IMG/VR virus record: IMGVR_UViG_3300025127_007751
Location: 968 to 64,967 of that record
Source: a virus
Taxonomy: Duplodnaviria; Caudoviricetes
Reading direction: 5' to 3' (one strand)
DNA length: 64,000 bases
Of the stretch, positions 1-64,000 are shown piece by piece (within the stretch, counting starts at the first letter, position 1; each line of letters opens with the position of its first letter). The position numbers and the translations under genes were made by a program. Below the pieces are notes generated by a model, which saw nothing but the letters and a program-made list of their open reading frames with translations, ran no database searches and was not told the DNA's origin.

Positions 1-134
1 TAAGCTTCTAATGTATCAGTTAATGATTTATGTACAGGACCATCTGGTTCATTTGCAACTAGTCTCCATTTATCTCCGGGAGGTACTCTTCTAGCAATTA
101 GTATGTTTTTTTCTTCAATTTTTGTTTTAGCCAT
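1..134 (-). CDS. hypothetical protein, runs off the window edge (MAKTKIEEKNILIARRVPPGDKW...)
   Basis: Hand-translated ORF from ATG at 134, open to the window edge; follows groEL. Confidence 0.6.
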   Translation of the reverse strand, partial: MAKTKIEEKNILIARRVPPGDKWRLVANEPDGPVHKSLTDTLEA

Positions 135-150
135 AATATACGAAAAATTT

Positions 151-1770
151 TTACATCATCCCCGCAAATGGGTCAGCTTGTGGTTGTTTATCTTCCTTTT
201 CTAGTTCATTTACTACTGTACATTCAGTTAATAAAACAGTACCAGCAATTGAAGCTGCATTTTCCAAAGCTGCAATAGTAACCTTAGTTGGATCTATAAT
301 ACCAGCTTCTTTCATATCTACAACTTGTTCAGAGGCTATATCATAACCTGTCCAGCCATCATTACCAGAATTTATTAATCCATCAGCTATAATTTTTCCA
401 CCAACTTCATCATGACCTGCATTAACTAATATTTGACTAAATGGTCTAGCACATGCATTTTTTACAATAGCAGCTCCAGTAGAATTTACTTTTAATCCCG
501 AAGAAGCATATAATAAAGCTGTACCACCTCCTGGTACTATTCCTTCCTCTACTGCCGCTTTAGTAGCATGTAAGGCATCATCAACTCTATCTTTCCTTTC
601 TTTCATTTCTGTTTCAGTATTACCTCCAACATGAATGATAGCTACACCTCCAACAAATTTAGATAATCTTTCTTGTAATTTTTCAATTTCAAATGGGGTA
701 TCAGCCTTATCTACTTGGTCCTTTAATTCTTCAACTCTAGTTTCAATAGCTTCTACAACTCCTTTTCCATCAACAATAGTAGTAGTTTCTTTTTCTACTG
801 TTACTGTTCTAGCTTCTCCAAACCAATCCCAACTAAATTTTTCAAATTTCATTCCTTTTTGTTTATCAAATACTTGCCCACCAGTAATTACAGCAATATC
901 CTGTAAAACTAATTTTCTTCTATCTCCAAAATCTGGGGCTTTTACAGCACAAACCTTCATTGTACCTCTCATTTTATTTACAATAAGGGTAGCTAATGCT
1001 TCATTATCTATATCTTCAGCTATGATTAATAAGGAACGAGCTTGAGCTGATACACTTTCTAAAATAGGTAAAAGTTCTTTTACCTGGGTTATTTTTTGAT
1101 CAGCGATAAGAATGAGGGGGTTTTCTAGTGTGGCAGTCATGCTACTATTATTAGTAACAAAATATGGTGACTTATATCCCCTAGGAAACTGCAACCCTTC
1201 TACAGTTTCTAAATAAGTTTCACCTGTACGAGATTCTTCAATATGTACAACCCCCTCCATTCCTACTTTATCAATTGCGGTCGCAATTAATTGGCCTGTT
1301 TCAACATCATTATTAGCTGATATAGTGGCAATTTGTTCTAATTGTTCTTCACCTGATATATCTTCTGATATGTTTTTTCTTATTGTTTTAACTACCTCTT
1401 TAACAGCTGTGTTAATATCTCTTTTAATTTGAACTGCATTTTCATTATTATTTAGGGCTGTTAATCCTCCCTTAATCATTTCTCTAGCCAATAAAGTAGA
1501 AGTTGTAGTTCCATCACCAGCTTTTTCTGCTGTTTTAATAGCAGCTTGTTTAACTAGTTGAACACCCAATTCCTCAGTGGGATCCTTCAGTGTTATAGAT
1601 TTAGCTACAGTTACCCCATCTTTTGTAGATTGAGGAAAATCATTTTCATTAGCAATTACTACATTTCTACCATTAGGACCTAAAGTTGAAACAACAGCAT
1701 CAGCCAATGTATCAATACCCTTTACTAATTTATTTCTGGATTCAGAACCGAAAGTTATTTGTTTACTCAT
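151..1770 (-). CDS. groEL: chaperonin GroEL (Cpn60)
   Basis: TLGPNGRNV, TKDGVTVAK, AGDGTTT, KAPDFGDRRK, EEGIVPGGG, C-terminal GMM; likely start MSKQITFG at 1770. Confidence 0.97.
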   Translation of the reverse strand: MSKQITFGSESRNKLVKGIDTLADAVVSTLGPNGRNVVIANENDFPQSTKDGVTVAKSITLKDPTEELGVQLVKQAAIKTAEKAGDGTTTSTLLAREMIKGGLTALNNNENAVQIKRDINTAVKEVVKTIRKNISEDISGEEQLEQIATISANNDVETGQLIATAIDKVGMEGVVHIEESRTGETYLETVEGLQFPRGYKSPYFVTNNSSMTATLENPLILIADQKITQVKELLPILESVSAQARSLLIIAEDIDNEALATLIVNKMRGTMKVCAVKAPDFGDRRKLVLQDIAVITGGQVFDKQKGMKFEKFSWDWFGEARTVTVEKETTTIVDGKGVVEAIETRVEELKDQVDKADTPFEIEKLQERLSKFVGGVAIIHVGGNTETEMKERKDRVDDALHATKAAVEEGIVPGGGTALLYASSGLKVNSTGAAIVKNACARPFSQILVNAGHDEVGGKIIADGLINSGNDGWTGYDIASEQVVDMKEAGIIDPTKVTIAALENAASIAGTVLLTECTVVNELEKEDKQPQADPFAGMM

Positions 1771-2140
1771 TTGATATATCTTTAATTTGTTTAATTTCTT
1801 CTTCACTCATATTACTTAGAGTATCATTTAAAGCTTCATTAAAAGATTCTTTTTTATTTACTCTAGCTAATATTTGATTTTCAGGACCAACATAATATTC
1901 CTCTCCATTGTAAGGTAATTTAGTAAATCCCATTGTTGGTAGAACAACAACATCACCAACTTTTACATTAGTAGTTATCATTTCTCCTGTAATTGTTGGT
2001 TTACCAGGGCCAACAGCTACTACAGTTCCCATTTCGTTTTTTTCTTTACCTAAATCAGGGACAATAATATTCCCATAAGTAGTTTCTTCCTCCTCAAGAG
2101 GTTTAACTATGACAGCGTCAAATAGTGCTTCTAATTCCAT
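1763..2140 (-). CDS. groES: co-chaperonin GroES (Cpn10) with C-terminal extension
   Basis: LFDAVIVKP, GNIIVPD, GTVVAVGPG, VKVGDVV, ILA motifs; adjacent to groEL. Confidence 0.93.
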   Translation of the reverse strand: MELEALFDAVIVKPLEEEETTYGNIIVPDLGKEKNEMGTVVAVGPGKPTITGEMITTNVKVGDVVVLPTMGFTKLPYNGEEYYVGPENQILARVNKKESFNEALNDTLSNMSEEEIKQIKDISNE

Positions 2141-2438
2141 CTATATAATTTTTAATTTGATTTTCAATATTTTTAAACTCAATAAGAAAACTATCTAATG
2201 ATTTATAGTCTTTCTTAGTGTGAAGTTTTTCATTACTTATCCACTTTAGTGCTTGTTCAAAATTTGTATGATAAGTTAATGATTTTGTGTAGGTTTTAGT
2301 TTTCCCACTTGATCTAAAATGATCTTTATTTGATTTTACTTCTACATTTACTGTATAGCAATTCTCGTCTTTAGTAATAAAATATGGATCCAATAAGGGA
2401 TCAGATATTTTAGTAATACTTTTAGGTTTTCTAGCCAT
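2118..2438 (-). CDS. hypothetical protein
   Basis: ORF in operon; probable start MARKPKS at 2438. Confidence 0.65.
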   Translation of the reverse strand: MARKPKSITKISDPLLDPYFITKDENCYTVNVEVKSNKDHFRSSGKTKTYTKSLTYHTNFEQALKWISNEKLHTKKDYKSLDSFLIEFKNIENQIKNYIDGIRSTI

Positions 2439-2468
2439 ATAACTTTTTTTTATAACATCAATATACAT

Positions 2469-3002
2469 AAAACAATGTGCTAGGGCACGTTTTTTTAATA
2501 AAACTTTTATTTAATTTTAATTGATTTTGGTTTAGCTTCTTCAGCTAAAGGTATAAAAATTTCTAATAGACCATTTGCTAAAGTAGCATCAATATTTCCT
2601 AAATTAAATTTAGGAGCTATTTTATACCTTAAATCAAATGATTTTTTAGATAAACCATTATGAATCATTCCATCATGAAATTTTTCATTATCTGGTTTGG
2701 TATAACTTATTTTTAAAGTATCCCCTTCAATATCTAAGACTACGTCTTTTTTAGTAAGACCAGTACAAGCAACTTCAAAATGAAGTCCTGCATCGTCAAA
2801 GAAAATATTAAGTGGATGTGGTTGTTTGAAATTTCCAACAGGTTGAAATGTGCTGTCAGATTTAAAGTGATTCCTAAAAAGGATGTCGAAAGGACTTATA
2901 TGCCTTTCAAAGATTTCTAATGTACTCATATCATTTTTATTTTATGGGGCCGAAGCTCCCGGTTAATTTAAAACATAACTTGTGCCCTAGCTACAATGTT
3001 TT
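2469..3002. repeat. ~20-bp imperfect inverted repeat (2469-2488 / 2982-3002) bracketing the Hsp20 gene
   Basis: aaaacaatgt-gctagggcac vs reverse complement of 2982-3002, aaaacattgtagctagggcac. Confidence 0.75.
2507..2929 (-). CDS. small heat-shock protein Hsp20 (alpha-crystallin family)
   Basis: HPLNI...FEVACTGLTK, FDLRYKI, ATLANGLLEIFIP, C-terminal IxI motif (SIKIK). Confidence 0.92.
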   Translation of the reverse strand: MSTLEIFERHISPFDILFRNHFKSDSTFQPVGNFKQPHPLNIFFDDAGLHFEVACTGLTKKDVVLDIEGDTLKISYTKPDNEKFHDGMIHNGLSKKSFDLRYKIAPKFNLGNIDATLANGLLEIFIPLAEEAKPKSIKIK

Positions 3003-3021
3003 GTTTATTATACATATATAA

Positions 3022-3747
3022 CTATTCGTTTCTAGCAACAAAATATTCACTTTTTATGTTGTCTGAACCAAATAGCAATTTTAAGATTCCCTCATTACTT
3101 AATTTTAAAGAACAAGTATCTTGATCTTTATTTGAATTTAATATATCCTTAAATATATCAGAATCAAAAGGAATACTTAAACTATTATCATTAATAGTAC
3201 CATTTTGAATTAAGTAAGTAATTTTATTTGAAAAACCAGTATTATCTCCAAATAAAAATTCACATACATTATTACCATCAAAATCTTTAGTAGTATTAAT
3301 TAACATTGAATTATTATCACCCAATGCGTTTTTAGCTTTAATTAAATGATCCACATCTTCTGGTGTTAATTCTATCTCAACAGACCAGTCTTCCGGATCA
3401 TCATACCAGGTATTTTTACCTAATATTAAAGTATCAGCTAATGAATAGGTTAAATCAAAATTAGAATCAGCAATATGCATTTTAGTATATATTGCTTTTA
3501 ATTTTTCTAATGTTATAACTAAATCTCCATTAGTAATAGAAATTAATTTATTTAATTTATTTGTATCAAATATACCCAATTCGGCATCTTCTAATTGGAA
3601 ATTGTCAAGAACAACTTTACATACTCTACCTGCCTCTCCTGCATATATTGTTAATGTTTTATCTTTAATTCTCCATTTAACCTGGTTATTCAAACCATTT
3701 AAATAATACTTGGATATAACACTTGTTAATTGACTTTTACTAATCAT
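3022..3747 (-). CDS. probable DNA polymerase sliding clamp (T4 gp45-like)
   Basis: 241 aa; ELGIFDTNKL...LSNEGILKLLF pattern resembles gp45; directly follows PolB. Confidence 0.65.
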   Translation of the reverse strand: MISKSQLTSVISKYYLNGLNNQVKWRIKDKTLTIYAGEAGRVCKVVLDNFQLEDAELGIFDTNKLNKLISITNGDLVITLEKLKAIYTKMHIADSNFDLTYSLADTLILGKNTWYDDPEDWSVEIELTPEDVDHLIKAKNALGDNNSMLINTTKDFDGNNVCEFLFGDNTGFSNKITYLIQNGTINDNSLSIPFDSDIFKDILNSNKDQDTCSLKLSNEGILKLLFGSDNIKSEYFVARNE

Positions 3748-3751
3748 AACT

Positions 3752-3782
3752 ATAATATACGAAATTTATTTTAGATTTCAAA
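3752..3782 (-). promoter_or_regulatory. Bacteroidota sigmaA-like promoter (TTTG-N19-TATATTAT)
   Basis: Resembles the -33 TTTG / -7 TAnnTTTG consensus; upstream of the clamp gene. Confidence 0.5.
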
Positions 3783-4706
3783 GGATTTTAATGCATTTAT
3801 ATGAGGATTTAAACTTAATGACCAACCTAAATCACTAAAAAACCCTTCTAATTTATTTAATAAAATTGAGTCAAATACTTTTTGCCTATCAGCATAAGTA
3901 TTTAAAAACTCCTGAACTTTTTCAGGTATGTCATAATCAAAAAACGCCAATGCCTCTATTTTATATGGATTATCTTTTAAATAAATCCATTTTACTTTAT
4001 CAGCCATAGTAATTAAATTATGTTTTCTATCTAATTTCCATAACTTTAATAAATCATTATATCTAATTGCAGCCCTTACTGGGGCAGGTGCTCCTTTAAG
4101 TATTTCACTAAACATTTCACCAGCTCTAGCTTTTGCACCTTGGTATTTTTGTAATTTTTTTACTGCTGTAGGGTTACCCAATTTAGCTAAAGGAATAGTA
4201 CCATCCAAAATCTGAGTTTTAAATGCTTTAATTTGTTCTATAATGCTTTTATGTTCAGCTCCTTTCAATACCTGTTGTAAAATATTATTAAAAAAATCTC
4301 CTAAAATAGGTGGGAAATTAGCTTTCATAAACTCTAATCCCTTAATATCCAAAACTTCTTTATTTATACCTTCTTGTTTAGTAATCCATTGAGCATATCT
4401 TCTAGTAGCTCTAAAATATGCTGATCTTATCACACATTCTGTTTTCATTTCAAGTCTATGTGATTTAATATTAAAACATTCTTTAGCTAATCTATTATAA
4501 TCTTCAGATATAATATCTTGATATGCTAAAGCAACTTTCTCCAACTTACTATCTTTTTCTTCATTAGGTAAACTTTCAAAGTTAGGAAATAAATGCAAAA
4601 GTATAGGCTCAGCATTAAAATAGTTTGAATCCGTGTCCACATAAGCACAATAATTTTGATCATCTTGATCGCAAATAAACCATGGAGTATCTTCTAAATG
4701 TTTCAT
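3771..4706 (-). CDS. family B DNA polymerase, C-terminal part (motif C + thumb)
   Basis: YVDTDS motif C, RRYA, LDIKGLEFMKANFP. Confidence 0.9.
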   Translation of the reverse strand: MKHLEDTPWFICDQDDQNYCAYVDTDSNYFNAEPILLHLFPNFESLPNEEKDSKLEKVALAYQDIISEDYNRLAKECFNIKSHRLEMKTECVIRSAYFRATRRYAQWITKQEGINKEVLDIKGLEFMKANFPPILGDFFNNILQQVLKGAEHKSIIEQIKAFKTQILDGTIPLAKLGNPTAVKKLQKYQGAKARAGEMFSEILKGAPAPVRAAIRYNDLLKLWKLDRKHNLITMADKVKWIYLKDNPYKIEALAFFDYDIPEKVQEFLNTYADRQKVFDSILLNKLEGFFSDLGWSLSLNPHINALKSFEI

Positions 4707-4709
4707 ATT

Positions 4710-4976
4710 TTAAAATTTTCCATCTTCACCAGGAATTTGTTTTACTCCTGTATCCCTAGTTCCATCAGATCTCATTTTACTATTTCTTTCAAGACTAATT
4801 TCATATTTAGTTCCATTTAGTTTAAAAGAACCTCCTTGTTTTAACATCTTTCTAAAAAAATATTCTTGTTTATCATCCCAAGATTCACTTATTAATAATA
4901 ATTCATCTTTAGAAATGGTATTACCATTAACTAAAATATTCATACCTTTTCTTATTGATTGTTTTTTTAAAGCCAT
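4710..4976 (-). CDS. hypothetical protein between PolB halves
   Basis: 88-aa ORF tightly packed in operon. Confidence 0.7.
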   Translation of the reverse strand: MALKKQSIRKGMNILVNGNTISKDELLLISESWDDKQEYFFRKMLKQGGSFKLNGTKYEISLERNSKMRSDGTRDTGVKQIPGEDGKF

Positions 4977-4977
4977 A

Positions 4978-5355
4978 TTAATCTCTTTTATAATCGTCTT
5001 CTATTCTTACAATGTCATCTTCCCCAAAATATTCCCCAGTTTGAACTTCAATAAAAATTACATCTTTATCTGTTTCATTCCAAGCCCTATGTTTAGTTCC
5101 TAAAGGGATATGAATTGACTCACCAGGATATCTAAATACTTTATCATCATCAATAATAATAGTCAAATTACCTTCCACTACAACCCATTCTTCCCTTCGT
5201 TTAGTATGATACTGGTAAGATAATCTTTGACCAGGTTTTACTCTTATTCTTTTTACTTTAACTTTAGGATCATCTAAAAGTATCTGGTATTCCCCCCATG
5301 GTCTTATTTGTTCTGGATTAGGTAATGAATCCCACCATGTATTTAATATTGTCAT
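4978..5355 (-). CDS. cupin protein, mannose-6-phosphate isomerase type II C-terminal-like
   Basis: RPWGEY, KVKRIRVKPGQRLSYQYH, IPLGTKHR, IEVQTGEYFGEDDIVRIEDDY. Confidence 0.88.
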   Translation of the reverse strand: MTILNTWWDSLPNPEQIRPWGEYQILLDDPKVKVKRIRVKPGQRLSYQYHTKRREEWVVVEGNLTIIIDDDKVFRYPGESIHIPLGTKHRAWNETDKDVIFIEVQTGEYFGEDDIVRIEDDYKRD

Positions 5356-7061
5356 ATTTCTAATTTAATTTCATTTCTAATTACTTTATTCATATGTTTA
5401 TTAGCACACAAAGCACTTTCTTGTATAATTCTATGGCCTGTTAAAGTAATAGCTTCACTCAATATAGAATAGGACATTCCATATCTAAAAGAAGGTAATG
5501 CTGTAGCTCCATATAAACTATTAAGTAGAATTTTCATAGTGTATTGCATTAAATAAAAATATGCACCTCTTTCCTTATTACCTGATTTAAATGCTTTTTT
5601 CATTTCATTTTTATATTTTACCCTTTCATCAAACCATTTATTAAGTACTGTAGATAAAGTTGATTCTTTATCTGTAGAAAACATACAACCATTAGCCGAT
5701 ATGGCTAAATTATTTTGTTCAATCATAGAAATTAATTTCCCAACATCAACTGTAGTTTGTTGTCCCTTAGCATTTTCTACTAATAAATGATCATTTGGGT
5801 CTTTTTCTTTTAAATCATTAAGTCCCAATCTATTATTGCGATCATCAGCATCTACAATACGTCCCTTAAATGTTTCTTTTCCTATGTTTAAAGACATTAT
5901 AATAGATGGATATAGCGAAGTTAAATCCTCATCAAACATGTATTTATATAATCCTGCTTTAGGACAAAATAAAAATCCTCCTGCATAGCCTCTTTTACTC
6001 TTAGGATTAGGATCCTTAGCTGGTGGGATTATTTTTTGTGAAAGTAAGTATGCTGATATAGCTCCATCTTGTGTACCGCTATTAGCATATACTTCACTAT
6101 AATTATGCTTTCCTTTATGTGATAAATTTTTAGTTAAAGCTATATATTGGAGTTTTTCATCTAATAATTTTAATATTTCAACATCACGAAAGTTATATTG
6201 AATGTATTTTTGTAAATCACTTTCAAATAATCTATCTAAATTACCTTCATATTCAACTTTTCCTATACCAGTATATTTTTCTCCAATAGCGTCTAATTTC
6301 CAACTAGGTTCGTCTTTCCAACTATATTTTTTATGTAACCTCATGTAATCAAGAGATTCAACTCCTATAATATCCACAAATTGGTTACGTTTAAAAAAAT
6401 ATTGATTATTTTTTTTAGCATTTACTATTCCTAGGGGTGATAACAAATCCGCCCATTCTTTACCTAATACATTACACATTCTATAATATAAATAAGGTAT
6501 ATCAAAAAAATCACTATTATAACCTATTAATATATCGGGGTCTATTTCTTTAAATCTTTCTAAAAATTTAGCTAATAATTCTTTTTCTGTTTTACAAGGT
6601 ACAATTTCTTTATTTTTAGCTTTAGTTCTTTTAAGTGCATTTTTATCATCACGAACTAATATAACCCAATTATCTAATGTTTTATCCCAATAAGCTATAG
6701 TAGTAATAGGCATAGGAGCCCTTTCAATATATTCTTCAGTTAATGCCCCTCCTATTTCACACTCAATATCAAAAAATAATTCTTTATGTCCTGTTGAGGG
6801 AGTATCATTTATACCATATTTTTCAATTAAATATTTTTGATAGGGTTTCATATCATGAAAGTGTAAATTAGGAGTATTTTTATCCCATTTATACACTTTC
6901 TTTAAATATTCTCCTCTAGTTCCACGATGAGTAGAATCTTTTTTATTACATTCTTGATATGCAGTATTATGCCATTCGATTTCATCATAGCCACCTTCGT
7001 CCCATAAATGAATCTTATATTTATTATTACCTAATCTAGTAGCATAACATTTTTTATACAT
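5352..7061 (-). CDS. family B DNA polymerase, N-terminal part (3'-5' exonuclease + motifs A, B)
   Basis: FFDIEC (ExoI), GYNSDFFDIPY (ExoII), YNFRDV (ExoIII), DLTSLYPSII (motif A), KILLNSLYG (motif B). Confidence 0.93.
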   Translation of the reverse strand: MYKKCYATRLGNNKYKIHLWDEGGYDEIEWHNTAYQECNKKDSTHRGTRGEYLKKVYKWDKNTPNLHFHDMKPYQKYLIEKYGINDTPSTGHKELFFDIECEIGGALTEEYIERAPMPITTIAYWDKTLDNWVILVRDDKNALKRTKAKNKEIVPCKTEKELLAKFLERFKEIDPDILIGYNSDFFDIPYLYYRMCNVLGKEWADLLSPLGIVNAKKNNQYFFKRNQFVDIIGVESLDYMRLHKKYSWKDEPSWKLDAIGEKYTGIGKVEYEGNLDRLFESDLQKYIQYNFRDVEILKLLDEKLQYIALTKNLSHKGKHNYSEVYANSGTQDGAISAYLLSQKIIPPAKDPNPKSKRGYAGGFLFCPKAGLYKYMFDEDLTSLYPSIIMSLNIGKETFKGRIVDADDRNNRLGLNDLKEKDPNDHLLVENAKGQQTTVDVGKLISMIEQNNLAISANGCMFSTDKESTLSTVLNKWFDERVKYKNEMKKAFKSGNKERGAYFYLMQYTMKILLNSLYGATALPSFRYGMSYSILSEAITLTGHRIIQESALCANKHMNKVIRNEIKLEI

Positions 7062-7576
7062 TAAAAGAACTGTTTTAAATTAGGTTTAAAATAATTAATT
7101 GATTTCATAACTTTTCTATCCCTAGTTCTATAAACTACATATCTGTTTCCTACCTTCTCGTAGTGACATGGCTCAGCTTGTTCTTTAGAGCGGAGGGTGA
7201 CAGTTTCCATGGCTTCTTCTTCAGTGACGCAAGACTTAGACATATTGCTTGCTTGTACTTCTTGATAGGCTGGCCATATCTTATCTTTAAGGCCATGTAA
7301 CATAACCCCGTTCCCAAGGGAAACATAAGTAATATCACACAAAGCATCCAAAACTTCCACGATGTCTCCGTTTTCGCAAGCTTGTCTATATTCTTCCAAT
7401 TCTTCAAGTACAAAGTCGTATACGAATTTCCACTCCTTCTTTTCTGGTATTGTCGGTTCATAATTGTTTGGTTTGCCAAATGTGGCGTTAAATTGTTCTA
7501 CCTCATCTACAAATGGAACTAATCCATTAGCTTCAGGGTCAAATATTTGAAAATCAAATTTTAATTGTTTGCTCAT
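7061..7576 (-). CDS. MazG-like (DR2231/PRA-PH family) nucleoside triphosphate pyrophosphohydrolase, possible dUTPase
   Basis: EELEEY...VEVLDALCDITYV...VQASNMSK; start MSKQLK at ATGA overlap. Confidence 0.85.
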   Translation of the reverse strand: MSKQLKFDFQIFDPEANGLVPFVDEVEQFNATFGKPNNYEPTIPEKKEWKFVYDFVLEELEEYRQACENGDIVEVLDALCDITYVSLGNGVMLHGLKDKIWPAYQEVQASNMSKSCVTEEEAMETVTLRSKEQAEPCHYEKVGNRYVVYRTRDRKVMKSINYFKPNLKQFF

Positions 7577-7953
7577 TTTAAATAATCTTGTATTGTTTCT
7601 GAATCTTCTCTTTCCCATGGATATACAATCCATTGTTCACTTATTTCTCTAGCATAAAAATTATATTGAAATTTTGAAGTGGATTTATGGTGTAAAGTAG
7701 CCCAGTAAGCACCAGGTGCTTTACTTAATGTTTCTCCTGTATCATTTATATCATCTACTACTAAAGTATTTTTACCAGGATGAAGTACAAAAGGTAAATT
7801 TAACTCATGTGAAATCATTACAGCAGGTATTAAACCACCTCTAGGTAATCCCATTACTGAGTCAATAATAGGATATTCCGTTATAATTTTTTTACATAAA
7901 ATATTTACTAATTCATGTATTTCAGACCATTCAAGGTATACTTTTTTTACCAT
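7573..7953 (-). CDS. type I phosphoribosyltransferase (xanthine/guanine PRT-like)
   Basis: GLPRGGLIPA, LVVDDINDTGETL PRPP loop, WIVYPWE. Confidence 0.88.
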   Translation of the reverse strand: MVKKVYLEWSEIHELVNILCKKIITEYPIIDSVMGLPRGGLIPAVMISHELNLPFVLHPGKNTLVVDDINDTGETLSKAPGAYWATLHHKSTSKFQYNFYAREISEQWIVYPWEREDSETIQDYLK

Positions 7954-8973
7954 TTATGATATATGAATTAAACTAGACCATGTTTCATGAGAAACATCAG
8001 GACAAAACTTACTATTTGGGTGTAAAATAACTGACACAGCATCATGTGAATGTAATGATTCCTGATGTGAACATATTACCCTAAAATCTTTTATTCTTTT
8101 ATCTGCTATTAATTGCTCATATAATAATCTAGCAGCATCTTCTACAAATTTAAGATATGAACCATTTAATTCAGCAAATGCCATTTCATCTTCTCTTTTA
8201 ACTACTACTTGAGTTTCTGTATTAAGAGCTTTATCACACATTTCTTGTAACTCCTCTATCCAAACCATATCTTCAAATTCAATAGATATTCTGGCTACTG
8301 ATCTTTGTGAATGGGATACTGTTGCTTTATTTCTATATTTTCTAGCATATTCAGCTAATTCATAAGAACAAGGACAAGCTGATGAATAAACAAAATCAAA
8401 ATGAATATATTTTTTTAATTCACCTTGTTTATTTAAATTACCTTCTAAAGTAACATTATAATATTGGTAGCCTTCATTATCTGATCTTAATGATTTTTTA
8501 ATAATAGGATAAGAAAATTTAAGTGCAATTTTAGAATCAAATGTATTTAATTTATCCTTATAAGCATGTAAAATATCTTTTAATTTATCTATACTAAAAG
8601 TATGATTTCTAAATTCATAAAATGATCTCATAATACGAGACATATTAATTCCTTTTTTATGAGCTTCTAAAGATACAGTACCAGTTACTTTAGTTTCTAA
8701 TTCTATATTACCATTATCTCTTGTACTATATTTTAGTGGCAATCTAAAATTATGAATACCCACTTGTTGAATAGCAACAGGAGATCCTTGAATTAGAGAT
8801 GAAGGGCCATTTTGTAGATCAGGGAATGTTTCTATATCTTCCTTAGTGGCTACATACTCTGAATCATAATCTCTATTTGGTTCATTATATTTTACGGAAT
8901 GTTCATTTGGTTCTGGTTCTTTGTAGGAATCTACATCTCCTACCCATTCATATTTTTTTATAAATTTACTCAT
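7954..8973 (-). CDS. folE2: GTP cyclohydrolase IB (FolE2)
   Basis: IQQVGI, KGINMSR, YSSACPCS, SHSQRS, VKREDE, FVEDAAR, HQESLHSHDA. Confidence 0.93.
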   Translation of the reverse strand: MSKFIKKYEWVGDVDSYKEPEPNEHSVKYNEPNRDYDSEYVATKEDIETFPDLQNGPSSLIQGSPVAIQQVGIHNFRLPLKYSTRDNGNIELETKVTGTVSLEAHKKGINMSRIMRSFYEFRNHTFSIDKLKDILHAYKDKLNTFDSKIALKFSYPIIKKSLRSDNEGYQYYNVTLEGNLNKQGELKKYIHFDFVYSSACPCSYELAEYARKYRNKATVSHSQRSVARISIEFEDMVWIEELQEMCDKALNTETQVVVKREDEMAFAELNGSYLKFVEDAARLLYEQLIADKRIKDFRVICSHQESLHSHDAVSVILHPNSKFCPDVSHETWSSLIHIS

Positions 8974-8977
8974 ATCT

Positions 8978-9490
8978 TTACTTATCAATATAATATTCTT
9001 TTTTTAATTGTTCAACCCATTTTTTAAGTCTTTCCTGTGTAAGTTCGGGTTGATTATCTTCATCTAAACATAAACCATAGAAAGTACTAGCATCAACTAA
9101 TGACTTGGGGGTTTCATCTAAGTCATATGAGTCATCGTTTTCCGTATAACCAATAACTTTGCCTCCATTTTCTATAATAACTTCAGCTAATATACCTATA
9201 CCATCACAAAACCATTCTTCATATCCTAATTGATCTCCTAAACCAAAAATAGCCACTGTTTTATCTGTAAAATCTATTGTTTTAAATTCTTCAAAATAAT
9301 CTTCCCAATCACTTTGAAGCTCACCATCATACCAAGTAGGTATGCCTAATATAAATTTATCATGATCCCAATCTTCCAGAGTTAAATCTGCAACAGTAGT
9401 AACATCAATACCATCTATTAACTTAGTTATATCTTCAGTAACTAATTCTGTATTACCAGTATCAGAACCATAAATCAATTTTATACGCAT
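8978..9490 (-). CDS. fldA: long-chain flavodoxin
   Basis: YGSDTGNTE, GIPTWYDGELQSDW, FGLGDQ, GLCLDEDNQPELTQER. Confidence 0.93.
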   Translation of the reverse strand: MRIKLIYGSDTGNTELVTEDITKLIDGIDVTTVADLTLEDWDHDKFILGIPTWYDGELQSDWEDYFEEFKTIDFTDKTVAIFGLGDQLGYEEWFCDGIGILAEVIIENGGKVIGYTENDDSYDLDETPKSLVDASTFYGLCLDEDNQPELTQERLKKWVEQLKKEYYIDK

Positions 9491-10263
9491 CTTTCAGTAT
9501 TAAATGCCATAATATGAGAACGGCCTGTAAAACGCCATCCTTTATCTCTGACAAAATTCATAACAATTGGATAGGATTCAAATAATGAATCTCTATCATC
9601 ACCAGCAGGCATAGCCCAAATTTTTTCTGCTGGTATGTTTAATTTTTCTATCATTTCATCTACTTCGGGAACCATAGATAATTCTTTATCTATTACAGGT
9701 TTAATATGATAATCAGAATGATAATCAATAGATTGCTTAATAGCATCTAAATTCATTCTTTTTGAATTATGCTTTTTAACCATTTTCTCATCTACTGTTT
9801 CTCCCTGAGGTGTTACAGCTCCCACCACTGGAATACTGTTGCTAAACTTAGGACTAATAGATAACAGATTAATAGGATAATCGGTAGGTAGGAAATGGGA
9901 TCCTTCTGTTTCAATCGTGATAAAAATTTCTCTATCATGAGCAAAATGGGTTAGTTCATTTACTAAAGCAGGATGCATTGTGGGAGAACCTCCTGTTAGC
10001 ATCATTTCTTTAATATGAGGATGCTTATCATACATGTCAATAATATCTTGAAAATTATAAGTACCTTTCTCTGGATGAATACTTGTATACCAAGAATCAC
10101 ACCATCCTCCTTCTCCAAAATAACATCTATGAGTGCATCCTGTTGTTCTAACAACAATTGTTGGGTAACCCTGTCTGGAACCTTCTGATTGTACTGCTGT
10201 ATATAATTCTAATACAGGAAGTGTTTTTTGATAGTCACCTATCCTTTTTAATTTTCTGTGCAT
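9481..10263 (-). CDS. queE: 7-carboxy-7-deazaguanine synthase (radical SAM)
   Basis: QSEG...VRTTGCTHRC...WCDS, LTGGSP, TIETEG, SISPK; next to queD. Confidence 0.9.
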   Translation of the reverse strand: MHRKLKRIGDYQKTLPVLELYTAVQSEGSRQGYPTIVVRTTGCTHRCYFGEGGWCDSWYTSIHPEKGTYNFQDIIDMYDKHPHIKEMMLTGGSPTMHPALVNELTHFAHDREIFITIETEGSHFLPTDYPINLLSISPKFSNSIPVVGAVTPQGETVDEKMVKKHNSKRMNLDAIKQSIDYHSDYHIKPVIDKELSMVPEVDEMIEKLNIPAEKIWAMPAGDDRDSLFESYPIVMNFVRDKGWRFTGRSHIMAFNTERCV

Positions 10264-10305
10264 ATGTTAATTTTTTAAAGTGGTTTTACAGTCACTATAT
10301 AAAAC

Positions 10306-10770
10306 TTATTCACTAAAATAAGCTGCATTTTTACCATGTTCCATAAACTTAACTTTGGTAACTCTTACTCTACCTTCAGTTTCGGTATCAACAAACTTAT
10401 TTAGTTTGGTATAAATATATTCAGCAAATTTCTCCGCGCCAGTTGCTGGTATTACTCTTACTTGAGCTACACCTGCTTTATCCATTTCTTTAAATGCATT
10501 AATATATGGATCATCTTCAGCAACAATTAAAGTATGATCAAACATATAATCCATCCATTCTTTAGGTGATTTACCATCAATTTGAGTTTTTGCCCTTTTC
10601 ATTCCTCCAAAATCCCAAACCCAATTTCTTTCATCTAAACCACCTTCAAAATATACTTTAAATGAAATTCCATAACCATGAACAAATCTACAGTGTGTAG
10701 TTTCTGCTTTCCATTGACGGAACACTGTACTAAACCCGTCAAATACTTTACTTGATTGATATTTACCCAT
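10306..10770 (-). CDS. queD: 6-carboxy-5,6,7,8-tetrahydropterin synthase
   Basis: HCRFVHGY, WVWDFGG, FDHT, GAE, EH motifs. Confidence 0.9.
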   Translation of the reverse strand: MGKYQSSKVFDGFSTVFRQWKAETTHCRFVHGYGISFKVYFEGGLDERNWVWDFGGMKRAKTQIDGKSPKEWMDYMFDHTLIVAEDDPYINAFKEMDKAGVAQVRVIPATGAEKFAEYIYTKLNKFVDTETEGRVRVTKVKFMEHGKNAAYFSE

Positions 10771-11011
10771 TATAAAAATTTAAAATTGTTTCATCTGGTT
10801 GTACCCCAACCATTCTGTTTAACTCATTTCCATTGCCATCTACTAAAACTAAACAGGGAACATTTCTAATCCCATATTTAGCTGACATTTCTCTATTTTG
10901 GTCAACATCAATTTTTTTATAACTAATTTGACCAGATAATTTCTCCATTCTTGGAGCTAATGCTTTGCATGGACCACACCATGATGCTGTAAAATATAAT
11001 ATTTTTTTCAT
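10763..11011 (-). CDS. thioredoxin
   Basis: FTASWCGPCK, YGIRNVP. Confidence 0.93.
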   Translation of the reverse strand: MKKILYFTASWCGPCKALAPRMEKLSGQISYKKIDVDQNREMSAKYGIRNVPCLVLVDGNGNELNRMVGVQPDETILNFYNG

Positions 11012-11205
11012 ACTAATTCTTCTATTATGCCTATTAACTCACTCAATATAAGAACCCCTACTGCAAAAGGCACGGAATACAGTAAAAGTCCATAACCAAC
11101 TAATCTAAATCCAGATTTAATAAAACTAACAATTTGATGCCATTTTTGGTTAGGCATATATTCCAAATTATCTCTATCTCTTTTTATATCATTTATATCT
11201 ATCAT
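11008..11205 (-). CDS. small membrane protein
   Basis: 65 aa, hydrophobic C-terminus, overlapping start/stop with neighbours. Confidence 0.65.
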   Translation of the reverse strand: MIDINDIKRDRDNLEYMPNQKWHQIVSFIKSGFRLVGYGLLLYSVPFAVGVLILSELIGIIEELV

Positions 11206-11894
11206 AATTTAACTTTTTGATATATTAATTTAACATTATTACCTACTAAGTCCTTACTTAATTTTCTCCAATTACTATTACCTTCTTCAATATAATGGTA
11301 AACATTACTACCCTTACCAATAATAGGATAATTAATTGTAACTTTTTCTATATCACCTTTTCTTTCTGGTGGAGTATCATAAGTATATTCTACCCAAGTA
11401 TTCATAAACCAATTATCATCTATAATTAAAACAGAACCAATGGGCATTTTATTTTCAATTGCTATAAATTCCCTCCAACAATGTAATGCAGATGGAAAAG
11501 GATTTTTTATATTAATATCATAAGAATCTAAATGAACTAAATTAGGAATAACTTTAGTATTATTTAAAAATTCTACAGAATCCCCAACATTGTGGTTTAC
11601 CTTTAAATTTAAATTTTTATAAAATTTTTTACTTTTATTTACTACTGAATTAGAAATATCAACTGAATGAAACTCACCTCCTGTCAACTCACTTAATTTA
11701 GCAAAAAATGCCCCAAAACAACCGTCATTAATATCCTGAGATGCTCCTGTTTCTATACAATTAATTTTGCCAGGAGAAAAAAGAGGTAAAATATCTAAAA
11801 GATTAGTTAATTGGTTTTTTCTCCAGGGGGTTAATTTAAAATGTTTTTTAAAAAAATCAGCAGCCTCAAAAACGGGATGTTTAAATTTTTTCAT
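11202..11894 (-). CDS. putative class I SAM-dependent methyltransferase (Methyltransf_24-like)
   Basis: IETG, FHSVDI, GDSVEFL, LVHLDS, SVLIIDD. Confidence 0.7.
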   Translation of the reverse strand: MKKFKHPVFEAADFFKKHFKLTPWRKNQLTNLLDILPLFSPGKINCIETGASQDINDGCFGAFFAKLSELTGGEFHSVDISNSVVNKSKKFYKNLNLKVNHNVGDSVEFLNNTKVIPNLVHLDSYDINIKNPFPSALHCWREFIAIENKMPIGSVLIIDDNWFMNTWVEYTYDTPPERKGDIEKVTINYPIIGKGSNVYHYIEEGNSNWRKLSKDLVGNNVKLIYQKVKL

Positions 11895-12090
11895 TATCTT
11901 TATCCTTTAAATTACTATTATAATCTAATATAAATCCTACCGCTACTATCAAATTCATACTAATAGAAGATAAAATTTCTATAGCATCGTGAAAGTTATG
12001 AATAGATAAATGGATATGACCAACAACCCAAAAAGGTATAGCTAAATTTTGACTTATCCAAATTAATAAAAATTTTATAAAATCTTTCAT
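11881..12090 (-). CDS. small membrane protein
   Basis: 69 aa, two hydrophobic segments. Confidence 0.65.
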   Translation of the reverse strand: MKDFIKFLLIWISQNLAIPFWVVGHIHLSIHNFHDAIEILSSISMNLIVAVGFILDYNSNLKDKDNEKI

Positions 12091-12102
12091 ATTAAAAATT
12101 TG

Positions 12103-12175
12103 TTGGCTCGCTAGGGATCGAACCTAGACTCTTCTGGACCAAAACCAGACGTGTTGCCAGTTACACCACGAGCCA
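12103..12175 (-). tRNA. tRNA-Gln (anticodon TTG), CCA not encoded
   Basis: Cloverleaf: acceptor TGGCTCG/CGAGCCA, D arm GTGT/ACAC, anticodon arm TCTGG-TTTTGGT-CCAGA, T arm CTAGG-TTCGATC-CCTAG. Confidence 0.95.
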
Positions 12176-12182
12176 AGTGTAT

Positions 12183-12977
12183 TTATGCTGAATAATCAGC
12201 TAATACTTTCTCAACTGAAGCTTTTGCCACTTCATAAGAAACAGGTCCCGTTTCATCTTCATATTGAACGGGATCAGGTCTTCCTAATGCTATAAATGCT
12301 TCGATTCTCTCAACTGATGATGCTGATTTATAATCAGAATTACCACTTGGATAAGGTTTATAAGATGTATTTGTTCTCTTATATACTTCATCAAAGTCAA
12401 TATCTAATACACCACAAAGATATTCTCCATCCTGTAATATACCATACTTGTCAGTATCAAGATAAGGTGTAAAATAACCTACTCTTTCAGCTTCCCAATT
12501 ACCAATCCTAAAAGCTGCATCATCTGCATCTCTAAATTCTTGTCTACAATCAGGATAAACCGCATGATCACCAGCATGTATTCCTAAACAAATATCAACT
12601 TGCTCCTGTGTAGCATTTGCTTTAGATAAAGCAACTGCCTGTGTAATAGAAGCAAACATTTTATTTCTATTAGGTACTACTGTTTCTTTCATATTTTCTT
12701 GCTCGTAATGACCTTCTGGAACATCATCTCCACCTTGTACTAAGGCTGAGTTTAATAAGTCAACTAAACCATCAAGTTTAATTTGCTTATATGTTACATT
12801 ATGTCCTTTACTAGCTAAATAATCTATAAGAGACTGTGCTCTTTCTAATTCAACTCTATGCTTTTGACCATAATCAAAAGATAAAGCTGTTACTGAATCA
12901 TACTCAGATAACGCTCTAAGTAAAAGTGTGGAACTATCCATCCCGCCACTTAGCGAAACAACTGCATGTTTACTCAT
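12183..12977 (-). CDS. queC: 7-cyano-7-deazaguanine (preQ0) synthase
   Basis: SLSGGMDSST, FDYGQKH, TVVPNRN, GIHAGDHAVYPDCR. Confidence 0.93.
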   Translation of the reverse strand: MSKHAVVSLSGGMDSSTLLLRALSEYDSVTALSFDYGQKHRVELERAQSLIDYLASKGHNVTYKQIKLDGLVDLLNSALVQGGDDVPEGHYEQENMKETVVPNRNKMFASITQAVALSKANATQEQVDICLGIHAGDHAVYPDCRQEFRDADDAAFRIGNWEAERVGYFTPYLDTDKYGILQDGEYLCGVLDIDFDEVYKRTNTSYKPYPSGNSDYKSASSVERIEAFIALGRPDPVQYEDETGPVSYEVAKASVEKVLADYSA

Positions 12978-13040
12978 AATAATAATTGATTTAAATTTTG
13001 CCAGGTATTATAAAGCGTATAGGCAAACGCATTTCGTTCT

Positions 13041-13847
13041 TTATACATATGAATTAACTTTTTTAATTCCATTTATTTCTCTAAATAATGTTGTATTATG
13101 TAAAACCATTAAATAATCAACATTTTTAAAATCTATATCAAAATGGTCATTCATATTTGCTTTAGGTTTTTCTGTTAACCCACTTTCTTTATACATTATA
13201 CCTTCTAAAGCAGCCATAACTGGGTTTGATGTATCTATAGATTTAATAAATTTACAATCTCTATACCAACCAAATTCTTGAGGTACTGAGCATCCTAATA
13301 GGTGAATATTATCATAATCACTTAATTCTTTATCATGGTACAGAGAACTAATAAAACTTAGTCTACCTAATGCCCTACCTAAATCCTTATTAGGATGAGG
13401 AAATAAATCATTATACCAGGTAGCACCATAAGATATTGCTATTTTTTCATAACCTAGTTCCTTTAAACTTCTAAAACTTTTATAAGCATCACTATAATCT
13501 TTACCTTGAGCTACAGCCATGGCTATACATTTTTTAGGCATAGGTATTTGTTTCCAATACTTTGCATAAACATGAGTTTGGGTATAATCCATCCATTCAT
13601 CTGGTACTATAAATTCATTAGGTTCTAATTTATACAACCAGTGTTTTAATCTATCCCATTTATATGCCTCACCTAATTCATGTAGTGAATTATCCATAAC
13701 AATATATCTTCCCTCCTTTTTAGCATCTAAAAAATATTGTTTATACTCCTCATCTTGATCTAATAAATGGGGTAGACAGTAGTCATAATCATTAAATTCT
13801 TGGGATGCCTTTAACAGGCAACGGGGTACTTCGTGACTTACTTTCAT
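13041..13847 (-). CDS. divergent TGT-fold transglycosylase, DpdA-like (7-deazaguanine insertion into DNA)
   Basis: IVMDNS, FIVPD, IHLLGC, KSIDTSNP resemble TGT/DpdA motifs; directly upstream of queC. Confidence 0.65.
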   Translation of the reverse strand: MKVSHEVPRCLLKASQEFNDYDYCLPHLLDQDEEYKQYFLDAKKEGRYIVMDNSLHELGEAYKWDRLKHWLYKLEPNEFIVPDEWMDYTQTHVYAKYWKQIPMPKKCIAMAVAQGKDYSDAYKSFRSLKELGYEKIAISYGATWYNDLFPHPNKDLGRALGRLSFISSLYHDKELSDYDNIHLLGCSVPQEFGWYRDCKFIKSIDTSNPVMAALEGIMYKESGLTEKPKANMNDHFDIDFKNVDYLMVLHNTTLFREINGIKKVNSYV

Positions 13848-13851
13848 AACT

Positions 13852-13883
13852 ATATTATACAAACCTTTATTTAAATCTCCAAA
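13852..13883 (-). promoter_or_regulatory. Bacteroidota sigmaA-like promoter (TTTG-N20-TATAATAT)
   Basis: Consensus spacing; upstream of the DpdA-like gene. Confidence 0.5.
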
Positions 13884-13888
13884 TAACT

Positions 13889-14035
13889 CTAAATAGTTCT
13901 AAATCTTCTTGAGCTGTTCCAATAAACTCTAGGTGTTCCACCTAAATATTTTTTGCGATATACTCTATCATTAAAATCATTTCTAATTTGATTTAATTGG
14001 ATATTTCCATTTTGTTGGTCATTATTACTTGTCAT
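13889..14035 (-). CDS. small hypothetical protein (48 aa, MTSNNDQQNG...)
   Basis: Hand-translated; ATGA overlap with upstream stop; fills the gap. Confidence 0.6.
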   Translation of the reverse strand: MTSNNDQQNGNIQLNQIRNDFNDRVYRKKYLGGTPRVYWNSSRRFRTI

Positions 14036-14529
14036 TTTTTAGCGGGGCGGCCTCTACGGCTTTTTATAAAAATTTTATTATATTTTTCTTCAATTTGATA
14101 ATACAAATCTAATATTGTGCCTATACATATATCTACTTCTTGGTTTATTTCATCTCTTGATATATCAAAATTTTTCATGAAATGTTTATATAAACTATCT
14201 AATTTATCTGCCTCATCCCGCTCATGATCTTCCCATAATCTTTTTCTTCTTGCACCTAATAATTTAGATTTTTCTAAATATTTTTGATAATCACCTTCAC
14301 ATTCATCTAACATTTCATTTAGCATATGTTCGCAAAGCCAGGCCTGTAATTGGTAAGGGCCCTGATCAAAGTCACCATTAAATATTTTATCACGGAAATC
14401 AGCTTTATTAGGTAATGGTTTATTCCTAGATTCATACCATCTCCACCACCTAAATTGATTATAATTTAATTTCTGGAACTTAGTAAGTTCTTTTTCAATA
14501 AATTTTCTACTTTGTGCTACATTAAACAT
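14032..14529 (-). CDS. hypothetical protein with C-terminal AT-hook-like RRGRP
   Basis: Likely start MFNVAQ at 14529. Confidence 0.7.
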   Translation of the reverse strand: MFNVAQSRKFIEKELTKFQKLNYNQFRWWRWYESRNKPLPNKADFRDKIFNGDFDQGPYQLQAWLCEHMLNEMLDECEGDYQKYLEKSKLLGARRKRLWEDHERDEADKLDSLYKHFMKNFDISRDEINQEVDICIGTILDLYYQIEEKYNKIFIKSRRGRPAKK

Positions 14530-14530
14530 A

Positions 14531-14671
14531 TTAACAAGGGCAAAATACCCATAGGGCAAAATATAATATATAAAAAACTAATGCAATAAACAAAAAAGAA
14601 ATAATGCCTTCAACTGGTTTTTTAAGAAATTCTTTGACTGCATCTCTATTGAATTTGTACCATTCTCTCAT
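14531..14671 (-). CDS. small single-TM membrane protein (46 aa, MREWYKF...WVFCPC)
   Basis: Hand-translated; lies just downstream of the promoter at 14695-14726. Confidence 0.65.
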   Translation of the reverse strand: MREWYKFNRDAVKEFLKKPVEGIISFLFIALVFYILYFALWVFCPC

Positions 14672-14694
14672 AACTTTTATTTTTGATTAACGGG

Positions 14695-14726
14695 TAAATA
14701 TACGAAATAATATCCGGGAATCCAAA
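14695..14726 (-). promoter_or_regulatory. Bacteroidota sigmaA-like promoter (TTTG-N20-TATATTTA)
   Basis: TTTGG-N17-CGTATATTTACCC, same boxes and spacing as 41158-41189. Confidence 0.65.
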
Positions 14727-14729
14727 TTT

Positions 14730-15881
14730 TTACATGGAAGGTTTAAATCTTTCTATTTCCTGATTTAACCTATTCCATTCATCACTTCCTACTGGATTTT
14801 TATCTCTGTCTAAGTATAAACTAGATAAATCTCTTCCATCAACAACTCCATCTTTATTATAATCTAAACTGGAATCATAGTGTTCTCCATCGTTACCATT
14901 TTGACCTATTATATCCATTCGTTTTTCATCTTCTTCTGTGTATTTAAATGGATAATCGCTGTCATTTCTACTAAATAGCTCAGCATGGATATCTTCTTCA
15001 GTAATTTCTATAGGTTTTTTTGGTTTATCCTCCACGGTTTCTCCATATAAATTTTCCTTATACTTTTTTTTTGGAAATGCTTGAAGCCAAGAAAAATTAG
15101 CTGCAATTACTAAACAAACAGCTAAAGGATCAAATACAAAAATTATAACTAAAAGTAAAATATTAATGATTTTATCCATAGGATAACCAGTTAAACCCGA
15201 TAGATACTTAAGGGGTCCTAATTCTCCAGCCACTTCTACGTTATTATCTAATTCAAGTATTTCACGTTGATATTTACGTAATGAATCTACTGCGATTTCT
15301 CTTTTTACTTGTATATCTTTTCTATTTTCTTCCTCAACTTTGATACGACTTTGTGCCAAGCGTAACTCAGACGTGGAAATGGTGTTTCGAACGCCTCCAA
15401 CCACACTGGTGTCCTTGATTTGGATAGACTGTGATTTGGCATTAGAAAGAGTACTAATATTGTCCAGTATTTGTTGAAGTTCTTTATCATATCTATTTAA
15501 ATCTATTTGGTAAAAATCTACTTTTTGCTGTAAAAATTTCTTTTCATTATCTACATAGGTAAGTTGGTTAAATGTATCCTGATAAGCTGCGGAAAGAAAA
15601 CCATATATACCCATACTTGTAATTAAAACTAACGTAATAGTGGCTATGGTTAAATAAAATCTTAAGTATTTATTAATTTCCGACCAATATTGATAAAGTA
15701 ACGAAGCAGTAACTAGTTTAGCCACTTCTAATGATCCCGCCATTATAATTACTTCAGTACTAGCTCCAGCAAATAACTTACTTAACCCAAAAACAGAATA
15801 AAAAGCTGCCGAACCAGAGACTGATAGTGCAGAAAATCCGATAAGGAAAGGTAAAAATCCTTTTTTTAAATTTTTAAGCAT
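14730..15881 (-). CDS. membrane protein with coiled coil (3 N-terminal TM, coiled coil, TM, acidic tail with EF-hand-like DYNKDGVVD)
   Basis: Hydropathy and heptad pattern. Confidence 0.7.
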   Translation of the reverse strand: MLKNLKKGFLPFLIGFSALSVSGSAAFYSVFGLSKLFAGASTEVIIMAGSLEVAKLVTASLLYQYWSEINKYLRFYLTIATITLVLITSMGIYGFLSAAYQDTFNQLTYVDNEKKFLQQKVDFYQIDLNRYDKELQQILDNISTLSNAKSQSIQIKDTSVVGGVRNTISTSELRLAQSRIKVEEENRKDIQVKREIAVDSLRKYQREILELDNNVEVAGELGPLKYLSGLTGYPMDKIINILLLVIIFVFDPLAVCLVIAANFSWLQAFPKKKYKENLYGETVEDKPKKPIEITEEDIHAELFSRNDSDYPFKYTEEDEKRMDIIGQNGNDGEHYDSSLDYNKDGVVDGRDLSSLYLDRDKNPVGSDEWNRLNQEIERFKPSM

Positions 15882-15921
15882 GGTTATAAATATAGGAAGA
15901 AGTAATAGAAAAGCCTACTAA

Positions 15922-16530
15922 TTATACTATATCCTTACTTTCAAGTAAAGTATAACTAAAGGAATTACCCCAAATTTCTCTAGCTGTTTGGCAAATATCT
16001 AAAAAAGTATGCCAATCATCATTATCAGCTATAACTTGACACCCAGCAGACCATTTATCCACTCTAATGGATTTGCCACCAGCTCTACCAGTTGCTCTAT
16101 GAATATTAATACCAAATAGTCCTTCATCAACATTATCTTCGTTTAGATCATATTTACCATCTTTATTTTTATCTCTATAAACTTTAACTGGTTCTTTTTG
16201 TCCTAAAGCTAAATATTTACCTTGATGTAGTCTTAATTTATGGGATCCTCTATATTGACCCGGTTTTAAAATAGCAACACCCTTTTTATTTAATAAATTT
16301 TGTTCCCAATGAGAACCGGGATCAGTAGTACATTTAAAGCAATGAAATTGCCATTCTCCATCTACTTTATAGGATAAAGTTAAACAATCATCAAAAGCAT
16401 TAGTTACCCTACCTTTTGTTTCCGAATTTCTTACTCCAATAATATTTACATCATAATCCCCACCTGTAAAATATTTATAACCTTTACTAGCCATAGCGGC
16501 TTCAATTTGTTCTCTTGTATAACAACTCAT
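15922..16530 (-). CDS. L,D-transpeptidase(YkuD)-like cysteine protein, candidate endolysin
   Basis: GINIH...WSAGCQV resembles the H...S-x-G-C catalytic motif; next to a holin-like gene. Confidence 0.55.
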   Translation of the reverse strand: MSCYTREQIEAAMASKGYKYFTGGDYDVNIIGVRNSETKGRVTNAFDDCLTLSYKVDGEWQFHCFKCTTDPGSHWEQNLLNKKGVAILKPGQYRGSHKLRLHQGKYLALGQKEPVKVYRDKNKDGKYDLNEDNVDEGLFGINIHRATGRAGGKSIRVDKWSAGCQVIADNDDWHTFLDICQTAREIWGNSFSYTLLESKDIV

Positions 16531-16532
16531 AA

Positions 16533-16790
16533 TTAATCTTTTTTATTACCAAATATCTTCCCTACTTCAGCTATACCAAAACAACCTAGTACAACTATAA
16601 CAAAGGAATCATAAATAAACTCATTAATAACTAAATCTTTTCCCAAATATCCAGTAAGTAAATCAGCAAAAGCAAATACAACCATTACAGCAAAAGCTAT
16701 AAATCCAACTACTGATTTTTCGTTTATGTCGTTCTTATCATCAAATAAATTTTTGAATCCCATCCATTTACGTTTTAAAATATTAAACAT
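16533..16790 (-). CDS. holin-like 2-TM membrane protein
   Basis: 85 aa, two TM segments, charged termini; upstream of candidate lysin. Confidence 0.5.
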   Translation of the reverse strand: MFNILKRKWMGFKNLFDDKNDINEKSVVGFIAFAVMVVFAFADLLTGYLGKDLVINEFIYDSFVIVVLGCFGIAEVGKIFGNKKD

Positions 16791-16828
16791 TAAACAACAA
16801 TTTAGTGAAACGATTTATTATAAATATA

Positions 16829-17362
16829 CTAATCTAGTAAATATCCATATGGAGTAGCATTAACATCTAAACCTATTGGCCAATTTTCTAGTCTTAGATC
16901 CACAGTCATATTTCTTTGAATGTATGGATTAAAAAATTCTCCTTGTGCTTCTAAAGAAATACCATTGCTTACACTTAAAACATCTACATTATTCCAAACT
17001 ATATACTCTTGATCACCTGGTATTTCTACTCCAGCATATTTGTTATCTGGACTTTCCCAAGTATAGTTTCCTAAGTCTAATAATTTTTCATCATCATTAG
17101 CATCTGAGTCTAAACAATATAAAGCAAAGTGTTGCCTATCCAATCTTGGTTCTCCATCATCAACTTGTAGATAAAGAATAAATATTTTTTTTACAATATT
17201 ATTTTCATATTTTCTACCAGCAAAAGTTTTAATTTGAGCATATCTTTCATATGGATCAAAGGATTGTCCATCTAGGCTCATTTCTATGGAAGGTAAAATT
17301 TCTTCTTTTTCACAACTAGTAAAAGTAAAGAAACATAACAGTATTAATAATAATTTTTTCAT
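16829..17362 (-). CDS. putative lipoprotein
   Basis: MKK-hydrophobic-FTSC lipobox followed by acidic EKEE. Confidence 0.75.
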   Translation of the reverse strand: MKKLLLILLCFFTFTSCEKEEILPSIEMSLDGQSFDPYERYAQIKTFAGRKYENNIVKKIFILYLQVDDGEPRLDRQHFALYCLDSDANDDEKLLDLGNYTWESPDNKYAGVEIPGDQEYIVWNNVDVLSVSNGISLEAQGEFFNPYIQRNMTVDLRLENWPIGLDVNATPYGYLLD

Positions 17363-17371
17363 TTTTAAAAT

Positions 17372-17773
17372 TTAAAATGCTCCAGCAGTTTTAACTTCTT
17401 CTATTGCTTCTTGCAATTCTTCCAAGTTTACAGGACATTCTAAATCTAGACCTGCCTTGAAACTTTCCTCAGCCACCCCATCTTTAAAAATTATTATTGT
17501 GGGGGCCATTCTCACCCTATATTCCTTTTTAGCTTTAGGTGCTTTACCTATATCAACTCTATAATATTTAACTCCTTTTATTTTGTCCCAATCACTAAAT
17601 GCATTTATTTCATTGAACTTAGCCCAAAATTCTACTACAACTATTGAAGATTCGTCATCTCCAAAAGCATCTTTGTTATTAATTATTTTATCAAGTGATG
17701 AATCATCTGCCCAATCTTGGGAAAAACTAGCAAAAGGTAATGCTAGCATTAAAATAAGGATAAAATCCCTCAT
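17372..17773 (-). CDS. secreted thioredoxin-fold protein lacking CXXC
   Basis: Signal peptide ...ASFS|QDW; VVEFWAKFN in place of WCxxC; PTIIIFKDG. Confidence 0.7.
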   Translation of the reverse strand: MRDFILILMLALPFASFSQDWADDSSLDKIINNKDAFGDDESSIVVVEFWAKFNEINAFSDWDKIKGVKYYRVDIGKAPKAKKEYRVRMAPTIIIFKDGVAEESFKAGLDLECPVNLEELQEAIEEVKTAGAF

Positions 17774-17774
17774 A

Positions 17775-18059
17775 CTACCTATTTTTTTGGATCTCATAAA
17801 GACGCTCATCAATCTTTTCGATTTCTTCTAAAATCTTATCTACATCGTCTTGTGTATCCATTATTGTTTGTCGAATTAATTCGTCTTTTAAATCATATTC
17901 GATCCTGTCTATCTCCGGTAATGGTAGTTCCTTTGCTTCAGCTATATCAGCTTGTAATGTGTACCACATACCAGCTAACATAACTACAAAAGTTACTATC
18001 ATACCAATTGTTTTTAAGTCTAAAGTTACTTTAGTATCTTCACCTATCTGTTTTGCCAT
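17775..18059 (-). CDS. single-TM coiled-coil protein
   Basis: N-terminal TM followed by heptad-rich helix. Confidence 0.7.
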   Translation of the reverse strand: MAKQIGEDTKVTLDLKTIGMIVTFVVMLAGMWYTLQADIAEAKELPLPEIDRIEYDLKDELIRQTIMDTQDDVDKILEEIEKIDERLYEIQKNR

Positions 18060-18060
18060 C

Positions 18061-19296
18061 TTATCTAAATGTAAAATTTACTCCAAATGTTGTTATAAAA
18101 AATTCTGAATCCCACATCTTAGTATATTCACCTTCAGCAAATATCCCTATTGATTTACTTAATTTCCAACCAATATTAGCTCCAGCCTGATAATCCCACC
18201 ATTGTTCTCCTTCAGCTGCATCAGCTAAACCATATTGATCCCAATCATTTCTATATAAATAAGAAAGTGGAACTCTACCAAAATCATCTTTATCACCCAT
18301 TACATATTCATGATAAGGTAAAAATGCTGAACCATATAAATGCATCCAGAAATTAGATTTATAATGATAAAAATCAAAACCTACAACTGGACTAACTAAT
18401 CCAAATGTACCAGTATTACCTAATATTTCATCATTATATCTTGAAATTAATCTTTTGTAAGGACCATCTCTAAATTGAGGGTCTGAAGATGCTACAATTA
18501 CACCTTCTGGGTTCCACCAAAAATAACCTCCTATATTTTGTTCTTCACCAGTAATTGGATTATAAATGGTAGTAGTATAGTAAGCATCTTGGTAACCATA
18601 TTCATAAGCTAGTTCATACCAATAATTAACTTGTGAACCATCTGGGTTTAAAGCACTAACCCAAATTTCATAAGGATTAACCCCATAAACTCTTTCGTGT
18701 GTTCTAAAAGCGGCACCAGCTGAAATACTAAATTTCTTTCCTATTGGTAATCTTGCCCTAACATCTGCAGCATTATAGTTAAAATCAAATGCTCCTTGAA
18801 ATCTTGATTCTAATTTTACGATATGATACTTACCTGTATGTCTTAAAAAGTATCTTTGGTTTTCCCATTCTTCACCTCTACGTCTTTCTTTTTCAAAGTG
18901 GAATAAATATTCCCATCCTTGAACAGCTGAAGTAGGAGCTATAAGTGCGTTTTGTCTTTCTACGTTTTGGTCTCCAGTCCAAAAATTACCTGGTTTTCTT
19001 TCGTATCCAAATCTTCCTAATTTACGAATACCGAATCCAATTCTATAATCAGATGGAAAGTATTCAGTTACATCTTCCACAATGGGGACATCATATAAAC
19101 CTGCTCCCTCAGGTTGTCTAATTAAATATTTTTTATTGGATGATTCATAGGGTGCTCTATAATCCCCAGCAGCGTAAACAGTAGAGTATTTAAAGAAATC
19201 ATTATAAAATTCCTTAAATATGTTTTTCTTTTCCTTTTCTTGTGAATTAACTGGGAGGGCCAGAAGTAATGCAACAATTAGTACTAATATCCTCAT
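18061..19296 (-). CDS. probable outer-membrane beta-barrel protein
   Basis: Signal peptide ...PVNS|QE; alternating aromatic strands; C-terminal beta-signal-like FGVNFTFR. Confidence 0.65.
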   Translation of the reverse strand: MRILVLIVALLLALPVNSQEKEKKNIFKEFYNDFFKYSTVYAAGDYRAPYESSNKKYLIRQPEGAGLYDVPIVEDVTEYFPSDYRIGFGIRKLGRFGYERKPGNFWTGDQNVERQNALIAPTSAVQGWEYLFHFEKERRRGEEWENQRYFLRHTGKYHIVKLESRFQGAFDFNYNAADVRARLPIGKKFSISAGAAFRTHERVYGVNPYEIWVSALNPDGSQVNYWYELAYEYGYQDAYYTTTIYNPITGEEQNIGGYFWWNPEGVIVASSDPQFRDGPYKRLISRYNDEILGNTGTFGLVSPVVGFDFYHYKSNFWMHLYGSAFLPYHEYVMGDKDDFGRVPLSYLYRNDWDQYGLADAAEGEQWWDYQAGANIGWKLSKSIGIFAEGEYTKMWDSEFFITTFGVNFTFR

Positions 19297-19328
19297 ATTA
19301 TTATCTTATTATATTTGGCTATAAATAT

Positions 19329-19356
19329 AAAAAAGGGGAATGCTAATGCATCCCCC
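19329..19356 (-). terminator. intrinsic terminator
   Basis: GGGGGATGC-ATTA-GCATTCCCC followed by T6. Confidence 0.75.
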
Positions 19357-19381
19357 TATAAAATTTCTACGTAATCTTATA

Positions 19382-19612
19382 TCATTTTTTCATTATATGA
19401 ATAAGAACAAAGGCACCCACTAAACCTAGTAGTCCCTCAGCATTAAGATTACCTAATATTCCCATAATATTATCCACTACAGATATATTATTCCAAAAAG
19501 GAATACCTACTCCTCCAAATAATACTTCAAGTACTATTCCGAGTGCTATAACTGAAATGCCAATTTCAGTCAGTTTGTTGGCCCAAGAGCCAATCTTAGT
19601 TAAAATTTCCAT
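19382..19612 (-). CDS. small membrane protein
   Basis: 76 aa from MEILTK; two hydrophobic helices. Confidence 0.75.
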   Translation of the reverse strand: MEILTKIGSWANKLTEIGISVIALGIVLEVLFGGVGIPFWNNISVVDNIMGILGNLNAEGLLGLVGAFVLIHIMKK

Positions 19613-19679
19613 AAAAAATTGAATTTTAGTTAAACAAAATGTAACTAACAACTATGAAGAATAACATTAATACATATGA

Positions 19680-21395
19680 TTATCCATCGCAAGATACACA
19701 ATCTGCCATTCTTGAACCAAGGTCGCCCTTGATAACACTGTCAGTTCTTAAATAATAGAGTGTTTTTATTCCAAGCTTCCACGCCTCCATATGCACCTGA
19801 TTTATCCATTTCGGTGAATCATTGGGATCAAATGACAAATTCAGAGATTGAGTTTGGTCAATATATCTTTGTCTTATTGCCGCTTGGCGCACAAGTTCTA
19901 ATTGATTTATTTCGGAAAACGTTAAAAATAATTCCTTTTCATCAGGAGTTAATATAGTATCTGGTAGGTTTTGTACAGAACCTCCATCTTGTAACATTTG
20001 ATCCCACCATTTATTTTTATTTTGGTTTTTACTTTCTAATAGTGCTTCTAATACTTTATTTTTTCTAATAAAAGTACCCTTGGCACCATTAAAAGTGTAA
20101 ACATTAGCTGGTAAAGGTTCTATACCTGCACTTACTCCTCCACAAATTACTGAATTAGAAACAGTGGGGGCAATAGCCAAAATATGAGTATTTCTCATTC
20201 CAGTTCCCCTACACCAAATAGGCTCTCCATATTCTTGAGCTAATTCCATTGATGCTTTTTCGGCTTTACTTCTTATATCTGAAAAGATATTATGTGTATG
20301 TGCAGTAGAAGCTATAGAATTAAATGGTAAATTTTTCTGTTGTAAAAAAGTATGCCATCCCATAATACCTAAACCTAATGCCCTACCTTTTTTAGCATGA
20401 TTATGAGTTCTAATTAATGAATCTTTACCATTAGATTTGTCTATAAATTCTTGCATTACTCCATCTAAAAACCAGGTTGCTAATTCAACAGTATCAGTAT
20501 TAACCCATTCATCATATTTAGCAACATTTAAAGAAGATAAACAACAAATAAATGAATGCCATTCATCAGTAAATAAAGTAATTTCAGAACAAATATTAGT
20601 CATTGATACGTCTAAATTATTTAATCTATAAGCAATAGGATTGTCTTTATTTACATTATCCTTATACATTATATAAGGTTCACCAGTTTCCATTCTTGCC
20701 TTTAAAACAGTAGCCCAAGTACTTAGAGCTTCCGGATCTCTAGATTCTAATTTACGCATAAAAGTATCTCCTACTACTACACATTGATGTAAGTTTAAAC
20801 ACTGTCTATTGGGATCCCCTTTGGGTCTTCTAATTTGTAAAAACTCACCAATATCTGGATGTTCAATATCTAAATTAACTGATGCTGCTCCTCTTCTTAC
20901 ATTACCTTGATTAGTTGCTATAATAGTTGAATCATAAATTTTAGCCCAAGGTACAACACCTTCTGATTTTCCATTACCTGCTATTTCAGTACCTCTAGGT
21001 CTAATTTTAGATAAACCAATACCAACCCCTCCTCCTTTTGAAGTTAATCTCATAAGTTCAGCATTAGTTAAACCAATACCTCTTATAGAATCAGGAGTAT
21101 CAATACCATAACATGAAATAGGTAAACCCCTATCTGTACCCATGTTAGATATTACTGGTGAAGCTAAGCCTAACCAACCATTCCACATAATTTTGAAAAA
21201 CTTATTTTCTAATTCAGGTTTTTTTAGTCTAAAGGCTGCTGCCTTGGCAACCCTTCTATAAGCTTTTCTAACATCCTCTCCAGGAAGCAAATAACCTTTG
21301 GATATAGTAGCTAAAGATATTTCATCCATCCATTCTGGATATTGTTTACCTGGTTCCCAATTACTGTAATCTACTTGTAATGCGTTATTTTCCAT
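19680..21395 (-). CDS. nrdA: ribonucleotide reductase class Ia alpha subunit (no ATP cone)
   Basis: LPISC, GGGVG, RRGA, TNICSEI, AIAPT, QTQSLNL, KTLYY, C-terminal CVSCDG. Confidence 0.95.
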   Translation of the reverse strand: MENNALQVDYSNWEPGKQYPEWMDEISLATISKGYLLPGEDVRKAYRRVAKAAAFRLKKPELENKFFKIMWNGWLGLASPVISNMGTDRGLPISCYGIDTPDSIRGIGLTNAELMRLTSKGGGVGIGLSKIRPRGTEIAGNGKSEGVVPWAKIYDSTIIATNQGNVRRGAASVNLDIEHPDIGEFLQIRRPKGDPNRQCLNLHQCVVVGDTFMRKLESRDPEALSTWATVLKARMETGEPYIMYKDNVNKDNPIAYRLNNLDVSMTNICSEITLFTDEWHSFICCLSSLNVAKYDEWVNTDTVELATWFLDGVMQEFIDKSNGKDSLIRTHNHAKKGRALGLGIMGWHTFLQQKNLPFNSIASTAHTHNIFSDIRSKAEKASMELAQEYGEPIWCRGTGMRNTHILAIAPTVSNSVICGGVSAGIEPLPANVYTFNGAKGTFIRKNKVLEALLESKNQNKNKWWDQMLQDGGSVQNLPDTILTPDEKELFLTFSEINQLELVRQAAIRQRYIDQTQSLNLSFDPNDSPKWINQVHMEAWKLGIKTLYYLRTDSVIKGDLGSRMADCVSCDG

Positions 21396-21397
21396 AT

Positions 21398-21574
21398 TTA
21401 TTGATTTTTATGACAAGGAGAAACATAATAAGTAGTTTTATACTTATCCTTTACTTGTATAACTTTAACAGTATCTCCCTTTTGAGTTATTGAAGTTATG
21501 TAGGATACTGTTGGAGGAGTATATATTATCTCCGCACATCCAAATAAACATATTAATAAAATTAAATATTTCAT
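21398..21574 (-). CDS. small putative lipoprotein
   Basis: MKYLILLICLFGC lipobox; lies between nrdB and nrdA. Confidence 0.55.
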   Translation of the reverse strand: MKYLILLICLFGCAEIIYTPPTVSYITSITQKGDTVKVIQVKDKYKTTYYVSPCHKNQ

Positions 21575-21576
21575 TA

Positions 21577-22563
21577 TTAAAATAAATCTGCGGCATCCCA
21601 TTTTTGAACACCTTTACTATAATTTGTTACTCTATTAGCAAAGAAATCTGTATGTTGTTTCCCAGCTGATAATGAGTCAAACCAACTCATTCTTTGTACT
21701 GCTTCTTTATCTATGCCATTAACTATTGGCTCGTATCCTAAATCACCCATTTTAGTATTTACTCTATGTTTGATAAATGAAACTAAATCATATTTAGAAC
21801 ATCCTTCTAAATCTCCCATTTCATATACTTTATCAATAAAATCTAATTCTAATTTTAAAGATAATAAAGCTGCCTCCTCAACCTGTGCCTTTAATTCAGG
21901 TGTATCTAATTCAGGATGTTCTTTTAATAAAGTTCTAAATAACCAACAACCGGCATTTGAATGTAAAGATTCATCTCTAATACTCCATTCAACTATTTGT
22001 CCTACTCCTTTAAGTAAATTTCTAAGTTTAAACGATAATAAAACAGCAAAAGATGAAAATAAATTTACTCCTTCAGTAAAAGCTGAAAATATAGCTAATG
22101 ATTTAGCTCTTTCATGCCAATTAGGATTGCCATCATGGTCATCTCTTACATTCATTAAATTTTCTATTTTAGCCATTGTGGTTTCATCCTCTAAAAATTC
22201 AGCAAAATCATCTAAACCTAGTTCTTCATTTAAAAGTGAATAAGCTTCCGCATGTATAGTTTCAAAACACCCAAAAGTTACAGCCATAGCTATTACTTCT
22301 GGTTTTCTAAACCATTTAGTAACTAATGTTGACCAGTAGTCATTTACAACAGTTTCAGTTTGTGCAAATCCCTTTAAAATTGAACCAATTATATTTTTTT
22401 CAGTATCTGTTAAATTTTGTTTCCAATCATTAACATCAGCCATCATTGGAACTTCTGTCCATAACCAATGTGCTTGTTGTTGTTTCATATAAAAGTCAAA
22501 AGCTTCTGGGTATTCAAATGGTTTATATACTATTCTCTCTTGTTTTAATGATTTTTTTGCCAT
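21577..22563 (-). CDS. nrdB: ribonucleotide reductase beta subunit
   Basis: YKPFEYP, ETIHAEAY (radical Tyr), EGVNLFSSF, RDESLH, DFFANRVTNY. Confidence 0.95.
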   Translation of the reverse strand: MAKKSLKQERIVYKPFEYPEAFDFYMKQQQAHWLWTEVPMMADVNDWKQNLTDTEKNIIGSILKGFAQTETVVNDYWSTLVTKWFRKPEVIAMAVTFGCFETIHAEAYSLLNEELGLDDFAEFLEDETTMAKIENLMNVRDDHDGNPNWHERAKSLAIFSAFTEGVNLFSSFAVLLSFKLRNLLKGVGQIVEWSIRDESLHSNAGCWLFRTLLKEHPELDTPELKAQVEEAALLSLKLELDFIDKVYEMGDLEGCSKYDLVSFIKHRVNTKMGDLGYEPIVNGIDKEAVQRMSWFDSLSAGKQHTDFFANRVTNYSKGVQKWDAADLF

Positions 22564-22581
22564 ATTAATTTTTTTTAAATG

Positions 22582-23949
22582 TTACTTTTCTAACTCAAAA
22601 AACTTTTTTCTTAATAACTGTTTGTCAAATTGGTCTACATCAGTATCAAATTTATTTGTCTGAGTTTTAGGAGCCAAATTTTCTTCTTCAGTATCTTTGT
22701 AATCAAATACTTCAAAATGACCAGTTGAAGTATCAGCTTTAACTGAAAAAGTAAGACCATCCATCCCATATCTGTTTTTCATAATATGATATCTTCCAGT
22801 GCCGTTTACTTTATCTTCTTTCTTTCTTGATAAAGACATTGCAAAATCGGAAATCATCATTTTATCATAGGATCCTGCCGCTTTATCTCCTTCAATTATT
22901 TTATCTTGTGCACCCGCTCTATTAACTTGAGAAACAGACCAAATAGGAATATTTAATTGCCTAGCTAATCCTTTTGTGCTGCTATAAATATCATCAATTT
23001 CATCCTTACGTTCACGAGATCGTTTTCTTCCTGCAAGAAGATCAACATAATCTATTAGTACTAAATCTGCTTTAATCCCCATGTCTGCACATTTATTCAA
23101 ATGGGATTCAATTGTACTAACAGTTGCCCTACCTGTTGGAAATTCCTTGATAACTAAATTACCTGGTAGTTGAGGTATTGTAGAATCCACCTTATCTCTA
23201 AAATTATGAATTTTAGTAACTGGTATTTTAGTAAAGAAAGCATCATATCGTTTTCCAACATAATCTTCTCCTAATTCTAATGTATAATGTAAAACATTAT
23301 ACCCTAATCTAACAGCATAACCTCCTAAAGCTACAAGAGACCACGATTTACCACCTCCAGGATTACCAAAAATAAGACCAAAATCTCCATTTCCCAATCC
23401 ACCTTGGAGTAATTCATTAATACGTTCCCAAGGAGTAGGTACAGTTGTTCTTGAATTTTCTCTATAACGTTCTTCAATATCTTTAATATATTCATGGCCT
23501 AAATTTTTATCGTTACCTGCTTTTAATGCATTATCAACAATATTTCTAATACCATCAAAATCACCAGCTTTAAGTAAATCTACTGATGTCATTAATGCTT
23601 TTTTTAATTGTTGGTTTTTACAAAAATTAGTAAATTCTTCTTGAACATAATCTAAATCCTCATCTGAAGCAACGTAAGCTTGTTTAAGTTGTTCTTTTAT
23701 ATTTAGTTTTAAAACATCATTATCTAATTTTTGTAATTCAACTTTTAATACTTCTAAAGATGGTGTAGTATGGTATTTATCATAATATTTTAAAATTTCT
23801 TTAATAGCCCATTTTTGGGCACTATTTTCAAAATACTCATCACTAATAATATCATGTATATTAGTTAAAAACTCTTTATGAGTTAATAATGATGATAATA
23901 TTTTAATTTGGAACTCAGTTCCGTATTGATTAATACTATTTAATGTCAA
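22582..23949 (-). CDS. replicative DnaB-like helicase (T4 gp41-like)
   Basis: GNPGGGKS, YTLEL, LIDYVDL, SQVNR, KNRYG. Confidence 0.92.
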   Translation of the reverse strand: MTLNSINQYGTEFQIKILSSLLTHKEFLTNIHDIISDEYFENSAQKWAIKEILKYYDKYHTTPSLEVLKVELQKLDNDVLKLNIKEQLKQAYVASDEDLDYVQEEFTNFCKNQQLKKALMTSVDLLKAGDFDGIRNIVDNALKAGNDKNLGHEYIKDIEERYRENSRTTVPTPWERINELLQGGLGNGDFGLIFGNPGGGKSWSLVALGGYAVRLGYNVLHYTLELGEDYVGKRYDAFFTKIPVTKIHNFRDKVDSTIPQLPGNLVIKEFPTGRATVSTIESHLNKCADMGIKADLVLIDYVDLLAGRKRSRERKDEIDDIYSSTKGLARQLNIPIWSVSQVNRAGAQDKIIEGDKAAGSYDKMMISDFAMSLSRKKEDKVNGTGRYHIMKNRYGMDGLTFSVKADTSTGHFEVFDYKDTEEENLAPKTQTNKFDTDVDQFDKQLLRKKFFELEK

Positions 23950-24986
23950 ACCTTATAACCTTTAAATTGTGAAAAAACATCTTTTAACCATATTTCTAAA
24001 TTTCTAATCATACCCCCTAATTGGTCCGAATTATAAAATTGAACAAACATATCAATATTTAACTCAGGAATATCCTCTTTAATTAATTCATCTAAATATA
24101 CATCTTCTTTAACACTAATCATAGGAGTACCTAAATCCATAACCTTAAAACTTGTTTCTATTCTATCCTGATCTTGTACTACTCTGGAATATACAACATG
24201 CTCTTTAAATTTCCTAGCTGATATATCAAAAATATCTCCTAATGATAACATTTTATATTGTAATTCGGGAAACTTTTTAAATATTCCCTTGACACCTAAA
24301 CCTTTAACTCCAGGTATATTATCTGAGTTATCTCCTAATAATGTTTTATATAAAATAAAATTTTCGGGGATTACTCCATATTTTTCTTTTACCGTCTTAG
24401 GAGTATAATATTCTTTTTCTATGGGTCTATAAACAATAATTTTATCAGTAACTAATTGTAAAAAATCTTTATCTGATGAAACTATAAAACATGTAGAATT
24501 AAATTTATTAACTAATTTTTTAGATAAAACTGCTATAATATCGTCTGCCTCTACTTTATCTATTAACGTAGTTTTTACAGGTAATAATTTTAAATACTGA
24601 ATTACTCTTACTATTTGGTCTATTTTAGAATCATGCTCTTCTTCTAATGAATCAAAGGCATCCCAATTAGTTATTCTTTGTAAATTTCTTTTACTTTTAT
24701 ATTCGGAGAGCAGATTCTTTCTATTAGCAGTAGAACCCGCTCCATCGAATACAACGTAAACAGAAGTAGGATTAGTTTGTCTAATCATTGCACCTAAAGA
24801 ACGAAAGAATCCACCTAATCCCCCTATATGAACTCCATCAGGATTAACCATATTCATCATGGCAAAATTTCTAAAAAATAAATTTAAACCATCTATTAAT
24901 AAAACTTTATCATGTCTTTTTAATATTGTCTCTTCCCCTTGCTCCTGGACTTCGTCCAACAACTTAAATAGTTCTTTACGTTTCAT
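23946..24986 (-). CDS. 5'-3' exonuclease / flap endonuclease (T4 RNase H-like)
   Basis: LLIDGLN, VVFDG, EADD, SSDKDFLQL, LGDNSDNIPGVKGLG. Confidence 0.93.
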   Translation of the reverse strand: MKRKELFKLLDEVQEQGEETILKRHDKVLLIDGLNLFFRNFAMMNMVNPDGVHIGGLGGFFRSLGAMIRQTNPTSVYVVFDGAGSTANRKNLLSEYKSKRNLQRITNWDAFDSLEEEHDSKIDQIVRVIQYLKLLPVKTTLIDKVEADDIIAVLSKKLVNKFNSTCFIVSSDKDFLQLVTDKIIVYRPIEKEYYTPKTVKEKYGVIPENFILYKTLLGDNSDNIPGVKGLGVKGIFKKFPELQYKMLSLGDIFDISARKFKEHVVYSRVVQDQDRIETSFKVMDLGTPMISVKEDVYLDELIKEDIPELNIDMFVQFYNSDQLGGMIRNLEIWLKDVFSQFKGYKV

Positions 24987-24989
24987 AAT

Positions 24990-26063
24990 TTATTCTGGTT
25001 CTTTTTCAAATTGGGAGATGTCTTGTACTTGTTCTCCCTCTTCTACCACATCAAAATCCATTCCACCCAATACTTTAGACCATTCTTTAGCATGATCATT
25101 TTTGTATTTTTTTAACTCATTTGGGTCATCATTAATAAAACCATGAGGTGTCATTACAATTCTACCTCTTGTTGTAACACCATTAATATGGTTTTTATCA
25201 ATTTGCAAATTAGCTCTTTTAGCAAATTCTACTTGCTTACCATCTTTAATTGCTTTAATTTTAGATGTTCCAGCAGTCATAATATTACCAAATGTAACTA
25301 CAAATGTTGAATCAAACCACATTGCATAACCACCTTTATTCATTAGTTTAGGTTGTCCCATAGGTGATTCTGGTTTTAATGTCCAAACTTTATTAACACA
25401 AACTAATGTATTAGTAAATGGTGAGGATTCTTTTCTAGATAATGTAATTTTTTGATTTACATTATTTCCAAATTGGGTTGACATAGCTCCAGCGTTCCAT
25501 TCATTATTATTTTTATTTGATTTAAGTGACATTTCACAAGGTACAGAACCAATACTATCCCATAAGAATAATAAATCATAAGGTAAATTACCTTTTTTCT
25601 GTTCATCCATTAAATCTAAAATAAATACAGCTACATCTTCAATTGAATTAATAGTTTCTCTATCTACATAAATAAAATTACCTTCATAATCAATAATTTC
25701 ACCCTCATCATTTCTAGTAATATTAATATCAAGACCCATTTGAATTGCATGTTCCCAATTCCATTTCATCTCAGTAATAATAAAAACAGGTAATATGTCT
25801 CTTTTTTGAGCTGATACTGCTGCTTCGATCATTGCTGTTGTTTTCCCTGTGTCGGAGTGTCCTCTTAGTAACACAATATGTCCCATAGGAATACCAGGAA
25901 TGGAAGTAACGTCTTGAAACGCTTTGGATAATGGGATCCAATCCTGGTCTTTAAATTTTATATTCTTATCTAAACCTTTTTTGTTCTTAAAAGCATTAAG
26001 ATCAAACTTAGATTGAATTTCCTTAGAGACTGCCGCCGATAGTGATTTACTTTTCCTTGGCAT
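24990..26063 (-). CDS. RecA/UvsX-like recombinase
   Basis: GIPMG, GHSDTGKTT, WDSIGS, KNHING. Confidence 0.85.
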   Translation of the reverse strand: MPRKSKSLSAAVSKEIQSKFDLNAFKNKKGLDKNIKFKDQDWIPLSKAFQDVTSIPGIPMGHIVLLRGHSDTGKTTAMIEAAVSAQKRDILPVFIITEMKWNWEHAIQMGLDINITRNDEGEIIDYEGNFIYVDRETINSIEDVAVFILDLMDEQKKGNLPYDLLFLWDSIGSVPCEMSLKSNKNNNEWNAGAMSTQFGNNVNQKITLSRKESSPFTNTLVCVNKVWTLKPESPMGQPKLMNKGGYAMWFDSTFVVTFGNIMTAGTSKIKAIKDGKQVEFAKRANLQIDKNHINGVTTRGRIVMTPHGFINDDPNELKKYKNDHAKEWSKVLGGMDFDVVEEGEQVQDISQFEKEPE

Positions 26064-26065
26064 AA

Positions 26066-26908
26066 TTAAAATGGTAAGTCATCAACTTCTTTACTATCCT
26101 TTTTATCATCAAACAAACTATCAAATTCATCATTTTTAGTTTGTTTTGCTTTAGAAGTATCTAAACTAAAATTAGATGATGGTTTATCATCAAATTCCAC
26201 AGCTGGTTCAGATGAAATATCACCTTCATCACCCTCATCTTCAGGTGATAACCATTTTTCCAAAGCGGATTTCATTTCATCAAACGTATATCGTTTAAAT
26301 AATTCCTCAGGATTTGGTTGTTCTTTTAACCATTTTTCAACTGTAGTAGAATCTTCACTAAGTGGTGAAGTTTTAAGTCTAACCCTTACTGATGATTTAT
26401 TATAAGGAGTGCCAGTAGATTCAGGACCTACAGTTTCTACTGTTAGATCTCTACCACCAGATATATCTGTGTAGTCTCCAATTTCTTCATCAACAGCAAG
26501 TGCTAATAACTCTTCATATACTTGTTTTCCAAATTGCCATAGTCTAACACCTTTATCTTCTTCACCTCTAACTAATACAGGAGCAAAAATTCTAGTTTTA
26601 GCATCTAACTTTTTGGCTAGTATGTAATTTTCTTTATTATACTCTTCTCTAAGTTTTTGAGCAAATAAGTGAATTGGGTCTTTTTCATCCCAATTTAGGG
26701 GTGAAATCATAACCTTATTAGTAATCCCATAATAAAATTTTAATTCTTTAAATGGGTTATTTTTATTGTACGTAGAAGGTACAATCCTAATTTGGGACTT
26801 TCCTACTGGTGGTCTCCAGAATATCTTAGTATAATCTGTTTTTTGACCGCTAGTATTTTGTTTTTGTTGGAGCCCATCCAACTTCTGTTTAAGTAACGAT
26901 AAATCCAT
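26066..26908 (-). CDS. single-stranded DNA-binding protein (T4 gp32-like)
   Basis: IRIVP, VRLWQFGKQVY, GRDLTV; acidic tail ending DDLPF. Confidence 0.85.
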   Translation of the reverse strand: MDLSLLKQKLDGLQQKQNTSGQKTDYTKIFWRPPVGKSQIRIVPSTYNKNNPFKELKFYYGITNKVMISPLNWDEKDPIHLFAQKLREEYNKENYILAKKLDAKTRIFAPVLVRGEEDKGVRLWQFGKQVYEELLALAVDEEIGDYTDISGGRDLTVETVGPESTGTPYNKSSVRVRLKTSPLSEDSTTVEKWLKEQPNPEELFKRYTFDEMKSALEKWLSPEDEGDEGDISSEPAVEFDDKPSSNFSLDTSKAKQTKNDEFDSLFDDKKDSKEVDDLPF

Positions 26909-26932
26909 ATTTATAACTTTTTTAATGTAACA

Positions 26933-26964
26933 TCAATATACAAAATAGTAATTCAAAAACCAAA
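26933..26964 (-). promoter_or_regulatory. Bacteroidota sigmaA-like promoter (TTTG-N20-TATATTGA)
   Basis: Consensus spacing; upstream of ssb. Confidence 0.55.
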
Positions 26965-26970
26965 TAATTT

Positions 26971-27702
26971 TTAAATAATTACTACTCCTTTTTTTTCAAT
27001 AACTTCTAAGGCACATTCTTGTGCATAATTAATACTTTCAATTAAACTGCTTCCATTAAGAAGTTGAAAAATAAAAGCAGCGAAAAAAGTATCTCCGGCA
27101 CCAGATAAATCTGAAACCTCAGCTTGTCTTGGTGGTGGTAAAATAGTATTTTTATATCTTACTCCTTTTTCACCTAATGTAATTAATAATTCCCCTTTTA
27201 ATTTTAAATTAGAAATTTTACTTTCATTATTTTCAAATTCGGTTTCATTTATTTTAATAAATGAGGCATTATTAATCCATTCACCAAATATTTTTTTAGT
27301 ATCTATAAAAGAAATAGGATATAAATTAACTAATTTTTCAATATCTTCCTCTTGTAGAAAACCTTTATTATAATCACTAATAATAACTACATCAAATTTA
27401 CCTATTTCTTCAATATTTTTTATTCTTTCACACTGGTCATTTTCATCAACTCTAAGTAACATTTGATTAGTTTTAATGTCAACTAATCTTGTTTTTTCTA
27501 TTTTAGTATCATTAGTTAATAATTTAATATTCCAATCAGGGGCTAAGCTTTTTAAGTTATTATAAACATTTTTAGCCATACCTCCATTTTCTGTTCTATT
27601 TATAGGGTTAAAAACAGGAACTGGTGCCTCGGGGCAAATTCTTTTACATTCACCGTAAATAAATTTATCTTTACAACTGTCTCCTACAACTAATACTTTC
27701 AT
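26971..27702 (-). CDS. heptose-7-phosphate kinase (HldE/RfaE domain I, PfkB family)
   Basis: RICPEAPVPV, GGMAKNV, KTRLV...QMLLRVDE, ISDYNKG, DLSGAGDTF. Confidence 0.85.
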   Translation of the reverse strand: MKVLVVGDSCKDKFIYGECKRICPEAPVPVFNPINRTENGGMAKNVYNNLKSLAPDWNIKLLTNDTKIEKTRLVDIKTNQMLLRVDENDQCERIKNIEEIGKFDVVIISDYNKGFLQEEDIEKLVNLYPISFIDTKKIFGEWINNASFIKINETEFENNESKISNLKLKGELLITLGEKGVRYKNTILPPPRQAEVSDLSGAGDTFFAAFIFQLLNGSSLIESINYAQECALEVIEKKGVVII

Positions 27703-28082
27703 TTATTTAATAAATTTGAAGTTGAATAATCACCAATTCTATCGAAATATACAATTTTTTTAGCATATTGCCCACCTACTATTTCTTTTCCCTTCCAATC
27801 ACTCCCAACAACTAAAACATCAGGTTTAGTTATTTCTACTAACCATTCTAAATGGTCTTTATTATCAAAAACCATTACTTTATCTATAGCCTTTAAACTT
27901 TCTAAAGCATAAACTCTATCTTCTAAATTGTTATATGGTCTATCTGGTCCTTTATCTTGTGATATTTTTTCATCTGAGTCAATGCCTACTATAAGTTCAT
28001 TGCCCAAAGACTTAGCATAATTAAATAATTCAAAATGACCTCTGTGGAGAATATCAAAACAACCATTTACCCAAATTTTCAT
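27699..28082 (-). CDS. heptose-1-phosphate adenylyltransferase (HldE/RfaE domain II)
   Basis: NGCFDILHRGH, VGIDSD, KGPDRP, KPDVLVVGSDW, YSTS. Confidence 0.85.
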   Translation of the reverse strand: MKIWVNGCFDILHRGHFELFNYAKSLGNELIVGIDSDEKISQDKGPDRPYNNLEDRVYALESLKAIDKVMVFDNKDHLEWLVEITKPDVLVVGSDWKGKEIVGGQYAKKIVYFDRIGDYSTSNLLNK

Positions 28083-28098
28083 AACCTAATTTTAACTT

Positions 28099-28566
28099 TT
28101 ATAAATCTATAATTCTATGTATTTTAGTATTTAATTGATTTAAATCATTATGTTGAGTTAATAAAATACAATTTTTATAGTGTTGCCAATCAACTTGATA
28201 GTTAGTGTCTACTACACCACCATTTAACCTTTTAATTAATTCGTTAAGGGCATTAATTGTATATAAAGTATTAGATTCTTTTTTTCTATGGACTAGAATG
28301 GTATTATCAGGAATAGAACCAACATTAGCTTGTTCTACATTATATGTAACAACAAATTCATCTTTACCTACAATTTCAAGAACAAATAACTTATTATAAA
28401 TTATTGTATATTTGCTCTTAATATCTTCAATTAAAGAATCAAGACCTTCAAGATCTGTAAATGTACAAAATAGTTTATTATTCAAATCTCCTAATATTTG
28501 CGTATTATGATCTAAATCATAATTCGGTTTATACATATTAGGATTACTCTGTAAAATTGTAGTCAT
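28099..28566 (-). CDS. hypothetical protein (true start may be TTG at 28485)
   Basis: ORF; phage promoter-like motif at 28529-28538 lies within its annotated 5' end. Confidence 0.7.
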   Translation of the reverse strand: MTTILQSNPNMYKPNYDLDHNTQILGDLNNKLFCTFTDLEGLDSLIEDIKSKYTIIYNKLFVLEIVGKDEFVVTYNVEQANVGSIPDNTILVHRKKESNTLYTINALNELIKRLNGGVVDTNYQVDWQHYKNCILLTQHNDLNQLNTKIHRIIDL

Positions 28567-29815
28567 ACCCTTTTATTTCTTTTGTGTTTAACTTAAACTT
28601 ACTAAATATTAATCTAATCTTATCTAAAAGATCCGTTTCTTTTTCATCTAAATCGAATAAAAATGAATCATAAGTATATAAAATTAATTTAGTATTATAA
28701 TCTTTTAATAAAGAAAACATCTCCCATAATATCATAACATTTGTTGACGTCTCCAAGTTTTGTAAAATATAATTAAATAATTTTTGCGGATTCATGTTCT
28801 CATAATTATTTTTATTAAAAACGTAATTAGAAACAGGACAAATAACGTCCTTTCCCTCCTCAAAATTAGTCCAAATATTCCGTATATACTGTTTTATTTT
28901 TTGAAAATATTCCAGATGCTCATATTGTCTAAAAACACCTCCATATAACTGTTTAAACGTAAGTTCTTTAGATTTAGCATAGCTTACTCCGTAAAGCTTC
29001 GCCATATGACTATGAATATCCACAGTGGGGAAATTATAATCAATGAGGCTACAAGACAAGCTAGGATGATAGGCACTGATATCAATTTCACAAAATATAT
29101 TATTGCTCGGTATAAATGATTTTCTACATCCATTTTCTTTATTAAGTGCTGCATAATTTACTCCTTTAAATTTATTACTAGGTCTAGTTGTTAATGTTTT
29201 TAAGTTGTACTGACTGTGGACGTATTCACCTGATACCTCATGGAAGTACTCTTTGAAGGTTGGTACGTGTATTCGTAATCCACTTCGCTCGATAGCGTTG
29301 AAAACCACTGATACCCTGTTGTTGAAGAACTCACTATATTTTGTTTTTTCATTTTTGATATTATCTTTTAGATCCCTAAAAATTTGCTCACATAATTCAT
29401 AATGCTTGACAATAGGAATAATTAAATTTAATTCATCATTATCTCTATGTTTCCTATAGTAATAATCATGTGTAATTGTTGAAGGTCGTATATACGTAGT
29501 AGGAGGTATATTAATGTCATAAAGAGTTTTTAGTGGAAAATAATGTAATATTTCTTTTTTATCCCTACAATATAAAATATCAAATTTTTTAAGTATAGCG
29601 TCTATACCCGTTTTATTTACATTAATTCCTTCACTATGGTTAATACATATAATATAACCTTTATCCGCTAAAATCGGTTTCAAATACAGTAAAGATACAT
29701 TATTTTTAGCCGGGTGGGTTAAATCATTATAGGGAATAATTTCTATAAATGCTTCTTTATAACCACTATTGTAAAAACACTTTAACTGCTCTATATCTTC
29801 TATAAGCCAGTACAT
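28544..29815 (-). CDS. short, divergent family A DNA polymerase
   Basis: TLTTRPS...NYAAL, motif A EIDISAYHP, motif B KELTFKQLYG, NYILQ, motif C LYTYDS. Confidence 0.8.
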   Translation of the reverse strand: MYWLIEDIEQLKCFYNSGYKEAFIEIIPYNDLTHPAKNNVSLLYLKPILADKGYIICINHSEGINVNKTGIDAILKKFDILYCRDKKEILHYFPLKTLYDINIPPTTYIRPSTITHDYYYRKHRDNDELNLIIPIVKHYELCEQIFRDLKDNIKNEKTKYSEFFNNRVSVVFNAIERSGLRIHVPTFKEYFHEVSGEYVHSQYNLKTLTTRPSNKFKGVNYAALNKENGCRKSFIPSNNIFCEIDISAYHPSLSCSLIDYNFPTVDIHSHMAKLYGVSYAKSKELTFKQLYGGVFRQYEHLEYFQKIKQYIRNIWTNFEEGKDVICPVSNYVFNKNNYENMNPQKLFNYILQNLETSTNVMILWEMFSLLKDYNTKLILYTYDSFLFDLDEKETDLLDKIRLIFSKFKLNTKEIKGYDYNFTE

Positions 29816-29837
29816 ATAACCTTTTATTTACGTAATG

Positions 29838-30662
29838 TTAATAACTATTTCCTACGTCTCCAAATCTTCTTCTTCTTTTTTTAAGAACTATTGGTAATAA
29901 ATTTCTATGTTTATTTTCTATATGTTGCCTTCCCTCCATAGGTCCTTTACCAGGATGGATATGATAAAAACCAATATATTCTCTTCCCGTATCTTCAATT
30001 ATATATTCACCTCCAGAAGTATATAAGTTTTCATTATCACCAAATTTAAAATATTCATCATATCTATCCCTAAAATAACTAGTTAAACCTGATATATTAA
30101 AGTTATTCTGTGTTCTTTTAATTGTATTTTCATTTATTGTTACTACTTTTTCTAGTAAACCTGTTATTACCCAGGGAAGTTGAAAGGCAAAGTATAAATT
30201 ATAATCTACATTAGGTTCTCTTTTAGCATAAGAAGAATAAGTATCAAAATTTACTTCAACAATGTAGTCATCATTATTTCTAGATACAAAATATCTTTGA
30301 AATTCTCCAATTTTATAATTTTCTTTAGTAGGAATTGGATAGAATGGTTTGGGTCTAGGTGGGGGTACATCAGCTAAACCTAATTTATTATTTTTTAAAT
30401 AAGCAACGGGTGCTGTATACTGATTATGATCAGGTTGAGCATTCATTGGGTTATTTATTTCTACATCTAATTCAAATGTTTCTAATGGTACAGCTGTTGT
30501 TAATAGAACATTAGGTGGGTTATTTGGGTTTTTACCACTGTAGTATCTTCCTGATGATGTTTTAAAATAAAAACCTACGTACTCATCCCCATTAGAGGCA
30601 TAACTTAGCTCCTTACCAGAGGTATATAAATTAGTTTTTATTTGTGAAGGTGGAAAATACAT
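29838..30662 (-). CDS. hypothetical protein, probable baseplate-associated
   Basis: Repeated NLYTSGxE...YxGFY motif; last gene of the tail operon. Confidence 0.65.
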   Translation of the reverse strand: MYFPPSQIKTNLYTSGKELSYASNGDEYVGFYFKTSSGRYYSGKNPNNPPNVLLTTAVPLETFELDVEINNPMNAQPDHNQYTAPVAYLKNNKLGLADVPPPRPKPFYPIPTKENYKIGEFQRYFVSRNNDDYIVEVNFDTYSSYAKREPNVDYNLYFAFQLPWVITGLLEKVVTINENTIKRTQNNFNISGLTSYFRDRYDEYFKFGDNENLYTSGGEYIIEDTGREYIGFYHIHPGKGPMEGRQHIENKHRNLLPIVLKKRRRRFGDVGNSY

Positions 30663-30663
30663 A

Positions 30664-33600
30664 TTATTCTGGGTATTGAGTTTTTCTATTTTGGGAAAAA
30701 TTAATAATTGTTTCAATTAACTGTATTGATGGATAAACATCATATTTACCCGAACCTAAGTATGAGTTATGGGTATAAATTCCTTTAACATTATTTCTAG
30801 CATTTTTAGATTTTTTGTTTTTCTTTGGGAACATATCTTCATACCATTGTTTAGCTGCTGGTCTTAATTTGCCGCCACTAGTAAAAAAGTCTTTTGGAGC
30901 AAGAGGAATGGAAAATTTATCAGACCACGCGGCTATAACTATCCCCATTCTTTCAAGTTGTTTTTGAGGATATCTTTGATAATAACTATAACCTCTATAA
31001 GAAATATATTTATAGTATCTACCAGATGATGATTTATAATCATGTTGACCTTTATCTACTAATTTTACTGGTCTTGATACTCCACCCCATTTTTCATCAG
31101 TTCTAGTAACACCAAGCCCCGGGGAATAATAAGTAGCGGTTTTATCAAGATAAGTTCCAGATTTCTTTTTTAGAAAACCAAGACATTCAAGTTCCATTGA
31201 TAAACTTGGTTTAGAAGTAGAAGAACCAGCTCCAGTATTATTAGACCAATACTCATCAGCAAACATTTGTTCATAACCCCCATCTCTAGTAATTACATAA
31301 TGTGTGCAAAGAGGAAATGTTTTAACAGATGAATAAGACCCATCATCCTTTTTCTTTTTTCTTACTGGTATTTTGCTATCAGGTTCAGTCATTCCCCAAA
31401 TTTGAGCACAGGTTTCTGCACCATAGTTACCAGCAGTGTGGTGTAATATTATTGTTTTTTTCTCACTTACTTCAGGGTAATATAATAATCCAGATGGAGA
31501 GTTATTATTAATCATACTTACCCTTGTTGCATTAGTTCCTTTTAAAGAAGTAGTTGGAAACTCACCCTGATTTACTAAAGCTGTGTATTCTTTTACATAA
31601 ACTCCATCTATGTTTTCCCCTTGGGGAGCATCATTCTTTTTATATTTTCTTTCTTTTGGTGCCTTATCTAATTTTGGCAAAGATAAGGTTTCTAAAGTTG
31701 TAGTCCATAAATTATTAGAAATATTATGGTCAACTTTAGTTATAACAAATTTTAGAGAATCAGGATAATTGCTAGGAAGAAAAGCTTGATCAATATTAAT
31801 TCTATTATAAATATTAATACCAGATAGACCATCAATAGTAAGCCCTAATTGTAAAGGAATAAAACCTGTATTATTAGAAACTATACCATCTTCTTCATAA
31901 CTTAATTTATCTCTTTCGGATAAAAATGCTTTAAAAGAGGAAATTCCCTGTTTTATAAAATCTTTATTTATTTCCCAATATTGTGCTCCATCAGGACCAA
32001 TTGAATCTCTTTGTTTTATATCACCATTTACTCCAGCAAAAGAAAAACTTTCTAAAAAACCACCAAAAGCCCTTATTAAATAATTAAAATAATCATTAAT
32101 TGCAGCATTACTTGAAAGTACTACATCGTAATCTTCTGGGGTTAATTGAGCTACGGATTCTTTAGTCAATTTGTAAGCATAATCTTTAAGTTGGGTTTCA
32201 TATTTTGTAATATATTCACTTGGTGTTTTAGAGTATTCAGTAATTGTTGGTGATGAACTCCTTGTATCGTAATTTATAGTTTGTTTTGTAATCCAACTTA
32301 TACCAGGTATTGTAACGTTTTTATGTTGTTTTCCCTTAGGATCAGTAAAAGAAAATTTAACACCGCCATTAGTAGATCCACTTACTTTAAGGGTTTCTTT
32401 TAATTTGTTAAATGCTTCATTTTTAAGTGCCACATCATCCGTTTCCGCAGTTTCCTCGGCTTCAGATTTTATTGTTTTACTTCTACTATTTTTAGTATAT
32501 TTTTCTTCAAATCTATTTTTTAATCCTTCATTCCATTTATTAAAAGGTAAAGCAGTTAAATTATTAGTATCTGAATTAGATGCAGCTGCCCCAATAGAAA
32601 TTATATTAATTAAATCTGGTGATATTTTGGTTTGAAAATTAAAATCTTTTACAAAATTAGACTGATTTGAATCGGGGTTAAAACCAAAAATCTCAAAAGT
32701 AGGATCTTTTGATTCACTTGATTTTTTATTATCGGAACCTTTAGGTTGATTTTGTTCTAAAATATTGAAATTTATATCATCAGTTACTATGGGTTCTAAT
32801 TTAGTTACCCCAGCCATAGATCTATTAATACCATTACATAAATTTTGTAAAAACCCAAATATACTAATATTACCTTCTGAGTCAGTATTTGTGTCGATAC
32901 ATCTTAATAGAAAAGTAAAGTTCATATATAAATTCATTAAATTACCATAATAAACCCCACCTGATTCTTTTTTTACAAAATCTTTTCTACCATGAAATTT
33001 AGTTAACATCTGATAAGTTGTGTCACCTGTAGTAAAAGCTCCATCTACTATTTGTTCAGTAAATATTGGTTTATAAACACAAACTCTGGGGTCAAAAGGA
33101 ATAGAATTAAGTTCATAATTACATTTAATTTCATCACTAGCTACAAATTGTATTTGAGGAGTAGATTTAGTAGATCCATTTTTTACTTCCTTATTTACTA
33201 TATCAAAAAAATCTGTTAAAAATTCACCTAAAGCTATAAAATGTCTATTATCATAATTTTTTCCTAATTTATTTCTTACATAATTAGTTTCATATTCAGC
33301 TGATCCTGAGGCTGCAAATGTACCCCCTAAATCAGGAAGATATAAATAATTTTTATCAGTATAGGGAAAATCTGCTTTAGTAATATTTAAATCAATACTA
33401 ATTAAATCACTTCCCAAATTAGCTGTATTTCTAATTTTTTTAATTCCTTCTTCCGATGTTGTATCAACTCCCTCCTTTGAAAGAATTTGTGCATTTATAT
33501 TTCTTTTTACTGTTTCTGAAATTCCAGAACTTGGTACATTAGCTCTTAGGGAAGTAATAACACTACCTAAAGTAAGTAAGTTAAGTGTAATATCATATGT

Positions 33601-34440
33601 CCCATCACTTTGTAAATCCCAAGAAAAATTAGTTACTTTACCAAAAAATCCATCATAATTACCCTGATAAGCTTTTCTTTTGGTCTCAATAGCTGATAAA
33701 ATTTCTTTTTGTTGGTATGATTTACCTTCCGTAAACCATAAATCTTCTAATAATGTTGTTTCTGTATCTGCAATATTTGCACCTAATTCTGAAATACCTT
33801 CAGCGTATTTATCCCAACCATATTCTAATAACATAACATAACCTAACCTTAAATATAGTAATTCAATTATACCAAATTGGAATTTATTATATGCTTTTAT
33901 TGTTACAGTAGCTTTTTTAATTGATCCCCTATTTACACAATCAACGTTTACATCAATAATACCAGGAACAGGTTGCAAGCCCCTAGTGATTCCTATACCC
34001 CCATAAAGTGAGTTATTAAAAAGATTTGATTTGCTAGTTGCTACACCTGATCTAGAATCATAAATAGTTGGGATTTTTTCAACAATAGTATCATCCCCTT
34101 CTCCCGATGTGGTTTTATCATACCCAGGAGTAACTTTTTGAGTTGTATTAAATAAAACAAAATTTTTAGCTAATTTTAAACCTTTAAATTGTTCTATATC
34201 AAAAGTAGAAGTATAACCAGAAGTACTAACTAAATCTTTTAATTTTTTTTCTGCTTTAGAGGTAATTTCAACACCTGAAGCTAATTTTACCCAAGAATTT
34301 CTATTATTTAGATAATTAATAACATTATTATCTCTAACTAAAGGATTTTCATTGTAACCCGCCCCAGCAATTGCTTGTCTAGTTTTAATTTGGTTTAAAT
34401 ATACTTCATTAATATTTTCTCCTAATATATTTCCTGTCAT
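30664..34440 (-). CDS. baseplate hub-like protein with C-terminal N-acetylmuramoyl-L-alanine amidase (Amidase_2-like)
   Basis: Hub-like N-terminus (FFGKVTNFSW, KFVITKVDHNI); IILHHTAG, THYVITRDG, GIYTHNS...KYD zinc amidase motifs. Confidence 0.75.
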   Translation of the reverse strand: MTGNILGENINEVYLNQIKTRQAIAGAGYNENPLVRDNNVINYLNNRNSWVKLASGVEITSKAEKKLKDLVSTSGYTSTFDIEQFKGLKLAKNFVLFNTTQKVTPGYDKTTSGEGDDTIVEKIPTIYDSRSGVATSKSNLFNNSLYGGIGITRGLQPVPGIIDVNVDCVNRGSIKKATVTIKAYNKFQFGIIELLYLRLGYVMLLEYGWDKYAEGISELGANIADTETTLLEDLWFTEGKSYQQKEILSAIETKRKAYQGNYDGFFGKVTNFSWDLQSDGTYDITLNLLTLGSVITSLRANVPSSGISETVKRNINAQILSKEGVDTTSEEGIKKIRNTANLGSDLISIDLNITKADFPYTDKNYLYLPDLGGTFAASGSAEYETNYVRNKLGKNYDNRHFIALGEFLTDFFDIVNKEVKNGSTKSTPQIQFVASDEIKCNYELNSIPFDPRVCVYKPIFTEQIVDGAFTTGDTTYQMLTKFHGRKDFVKKESGGVYYGNLMNLYMNFTFLLRCIDTNTDSEGNISIFGFLQNLCNGINRSMAGVTKLEPIVTDDINFNILEQNQPKGSDNKKSSESKDPTFEIFGFNPDSNQSNFVKDFNFQTKISPDLINIISIGAAASNSDTNNLTALPFNKWNEGLKNRFEEKYTKNSRSKTIKSEAEETAETDDVALKNEAFNKLKETLKVSGSTNGGVKFSFTDPKGKQHKNVTIPGISWITKQTINYDTRSSSPTITEYSKTPSEYITKYETQLKDYAYKLTKESVAQLTPEDYDVVLSSNAAINDYFNYLIRAFGGFLESFSFAGVNGDIKQRDSIGPDGAQYWEINKDFIKQGISSFKAFLSERDKLSYEEDGIVSNNTGFIPLQLGLTIDGLSGINIYNRINIDQAFLPSNYPDSLKFVITKVDHNISNNLWTTTLETLSLPKLDKAPKERKYKKNDAPQGENIDGVYVKEYTALVNQGEFPTTSLKGTNATRVSMINNNSPSGLLYYPEVSEKKTIILHHTAGNYGAETCAQIWGMTEPDSKIPVRKKKKDDGSYSSVKTFPLCTHYVITRDGGYEQMFADEYWSNNTGAGSSTSKPSLSMELECLGFLKKKSGTYLDKTATYYSPGLGVTRTDEKWGGVSRPVKLVDKGQHDYKSSSGRYYKYISYRGYSYYQRYPQKQLERMGIVIAAWSDKFSIPLAPKDFFTSGGKLRPAAKQWYEDMFPKKNKKSKNARNNVKGIYTHNSYLGSGKYDVYPSIQLIETIINFSQNRKTQYPE

Positions 34441-34442
34441 AA

Positions 34443-34748
34443 CTAAATACTTTCATTAAAGGCATTATATTGTGCTATTGCTCCCCCTACATTTTGTGGA
34501 ATACGTATTTGAACTCCAAAAGGTGGAATTATAGAATTTTGTTCTAATTGGGGGTTGGCAACTGAAATTAACCACCAAAGACTAGAATCACCATAATACT
34601 GCTGAGCTAAAATGTCAAATCTATCACCTTCATCTGTATAAACATAAATGTCATTGAAGCTTAAGGGTATATCTGGGTATTTGGTTGTTCCATAATATCT
34701 TTTTCCCTTATCTGTTGAAAATGAATCTATTTTACTATATCTACTCAT
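34443..34748 (-). CDS. LysM/tail-X-like baseplate protein
   Basis: GDRFDILAQQYYGDSSLWWLISVAN...QIRIP. Confidence 0.8.
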   Translation of the reverse strand: MSRYSKIDSFSTDKGKRYYGTTKYPDIPLSFNDIYVYTDEGDRFDILAQQYYGDSSLWWLISVANPQLEQNSIIPPFGVQIRIPQNVGGAIAQYNAFNESI

Positions 34749-36900
34749 CTTTAATTAAATATTGATAATCTGCAGAATTAGCCGTTGGATTACCTGTTGG
34801 ACCATAATTTGTTGTATAACCGTTAGTTAATGCTATAAAATGTTCTTTACCTACATTATTAATAACACCTTCTCCTTTATCTGTTGGTAACGCAGATCCA
34901 CTATTTTGATTAGCGTCTATTTCACCAAATGTATTTTGTTGTACCCTTGGTACAAATTTTTCTATTGGAATAAAGTTAAAACCACTAACATTTATTCTAT
35001 GAGGCATTTCTTTAACTGATTGATCAGATCCTCCATTTTCATCTATTGCTACTTCCCAAGGTGAATCTGTAGGTATTTCATAAGTAAAAGATGTTACAAT
35101 ACCAGGTTGTTCAAAAAAGTAACCACCAACAGTTAAAGTAACTAAATTCCCCCTCATATATCCAAATTTAGAATAATCTGGCGCCATCATTGAAGCCATA
35201 TAGTTTAATTTTTGATACATAACCATTAATTCTGGTTTTGATTGGGCTACTACAGTCCAACCTAAATTAACAGATCTATCATATCCTTGATAATTATAGA
35301 AATTTTCTCCACGACCCATGTATTTTTGAGTATCCCAAGTTGCATTATAAGAATCTGACATTTCATTTATAAAAGCTCTAAAATGCATATAAGTTTTTTT
35401 ACTAGGATCATTATTATCAATAACACCGATTCTAAACTTAACTAAGTCATTTAAATCACTATCAAAAGTTGTACCACCAATATCATTTTTATATAAAACT
35501 TTACCCGTTATCTTATCTAGAGCCCCTAATGGTTTTCCAGTAGCAGGATCAGTTATACCCTTAGAATAAGATAATTTTTGGGTTGGAGAATAACCTCCTG
35601 GATTTCCTAATGATACTCTATTTTCTATATTTTCTGTTAAATAATCAGGTGATTGGGGTTGGTCACTTAGATTTTGTCTAAAATCTTGTAAAATTTGTCT
35701 TCCTGTGTATATATTATTTTTTCCACCATCATTAATTGATCCAGATGAAACCGAGTTCATTAATTGACCATAATCTAAAGTAGTACCTAATCCTCTAACA
35801 TTGGCCGTATTAGAAATAAAACCATCTTGAAAAACATTATTACTCCATTCTTTAATTTCTCCAGTATTAATATCATCATTAGTAGTTTTATATTCTTGGC
35901 CTACAACATCCAATAAATTGACCCCCATTAAAGTTTCGTAAACTCTACTTACTGAACTAGGGTTAAATATTTTAGCACCCTGGAAATTAATATTTCTTGG
36001 ATTTTTGAAAATAGAATAATCTTCAAAACCTGGATTAGAACCAGAAACAGTATTACTTAGGGTTCCACCAAATATAGCTCTAATTATATTGCCTAAAAAA
36101 GTTCCTCCAGGAGTTTTTATTTGAGTACCAAAAAAGCTATTATTATTTAAAAAAACATTATTTCTTCCCGTTCTATCTGAAGCTAATCTTATATTAGTTT
36201 TTCCAACACCAACAACAGAACCGGGACCTCCTGAGTAGTCATACAAAATATTTTTTCCATTACTATTTCCAATTATATGAGTATTATAAAAAGAAACCAA
36301 TCTACTTAGGGTTTCTCCCCCATTATTAGCTTGAAATCTTTCTTGTGCTGCATCAGTTTCAAAATAAATAGGATTTCTTAAAGGTAATCTATTTAGGAAA
36401 TTAGTAAGTGTAACACCCCCACTAGCATTAGATTCAGAAGTAGAAGCAAAGGGATTTATACCTTGTTTTAATAAATGGCCTCCAAAGGCATTTACACCAG
36501 CTTGTGCTAAAGTAGAGGTAGGTAAGTAAACACCATTATTTAATGGTAATCTGTTTGAGTCAAATGGGTTAAAATTACTTAAAAAACCCGCATTTGAATT
36601 ATCCTTAGCTTTTATATTTACAGAAGTTCTAGATAATATTTCCTGTTTAGCTGTAAATAAAATACCATTAGGTGATTTTAAATCAGTAAACATTTTATTT
36701 AACCTAGATACATCCTGTACTGATCTACCTGGGGCCAATGTTCCTCCCCTTAGAAGAAAATCTTCAACTTCTAAAGCGGGGTTAATATCACCAGTAGGTA
36801 TAGGAGTTGTAATATATGGTTGACCACTACTAGCACCATCACGTCTATCCCTCCCATACCTTAATGATTTAAGATCGGTTGTAAGGTTAACTAGGGGCAT
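34741..36900 (-). CDS. baseplate / tail-tube initiator-like protein
   Basis: C-terminal tube-like domain (FRAFI..MSDSY.ATW...YMGRGE); follows tape measure. Confidence 0.6.
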   Translation of the reverse strand: MPLVNLTTDLKSLRYGRDRRDGASSGQPYITTPIPTGDINPALEVEDFLLRGGTLAPGRSVQDVSRLNKMFTDLKSPNGILFTAKQEILSRTSVNIKAKDNSNAGFLSNFNPFDSNRLPLNNGVYLPTSTLAQAGVNAFGGHLLKQGINPFASTSESNASGGVTLTNFLNRLPLRNPIYFETDAAQERFQANNGGETLSRLVSFYNTHIIGNSNGKNILYDYSGGPGSVVGVGKTNIRLASDRTGRNNVFLNNNSFFGTQIKTPGGTFLGNIIRAIFGGTLSNTVSGSNPGFEDYSIFKNPRNINFQGAKIFNPSSVSRVYETLMGVNLLDVVGQEYKTTNDDINTGEIKEWSNNVFQDGFISNTANVRGLGTTLDYGQLMNSVSSGSINDGGKNNIYTGRQILQDFRQNLSDQPQSPDYLTENIENRVSLGNPGGYSPTQKLSYSKGITDPATGKPLGALDKITGKVLYKNDIGGTTFDSDLNDLVKFRIGVIDNNDPSKKTYMHFRAFINEMSDSYNATWDTQKYMGRGENFYNYQGYDRSVNLGWTVVAQSKPELMVMYQKLNYMASMMAPDYSKFGYMRGNLVTLTVGGYFFEQPGIVTSFTYEIPTDSPWEVAIDENGGSDQSVKEMPHRINVSGFNFIPIEKFVPRVQQNTFGEIDANQNSGSALPTDKGEGVINNVGKEHFIALTNGYTTNYGPTGNPTANSADYQYLIKDE

Positions 36901-36909
36901 AATTTACAT

Positions 36910-37098
36910 TTAAGCTTGTACGTTTCCTGTAGTATCAACAGCTCTTGGTGAATCAGAAACATAATCTTGGTAAGTACCATCCGAAAATGTATTATTAATT
37001 GGAATAGTACTACCATCTTTTAATGGTCCTTTTGGTGTTTCACCTTTTAATGGAGTTAATGTTGATCCTTTTTCTTCAAATTTTTTTAATAAAGGCAT
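36910..37098 (-). CDS. small hypothetical tail-region protein
   Basis: 62 aa ORF downstream of a phage promoter-like motif. Confidence 0.65.
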   Translation of the reverse strand: MPLLKKFEEKGSTLTPLKGETPKGPLKDGSTIPINNTFSDGTYQDYVSDSPRAVDTTGNVQA

Positions 37099-37136
37099 AA
37101 TTTTAAATTTAAAAATTGTTATTTGTTATAAATATG

Positions 37137-39176
37137 TTACTGGATTGGAAATGCGCTTAAGCCTGCTACTGTACCCACTTGTATTGAATCCATATTAAGT
37201 TTAGGTTCAGGTTTATTTGCTATAGTTTTAAGTAAATTTTTCATTTCCATTAATTCCTTAGCCGCTTTATCATCTCCTGTATTTCCCGTTTGTATATTAG
37301 GTGAAACAGCAATACCATCTCCTGCTGCTGTAACTGTTGTAGCTCCAAATTTATCAGTAATAGTAAAAGGTCCTTTACCAGGGGGTGCAACACCATCAGC
37401 AACAGCATTTATTGTACCTGCAACCACCGCAGCAGCGGCTATACCTGCAATAACTGGGCCAGTTGCTACTCCAAATGATAAAGCTATTGCCATTGCCGCA
37501 GCAGCTGCAGCTGCTATAATTAAAAAATTACCTAGCTTAGCCATTTGATCACCTAAATTTTCGGTAGCTATTTTTTGTTGCTCCTGTAAAGAAAGTGCTT
37601 GTTCTTGTCTTACAATTTCAGCAGCATTTCTTTCTTCTTCTTTCTTTAATTCCTCATCTTTTTGAGCTGCTAAAGCTTCACCATTAAGTACCTGATCAGA
37701 TAATTGATCTACAGACATTCCTAAAGCTGCAGCTAAAGCTTGTTGTTGAATAACATTCATATTTTGAAGTTCCTCTAAACTACCCGCTTCTCTAACTAGC
37801 TCCCTCATTAAGCCTTCTTGATCTCCAACTAAGGCTGCTTGTCTAGCTGCTTCTAAATTTAAATCCCTACCAAGTAATAGCTCGGCTTCCATTTCTTTTT
37901 CAATAGATGATTGAAAGTCTAAAAGTTGACCTGCAGCACCTGCTATTGCATCCATTTCTACACCTAGTGATTTAGCAACAGATACAGCTTTAGCTAATCC
38001 ACCTGGGAATTTATCAAGATTTAATCTTGTTTGACCTGTAATTTTACCTGCGTCTTCTAAAACATTTTTAAGGTTTAATCTAATTCCAAATTCTTTTTCT
38101 GCACTACGTAACTGTTCGGCTGCATTTAAACTTAGATTTTTTACGGGTTTTCCAGTTGCCATAGCTAATTTAGCTAATTCTCCAGTAGATTCAGCCGATA
38201 ATTTAAGTCTTCCTTGTAATTCTCCTGCTGCTTCCGCAACTTCTTTATCAAAAACAATTGCGGTACCACCTAAAGCAGTATTTAGGGATTTTATACCCTC
38301 CATTTGTTCTTTAAAAGTAATTTTTGTTAAGTCTCCAAGAAAATCACCAACTGTTCCCGTTAATTCAGTTTTAAGTGCTTTAGCTTCGTCTTTAGACATA
38401 CTAAGATCCCTTGCTAAATCGGTTACTTTTTGGTCTGAGTCTAAAAATATTGAAGTTAATTTACTAGCAACAGCAAAAAGAGCACCAGCCGCTAAAGCTG
38501 ACTTATCTAAATTATCGAACATGTTGCCAACTTGAATTTTAGCTTTTTTAAAGGCATCTCCTGTTTTACTACCAGTAGATACCATATTTTCTATATCAGC
38601 TTTGGATTGTTTAGAAGCAGCATCCATATCAAAAAACTTATTAAGGGCTCCTAAACCAATCTTATCAAGAAGATCTGTTGTTGCTTTACCAATTTTGGAA
38701 ATAATATTAAGAGATTTCTCCTGAGCTTTTATTCTATCAAGTTCTATATTTAATAGTCCCTCTTCAGTATCAAGTGATTTTAATAAGGCTTCATTATCTT
38801 CTTCACTAATTGCAAGTCCCTCAGCTCTTGCTGATTCAATATCGTCTAAAACTTGTTGTCTTCTATTTTGTACATCATTTATAAGTTGTTCGGCTTTAGC
38901 TTGACTTCCGGCACCTTTATCAATTTGTTCCTGTAATTTTTTTCTTTCATCTCCTGTTTTTTTAGTAGCTTCGGCTGCTTTAGATAAACCTTTATTAAAT
39001 TGTGTTTGTAATTTTTCTAAAATTTTAGCATTATTTATAGATTTTTCCTGAGGAGTAAGAAAGCCCTCCTTAAATGTAACAGCTAAAGATTTTAAGGTAG
39101 TATCCAGATCTAATAATACCGACTGTAAGTCTTCGGCATTATCACCTGCTTTTTTAATATCATCACCAATTGCCAT
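37137..39176 (-). CDS. tail tape measure protein
   Basis: Ala-rich helical protein with TM-like C-terminal stretch; follows tail chaperones. Confidence 0.8.
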   Translation of the reverse strand: MAIGDDIKKAGDNAEDLQSVLLDLDTTLKSLAVTFKEGFLTPQEKSINNAKILEKLQTQFNKGLSKAAEATKKTGDERKKLQEQIDKGAGSQAKAEQLINDVQNRRQQVLDDIESARAEGLAISEEDNEALLKSLDTEEGLLNIELDRIKAQEKSLNIISKIGKATTDLLDKIGLGALNKFFDMDAASKQSKADIENMVSTGSKTGDAFKKAKIQVGNMFDNLDKSALAAGALFAVASKLTSIFLDSDQKVTDLARDLSMSKDEAKALKTELTGTVGDFLGDLTKITFKEQMEGIKSLNTALGGTAIVFDKEVAEAAGELQGRLKLSAESTGELAKLAMATGKPVKNLSLNAAEQLRSAEKEFGIRLNLKNVLEDAGKITGQTRLNLDKFPGGLAKAVSVAKSLGVEMDAIAGAAGQLLDFQSSIEKEMEAELLLGRDLNLEAARQAALVGDQEGLMRELVREAGSLEELQNMNVIQQQALAAALGMSVDQLSDQVLNGEALAAQKDEELKKEEERNAAEIVRQEQALSLQEQQKIATENLGDQMAKLGNFLIIAAAAAAAMAIALSFGVATGPVIAGIAAAAVVAGTINAVADGVAPPGKGPFTITDKFGATTVTAAGDGIAVSPNIQTGNTGDDKAAKELMEMKNLLKTIANKPEPKLNMDSIQVGTVAGLSAFPIQ

Positions 39177-39211
39177 AAAGATGTTTTGTTATAAATATTA
39201 AAAAATGAAAT

Positions 39212-39562
39212 TTATTTGTATGAAGAACGTTTAAAAGCTTGTTTAGGATTTTGTTTATTAAACTTAGGAGGATTAATCTTTCCCGTTTTTTGATCTAAAA
39301 TATTAGTTGTACCTTTTCCTTTTCTGGAATCGTTCATTTGTTTAGTTAATTTTTTATTGTATTCATCTATTTCATTAAATACAAATTTTCTTAACCAAAT
39401 AGGCATATTATATACAGTACCAAAATCATAGCCACCATTACCATGGTAAACAATATTATGGATTTGAGTAAATAAATTTTTACGAAATTCCCCAGAATTA
39501 CTTAACGTCAGGCCAAAAAAACGATAATCCAATGGGAATGTTTGCTTTTTCGTCTGATCCAT
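39212..39562 (-). CDS. tail assembly chaperone frameshift extension (gpT / T4 gp51-like)
   Basis: YNMPIWLRKF motif; overlaps upstream gene across a T7 run. Confidence 0.7.
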   Translation of the reverse strand: MDQTKKQTFPLDYRFFGLTLSNSGEFRKNLFTQIHNIVYHGNGGYDFGTVYNMPIWLRKFVFNEIDEYNKKLTKQMNDSRKGKGTTNILDQKTGKINPPKFNKQNPKQAFKRSSYK

Positions 39563-40226
39563 CGGGAAAAAAAGTCAGATCTACGTCTGGTTGGATTTCT
39601 TTTATAAAGCTTCTAATTGCTCTGGCATCCCGAGCTAATAAATATTTATCAATAAATTCGCGTATTTTTTTAGTTTCGGTTTCTCCCTCAACAGCAGTAA
39701 TTGTATATTTTAGTCTAGTAGTACTAGTAGCACTTGAATTTTTATTTATTCTTCTTAAACTTTCCAATTCTCTATTAATTTTACTTTCATCAGCATGCTT
39801 TAATAACTTTAATTTAATATTTGTTTTTGAAGCTGGAAGCGTAAAATCAAAGCTATTTTCAGCATTCCATAAACTTTCATTAGCTTTAACAAATTCAACT
39901 TTAGATAAATCTATATTATATTTTTCACCATTATATTCGAAATTATAATCGTTACCGTAACCTAAAACTCTTGCGGCAACCATAATAGCATTTTTATCTC
40001 CAATTAATAAATCATCATAATTAATTTTACTTACAATTAAGGATTTAAATAATTTATCTAATACTGTGCCATTTTTAATATAAGATGAATTAGATAATAT
40101 ATCTTCTTCCTTAGCAGTCATATACTTAATTTCTACTTTGCCACTAGAAAGTGGATTATCTTTATCATAAAGTAAACCTTTAGAGGGTAAATCTACTGTT
40201 TCAGTAGGTAATTTAAATTCAGCCAT
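39498..40226 (-). CDS. tail assembly chaperone (T4 gp26-like)
   Basis: VDLPSKG..Y, MTAKEEDIL, C-terminal FFWPD; lies between tube and TMP. Confidence 0.75.
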   Translation of the reverse strand: MAEFKLPTETVDLPSKGLLYDKDNPLSSGKVEIKYMTAKEEDILSNSSYIKNGTVLDKLFKSLIVSKINYDDLLIGDKNAIMVAARVLGYGNDYNFEYNGEKYNIDLSKVEFVKANESLWNAENSFDFTLPASKTNIKLKLLKHADESKINRELESLRRINKNSSATSTTRLKYTITAVEGETETKKIREFIDKYLLARDARAIRSFIKEIQPDVDLTFFPDGSDEKANIPIGLSFFWPDVK

Positions 40227-40274
40227 AATCTTTATTTATTTATAACATTGTTGATTATACATATATAAAGTAAG

Positions 40275-40299
40275 AAAAAGCTTGACCTAAGCCAAGCTA
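40275..40299 (-). terminator. intrinsic terminator after RadA-like gene
   Basis: AGCTTGGC-TTAG-GTCAAGCT followed by TTTTCTT. Confidence 0.7.
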
Positions 40300-40323
40300 T
40301 TTTCTACAGTAAATAATTAAAGG

Positions 40324-41127
40324 TTATATTGCCATATTTAATGGCTCGGTAAATAACCAACCGACATGATCTTTAACATTTAAACTAAAAAACAATTTAT
40401 CCATTTGACCACCTCTTCGGTTTTTACTAAACCAAATAGCTCTACCACCATCTTGTTGGAATTTAATATGAGCCATTGCGGTAATCATGTGTTTAAACCT
40501 GTTACTACCGGCGAATTCTCCACCTTTAGTAACCTGCTGAATAATCATAAAATTAGTGTTTCTTTTACTTTGATTTTCAGCTTTATTATGTTTTTCAAAT
40601 AAATTTAACAGTTGAGTCTCTGCATTTTTCATAGTACCACCATGGAAATCTACAACAGCAACTGCTAGTTCGGCAAATGAATCTATTAAAACTGAATCCC
40701 ATCCTTCATGAAGAATAGATTTTAAAATAACTAATGGATCATTTTCAATCCAATCACCCATAAATAAAATAGGTAATTTACCGAATTTAGGAAATCTTTT
40801 AACCATACCAACCATATCAATCTGATTCATCTCACCAGAAATAAATAAAACTTTATGGCCATTTTTTTTCATATTAGCAAGCATATCAAGTAAAACAGTA
40901 GTTTTACCAACACCTGGATCTCCAACAAATGCTACGTTAGTACCTTTCATCATACCTCCTTCACTAGAAAGTAAACTATCAATTTTAGTACCAGTTTTCA
41001 TTGGGACAAATAGCTCAGGATTGAACTTAAAATCATCCATCATCATTGTTGATGGTTTGAATCTATTAACGATTTTACCAACTTTACGGCTTGGTCTACC
41101 TCTTTTAATTTTTACTATGTTTGACAT
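40324..41127 (-). CDS. RadA/Sms-like RecA-fold ATPase (no Zn finger or Lon domain)
   Basis: GDPGVGKTT, ISGEM, LIDS, QVTKGGEFAGS...KH, SKNRRG (cf. KNRFG). Confidence 0.8.
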   Translation of the reverse strand: MSNIVKIKRGRPSRKVGKIVNRFKPSTMMMDDFKFNPELFVPMKTGTKIDSLLSSEGGMMKGTNVAFVGDPGVGKTTVLLDMLANMKKNGHKVLFISGEMNQIDMVGMVKRFPKFGKLPILFMGDWIENDPLVILKSILHEGWDSVLIDSFAELAVAVVDFHGGTMKNAETQLLNLFEKHNKAENQSKRNTNFMIIQQVTKGGEFAGSNRFKHMITAMAHIKFQQDGGRAIWFSKNRRGGQMDKLFFSLNVKDHVGWLFTEPLNMAI

Positions 41128-41157
41128 AACCTTTATTATTATTAATTATTTACAGGG

Positions 41158-41189
41158 TAAATATACGCTTCCTCCTTACGGTAACCAAA
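41158..41189 (-). promoter_or_regulatory. Bacteroidota sigmaA-like promoter (TTTG-N20-TATATTTA)
   Basis: TTTGG-N17-CGTATATTTACCC upstream of the RadA-like gene. Confidence 0.65.
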
Positions 41190-41217
41190 TTTTTCCGCGG
41201 GAGTCTTTAAAAGAAAT

Positions 41218-41243
41218 AAAAAAAGCTTGACAAGAGTCAAGCT
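41218..41243 (-). terminator. intrinsic terminator after tail tube gene
   Basis: AGCTTGAC-TCTT-GTCAAGCT followed by T-run. Confidence 0.8.
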
Positions 41244-41271
41244 AATTTTAAAAAGGGGTGGGTATAAATTT

Positions 41272-41760
41272 TTAGAAATTCAATACACAGTAATCTGGTT
41301 GTACTGTCATTGTTAATTCCTGAGCCGTATTTTCAGTATCCCAATTGAAATCACCAAAACTTGCTTCAGTAATAAATGCTCCTTTAATAATCCATTCAGA
41401 TACTATATCACCTACTGGACCTAATACATTAATAGTAAGATCTTTTTTATAGAAATCACTATAACCGTCTCTACCAGTTACTGATTCGTGGTGTAATCTT
41501 ACCCACTCCATTACTGCTTGAGCACCAGAAGGGGTTATTGGATCAAATAATGTGAAATCAATTGTATTCCAAACAGTTTTACCTTTAACATACCTTTGAA
41601 CATTGATATGATTTAAGGGAACAGAACCTTGACTAACTGATACTGCTGATACTCCCTTCATAATATACGAAGGAAAACCATCAACAAATAAAATAAATCT
41701 GTTAGCTTGTTTTGGCTCAAAAGCTGTGAAAAATACTTCGTTTGGGTTTAATACTGCCAT
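41272..41760 (-). CDS. tail tube protein (gp19-like)
   Basis: FEPKQANRF, WVRLHHESVTGRDGY, EWIIKGAF; follows sheath. Confidence 0.88.
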   Translation of the reverse strand: MAVLNPNEVFFTAFEPKQANRFILFVDGFPSYIMKGVSAVSVSQGSVPLNHINVQRYVKGKTVWNTIDFTLFDPITPSGAQAVMEWVRLHHESVTGRDGYSDFYKKDLTINVLGPVGDIVSEWIIKGAFITEASFGDFNWDTENTAQELTMTVQPDYCVLNF

Positions 41761-41776
41761 TTTATGTTTTTATTTA

Positions 41777-41786
41777 TTATAAATAT
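41777..41786 (-). promoter_or_regulatory. phage promoter-like motif ATAT(T/G)TATAA (representative of ~20 copies)
   Basis: Recurs upstream of minus-strand starts, e.g. 3008, 13041, 15884, 16818, 37126, 39189, 40255, 43896, 44192, 52080, 53574, 56702, 57639, 58203, 63745. Confidence 0.7.
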
Positions 41787-41801
41787 TCTATTTTTTAACT
41801 T

Positions 41802-43868
41802 TTACGCTGGGAATGTTGCCCCTGTTGGTAATACATTGAAATCTAGTATAATAAATTCAGCTGTTTTAGTTGGTTGTAGGAATATTTGACCTATCAACTC
41901 ATTTCTATCTATTACATCTGGTGTATTATTACTTTCATCCATTACTACTTTAAAGGCATACAATCCTTGTCTTTGTTGTACACTTTCTAAATATGGGTTA
42001 ACTTGCGTTAAGAAATTCTGTCTTGTTGCTATTGTATTTTGTTCAAATACTAAATTATCAGCAATCTGAGATATGAAATCTTTAAGTGCAATTAACAATC
42101 TTCTAACATTAACTCTATCTAAAGCACTAGCTGCTTTTTGTAGTGTTTTCTGACCAAATACTACTACGCCCTGTTGTGGGAATGTAGCTAATGGGTTTAC
42201 ATTTGCTTCATATAATGTATCTCTATTACCTGAAGTTAATTTTCTTTCAGCTCTAACAACTTGACCTAATCCTCCTCTTGTTATACCAGCTGGTGCAAAC
42301 CAAGGATCACTAGAAGCATCTGTAAATGCATATACACCAGGCATTAATGTTGATGCTGGTACATATACTAATTGAGCCGTATTAGGATCTACTGTTTGAA
42401 CCCAAGGCCAATAAGTTGAAGCATAACTAGAATCAAATGACGCAGCCTGTTGTGTTACAGTACCTATTTGAGAATTATAATTAACTAAATCTACAATAGC
42501 AATTGCATCACCTCTTGCTACAGTATTGTTAACTAAACTTGTTATTTGAGTAGCTCCAGTATCACTATTAGCATTTATTAAACCAGGTATTGTAATTACA
42601 TTATATTGGTAAGCATCTGTATTGGCTAATAAAGCTATAGCATTATTATAATCTGAACCTTTTAATCCTTGAGCATTACTATTATTAATAAATTGGTAAA
42701 AATGAGATCCATTAGCACCATAACCTACTCCCGGGATATTTGAACCAGAAGCACCACCAAAAGAACCTGATGAAACTAAAGGTAAACTTGGGAAAAATTC
42801 ACTTTTAGCTGATCCATCATTATTGAAATAATTAGGTGTAGGTTTATTAACGGCTTTAACCCTTACATAATTAGAAATATTAGGGAAAGAACCGGATTCT
42901 TGGATAAATGTTTCACCTCCTTGAGTTACTAAATTTTTATCAACATCACCTATTACTCTAGAAATATAATTATTAGCAAATGGATCTAATGATACATTAT
43001 TATAAGATTCTAAAACAACTTTTTGGTTGTTATTATCATTACCTCTTCTTATAATTAAAGAAAATACACCTGATCCTGAGTTTACATTTGTTACTTCCCA
43101 TCTAACATTATCTTCACTTCCGGATATTAAAGCTCCATTACCATCAACTACTTCACCACTATCATTGTCCATTATTATACCTTCCGAAATTGTTTCTAAT
43201 TCAAAAGAAGATGTATAATTAAATAATCCAATTACTTGTGATACTCCTTGACCAGGTAAGGTGATAGATAAATCAACACCGTCAGCTGTATTGGATATAG
43301 ATGATGAATCAATAGTTAATATATCACCTGGGGAATAATTTTCACCAGGTAAATTTATTTGAATAGCAGATGAACCTGAACCACCAGCATCTATAGTAAT
43401 ATCTACCGTAGCTCCATCTCCATTTCCTGTTGAAGAAGTTAAAGGAACTTCAGTATAAGCACCCACAGAACCCGAAAATGTTCCATTATTAATAGTAAAT
43501 GAAGCTATACTTGCACTTATGTTAAAATTATTACTAAATGGATTATCCTCTGTTATAACTGCAGAAGATGTAGCTGGAGTAAATGATCCAGATACTACTC
43601 TTGTTACTAATAAAGATTCACCTCCATTTTGGAAGTAGTTATTTGCTGATATTGAAGTTAGATAAGAATATTGATTTGATCCACTTTCTAATGCCCCACC
43701 AAAAATAGCTTGAAATGAACTAAAGGAACTTACTAATGTAGGAATTTCTACTGGTCCTTTAACAGTTGGACCTATAATCGCTGCTCCCCTAGCTAATGGT
43801 TGACTAGTAACGAAAGATTGATCATTTTCTCTTGCTAATACTCCAGGAGATAATAATGTTTCTGCCAT
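41802..43868 (-). CDS. contractile tail sheath protein (gp18-like)
   Basis: SPGVLARE, WFAPAG..RG, VNP, FGQKTLQ...LDRVNVRRLL, QPTKTAEFI. Confidence 0.95.
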   Translation of the reverse strand: MAETLLSPGVLARENDQSFVTSQPLARGAAIIGPTVKGPVEIPTLVSSFSSFQAIFGGALESGSNQYSYLTSISANNYFQNGGESLLVTRVVSGSFTPATSSAVITEDNPFSNNFNISASIASFTINNGTFSGSVGAYTEVPLTSSTGNGDGATVDITIDAGGSGSSAIQINLPGENYSPGDILTIDSSSISNTADGVDLSITLPGQGVSQVIGLFNYTSSFELETISEGIIMDNDSGEVVDGNGALISGSEDNVRWEVTNVNSGSGVFSLIIRRGNDNNNQKVVLESYNNVSLDPFANNYISRVIGDVDKNLVTQGGETFIQESGSFPNISNYVRVKAVNKPTPNYFNNDGSAKSEFFPSLPLVSSGSFGGASGSNIPGVGYGANGSHFYQFINNSNAQGLKGSDYNNAIALLANTDAYQYNVITIPGLINANSDTGATQITSLVNNTVARGDAIAIVDLVNYNSQIGTVTQQAASFDSSYASTYWPWVQTVDPNTAQLVYVPASTLMPGVYAFTDASSDPWFAPAGITRGGLGQVVRAERKLTSGNRDTLYEANVNPLATFPQQGVVVFGQKTLQKAASALDRVNVRRLLIALKDFISQIADNLVFEQNTIATRQNFLTQVNPYLESVQQRQGLYAFKVVMDESNNTPDVIDRNELIGQIFLQPTKTAEFIILDFNVLPTGATFPA

Positions 43869-43924
43869 CTTATTTTATTATTTAATATTGTTTTATTATA
43901 AATATTAAAAACCTTTTCAAAAAA

Positions 43925-44179
43925 CTATTCTGCTACAGTTATTTCTCCTTTTCCTAAATCAATGTTTCCATTTCCATATTTAGTTTGAAGTTCTTTAGCT
44001 ACTACATTAGATTTTTCTTGTAAATCCGCTAACTTTTCTAATACCACACCTCTTTGACCATCTAATAGGGCCTTTTGAATATCAATTCTTCCTAAGTCAA
44101 GGGTAATATTATCGTTTTGTTTTTGAAAATCTACTAGTTTTTTTAGTTCTTCGTCTGATAACTTTATTGTTTTACTCAT
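43925..44179 (-). CDS. small coiled-coil protein, possible fibre chaperone
   Basis: 84 aa, ends KYGNGNIDLGKGEI. Confidence 0.65.
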   Translation of the reverse strand: MSKTIKLSDEELKKLVDFQKQNDNITLDLGRIDIQKALLDGQRGVVLEKLADLQEKSNVVAKELQTKYGNGNIDLGKGEITVAE

Positions 44180-44213
44180 AATACAATTTATTTATAAATA
44201 TTAATAAAAATTT

Positions 44214-46472
44214 TTAGGTTAATAACCTAAGTGCCTCCTCTAATACCCTATCTGGGGTAATAGACTTTTGGCAAATATGCTGTAATTCTGTTCCTTTGTT
44301 AATAGGACACCAATTCCAATCTCCAGCATCAAATTGAAATTCTTTTTTATTCCAACAACTATTACAAACATTAAAGTTTTGTAATTTAGTTATATTTTTT
44401 GTAAATTCATGATCGGGCTCAGTAAAATTATTAATCATTAATGTATGCTTATTTAGTGCCCAATTTATCCAAGATAAACCCGAACCTAAACCTATAAATA
44501 AATCTGCATGATATAAGTAATTAAATAATTCATTCCAAGGTAAGTTATGTCTATCTATAATATTTATTCCTTTAAACCCATTTTTACTTAGCGCAACAAT
44601 ATTATAACCTTTACTATACAACTTTTTAGATAATTGCTTCCAATTTTTATGAGTCCATTCTTTGCATGCGGCAGTTGCTTGAGGGCCTATACAAATGTAT
44701 TTATTTTTTAAGGGTCTTTCACCAGGTGTAAAATCTACTCCATAATTAATTTCTTCAAAATCTAAACCTAATATATCAGAAGCTGATTTGATTAATGGTA
44801 CTGTTTGAGGTAAAGTAGGATTTAAATTACCATTATCCCATTTTCCCTTATTACTAAACCAACCCACTTTATAATGAGCATAACAAACAAAACTACTTCC
44901 GGGATTAATAAATTTAATATCCTTATATTCCTTTAAATTTTCAAACCAATAATTATGAAATGTACTAAGAACTAATTTACAATTATATTTATTTTTAAAT
45001 TTTACTGCTTGAGGAACCCAAGCTAAGGTATCTCCTATTGATTTGGAATCAATAGCAATATAAACTACTTGATTTTCTAAATTTAACTTATGTACTATTT
45101 CACCATTAATTTTTATTACCCAAGGAATATAATATTCTTTATTACATTTAGTCCACATATTATTACTAATAGTATCACTAAAAATTAGTTCATTTGTATC
45201 TCCATTAATAAACTCAACAAAATAATTATTTTTTTCATTGCCCTTAATTTCTACAAAAGGTCCATTAGTAAAATTTATTATTAATTCATTTTTTTCTTGA
45301 TAATTATTTAAAAAAGTAGTTAATTCATTATTAGCAATTTCTGCAACTCTATCCCAATTATAATTTTTATGAATTAATTTAGCATCCTTTATTGCCTGTT
45401 TTTTATGTTTTTTATAATTTTTATAAGCATCCCTCATTACTAATGATAAATCATCAAAATCAGGCTCATAATAATTACCAGGTATGGATTTGGGAGCAGG
45501 GATTTCTTTTTTTATTTTTACCGGAAGTCCTTTATTTTTTGCAAATTCCAACTGGCCCGAACAATTAGAATATATAGATGGAGTTCCACAAGCCATAGCC
45601 TCAATTAGAGGTAAATTCCAACCTTCACTTCTAGCACAAGATAAGAATATATGTCCTTTTTTTAAATATTTTATATAATCCTCTCTAGATACAAAAGATT
45701 TAAACTTTAACCTAGGATCATTAGGTATATTATACTTTTTAATTCTTTCTTCAGTTGTATTACAACCATCTAAATCTTTACCAAAGATATTATCTACTGA
45801 TAGTATTAAATCAACTGGTTCAGAAGGATCAAAGGTAGATAAAAAAGTTTTAATTATTTCAGTAGTAGATTTTCTATATTCCCATCTACCAAAAAGAACA
45901 AATTTAAATCGTCCGTCATAATCTTTATGTTCAATATTATCGTTAGGATAAAAAGTATTTACATCTACACCTTCAGGAATTACTTTTACTTTATTAGGAC
46001 TAGCACCTTGTTTAATAGTATTATCTGCTTGCCATTTAGTTGGTACCCATAATTGGTCAAATTCTAACCATTTATTAAAAAAATCTTCTGGTTGTTTAGT
46101 TGATTCCCATACATTATAACCTATTTTAGGACCTAAATAATCATGGTAATAATAATGATGATTAGTTTCTTGAAGTACTATATTTATATTATGATTAAAA
46201 TTATTTAAAGTATTAGAATAAATGGGTTGATCTATTAGATCTTTTCCATTCCATAATGTTTGAATATTTAATAATTTTTTATCTACACTATTAATATAAC
46301 TTTCACTATTATGGGGTTCGTCATTTAATTCATTCCATGTATTACCTACAGTAAAATTTCTTATTTTGACTTTAGCTAGTTTGGATAAATGTCTAAAAAA
46401 ACTACGGGAGTGTGCATTATAACCCGTATTCCCAATATAACTAGTATGAGCAAATATATGAGGTTTAGTCAT
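44214..46472 (-). CDS. fusion of GT4-like glycosyltransferase and Aah/TibC-type protein O-heptosyltransferase
   Basis: N-terminal half: TGYNAHSR, RSEGWNLPLIEAMACGTP (GT4). C-terminal half: SIGDTLAW, FIGLGSGLSW, CNSCWN...WCP...HICQKSIT four-Cys iron-finger as in Aah/TibC. Confidence 0.85.
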   Translation of the reverse strand: MTKPHIFAHTSYIGNTGYNAHSRSFFRHLSKLAKVKIRNFTVGNTWNELNDEPHNSESYINSVDKKLLNIQTLWNGKDLIDQPIYSNTLNNFNHNINIVLQETNHHYYYHDYLGPKIGYNVWESTKQPEDFFNKWLEFDQLWVPTKWQADNTIKQGASPNKVKVIPEGVDVNTFYPNDNIEHKDYDGRFKFVLFGRWEYRKSTTEIIKTFLSTFDPSEPVDLILSVDNIFGKDLDGCNTTEERIKKYNIPNDPRLKFKSFVSREDYIKYLKKGHIFLSCARSEGWNLPLIEAMACGTPSIYSNCSGQLEFAKNKGLPVKIKKEIPAPKSIPGNYYEPDFDDLSLVMRDAYKNYKKHKKQAIKDAKLIHKNYNWDRVAEIANNELTTFLNNYQEKNELIINFTNGPFVEIKGNEKNNYFVEFINGDTNELIFSDTISNNMWTKCNKEYYIPWVIKINGEIVHKLNLENQVVYIAIDSKSIGDTLAWVPQAVKFKNKYNCKLVLSTFHNYWFENLKEYKDIKFINPGSSFVCYAHYKVGWFSNKGKWDNGNLNPTLPQTVPLIKSASDILGLDFEEINYGVDFTPGERPLKNKYICIGPQATAACKEWTHKNWKQLSKKLYSKGYNIVALSKNGFKGINIIDRHNLPWNELFNYLYHADLFIGLGSGLSWINWALNKHTLMINNFTEPDHEFTKNITKLQNFNVCNSCWNKKEFQFDAGDWNWCPINKGTELQHICQKSITPDRVLEEALRLLT

Positions 46473-46492
46473 TTATAACTTAATTTTGGGGC

Positions 46493-46524
46493 ATAATGTA
46501 AAAAGATTTTATTGAATATCCAAA
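46493..46524 (-). promoter_or_regulatory. Bacteroidota sigmaA-like promoter (TTTG-N20-TACATTAT)
   Basis: Consensus spacing; upstream of the glycosyltransferase. Confidence 0.5.
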
Positions 46525-46528
46525 TACT

Positions 46529-46837
46529 TTACCAAGGTAATCCAATCGCTTTGGGGTGATCAAAATCAATAATAATCTGATTAATAGAAGCTGAATTGTT
46601 AGTTTTTAAAGTATCTACATCTAAACTACCAGTAAACCAACTTAAAACCTTAGATTCATTTAAGTCTTCATAATTAATAAAATCACTATCCGAAACTGAA
46701 CCAGTAGTTAAGGTAATTTCATCATTAATTTCTACTGAGTGGGAATTATGTATAGTTTGAAAGCTATAAAAAACTTTATCCACCATACCAGTGTTTTGAT
46801 TACGTTCTAAATTATCTATAATCCAATTATGTTCCAT
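46529..46837 (-). CDS. tail-fibre-associated small protein
   Basis: FINYEDLNESKVLSW...GLPW, a pattern typical of genes following fibre genes. Confidence 0.6.
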   Translation of the reverse strand: MEHNWIIDNLERNQNTGMVDKVFYSFQTIHNSHSVEINDEITLTTGSVSDSDFINYEDLNESKVLSWFTGSLDVDTLKTNNSASINQIIIDFDHPKAIGLPW

Positions 46838-46850
46838 TTTTTATTAATTT

Positions 46851-49800
46851 TTAAAAGGAGCTACCATCGAAAATTTTATATCTTAATTTAACAGCAATAC
46901 TAATACATCTAGTTCCTAAATTACTTAAACCACTACCAAAAAATATAGTAGTATCCGTGTTTTCTGAGTAAACCCTTTGCTGTAGAGGAATATCTCTATA
47001 ATACATGGCAAAGGTATTAGTTTGCCCCTCTAATTGTAACCATTGATTTATGGTAGTGGCTGGCACTTGAGAGACAGTATTACTACTATTGTTAACGGTA
47101 CCCTGTCTAACTACTATATTACCACTTGTTGTAGGTAGTGTACCAGATCCTGGATTCATTTTACATAAGAAAAATGTTTCTGTTATTACACAAAAAAGAT
47201 TTGAACCAGGATTAGACATTAAGTTTTGTGATCCTCCCGCTATTATTGTAGATCTAGGAAATGTATAAGTGGATTCCATCATATCCCTAACAACTTCTCC
47301 ACTTGTATTAACACCTAAGGTATTAACAGTTCCATTATTATTTTGTTGTCCAGTTGGGAAAGAAGATCCACTAGCAGCAAATGAATAACCATTAAATTTA
47401 ACAGCAGTATTTAGCACCTCCATTGCTGGAGTATTATTAGTATTTATTTTAAGTGCTCCAGAATTAGTAGTTATTTCATTACCACCTGAACTATGTATAA
47501 TTCTTAAATCATAATCATCACTTGCAGGGGCTTTAAAATCTATAAATCCACCACTAGAACCACCGACCTCTACGGCCGCAAAACCACCAGCATTAGTTAA
47601 AGTTAAAACACCACCAGATAAAGTACTTGACTCAACTGTAACATTAGGAGAAGACCCATTTAAAGTTAAAATACCATTATCCGTTGTTCCAGATAAAGTT
47701 ACAGTACCACTAGAACCACTTGTACCACTTGAACCAGAAGTTCCACTTGATCCAGAAGTACCTGGGTTACCATCTCCACCAGAAGAACCACTTGTACCAC
47801 TTGAACCAGAAGTTCCACTTGATCCAGAAGTACCTGGGTTACCATCTCCACCAGAAGAACCACTTGTACCTGAAGAACCTGAAGTACCATCACCACCAGA
47901 ACTACCACTTGTACCGGAAGAACCAGAAGTACCATCAGAACCGTCTCCACCTGATGAACCTGAAGTACCGGAAGAACCTGATGTACCAGAATTACCTGAA
48001 GATCCACTTGAACCACTAGTTCCATTATTACCACTTAATATAAACCCTATTGCATCACCATCTGAAAATATTGCCCCAGATCCAGTTGATGAATCCGTAG
48101 TACAAGTTAATATTTGAGTATTTGAACTATAACTTGCATTAGCTGTTACATTTAAAACTATAAAAGAAGTAGGACTGGAAACTTTATAAAGTCCCAATTT
48201 GACATTATTAGTACCAATAGAAGAAAGTATATTAGCTATACTAGCATTATTAATATTTTCTTTACTTATTCGTAAAGAGTTAATAGTACTATTATCATTA
48301 TTAGAAGTACTTCCAAATTGGAATTCTCCAGAAGACTGATTTGAAGGTGATCCTGTACTATATCCATCAAATTCAGATTCAAAAATAAATTTAGGTAAAC
48401 CGGAAGAACCACTAGAACCCGATGTACCACTTGAGCCACTAGTTCCAGAAGAACCACTTGTACCAGAAGAACCAGAAGTACCAGAGTTACCTGAGGAACC
48501 ACTTGTACCACTTGAACCTGACGTACCTGAACCACCTGAAGATCCACTTGTACCAGAAGAACCTGATGTACCATCTCCACCAGAAGAACCAGATGTACCA
48601 GAAGAACCTGATGTACCAGAAGAACCTGATGTGCCCGAATTACCACTTGAACCAGAAGTTCCACTTGAACCAGAAGTACCATCTGAACCATCACCACCAG
48701 AACTACCACTTGTACCACTTGAACCACTTGTTCCTGAATTACCAGAAGAACCCGAAGTACCTGAAGAACCACTAGTACCTGGTGAACCATCACCACCTGA
48801 TGAACCTGAAGTACCAGAAGAACCTGAAGTACCTGAATTACCTGATGAACCAGATGTACCAGAAGATCCAGAAGTACCTGTATTACCAGAAGAACCAGAA
48901 GTACCTGATGAACCACTTGTACCTGAAGAACCCGCTCCTGCTGGGCCTTCTATAACATTACCACTTGAATCAACTTGTAAAGTTTTGGCTGCAGTACCAG
49001 TAAAGTTTCCTGATCCATATCCATTAAGTTTTAATTGTTGGGTTGAAGCTAATCTAAGAGCTTCAACTAAAGTTCCTGAGGAATTCATTGTTGAAACTTT
49101 AAAGTAACCATCTTCACTACTTGCGGCTCCACTTTCAGCAAAACCTCCAATTTGAGCTCTTTCTATTTCATTAGTAGTTGAATTTCTGTTACTACTAAAA
49201 GAAATTATTCCTCCAGTATTTGATGTTTCAAACTCACTATCATATATTTTTAGCCCTGCTAATGTGTCAAATGAATCTCTTTCATAAGTTATTTTTTGAG
49301 AACCACTTAAATTTAACGAACCTGTCATATTTAAATTAGTACCATCAAAAGTTAACTTAGCTTCTGCATTTAATTCACCTGCTATACCTGTTGCAGTTGT
49401 AACTCTATTATTAATATTATTATAAATTATAGCCGAACCACTAGAACCAGAAGAACCACTTGTACCACTAGACCCGGAAGTTCCACTTGAGCCACTAGTT
49501 CCAGAATTACCCGAAGATCCCGAAGTACCTGAAGAACCTGAAGTACCAGAATTACCACTTGAGCCAGAAGTACCAGATGAACCACTTGTACCAGAGTTAC
49601 CACTTGAACCGCTTGTTCCAGATGAGCCACTTGTTCCAGAAGAACCACTTGTTCCTGAGTTACCACTTGAACCCGAAGAACCTGATGTACCTGAATTACC
49701 AGATGAACCAGAAGAACCAGATGTACCTGAAGAACCTGAAGTACCACTTGAACCCGATGTACCACTATCTCCCTTATCACCTGTAACTACAAAGGAAACT

Positions 49801-52016
49801 ACTATTGCTTCTCCAGCACTAAAAGGAGAAGTAGCTGATGATGCTTGTTCACCTATATTTATTGTCCAATAAGTACCTTGGTCTGTTAGATCTGAAATAG
49901 AAAATAATATAAAGTTTTCTTCAGCAAATTTATCAGCCATTCGCATATGACCTTTTACTGCTGAGGTTGAGCTATCTATTGTTTGTAAAAATGATTCAAT
50001 ACTATCACCATCCGCAGTTGTTTGGGAAATGGCTGCAATGGTTGAAGTATTTTGATTTGATTGATTTAATCTTATATCCCCATTCCCTGGGTCCGCACCA
50101 ATATTTGTGTTAGCTTCAAAATCATAATTAAAGGAAGCACCACCAAAGTTACCATCTTGACCTGATGTACCACTTGATCCACTTGTTCCAGAGTTACCTG
50201 ATGAACCACTAGTACCTGAGGAGCCGCTTGTACCAGAATTACCACTTGAACCGGAAGTACCACTTGAACCAGAAGTTCCAGATGAGCCACTTGTACCAGA
50301 ATTACCACTTGAACCAGAAGAACCTGATGTACCAGAATTACCTGAAGAACCTGAAGTACCAGAAGAACCAGAAGTACCATCAGAGCCGTCTCCCCCTGAT
50401 GAACCTGAAGTACCACTTGAACCAGATGTACCAGAATTTCCAGAAGAACCACTTGTGCCACTTGAACCTGATGTTCCTGAATTACCTGATGAGCCACTTG
50501 TACCACTAGATCCTGAAGTACCTGAGTTACCTGAAGAACCACTTGTTCCACTAGAGCCTGATGTTCCTGAAGAACCTGCTCCAGCTGGGCCCTCTATAAT
50601 ATTACCACTAGCGTCTACTTGTAGTGTTTTTGTTGCCGTTCCAGTGTAAGTACCAGAACCATATTCATTAAATATTATTTGACCAGTATCGTTTATAGTA
50701 AAAGCTTGGGTAGCTGAGCCTGCCTCAGTAGATCTATAAGCCCATTGAAGTTTACCATTAGAATCTATTTCTTGAGTCCAAATTTTAACTCCATCCCTTG
50801 ATTGTCTAATACCTGATTTTGCAGCAGTAGAACCACTAAGATGTAATTTACTTCTAGGAGTAAGTGATCCAATACCTAAATTTCCATTATGTGAAAGAAA
50901 CATTTTAGCTGTTACACCATCACTACCAGTAGTAGAAAATTTAATACCACCTAATGAACTGAAATCATCTAAAGGTGAAGAGAAAGTAGTAAAGTTAACA
51001 ACAAAAGTATTTTTTTCATTACTTTCATCATCCCAACCAAATCCAGCTTTATTTACACCATCTTGGACTAAAGTAACTTGAGGATCATAAGTTGTATCAC
51101 TAGAAGTAACAGATATTTGTAAGTTTTTATTATCTGGATCATAATATAAAAATTCATTTAAACTTTCTGTATCAATAACTAATAAATAACCATCATTAAT
51201 TCTTGTATTACCATTAACCCTTAACCTATTACTTGCGTTTATAGCCGTTCCAACTGCCAGATTTGTACCATCAAAAAGTAAATTAGCTTCAGCATTTAGT
51301 TCACCTTGAACTCCAGTTGAAGTTGTTACACGATTATCCCCTAAATTTGTTATTGTTGCAGTTCCACTTGAACCCGAAGAACCTGATGTACCTGAAGAAC
51401 CTGAGGTACCACTTGATCCACTAGTACCAGAGTTACCACTTGAACCAGAAGTTCCACTAGAACCACTAGTTCCAGAATTACCACTAGATCCTGAAGTACC
51501 ACTAGATCCAGAAGAGCCACTTGTTCCGCTTGAACCAGAAGTACCAGAGTTACCTGAGGAACCACTTGTTCCACTTGAACCTGATGTTCCGGAAGAACCT
51601 GCTCCTGCTGGTCCTTCTATTATATTTCCAGAAGAATCAACTTGTAATGTTTTAGTAGCTGTACCAGTATAAGTTCCTGATCCGTATTTGTTGAATTTTA
51701 TTTGACCACTATTTAATATTTGTTGACTAGTATCATTATTAGTTTCAAAATCAATATCCGAACTTAATTCTAATTTAGAACCATCCGAGTTATTGGTCTC
51801 AAGTGCTATATTACCTACGTTATTTATTAAATTTGCATCACCACCTGGTTCAAGAACAAGTTTATTAAAATCTGTTGGTGAATCAATATCAGTTCCTATT
51901 ACTGCGTTAGCGGAACTACCACCGGTGTAAGAAGAAGCTGTAACTTGGCCAGTTACATTTAGAGTATTTAAGTGAGCGTCAGAACCGCTAGTTATTACTT
52001 TTTTCCAATTTGGCAT
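46851..52016 (-). CDS. long fibre protein with multiple Ser/Thr-rich collagen-like (Gly-X-Y) segments
   Basis: Five SGTSGSSGNSGT repeat blocks separated by beta-rich globular modules. Confidence 0.8.
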   Translation of the reverse strand: MPNWKKVITSGSDAHLNTLNVTGQVTASSYTGGSSANAVIGTDIDSPTDFNKLVLEPGGDANLINNVGNIALETNNSDGSKLELSSDIDFETNNDTSQQILNSGQIKFNKYGSGTYTGTATKTLQVDSSGNIIEGPAGAGSSGTSGSSGTSGSSGNSGTSGSSGTSGSSGSSGTSGSSGNSGTSGSSGTSGSSGNSGTSGSSGTSGSSGTSGSSGSSGTATITNLGDNRVTTSTGVQGELNAEANLLFDGTNLAVGTAINASNRLRVNGNTRINDGYLLVIDTESLNEFLYYDPDNKNLQISVTSSDTTYDPQVTLVQDGVNKAGFGWDDESNEKNTFVVNFTTFSSPLDDFSSLGGIKFSTTGSDGVTAKMFLSHNGNLGIGSLTPRSKLHLSGSTAAKSGIRQSRDGVKIWTQEIDSNGKLQWAYRSTEAGSATQAFTINDTGQIIFNEYGSGTYTGTATKTLQVDASGNIIEGPAGAGSSGTSGSSGTSGSSGNSGTSGSSGTSGSSGNSGTSGSSGTSGSSGNSGTSGSSGTSGSSGGDGSDGTSGSSGTSGSSGNSGTSGSSGSSGNSGTSGSSGTSGSSGTSGSSGNSGTSGSSGTSGSSGNSGTSGSSGTSGQDGNFGGASFNYDFEANTNIGADPGNGDIRLNQSNQNTSTIAAISQTTADGDSIESFLQTIDSSTSAVKGHMRMADKFAEENFILFSISDLTDQGTYWTINIGEQASSATSPFSAGEAIVVSFVVTGDKGDSGTSGSSGTSGSSGTSGSSGSSGNSGTSGSSGSSGNSGTSGSSGTSGSSGTSGSSGNSGTSGSSGTSGSSGNSGTSGSSGTSGSSGNSGTSGSSGTSGSSGTSGSSGSSGSAIIYNNINNRVTTATGIAGELNAEAKLTFDGTNLNMTGSLNLSGSQKITYERDSFDTLAGLKIYDSEFETSNTGGIISFSSNRNSTTNEIERAQIGGFAESGAASSEDGYFKVSTMNSSGTLVEALRLASTQQLKLNGYGSGNFTGTAAKTLQVDSSGNVIEGPAGAGSSGTSGSSGTSGSSGNTGTSGSSGTSGSSGNSGTSGSSGTSGSSGGDGSPGTSGSSGTSGSSGNSGTSGSSGTSGSSGGDGSDGTSGSSGTSGSSGNSGTSGSSGTSGSSGTSGSSGGDGTSGSSGTSGSSGGSGTSGSSGTSGSSGNSGTSGSSGTSGSSGTSGSSGTSGSSGSSGLPKFIFESEFDGYSTGSPSNQSSGEFQFGSTSNNDNSTINSLRISKENINNASIANILSSIGTNNVKLGLYKVSSPTSFIVLNVTANASYSSNTQILTCTTDSSTGSGAIFSDGDAIGFILSGNNGTSGSSGSSGNSGTSGSSGTSGSSGGDGSDGTSGSSGTSGSSGGDGTSGSSGTSGSSGGDGNPGTSGSSGTSGSSGTSGSSGGDGNPGTSGSSGTSGSSGTSGSSGTVTLSGTTDNGILTLNGSSPNVTVESSTLSGGVLTLTNAGGFAAVEVGGSSGGFIDFKAPASDDYDLRIIHSSGGNEITTNSGALKINTNNTPAMEVLNTAVKFNGYSFAASGSSFPTGQQNNNGTVNTLGVNTSGEVVRDMMESTYTFPRSTIIAGGSQNLMSNPGSNLFCVITETFFLCKMNPGSGTLPTTSGNIVVRQGTVNNSSNTVSQVPATTINQWLQLEGQTNTFAMYYRDIPLQQRVYSENTDTTIFFGSGLSNLGTRCISIAVKLRYKIFDGSSF

Positions 52017-52024
52017 ATCTATTC

Positions 52025-52075
52025 TATTAGGTTGGCTACTGTTTTATCAGTCCACTTCCCTTACGGGCCTTAATA
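52025..52075 (-). ncRNA. candidate structured 5'-UTR RNA (three-way junction with GNRA tetraloop)
   Basis: TATTA(A)GG[CCC-GTAA-GGG]AAG[TGG-ACTG-ATAAAA-CAGT-AG-CCA]A-CCTAATA; GC-rich island in an AT-rich spacer. Confidence 0.45.
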
Positions 52076-52104
52076 TTTGTTATAAATATATTTAGATTTT
52101 TAAT

Positions 52105-52287
52105 CTATTTAGGAATAGGTGGTTTTTTTTCAATTTCTTCCTTTTTTTCTATATTTTGAATTTTGGTAATTAATTTAGCTTGAAGCATGCCTATAAACAT
52201 TGCATCAATTCCAGTAATTGGAATATAATCTAATGCTTTTCTTAAGGCTCTTAGTTCTCTAAGACTTAATTTTTGCAAATTATACAT
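52105..52287 (-). CDS. small hypothetical protein
   Basis: 60 aa ORF between fibre genes. Confidence 0.6.
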   Translation of the reverse strand: MYNLQKLSLRELRALRKALDYIPITGIDAMFIGMLQAKLITKIQNIEKKEEIEKKPPIPK

Positions 52288-52289
52288 AA

Positions 52290-52520
52290 CTATTTATTTA
52301 ATTCTTTAAATTTTTCTTGTAATTTTAAAGTTGTATTGTAACAAATTTCTACATATTCACCTTTAAATAAACTGTTTTTAATTGTTACTAATAGAAATTC
52401 TAATTCTCGTGCTGTTAATTCGACGTCAATAGTAGGTGGTTCAGATTTTTTTGTCTTGCCACCTACTACTAAATTTTTAGTATTAAAACTCATAAACCAA
52501 TTTAATATTTTATAAAACAA
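52290..52520 (-). CDS. small hypothetical protein
   Basis: 76 aa ORF between fibre genes. Confidence 0.6.
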   Translation of the reverse strand: MFYKILNWFMSFNTKNLVVGGKTKKSEPPTIDVELTARELEFLLVTIKNSLFKGEYVEICYNTTLKLQEKFKELNK

Positions 52521-52531
52521 TTTTTAATATA

Positions 52532-53551
52532 TTAAGAATATATAAAGATGTCTTGTGATGATGAAACAAAAATATTACCCTTTTTAACATATTGTGAGGC
52601 AATAGTTCCTGTTTGATCAGCACCACTTCCACCTACTACTACAGCTGCCATAAATGCATCTGGTGTAAATGCTGCTGAGCCATCTCCAGCGTCAAACGAT
52701 GAAGTAACTGCCCATCTTGTTGTACCTGCATCGTATGCAAATAATTCACCTTTATCTTGTGTTGTTTGTTGTACAACTATACCACCATCTCCAACTGTAG
52801 TTGAACCAGAAGCTAATAGTACAAACCTATCCTTAACTAATAAATTTTCTGTATTTCTAAATGAGGCAGTACCATCAACAGTTAAATCATGAGTAATAAT
52901 AACATCACCTGTAACTGTTAATAATCCATTACCATCGGAACCTCCCGCACTAGCAAAAGTTAAATTTTCTTCAGCATTTAACTCTCCTGGGGTACCTGTT
53001 GAAGTAGTTACTCTATCATTTCCTTCATTAGTAATAGTAGCAGCACCACTAGAACCTGAAGAACCACTTGAACCACTTGTACCAGAAGAACCACTTGTTC
53101 CTGAGTTACCACTTGAACCTGAGGTACCACTTGAACCACTTGTTCCTGCAGCACCAGAAGAACCTGAGGTACCACTTGAACCAGAAGTACCGTCATCACC
53201 AGCTTCACCAGAAGAACCACTAGTTCCAGAAGAACCACTTGTACCAGAAGAACCAGAAGTACCAGAATCACCTGAAGATCCACTTGTACCACTTGAACCG
53301 GAAGTACCAGAATTACCTGAAGAACCTGAAGTACCACTTGAACCACTTGTTCCCGAATTACCTGAAGAACCTGATGTACCTGAAGAGCCACTTGTACCCG
53401 AAGATGCAGCGTTTTCTCTTGTACCAACTACACCTGAGGGGTTAATTGTTAGTACTGTGTCTTCACTGCCTTGTGTTGATAAATTAGATAGGGATAATTG
53501 AGCTAATTCAGCATTAGATCCACTAACTATTACTTTTTTCCAATTTGCCAT
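52532..53551 (-). CDS. short fibre protein with Ser/Thr collagen-like repeat
   Basis: MANWKKVIVSGS N-terminus shared with the long fibre; ~115-aa SGTSGS block. Confidence 0.8.
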   Translation of the reverse strand: MANWKKVIVSGSNAELAQLSLSNLSTQGSEDTVLTINPSGVVGTRENAASSGTSGSSGTSGSSGNSGTSGSSGTSGSSGNSGTSGSSGTSGSSGDSGTSGSSGTSGSSGTSGSSGEAGDDGTSGSSGTSGSSGAAGTSGSSGTSGSSGNSGTSGSSGTSGSSGSSGSSGAATITNEGNDRVTTSTGTPGELNAEENLTFASAGGSDGNGLLTVTGDVIITHDLTVDGTASFRNTENLLVKDRFVLLASGSTTVGDGGIVVQQTTQDKGELFAYDAGTTRWAVTSSFDAGDGSAAFTPDAFMAAVVVGGSGADQTGTIASQYVKKGNIFVSSSQDIFIYS

Positions 53552-53589
53552 TTTATTTAGAAATTATATTTTATTATACATATATTATT

Positions 53590-53988
53590 TTAACCTAAAC
53601 CCACATAAAAATTATTAGAAGAATAAATAATTCCTCCTTCCTTTGCAGTTGGTAATGAATCAAATTCAATTAATTGTAAAACTCCATCTCCATCGATTTT
53701 AACTCCCTGATTAGTTGTAGAATTTTTAATTAACATTAGGTCATCCGAAGTTGTATCACTTACTTGAAGTCTTGCACCTGCTGAAGCTTCGCCAATACCT
53801 AATCTAGTACCATCAAAAATTAATTTAGGATTACCTTTTATTGTTTCTGTGCCTCCAGTAGCTGTTAATAAATAATTATTAACATTGTTAAGTATAGTTA
53901 AACTACTTCCTCCTCCACCACTACCTTGTTGTTCAGTAGCATAAGAACCAACTTTTAAACTATCTACAAATCTTACGTTATTAGCCAT
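53590..53988 (-). CDS. virion structural / fibre-related protein
   Basis: NNVNNYLLTATG...LIFDGTRLGIG module also present in the fibres. Confidence 0.65.
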   Translation of the reverse strand: MANNVRFVDSLKVGSYATEQQGSGGGGSSLTILNNVNNYLLTATGGTETIKGNPKLIFDGTRLGIGEASAGARLQVSDTTSDDLMLIKNSTTNQGVKIDGDGVLQLIEFDSLPTAKEGGIIYSSNNFYVGLG

Positions 53989-53989
53989 C

Positions 53990-54976
53990 TTAATTTTTTA
54001 ATTCAGTTCCCGGGGTTATATCCGAAATACTTGATACATTACCTATATTATCTCTATTTCTTCTTGTTCTTCCATCTTTTGTTTTAGTTACACCCTCATC
54101 AAAAATTTCTGAGTTTGCTGTTGTTTCCATTTGAACAATAAACTTAGATTTGGAATTAAATTTAGAAATTGAGTGCATTTCTTTTTGTATTGTATCAGGT
54201 ATTATATACCCATATAATCTTATATTAAATGTTCCTTTTACTATTCTATCAGAACCTAAGTTAGATTGTGTTGTTGTTTCAAAACTATCTATAAAGGCTC
54301 TAAATTTAAATCTTTCTGGATTGCCCCAATAAGCATCTGAAGCATATTCACAAGCTTCTATAATTTTATTTAACTGTTCCATATAGTAAGTTTGTATTAA
54401 ACAACTATATTCTAAAGTTAGATAATCAGGCACTGCAACAGCATAGTATTGTTTTGCAGGGATTTTATTATTTATAGCAGAAAAATTACTATAAAAGTTT
54501 TTTGGATTATAAGCTCTTTGAAACGATGCATACAGATTAGGATCATTAGCATCCAATTTATTATATACAGTTCTATTTTTTGTAACTGTATTTCTTTTAG
54601 CTACAATAATAGGTAACATTATTGCACCTTTTTTATCTCTATAATAACCATCTCTTTGAAAAGATTTCCATCTTTCTGGTGATCCATAAATTATTGGTAC
54701 ATTTCTTCTTTCTCCATTTTGATAAACAAATGGTTTAATAACTTCTTTAAAATAAAAAAATACGGCTTCATCTATATCTTTTAATCCAATAGAAAAGGGT
54801 TTTGATGTATCATTTTTCCAAGATAATTTTTCGGATCTATTGAATGGAATACCAGTTTCATTTTCATTAGTAGGTAATGGAATATTAGGATTACCATATC
54901 TTGGATCAGTAGGCCTTTGTTGGTCTATACTAATTTGCTTTTGTGTTTTAGGTATTGGTTTTCTTATTCTTGCCAT
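53990..54976 (-). CDS. tail completion/terminator protein (gp15-like)
   Basis: VPIIYGSPERWK, LPII, PDYLTLEYS; follows neck genes. Confidence 0.65.
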   Translation of the reverse strand: MARIRKPIPKTQKQISIDQQRPTDPRYGNPNIPLPTNENETGIPFNRSEKLSWKNDTSKPFSIGLKDIDEAVFFYFKEVIKPFVYQNGERRNVPIIYGSPERWKSFQRDGYYRDKKGAIMLPIIVAKRNTVTKNRTVYNKLDANDPNLYASFQRAYNPKNFYSNFSAINNKIPAKQYYAVAVPDYLTLEYSCLIQTYYMEQLNKIIEACEYASDAYWGNPERFKFRAFIDSFETTTQSNLGSDRIVKGTFNIRLYGYIIPDTIQKEMHSISKFNSKSKFIVQMETTANSEIFDEGVTKTKDGRTRRNRDNIGNVSSISDITPGTELKN

Positions 54977-55506
54977 TAAAATCTTTCTTTAAAAGGTGAA
55001 ATTGCCACTTTATCAGCTGGTATATAATAAGTTGAACATAATATGGATAAATTAGACCCAAATAGCTGTAAGTTTGGGTTTAAAGGATTTGGAGTTCCAT
55101 CAGAGTTATTATTAGGATAATCAGGATTTTTACCACTAAAATATTGGTTAGCTACCGTACTTTGTACTCCATAATAAGCTTCTTGATATAATACTATATC
55201 ACCAACTTCTGGGACTATGTTAGCATCAACTAAATCATCTCTTAAAAAATAAAAATCAATTCCCTGTTGAAATTGTATTCCTTCTTCATCTTCCGGAAAT
55301 GATTCATCTTGTCTATTAATTAAACAATTAAATAAAAAGGGCCCATTATAAAATTTTTCTTCAGCTGCTTCACCATAAATGTTTACTTTAGTTTCTTCTA
55401 ACTTAAATTGATAAAAAGCTGCCTGTTGGGTAATTACATTACCCATCAATTCTCTATTAACAGTCCTTATGAGAGATACATCTCTCTGTCTTGCAAACAT
55501 TGCCAT
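54976..55506 (-). CDS. head closure/neck protein (gp14-like)
   Basis: NIYGEA, IVPEVGDIV; position. Confidence 0.6.
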   Translation of the reverse strand: MAMFARQRDVSLIRTVNRELMGNVITQQAAFYQFKLEETKVNIYGEAAEEKFYNGPFLFNCLINRQDESFPEDEEGIQFQQGIDFYFLRDDLVDANIVPEVGDIVLYQEAYYGVQSTVANQYFSGKNPDYPNNNSDGTPNPLNPNLQLFGSNLSILCSTYYIPADKVAISPFKERF

Positions 55507-55507
55507 A

Positions 55508-56686
55508 TTATCCTATATAAATTACTCTTGGTACTTGATCTAATTCCCTTAAAACAGCTTCCTGTTCTTTTACTCTTCTTTCCAATACATTAGCTCTAGA
55601 TGTTTCATCAAAATAAGCTCTTAATCTTTCTAATAAAGCTGTTTTTTCGGCTGTGGCAGCTGCTAGTAAATCAGCTTGATTTAAAGTCATATCAGCATTA
55701 GGAATTGGTATTGTACTATATTTACCTCTAACATATCCTAAAATTTCTTTACATAAAGCTAATGTATACTCAAATATCCATTGTCTACCAACTGAATTAA
55801 TCAACCTATAAACTGGGTTTTGGTAGGGCATATTAGACACATTTGTAATTTCATTACAAGCTGGTATTATACTGCTACTAATTCGCTCATTTCTTTCTAT
55901 ATATTCAAAAAATAAATTACCACATGAACCATCAAAAGCTATTCTTCCATCTAAAACACCAGGTATTGGAAAAATTCTAATTACATTATTATGTATTTCA
56001 AATGAATAATTAGACATTCTAACCATTTCATTCATCTCCAATTGTTGAATGATTTGTATATCATAATTTAGGGGCATCATTAAATAACCCAAACCTTCAG
56101 AAGCAAAACCACCTACACCCATAACTCCAGCAGCCATTGCGCCTCCAAAACCAAAACTATCAAAAGGATTTAAATATAAGGCTGAAGCTGGTAATGGGTT
56201 TTGGTAAAATACTCTTTTTATTTCAATACTACCTGTTATGCCTTGTTCCTTAGCCCAAATTTTCAAATCATAATCTTGAACACTAGCACTTAATGGAATA
56301 CTCCCTTTATACCACGTTATATTACCGCCAACTCCTGCTTCTTCACCATATTGCTCGGATAATCTAACTATTTCTTCAAAATTGGGTTGTACAATAACTT
56401 CATTAAGGTTAATATTTTCATAAGGCAAACCTTTTAAATCTAAAATATTTTCTCTAATTAAATAAGCATAGAGTTCATTTCCGTAAGTTGTAATAGCTTC
56501 TTCAAAAGCAGTAAAAAATGAACTTGATTGAAGTTCAATATCCATTAAAGGATAACCTAATCTTGTAGCACAAAATTTAGTTACTTTAATACAATCTTCT
56601 TGAAATTCAACATCATTGTTATAAAATCCAAATGGTACAGCTTTAGGATTCCAAATTGGATCACCATCATAAATTGGAATATTCAT
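55508..56686 (-). CDS. neck/head-tail adaptor protein (gp13-like)
   Basis: RLGYPLMDIEL, WIFEYTLALCKEILG.VRGKY, TLNQ..L, C-terminal IYIG. Confidence 0.75.
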   Translation of the reverse strand: MNIPIYDGDPIWNPKAVPFGFYNNDVEFQEDCIKVTKFCATRLGYPLMDIELQSSSFFTAFEEAITTYGNELYAYLIRENILDLKGLPYENINLNEVIVQPNFEEIVRLSEQYGEEAGVGGNITWYKGSIPLSASVQDYDLKIWAKEQGITGSIEIKRVFYQNPLPASALYLNPFDSFGFGGAMAAGVMGVGGFASEGLGYLMMPLNYDIQIIQQLEMNEMVRMSNYSFEIHNNVIRIFPIPGVLDGRIAFDGSCGNLFFEYIERNERISSSIIPACNEITNVSNMPYQNPVYRLINSVGRQWIFEYTLALCKEILGYVRGKYSTIPIPNADMTLNQADLLAAATAEKTALLERLRAYFDETSRANVLERRVKEQEAVLRELDQVPRVIYIG

Positions 56687-56712
56687 ATTTAATTTATTTT
56701 ATTATAAATATG

Positions 56713-56738
56713 AAAAAAAAGACCTCAAATTGAGGCCT
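56713..56738 (-). terminator. intrinsic terminator
   Basis: AGGCCTCA-ATT-TGAGGTCT followed by T-run. Confidence 0.75.
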
Positions 56739-56765
56739 AATTTATATTTTGAAAATCAATTAATT

Positions 56766-57617
56766 TTAAATTGATATTTTTAAAGTTCCACCATCATTAT
56801 AAACTTGACCTACAACACCAGGGTCTGAAGTTGGTAAACCTGACATAAATAAAACTTGACCTGCACTAGCAGTTATATTTAAACTACCAGTTATTTCCAC
56901 TGCTGTTTTATTGGTTCCTATTCCTAGTGATCCATGTTTAAATCTTGAAGGTTCTTCTAAACTTGAAGTTACTTGTAAGCTACCACTTAATCTCATTGTA
57001 TGGCCCGCAGTTAAATTCTTACCGGAAAATTCACTACTATTTCCTTTAACTTCAAAAGCATTAGCATTTACACCATTTCCAACTAAAGAATTGGATCCAG
57101 TTATTCTTAAACTACCAGTTATTCTTACTTCAACACCTTGACTAGCTGCAGCAAAAGCAGAACCAGATGGTATAACTGTAAAAGCTCTAGAACCTGATAC
57201 ATGTGTTGTTTCTGTTGGGCCACCACTTGAAGTATACCAGAAAGTAACTTCATTTTGTATTGAATCTTGACCTAATTGAGTTTGTGCACTATGAACTACA
57301 CCTGAGCCACTTACATTTCCTATATTATTTTGGTTTAGTGTAGCTAAAGCACTTGTACCATCAGTAAATACAATTGAGTCAGGAGAAACAAATAAATCTT
57401 TAAATGGATTAGTAACCGAACCTAATGTGGCAGCTGCTTCAGTAGGTATAATACTACCAGATATACCCATGCTTCCACTTACTATTAAACTACTTGAAAC
57501 AATAAGTGAACCACTTATTTCATGTGAACCAGTAAAAAATCTAAAATTATTATCTAATTCTTCTATTGTTAAAGCCGAACCTTTTCCGTCTGATCCTGTT
57601 CTGAATGTTAATGCCAT
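56766..57617 (-). CDS. virion fibre/decoration protein with (I/L)(S/T)GSLx(V/I) beta repeats
   Basis: KGSALTIEELDNNF N-terminus, repeated ITGSL, C-terminal LPTSDPGVVGQVYNDGGTLKIS. Confidence 0.7.
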   Translation of the reverse strand: MALTFRTGSDGKGSALTIEELDNNFRFFTGSHEISGSLIVSSSLIVSGSMGISGSIIPTEAAATLGSVTNPFKDLFVSPDSIVFTDGTSALATLNQNNIGNVSGSGVVHSAQTQLGQDSIQNEVTFWYTSSGGPTETTHVSGSRAFTVIPSGSAFAAASQGVEVRITGSLRITGSNSLVGNGVNANAFEVKGNSSEFSGKNLTAGHTMRLSGSLQVTSSLEEPSRFKHGSLGIGTNKTAVEITGSLNITASAGQVLFMSGLPTSDPGVVGQVYNDGGTLKISI

Positions 57618-57647
57618 GTTTTATTAAATTAAATTTTATTATAAATA

Positions 57648-58193
57648 TTAAGAGGAACCTACAAGGTACTCTATTCTAACGTTTTCCTTATTGGCTTTAG
57701 CTTTTATACTATATAAAGAAGCAAAAGAAGAAAAATATTGCAAATCTACATAACCTTCAACTACATAATCATAATAATTAGAGCTATCAAATTGGGCATT
57801 AGAAAGCATTATAGATTTACCTGGGTCTAATCTAAATATACCTTCATCACCGGAACCTACATTATCGGAATTAGGTGAATCTGAGTCAGGACTATTTTGT
57901 ACTAAATATAAAGATACATAATTATTTTTATCTAAATTAGTAAATCTTAAATACTTAACTGTATCTCTTACAAATGAACCTGCTACTTGAGATGATTCAT
58001 CATCTACAAATCTTAATAATTCTACTCCTGTTTTTTCAAATGTTGTTGATATTGTATCAACACGCCTAACTAATTGACAAACTCCAGGAATAATTACTCT
58101 ATTAAATGCTTGTTCTAAATTACCATTTGGTAATTCAATGCTTTCTTGAATTACAACAGAAAGTGATCCAGTAGGGTTACAAATTGATGCCAT
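57648..58193 (-). CDS. hypothetical structural protein
   Basis: ORF after MCP terminator with its own promoter-like motif. Confidence 0.65.
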   Translation of the reverse strand: MASICNPTGSLSVVIQESIELPNGNLEQAFNRVIIPGVCQLVRRVDTISTTFEKTGVELLRFVDDESSQVAGSFVRDTVKYLRFTNLDKNNYVSLYLVQNSPDSDSPNSDNVGSGDEGIFRLDPGKSIMLSNAQFDSSNYYDYVVEGYVDLQYFSSFASLYSIKAKANKENVRIEYLVGSS

Positions 58194-58245
58194 ATATTTT
58201 GGTTATAAATATGAGGTTTATTGTTATAATTATAAATATAAAAAC

Positions 58246-58275
58246 AAAAAAAAAGCCCGACTAAAAAGCCGGGCT
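58246..58275 (-). terminator. intrinsic terminator after MCP
   Basis: AGCCCGGCT-TTTT-AGTCGGGCT followed by long T-run. Confidence 0.85.
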
Positions 58276-58302
58276 AATTTATTGCTAATTAAATATATCT
58301 AA

Positions 58303-60015
58303 TTATAGAGTATTTAGTCCAGCTACGTTAATTAATCCGTAGAATTCTGGTCTTACCATTTTCTTAGCATATCTAGTTAATAGACCTTTTCTAGGTACGA
58401 ACGTATCTGGATCGTATACTAGAGGAGTCATAATTAACGGGATATATGGAGCGAATACAGCACCACTTTCTAGGAACTGAGAACCTCTATATCCTAATAG
58501 GATTTGGTTAGCAGTCATATAAGGGTTTTTGTAAACTTTTTGTCTGTCATTTAATGCACCTACTTTTTGTACACCAAATGCATAGCTCATTTCAGCAGCA
58601 TCACCATTAGAAGTTGAAGCAAATCCTGGAATTGATTCTAGGATAGTTGCAACTGTTGGAGATACTACCATAAAGTTAGCACCACCTCTAAGTGTTTTCT
58701 GATGAATAATATTACTTAACTTTTGGATTTTAGTTCCTAAAGTTTGGAACCATTGTCCTTGGCTATTGTAGAATCCTAGATCTGATTGTACTATTGTAGC
58801 ACCAGTTCCAGTGATTGCTTGGTTGTTAACAGCTGACCAATTTTCTGTTCCTGCAGCAGCAGAATCAATCAACATACTTAAGATTTCCAAGTCTATTTCT
58901 AATGAAATATACTCACTTAAGATTGAAGTTAATTCAGCTTCAGCATCTAGAGCATGGTAAGCGTTAAGATCTTGAGCGAACTCAGGCGTCCAAACAGCTT
59001 TTAGTTTTCTAGTTTTAGCAACAATAGCAGATGATTGCATCTGAATGTTGATTTCTGGAATAACTTGGTCTGGGCAACAATCCTTGCTCTCATCGTTAAA
59101 AGAGTTTGGTTGTGAGTTACCAGCTTCAAAATCACCTCTAAATCTATCAGTTGGTTGTAATTGATAGTTTACCCATACAGATCCTGTAGCGGCATTACCA
59201 CCTAAACCAAATTTAGATTTTGATACAACAAAAGTTACATTAGCACCACCATCATAGTCAGTAAATTCTGATACCTGAGCACCAGGAATTGTACCATCTG
59301 ATCCAGTGATAACTGCAGCTGAAAGAGAACCTGTGAATATGTTGAATCCTTTAACACCTTCAAAATCACCAAATGATAGTGATGAAGTAGGTACTGTTAA
59401 AGCCCAATAGTGACCAGCAGCAACAGAAGCTGAAAAATCACTATTAAAATTCGCCTGATCCCAAGTTGCGTCAGTTGCAACTAATCCAGTTTGTTCAACT
59501 TTTGATTGTGTATTTTGGACTGAATATCCAAATCTACCTGATCCGTAAAGACCACCTTCGTTTGTATTACCAAAAGGAGCATTGTCTGCATCTCTATTTC
59601 CATATAAAGACTCACCAGCACCGAAAGGTGTTTTAGCGCTTCCGTATTGGAAATCTAGATAAAATACAAGACCTGAAGGTAAATTCATAGGTTGTACAGA
59701 TACGAATTCTTGAGCAGCGATTTGTCCGAAGACTTTTCTAACAAGTGGTAAAGCTACACCAGCCCACTGTCCACCAATGTTCACTCCAGTTTGTGATTGG
59801 AATGTACCAGATGAAACAGGACCGCCACCTGTAGAACTTTGCTCAACAACAAGTTGCTTAGCTTGATTTTCAAGGATAATTCCCATGTTATTTTTGTGGG
59901 CACCTTGTAAACCTTCTAATAAACCTGTTTTTTCCCATTTCCCTGCTAATTTAGCAGCATCACTTTGTAGTGATTGGTATGGGTTTGCACTTTCTAATAA
60001 AGAATTTAAACTCAT
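58303..60015 (-). CDS. major capsid protein (T4 gp23-like)
   Basis: KWEKTGLLEG, LENQ, VQPMNLPSGLVFY, AKTRKLKAVWTPEFAQDL, FAPYIPL, TRYA. Confidence 0.95.
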   Translation of the reverse strand: MSLNSLLESANPYQSLQSDAAKLAGKWEKTGLLEGLQGAHKNNMGIILENQAKQLVVEQSSTGGGPVSSGTFQSQTGVNIGGQWAGVALPLVRKVFGQIAAQEFVSVQPMNLPSGLVFYLDFQYGSAKTPFGAGESLYGNRDADNAPFGNTNEGGLYGSGRFGYSVQNTQSKVEQTGLVATDATWDQANFNSDFSASVAAGHYWALTVPTSSLSFGDFEGVKGFNIFTGSLSAAVITGSDGTIPGAQVSEFTDYDGGANVTFVVSKSKFGLGGNAATGSVWVNYQLQPTDRFRGDFEAGNSQPNSFNDESKDCCPDQVIPEINIQMQSSAIVAKTRKLKAVWTPEFAQDLNAYHALDAEAELTSILSEYISLEIDLEILSMLIDSAAAGTENWSAVNNQAITGTGATIVQSDLGFYNSQGQWFQTLGTKIQKLSNIIHQKTLRGGANFMVVSPTVATILESIPGFASTSNGDAAEMSYAFGVQKVGALNDRQKVYKNPYMTANQILLGYRGSQFLESGAVFAPYIPLIMTPLVYDPDTFVPRKGLLTRYAKKMVRPEFYGLINVAGLNTL

Positions 60016-60044
60016 TGTTTTAAATTTAAGGGTTATTAATTATT

Positions 60045-61427
60045 TTAAATTAAACCTGCTAATTTTCTCATTCTGTCATAGACAGCATTTGATTCAATTA
60101 TTGGTTTCTTAGCTTCAGATATTACACCTGTAGCTTTTGAAGCACTACCTTGTATAGGTCTTGTTTTAGATATAGCTTTATTAGCAATACCTTCATTTAA
60201 AGTTTCAAATACAATTTTAGCTTCCTTCACTGAGGATGCTTTGTCAAATGCTTTAAGCACTTTAACTTTTTTATCCTCTGATAAATTTTTAGACTTGAAA
60301 ATTTTGTTTGTGTAAAGGAGTTTAGCATTTAAAAGGTTAACTTCATTCAATTCTTTTTTAAGCTCTTCAATTTCTTGCATTGCTTCTTTGAATCTCATTT
60401 TTTCGGTTTCTTTTTCGATTTTGGAATCATCTTTGTCTCCATCCTCGTTTCCGACACCTCTTTCACCTTTTACTCTACTTTTTCTTTCTTCCATTTTGTC
60501 TTTGTCTTTGTCTCCATGAGCCATTTCGTCTATTTCAACATCAACATCAACAGAATCCTCTACTTCAACATCATCCATCATGTCCATCTCTTCGAATTCT
60601 TCGCCAGCTTCGATAGTTCCATCTGATACCATATCTTTAATGACATCTTCAATGAAACCTTTTAGATCATCTTCAGACATATCTTCTAGATCTACGTCTT
60701 CGTCTTCCATGTCCTCTTTTTCGTCTTTCATACCATCTAAATAGCCTTCTTCTTCGGCATCAGTTCTAGCATCTTCCTTAACGTCATCTTTGTCGTCAGC
60801 TTTCATTGCTTCTTCCATTTTGTCGTCTTCGTCTTTTGCTTCTGCTACCTTAACATCTTTCGCATCTGCACCAGCATCTTTTGCTAGTTTAGAAATTTGA
60901 TCCATGTCATCTCTTACAGCGTCAATTGCCTTGTCATCTTCAACTTTGTCTTTGATGTCTTTAGCATCTTCACCTGCGTCTTTAGCTAATTTAGAAATCT
61001 GATCGGCGTCGTCACGGATAGCGTCAACTTCTCTATCGATTTCTTTTTTATCTGAGTCTGATAATTCTTCATCAAGCTCTGCTAATAATTCGTCAAGATT
61101 AATCTCGTCAAGCTCTTCTTTAGCTTCTTCGACTTCTTCTTTTTTCATATCATCTTCTCCGTATTTTTTCATGGATCCATATTCGTCGACTTTTTTGTCA
61201 TCGTCCATAGCTTCTTTTTTTACGTCGTCTTCGCCGTATTTTTTAGCCATTTCTTCTTCCATTTTGTCGTCTTCTTTATCCATTTCTTCTAACTTTGCAG
61301 ATAACATTGATTTTAGATGAGGTGTAAAAGCTTCTTCAAGAGCAAGCTTAGCATTCGCAATTGCAGTTTCTTTAACAGTCTTAGCATCAGCGATTGCTTC
61401 TTTTAGCAAATCTCTATTTGTTGCCAT
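60045..61427 (-). CDS. prohead core scaffold protein
   Basis: Highly acidic; LNEVNLLNAKLLY; ends RMRKLAGLI; lies between protease and MCP. Confidence 0.8.
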   Translation of the reverse strand: MATNRDLLKEAIADAKTVKETAIANAKLALEEAFTPHLKSMLSAKLEEMDKEDDKMEEEMAKKYGEDDVKKEAMDDDKKVDEYGSMKKYGEDDMKKEEVEEAKEELDEINLDELLAELDEELSDSDKKEIDREVDAIRDDADQISKLAKDAGEDAKDIKDKVEDDKAIDAVRDDMDQISKLAKDAGADAKDVKVAEAKDEDDKMEEAMKADDKDDVKEDARTDAEEEGYLDGMKDEKEDMEDEDVDLEDMSEDDLKGFIEDVIKDMVSDGTIEAGEEFEEMDMMDDVEVEDSVDVDVEIDEMAHGDKDKDKMEERKSRVKGERGVGNEDGDKDDSKIEKETEKMRFKEAMQEIEELKKELNEVNLLNAKLLYTNKIFKSKNLSEDKKVKVLKAFDKASSVKEAKIVFETLNEGIANKAISKTRPIQGSASKATGVISEAKKPIIESNAVYDRMRKLAGLI

Positions 61428-61548
61428 AATCTCAAAAAATTAGTTTGTGAAATACGATTATTAAGAATCGTAATAAGAATTATTAAAAATTAACACCATA
61501 TAAGGGATGGTGTATTACGGTTATACGTATATGAATATTCCTAAAAAA

Positions 61549-62154
61549 TTAAAAAACTGGGCAAGAACCCTTAGAACAAAGAATTTCAGTTATTATTTTA
61601 TTTACATTAGTATAATCATAAGTAAAAGTTTGTTGACCCTCTTTTAATACTGACATAAATGAACCTGGGTTAGAAGGGGTTGAAACAAAATCCCAACATA
61701 ATAATTCAAAATCATCCTGTACCTCCATAACACTACCATTCTGTTCTAATGAACCCATACCTCTAGATGATACACCTACTGTAATTCCGTTTTTTATTAA
61801 TTCTTTTAATATATTACCTGATGGGGTAGGTAAGATTTCAATAGTCCCCATTAATTGATCTCCATCCCAATTATAACCAGTTACAATATGAGATACATTT
61901 TTTAAATTAATTACTGTTGATTCGGGGTGATCAAGTTCGCCCATTGAGCGTCTTTCTTTTACTAGTTGATCGTATTTTTCCATTTCACGATCCCATAACT
62001 CTTTTTTGTAATATCTACCATTACCATTTTTTACTTCAGCAGTAGCAAGGATACCTTCAACAATTAAGTTTCCGTTTTCCCTATTTACATTTTCAGTTAA
62101 TTGAGAAGGTGAAACTTTAATAGCATGTGTTTCTATTAATAGTTTCTTACTCAT
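61549..62154 (-). CDS. prohead protease (T4 gp21-like)
   Basis: NGNGRYY, GELDHP, VSH, GVSSRGMGS, WDFVSTPS. Confidence 0.92.
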   Translation of the reverse strand: MSKKLLIETHAIKVSPSQLTENVNRENGNLIVEGILATAEVKNGNGRYYKKELWDREMEKYDQLVKERRSMGELDHPESTVINLKNVSHIVTGYNWDGDQLMGTIEILPTPSGNILKELIKNGITVGVSSRGMGSLEQNGSVMEVQDDFELLCWDFVSTPSNPGSFMSVLKEGQQTFTYDYTNVNKIITEILCSKGSCPVF

Positions 62155-63500
62155 TACGATTGGTTTATAGCATATGCAGATGTAGACTGGCCTACTTTTT
62201 TAGGATCTAGAAATGGTTTTTGTTTACTTCTTGTTGGGTTATTTTTTTCATTCCAACTAACTGCATCCATTTCATCAATTTCTTCAGCTTCGTCTACTAC
62301 TTCAGTTTGTTGGTATTTTTTCCCGGACATTTTTTCATACATTTTTTCCATTTTAGCTCTTCTTTTTTCCAAAAGCTTAACTTCTTTCATCATATCCTTC
62401 ATTTTCTTTTTATCAATTAATTCTGCTAAATTATCATCTTCATTTATTGAATTAATTCTATCAGATTTTTCTTGAATGTAATTACTAAGAAATTCTAATT
62501 GAGCTTCCATTTTAGTTATTTCACCAGCTTTTCCTATTTCAGCTAATTTAGTATCAATAGATTCTTTTTTAGGTTTTTTAGCCATTGCTTTTTTAATTGC
62601 CTTATCTCTAGCCGCTAAGTAATCATCTGAATCAATGTCTCCGTCTCCATCATGATCCTTACCTTTTGCTTCCATAGTATCAGAATAAGATACAGCAGTA
62701 CCTTCATCTTCCATCTCATCCATAGGTAATTTTTCTTCCTCTTTTTCTGCCATCATTTGTTTAATTACCTGACCTGACATAGATGCTAAGGACATTGGGT
62801 TTCCACTTGTAACTACACTTCCTAATTCCTCATTAATTGGTTCCTTTGGGCAACATTCCTTATCTTCTTTTACTATTTGATAACTATCACCACCATCTTT
62901 TAATTTTTCACTAAATCCACTACCACCATAAGTTTCTCCATCATTTTCTTGTTGTTTTGATTCTTCGTAACCTAAGCCCTTGACACCAAATTGGCCTTCT
63001 TTTACATAATGTAATGGATCTTTAGCTAAGTTTTTAACAGCTATTTCTTTAGCTTCATCTAAAGTTAATTCTTTATTATAATTTATTTCACACTGTATAC
63101 CAGTTAAAACTTCCTGAGCATTAACATTATTAATATTTTCTACAGATGGGTCATAATCATAATTATGAGATTCAATATTTTTAACCTCTTCAGATACTTT
63201 ATAAGAACCAGCTAATTTATTATCCATTTCATATTTTAATTTTGGATCAGCTGATATTTTTTCTTCTCCTTCTTTAGTATTTACTTTAGTTTCTTTATTA
63301 ACTATAGGTTCTAAAGAATTTCCTTCAGCAATAAAACTTTCGAATTTTTTCCAAAATGGTTCTTTAGTTGAAGATTCCATTTTTGTAATAGGTTTTAAGT
63401 CTACTACTCCTCCTAATTCCTCGTTTATTACTTCTTTATCTTTTTTGGGAGTAAATTCTCCAGAAAGTTGTTTAAATAATTCGTTTGGTGTCTGTTTCAT
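62154..63500 (-). CDS. acidic head-module protein (possible prohead core/internal protein)
   Basis: AKEIAVKNLAKDPLHY, DHDGDGDIDSDDY EF-hand-like motif, coiled coil. Confidence 0.65.
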   Translation of the reverse strand: MKQTPNELFKQLSGEFTPKKDKEVINEELGGVVDLKPITKMESSTKEPFWKKFESFIAEGNSLEPIVNKETKVNTKEGEEKISADPKLKYEMDNKLAGSYKVSEEVKNIESHNYDYDPSVENINNVNAQEVLTGIQCEINYNKELTLDEAKEIAVKNLAKDPLHYVKEGQFGVKGLGYEESKQQENDGETYGGSGFSEKLKDGGDSYQIVKEDKECCPKEPINEELGSVVTSGNPMSLASMSGQVIKQMMAEKEEEKLPMDEMEDEGTAVSYSDTMEAKGKDHDGDGDIDSDDYLAARDKAIKKAMAKKPKKESIDTKLAEIGKAGEITKMEAQLEFLSNYIQEKSDRINSINEDDNLAELIDKKKMKDMMKEVKLLEKRRAKMEKMYEKMSGKKYQQTEVVDEAEEIDEMDAVSWNEKNNPTRSKQKPFLDPKKVGQSTSAYAINQS

Positions 63501-63503
63501 AAT

Positions 63504-63743
63504 TTATTTTTTATTCAATAATATAAAAATATCTTTAAAATAGTCAGAAATTAAATCTGTTCCTATCACTACATCAAAACTCTGTGGGTTTTCCCTGTAG
63601 TATTTTATAGTGTCAATTTTACCCTGACGTAATAATTTTTTTAATATATCTAGTTGATTTTCTAATTGATCGAATTTTTTAATTCGATTTTGTTGAAATT
63701 TTTCAACTTTATTATCCTGTTCATTAACTAGTCTATATTTCAT
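63504..63743 (-). CDS. hypothetical protein
   Basis: ORF downstream of a promoter-like motif. Confidence 0.65.
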   Translation of the reverse strand: MKYRLVNEQDNKVEKFQQNRIKKFDQLENQLDILKKLLRQGKIDTIKYYRENPQSFDVVIGTDLISDYFKDIFILLNKK

Positions 63744-63753
63744 ATTATACATA

Positions 63754-64000
63754 TTAAAAAAGTTTCTTAACTATCATTCCTGAACCTTTTTGTACATATG
63801 TACCATCTTTTGTTTTAGGGACTAATTTATATTTAAATTGTTTAGTATAAGCACTATCAGTAACTCCATCTGGGCCTGCTTTAGGTCCAGGTCCTAAACT
63901 AGCCCCTGGGTCATTACTACCTTCATCTACATTAGTTGTAGTTTTTAGTGTTTTTGATAATTGTAATGCTTTGTAATATTTTTGATTTTTATCTCCTAAT
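63754..64000 (-). CDS. hypothetical protein, 5' end outside the window (...GPGPKAGPDGV...MIVKKLF)
   Basis: Hand-translated open frame from the window edge to TAA at 63754. Confidence 0.6.
   Translation of the reverse strand, partial: LGDKNQKYYKALQLSKTLKTTTNVDEGSNDPGASLGPGPKAGPDGVTDSAYTKQFKYKLVPKTKDGTYVQKGSGMIVKKLF

Follow-up and report, generated by a model that had tools for sequence, protein, structure and literature searches.

A TibC-related glycosyltransferase beside collagen-like fibre genes in an uncultured T4-like phage: candidate for decoration of the phage's own fibres

Why does a phage encode, among its tail and fibre genes, a relative of the enzymes that glycosylate bacterial adhesins? 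The question is raised by a 64,000-nucleotide stretch of DNA (the window) from an uncultured T4-like aquatic phage with a lytic-type genome, in which a single 752-aa ORF, P0001 (44214-46472, minus strand), fuses a GT4 domain to a TibC/Aah-type (BAHT) domain. The original prediction held that this enzyme, together with two encoded halves of HldE, forms a system that heptosylates the phage's own fibres or capsid. Its coordinates were all correct, and the BAHT motifs that it quoted (GDTLAW, FIGLGSGLSW and the Cys finger) are present in the translation. We give a probability of roughly 0.55 to the reading that P0001 is a late protein O-glycosyltransferase decorating Ser residues of the phage's own collagen-like fibres, with a heptose from the BAHT half and a sugar from the GT4 half. 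The features on which the argument turns are collected in Table 1.

Table 1. Features of the window that bear on the proposed glycosylation of the fibres
Feature	Position	Strand	Basis
Stand-alone phosphomannose-isomerase-type cupin (125 aa), candidate only for the isomerase step	4978..5355	-	PF01050 E 6e-30
Short PfkB kinase (243 aa), HldE domain I / HldA-like	26971..27702	-	TIGR02198, phrog_8133 E 2e-75
HldE domain II-like nucleotidyltransferase (127 aa)	27699..28082	-	TIGR02199, phrog_7878 E 1e-46, PF01467
ATATTTATAA motif, next after that of the fibre gene, upstream of the 84-aa gene that follows the transferase	44192..44201	-	motif count
BAHT (TibC/Aah-type) domain, C-terminal half of P0001, residues ~395-752	44214..45290	-	TIGR04414, TibC 4rap
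GT4 (GT-B) glycosyltransferase domain, N-terminal half of P0001	45291..46472	-	PF00534, PF13692, PF20706, phrog_2170
DUF7936 small protein (102 aa), between fibre and transferase	46529..46837	-	PF25590 E 2.7e-12
Proposed acceptor: fibre of 1721 aa whose five collagen-like (Gly-Ser/Thr/Asn-Ser)n runs are proline-free	46851..52016	-	PF01391, tail-fibre PHROGs
ATATTTATAA motif upstream of the fibre gene, candidate late promoter element	52080..52089	-	motif count
339-aa collagen-like fibre protein, second proposed acceptor	52532..53551	-	PF01391 E 2.8e-17

The transferase and its relation to TibC

Profile and residue comparisons indicate that the C-terminal half of P0001 is a true relative of TibC. 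The NCBIfam model hepto_Aah_TibC (TIGR04414) covers residues 397-746 (profile positions 12-370 of 374) with 226.1 bits (E 6.4e-67), against a curated equivalog cut-off of 200 bits, and the TibC chains 4rap/4rb4 in the PDB match residues 415-742 with an E-value of 6e-38. The model for LPS heptosyltransferase I (TIGR02193) reaches only 30.4 bits, which agrees with the earlier assignment to the Aah/TibC type and not to the LPS enzymes of GT9; the Pfam GT9 family PF01075 matches residues 588-713. The GT4 half is matched in Pfam by PF00534 (residues 231-314, E 2e-12), PF20706 (residues 160-378) and PF13692, and in PHROGs by the glycosyltransferase phrog_2170 (E 9e-37). In relatives too, a GT4 domain is either fused to the BAHT domain or lies next to it.

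According to the part of the TibC study drawn on here (PMC4358343), Asp-110 of TibC is the catalytic base, Thr-226, Lys-230 and Trp-305 contact the beta-phosphate and the heptose, Arg-286 contacts N1 of the adenine, with mutation abolishing or strongly reducing activity, and a beta-hairpin thumb (Phe-265/Val-266) builds the active dodecamer; the same text states that TibC and AAH target Ser, not Thr. In a HMMER alignment to 4rap, Asp481, Thr600, Lys604 and Trp668 of P0001 fall on D110, T226, K230 and W305, and Cys703/706/722/734 fall on the iron-finger residues C339/342/358/370, giving a putative iron finger. The claimed likeness to TibC therefore stands for the catalytic Asp, the Thr/Lys/Trp contacts and the four Cys, but not for the thumb, of which about 10 residues are deleted in both the 4rap and the MAFFT alignments, nor for Arg-286, where P0001 has Leu649. 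Since both Arg-286 and the dodecamer thumb are missing, P0001 can be placed in a thumbless, mostly viral branch, and the change from Arg-286 to Leu raises the possibility of a different nucleotide in the donor. Viral sequences form clades of their own in the tree, separate from the four bacterial ones with 100/100 support.

The same pattern extends to 103 aligned viral or metagenomic homologues, in which the equivalents of D110, K230 and W305 are present throughout (103/103). Of these homologues, 101 keep the equivalent of T226 and 97-98 the four Cys of the iron finger. The R286 position holds mostly T, V, S, I, L or A, Arg not being among its six commonest residues. Arg-286 is retained in 4/4 plasmid-borne bacterial BAHTs and in the relatives L047, L049, L053, L229, L233 and L234. 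The four iron-finger Cys are all missing from one relative, L046.

Fibre genes, gene order and co-occurrence

The proposed acceptors had been described as Ser/Thr-rich fibres. The 1721-aa ORF does contain 416 Ser and 203 Thr along with 337 Gly, but the fibres are collagen-like and not merely Ser/Thr-rich, because the period of the repeat is 3 (Gly-X-Y, PF01391). PF01391 matches 11 stretches of this protein with 236.9 bits, above the Pfam threshold, and 636 of its residues lie in five GXY runs, of whose 212 triplets 188 have Ser at Y; as Pro occurs at X 0 times and at Y 4 times, a triple helix is put forward for these runs as a prediction. Most repeat arrays in the DNA of the gene have periods that are multiples of 9, with 63-84% matches. 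The 339-aa protein shares the N-terminus of the larger fibre, carries a single 120-residue GXY run (Y = Ser in 36/40 triplets) and ends in a domain that shares 35.5% identity with a structural protein of the virion of Flavobacterium phage immuto.

As had been noted, a single small gene, that of the DUF7936 protein, lies between the transferase and the 1721-aa ORF, and related loci have it in the corresponding position. Neither ATATTTATAA motifs nor terminator-like sites (0 of each) occur between the genes for fibre, DUF7936 and GT4-BAHT. In the window as a whole the motif has 15 matches, most of them directly upstream of structural genes, against 2.95 expected, and 15 was reached in 0 of 100 shuffles. 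In 48 of 55 related IMG/VR loci, the 84-aa gene and those of sheath and tube come after the transferase gene, with neck or fibre genes upstream. The P0001 gene belongs to the virion module, a predicted late structural block. No autotransporter-like partner of the BAHT was found, its neighbours being collagen-like fibres and tail genes; many canonical bacterial loci have ORFs of 900-1700 aa adjoining the BAHT, and one such locus has an annotated AIDA-I gene.

The expectation that transferase and Ser-rich fibres travel together across related phages was borne out: in counts taken from related, fragmentary contigs with kinship ignored, 77 fibre-anchored loci yielded a BAHT in 41 (29 + 12) of 64 viral contigs with Ser-rich GXY proteins against 0/13 without the repeats (22, 10, 10 and 0 clusters in the four classes after dereplication), and Ser-rich GXY genes occur in 18/35 BAHT loci that extend 3 kb or more upstream, against 0/82 phage loci anchored on the kinase. 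The association is found on bacterial chromosomes as well, where three gammaproteobacterial MAGs carry a BAHT (34-36% identical) adjoining small (GTSGSS)n lipoproteins; Ser-rich GXY proteins accompany 7/9 loci of closer homologues and 0/24 canonical BAHT loci of the Acetobacteraceae/Trinickia type. Phage immuto has homologous fibres and lacks the GXY runs, the BAHT, the kinase and the adenylyltransferase alike. Other observations count against the fibre reading, namely the remaining 17 of those 35 BAHT loci, from which a GXY gene is absent, and two records with Ser-rich GXY proteins and no BAHT, one complete (G043, 27.8 kb) and one an 80%-complete contig of 147 kb (G035). Literature searches found no paper on the pairing of BAHT and Ser-rich GXY proteins.

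Kinase, adenylyltransferase and donor supply

Both halves of HldE had been said to be encoded, in two ORFs that overlap by 4 bases. HldE families are indeed the best matches, but neither protein reaches its equivalog cut-off. The kinase, of 243 aa against a model of 315 positions, reaches 121.5 bits with rfaE_dom_I (TIGR02198; cut-off 345; ribokinase, 41 bits), and the adenylyltransferase 110.6 bits with rfaE_dom_II (TIGR02199; cut-off 181.5), its next family being glycerol-3-phosphate cytidylyltransferase at 73 bits. The best PDB match of the kinase is D-beta-D-heptose 7-phosphate kinase (HldA, 4e84; E 3.6e-12), in two stretches with about 80 residues skipped, and that of the adenylyltransferase is 5x9q (E 7e-19). 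The GAGDT motif of the kinase is invariant in 6/6 aligned relatives.

An obligate three-part heptosylation system is contradicted by the distribution of the pair, which is a widespread phage cassette mostly found without a BAHT. A BAHT lies within 10 kb in 1/82 kinase-anchored loci, and about 30 cyanophage records have the cassette without one. The cyanophage form of the cassette includes an HldD-like epimerase (TIGR02197, 209.9 bits). Conversely, four complete or near-complete records of BAHT phages lack the kinase (Mel-JY01, G036, G040 and G025), the first three lacking the adenylyltransferase too. The remaining pathway enzymes, GmhA and GmhB, were correctly said to be absent from the window; a search for these and HldD gave 0 matches in the whole 64,967-base record (~32% complete by CheckV), and no pathway isomerase or phosphatase lies beside the kinase pair in the window. 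In relatives, a small cupin and a 115-aa DxDxT HAD protein appear to replace GmhA and GmhB for the isomerase and phosphatase steps; neither adjoins the kinase pair in the window. The 125-aa cupin listed in Table 1 matches the C-terminal part of TIGR01479 (114.9 bits) and is 31% identical to the cupin sitting between adenylyltransferase and kinase in locus L043.

Competing readings and known systems

Fibre glycosylation is well supported by comparative genomics, because the BAHT branch travels with Ser-rich GXY repeats in both phages and MAGs, and the phage probably sugar-coats its own fibres, since the TibC-related transferase closely follows the Gly-Ser/Thr-Ser fibre genes. P0001 would be a cytoplasmic, late-expressed enzyme that modifies Ser in the (Gly-Ser/Thr/Asn-Ser)n runs of both fibres before or during their assembly. 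Its BAHT half would transfer heptose from an ADP-activated donor with Asp481 as the catalytic base, and the fused GT4 half would add a further sugar. The purpose might be stabilisation of the helix, shielding or receptor binding. The original idea of fibre heptosylation is upheld by the Aah/TibC type of the domain, its place in the virion module and the GXY co-occurrence, but it is weakened by the loss of thumb and Arg-286 and by the kinase and adenylyltransferase, which would be accessory and not obligate partners.

An alternative is that P0001 glycosylates a phage protein from a donor other than ADP-heptose and that the kinase pair serves a different pathway. In its favour are the lost adenine contact, a Gly at the Pro-300 stereoselectivity position, the complete BAHT phages without kinase, and the very varied sugar genes that fill this slot in relatives (PIG-L, C-methyltransferase, Polysacc_synt_2, GT25, carbamoyltransferase and APS-kinase-like genes). 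We consider it unlikely, however, as the residues contacting beta-phosphate and heptose are conserved, the gammaproteobacterial thumbless homologues retain Arg-286, and L043 and L054-L056 have the adenylyltransferase and kinase genes immediately after the BAHT (L143 has them close by).

The target could also be another virion protein (sheath, capsid or neck) or a host protein such as an adhesin, as a fibre gene beside the transferase is missing from about half of the related loci, mycobacteriophage glycans are placed on capsid and tail-tube subunits in the portion of PMC12619734 that cites Freeman 2023, and the acceptors of bacterial BAHTs are beta-helical adhesins (PMC4358343, in part). Against this, an autotransporter-like partner is absent, the Ser-rich GXY association recurs in distant phage lineages and bacterial chromosomes, and the 13 contigs without such Ser-rich repeats lack the BAHT, which together make such a target quite improbable. 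Least credible is a remodelling of the host surface (LPS or capsule) during infection, with the kinase pair feeding host heptosyltransferases: the cassette is common in cyanomyophages without BAHT, and that of P-SSM2 was interpreted as LPS biosynthesis in the relevant part of PMC1079782, but the BAHT family is one of protein Ser-transferases with a substrate-binding iron finger (PMC4358343, in part), the P0001 gene lies among the predicted late structural genes of a T4-like genome of lytic type, and the window holds 0 membrane-associated LPS or O-antigen genes.

The preferred reading, decoration of the phage's own fibres, combines traits of several known systems. The closest counterparts of the kinase and nucleotidyltransferase are the two HldE domains of the GmhA-HldE-GmhB-(HldD) pathway of E. 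coli, and HldA (4e84), although the pair consists of two separate genes in reverse order. The pair also recalls the 'LPS gene' clusters of cyanomyophages such as P-SSM2 and P-TIM68, and is part of a phage cassette that in cyanophages includes an HldD-like epimerase. Like the predicted fibre product, BclA of B. anthracis, which Daubenspeck is said to have described in 2004 as a spore glycoprotein, is a bacterial-type Gly-X-Y filament with an O-glycosylated collagen-like region. The glycosylated residue of BclA is Thr in GPT-type triplets, whereas the triplets of the phage fibre are dominated by Ser and lack Pro. BclA3 of C. difficile is a further Gly-X-Y filament, and a transferase of its own, SgtA, O-glycosylates its collagen-like region (PMC7157674, in part), as is predicted here; both BclA and BclA3 differ in transferase and sugar, and are proteins of the spore surface, not of a virion.

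Phage-encoded glycosyltransferases that act on the phage's own virion proteins are described for mycobacteriophages (Freeman et al. 2023, Cell Host Microbe; portions of PMC12619734 and PMC12801897), where capsid and tail-tube subunits carry the glycans at their C-termini and where those portions mention neither BAHT, heptose nor a collagen-like acceptor. With the TibC-TibA and Aah-AIDA-I systems of E. coli (TIGR04414; 4RAP/4RB4; PMC4358343, in part), P0001 shares homology over about 330 residues, comprising part of the N-terminal barrel and the GT-B core. Unlike TibC and Aah it is fused to a GT4 domain, unlike TibC it has its thumb, the dodecamer contact, deleted and Arg-286 replaced, and its neighbour is a proline-free collagen-like phage fibre in place of a beta-helical autotransporter. 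What the loci of P0001, TibC and Aah have in common is that the gene of the enzyme adjoins that of a long, repetitive, Ser-rich surface protein.

The transferase and its viral branch

P0001, the enzyme proposed to modify the fibres, carries in its N-terminal half a GT4-type GT-B transferase (PF00534, E 2e-12; PF20706; phrog_2170, E 9e-37), fused to a C-terminal domain that the original prediction placed with Aah/TibC and not with the GT9 enzymes of LPS synthesis. That placement held: residues 397-746 score 226.1 bits against TIGR04414, the autotransporter strand-loop-strand O-heptosyltransferase model (profile positions 12-370 of 374; curated cut-off 200), versus 30.4 bits with the LPS heptosyltransferase I model, and the protein matches the TibC structures 4rap/4rb4 at E 6e-38. 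Residue roles given in the TibC structure paper (PMC4358343) were transferred to P0001 through the TibC alignment, and conservation was counted in 103 aligned homologues. The catalytic base (TibC Asp-110, P0001 Asp481) is kept in 103/103, the donor contacts Thr-226, Lys-230 and Trp-305 (Thr600, Lys604 and Trp668) in 101-103, and the iron-finger cysteines Cys-339/342/358/370 (Cys703/706/722/734) in 97-98. The adenine N1 contact Arg-286 corresponds to Leu649 and is mostly T, V, S, I, L or A among the homologues, Arg falling outside the six commonest residues; Pro-300, concerned with the choice between D,D- and L,D-heptose, corresponds to Gly663 (homologues G 74, S 26, T 2, A 1); and about 10 residues of the TibC beta-hairpin thumb are deleted. 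In TibC, according to the same paper, mutation of Arg-286 abolishes or strongly reduces activity, and the active dodecamer depends for its cohesion on the thumb-tip residues Phe-265 and Val-266; the loss of Arg-286 and of the thumb are the departures from TibC that matter. In one GT4-BAHT relative, L046, the catalytic residues are retained, but N, I, D and A stand where the four iron-finger cysteines would be.

In a maximum-likelihood tree of 40 sequences, midpoint-rooted for drawing only, the window's bacterial autotransporter heptosyltransferase (BAHT) domain falls in an 18-row clade (100/99) nested among other viral clades, and four plasmid-borne bacterial BAHTs group as a single clade with 100/100 support and a long branch. 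Taken together, the TIGR04414 and TibC matches, the residue mapping and the tree identify P0001 as a true BAHT relative in a thumbless, mostly viral branch and not as a canonical autotransporter heptosyltransferase.

At E <= 1e-10 the family comprised 754 proteins (90% clusters), and 1.84 billion 50% clusters yielded 1337 representatives at E <= 1e-3, 1011 at 1e-10 and 588 at 1e-30. Many of the 1337 are multi-enzyme fusions; among 46 long representatives, chosen by length from the best 150, the partner domains were GT4 (24), methyltransferase (18), GT2 (4) and PIG-L deacetylase (2). An NCBI nr entry is already named 'autotransporter strand-loop-strand O-heptosyltransferase [bacterium]', and some members have thus been labelled by annotation pipelines. 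Only 4 of 50,697 phage records carry the domain (Microcystis phage Mel-JY01 and three metagenomic huge-phage records), and the IMG/VR scan gave 55 loci. In 48/55 of these an 84-aa gene and the sheath and tube genes come after the BAHT gene, which is itself preceded by neck genes or by fibre genes with a DUF7936 gene. The architectures include GT4-BAHT (about 760 aa), GT4-BAHT-PIG-L (about 1240 aa), GT4 and BAHT as split genes (L041, L043, L053, L054), the reverse domain order (L022) and GT4-FkbM-BAHT (Mel-JY01). The slot reads as a variable sugar island, with genes that differ by locus (C-methyltransferase, Polysacc_synt_2 dehydratase, GT25, carbamoyltransferase, APS-kinase-like, HAD and nucleotidyltransferase; 74 ORFs in 11 loci).

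Features of the window and of related loci
Feature	Position	Strand	Description
Chaperone set	151-2929	-	GroEL (551 aa), GroES (125 aa), Hsp20 small heat-shock protein
Family B DNA polymerase	3771-7061	-	looks split
Polymerase piece	3771-4706	-	apparent second piece, a 311-aa ORF; YVDTDS-type motif; no Pfam match
Cupin gene	4978-5355		with an 88-aa ORF, between the polymerase pieces
Polymerase piece	5352-7061	-	exonuclease domain and start of polymerase domain
7-deazaguanine cluster	7954-12977, perhaps to 13862	-	FolE2-type GTP cyclohydrolase, flavodoxin, radical-SAM (QueE-like), PTPS/QueD, thioredoxin, QueC
tRNA-Gln	12102-12175		within the 7-deazaguanine cluster
PfkB kinase	26971-27702		243 aa; rfaE_dom_I 121.5 bits (cut-off 345); phrog_8133 E 2e-75; best PDB match heptose 7-phosphate kinase 4e84, E 3.6e-12, two stretches
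Nucleotidyltransferase	27699-28082		127 aa; rfaE_dom_II 110.6 bits (cut-off 181.5); phrog_7878; best PDB match 5x9q E 7e-19
P-loop ATPase	40324-41127	-	RecA/KaiC/DnaB-like, 267 aa; between baseplate-hub and tail-tube genes
P0001	44214-46472	-	752 residues; GT4-BAHT
Large fibre	46851-52016		1721 aa
Small fibre	52532-53551		339 aa
ATATTTATAA, example sites (of 15)	37126, 39189, 41777, 43896, 44192, 52080, 56702, 57639, 58203, 58230		
GT4-BAHT without iron-finger cysteines	L046:8786-11086		
Slot before GT4-BAHT	L010:1841-3081		APS-kinase-like protein, 112-aa HAD protein, small nucleotidyltransferase
DUF6502-BAHT loci	L229:6572-9101, L233:7084-10586, L234:5893-9065		DUF6502 gene overlaps thumbless BAHT gene; pair faces (GTSGSS)n lipoprotein-like genes
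Cyanophage 'phosphoheptose isomerase'	L062:7719-8063, L061:9272-9610		DxDxT HAD-type proteins (P-SSM2, P-TIM68)

Collagen-like fibres and their association with the transferase

The large fibre (Pfam Collagen, 236.9 bits) contains five Gly-X-Y (GXY) runs totalling 636 residues, in which Y is Ser in 188/212 triplets and Pro four times, and X holds Ser 93, Thr 80, Asn 25 and Gly 10 times and lacks Pro. The small fibre has an N-terminus in common with it and one 120-residue run with Ser at Y in 36/40 triplets. Repeat periods in the fibre DNA are multiples of 9, and most arrays are only 63-84% matched, so recent slippage alone does not account for the protein pattern. TibC and AAH act on Ser but leave Thr unmodified (PMC4358343), and the Ser-dominated Y position would fit such Ser-only modification, an analogy that is suggestive only.

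Ser-rich GXY genes accompany 18 of the 35 BAHT-anchored loci with at least 3 kb upstream and are absent from the other 17; they occur in 0/82 kinase-anchored phage loci (1.4 Mb), a weak control in that structural modules do not lie at the centre of these loci. Among fibre-anchored loci, 64/77 have Ser-rich GXY ORFs, 29 of the 64 with BAHT inside the locus, and searching the whole contigs of the other 48 with TIGR04414 added 12 BAHTs, each of them in one of the 35 Ser-rich GXY contigs that had none in the locus. BAHT is thus present in 41/64 contigs with Ser-rich GXY versus 0/13 without. Dereplication by single linkage (90% identity) left 42 clusters: BAHT and repeats occur together in 22, repeats stand alone in 10, both are missing from 10, and no cluster has BAHT by itself (Fisher p 1.3e-4, indicative only, the clusters being related). 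Two exceptions have the repeats and no BAHT: G043, a complete genome of 27.8 kb, and G035, a 147-kb contig that is 80% complete. Two complete 84-kb genomes (G036 and G044) encode a 3626-aa, almost pure GXY ORF together with BAHT. The fibres of the related Flavobacterium phage immuto share N- and C-terminal domains with those of the window and have no GXY runs; searches of immuto for BAHT, kinase and adenylyltransferase found none.

The strongest single argument for Ser-rich GXY repeats as the acceptor is the independent context in cellular genomes. With a single BAHT protein as query, 185,579 species genomes yielded no relative, and an alignment-based scan of cellular genomes returned 33 loci. 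Ser-rich GXY ORFs lie within 8 kb of BAHT in 7/9 of the closer homologues (L227-L235) and in 0/24 canonical loci (L236-L259; Acetobacteraceae, Trinickia and the like), in many of which 900-1700-aa ORFs adjoin the enzyme. In three gammaproteobacterial MAGs BAHT has a chromosomal setting, its neighbours including histidine kinases, a sigma-54 activator, PhoX and arginase, and the enzymes lack the thumb and keep Arg-286. The gammaproteobacterial DUF6502-BAHT pair adjoins 140-203-aa proteins, each of which combines a signal peptide and a lipobox-like Cys site with (GTSGSS)n repeats and an acidic tail; the set is a candidate bacterial glycolipoprotein system.

The word ATATTTATAA has 15 matches in the window against 2.95 expected, a five-fold over-representation that 0/100 shuffles reach; most copies stand just upstream of structural genes, 15-70 bases away, and late genes in this phage group probably have it as their promoter element. 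The T4 late-promoter word TATAAATA was dropped in its favour, not being enriched (31 matches versus 21.6 expected; 6/100 shuffles reach 31). Because one copy (52080-52089) precedes the large fibre gene, the next on the same strand (44192-44201) lies past the P0001 gene, and the gaps between these two copies have no terminator-like sites, the fibre, DUF7936 and GT4-BAHT genes are likely to form one late transcription unit. Sigma-70-like and terminator scans of 43500-54200 gave counts at or below shuffle expectation.

Candidate donor genes and the kinase cassette

By their profile scores, the window kinase and nucleotidyltransferase are HldE-like, and neither passes as an equivalog. The kinase cassette is widespread in viral contigs, an alignment search giving at least 555 related stretches (a single-protein kinase scan gave only 2 loci, an alignment being needed as query), and about 30 cyanomyophage records also carry the kinase/adenylyltransferase cassette. 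The 10-kb surroundings of the kinase were surveyed in 82 loci and hold a nucleotidyltransferase (42), a small cupin (40), a ~115-aa protein with a DxDxT start (36), an SDR epimerase (23) and BAHT (1). The P-SSM2 epimerase scores 209.9 bits on the ADP-glyceromanno-heptose 6-epimerase model (cut-off 274.6), which supports heptose as the presumptive cassette sugar. The 115-aa protein weakly matches HAD phosphatases (TIGR01689, E 1e-8; HAD-IIIA) and not SIS-type GmhA, the cupin has weak matches to the WbuC and lyxose-isomerase families, and our inference is that GmhB may be replaced by the small HAD protein and GmhA by the cupin. The cyanophage genes annotated 'phosphoheptose isomerase' are of this HAD type, and the adjoining 'cysteine dioxygenase' gene encodes a small cupin; neither annotation looks right.

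In L068 and L069 adenylyltransferase, HAD, cupin and kinase occupy one slot before gp32, where L066, L067 and the window have the overlapping kinase/adenylyltransferase pair only. The sole window cupin is a phosphomannose-isomerase-type gene 22 kb from the pair, and a search of the record found no mini-HAD homologue, a result that, having no control, says little. The pair directly follows BAHT in L043 and L054-L056 and lies 1.4 kb from it in L143. BAHT without kinase is found in Mel-JY01 (complete), G036 (100% complete), G040 (89%) and G025 (78%), of which only G025 has an adenylyltransferase-like gene. Given these four records and the few BAHT-adjacent cases, the pair is at most an accessory donor supply and not an obligate partner. 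Since the donor of TibC is ADP-D,D-heptose (PMC4358343), the absence of an epimerase from the window's record is no obstacle.

The phage and the proposed modification

CheckV completeness is about 32% for the 64,967-base contig, 64,000 bases of which make up the window; GC of the window is about 30%, and all its sizeable genes are on the minus strand. Its replication and recombination genes (RNR, DnaB, 5'-3' exonuclease, a RecA/UvsX-like protein, gp32), tail genes (baseplate proteins, tail tube, tail sheath) and head genes (gp23-type capsid protein, prohead protease) read as those of a distant T4-like myovirus, and the nearest capsid proteins are those of immuto (54.6% identity) and Mel-JY01 (48.2%). 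The P-loop ATPase in the tail region is present in some relatives only (L004-L007, L023, L043). Immuto figures in a paper on 7-deazaguanine DNA modifications.

The case for fibre glycosylation is built on BAHT homology with an intact catalytic set, the GT4 fusion, placement in the late fibre block and the association with Ser-rich GXY. P0001 would act in the cytoplasm and modify Ser residues in the GXY runs, with heptose from an ADP donor that the phage kinase and adenylyltransferase may help to supply, and its GT4 half may add a second sugar. Glycosylation of DNA was rejected as an alternative, the BAHT being a protein transferase, its gene lying in the structural block and the DNA-modification genes forming the separate 7-deazaguanine cluster. 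As to what sugars on the fibres might do, we can only speculate that they stabilise a proline-free triple helix or, alternatively, form a mucin-like sheath. In its full extent the fibre-heptosylation reading would make thumbless BAHT and (Gly-Ser/Thr-Ser)n a widespread enzyme-substrate pair, common to many aquatic phages and some bacteria, with heptosylation of Y-position Ser stabilising the helices of sugar-sheathed fibres, and would add a non-orthologous phage ADP-heptose route (cupin isomerase, short PfkB kinase, 115-aa HAD phosphatase, small adenylyltransferase) that starts at sedoheptulose 7-phosphate and makes the donor in hosts without one; to this whole we give roughly one chance in four.

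To our knowledge, the BAHT family is known only as a modifier of virulence adhesins in Proteobacteria. Literature searches, whose coverage leaves out most subscription journals, turned up nothing on BAHTs encoded by phages, on heptosylation of phage fibres or on Mel-JY01. If confirmed, cytoplasmic Ser O-heptosylation of collagen-like fibres would be a second, chemically distinct phage virion glycosylation, and the BAHT family would then include a large viral radiation whose substrates are of a different class. Glycan-coated fibres would also bear on host recognition, protease and grazer resistance and particle stickiness in aquatic phages, and a testable product would be at hand for the cyanophage kinase cassette, whose members have long carried the annotation 'LPS genes'. 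Elsewhere hydroxyproline stabilises collagen helices, and the cuticle collagen of a vent worm, reportedly described by Mann in 1996, carries glycosylated Thr, a parallel for the proposed stabilisation of the fibre helix by sugars, in which O-heptosylated Ser at Y would take the role of hydroxyproline or glycosylated Thr.
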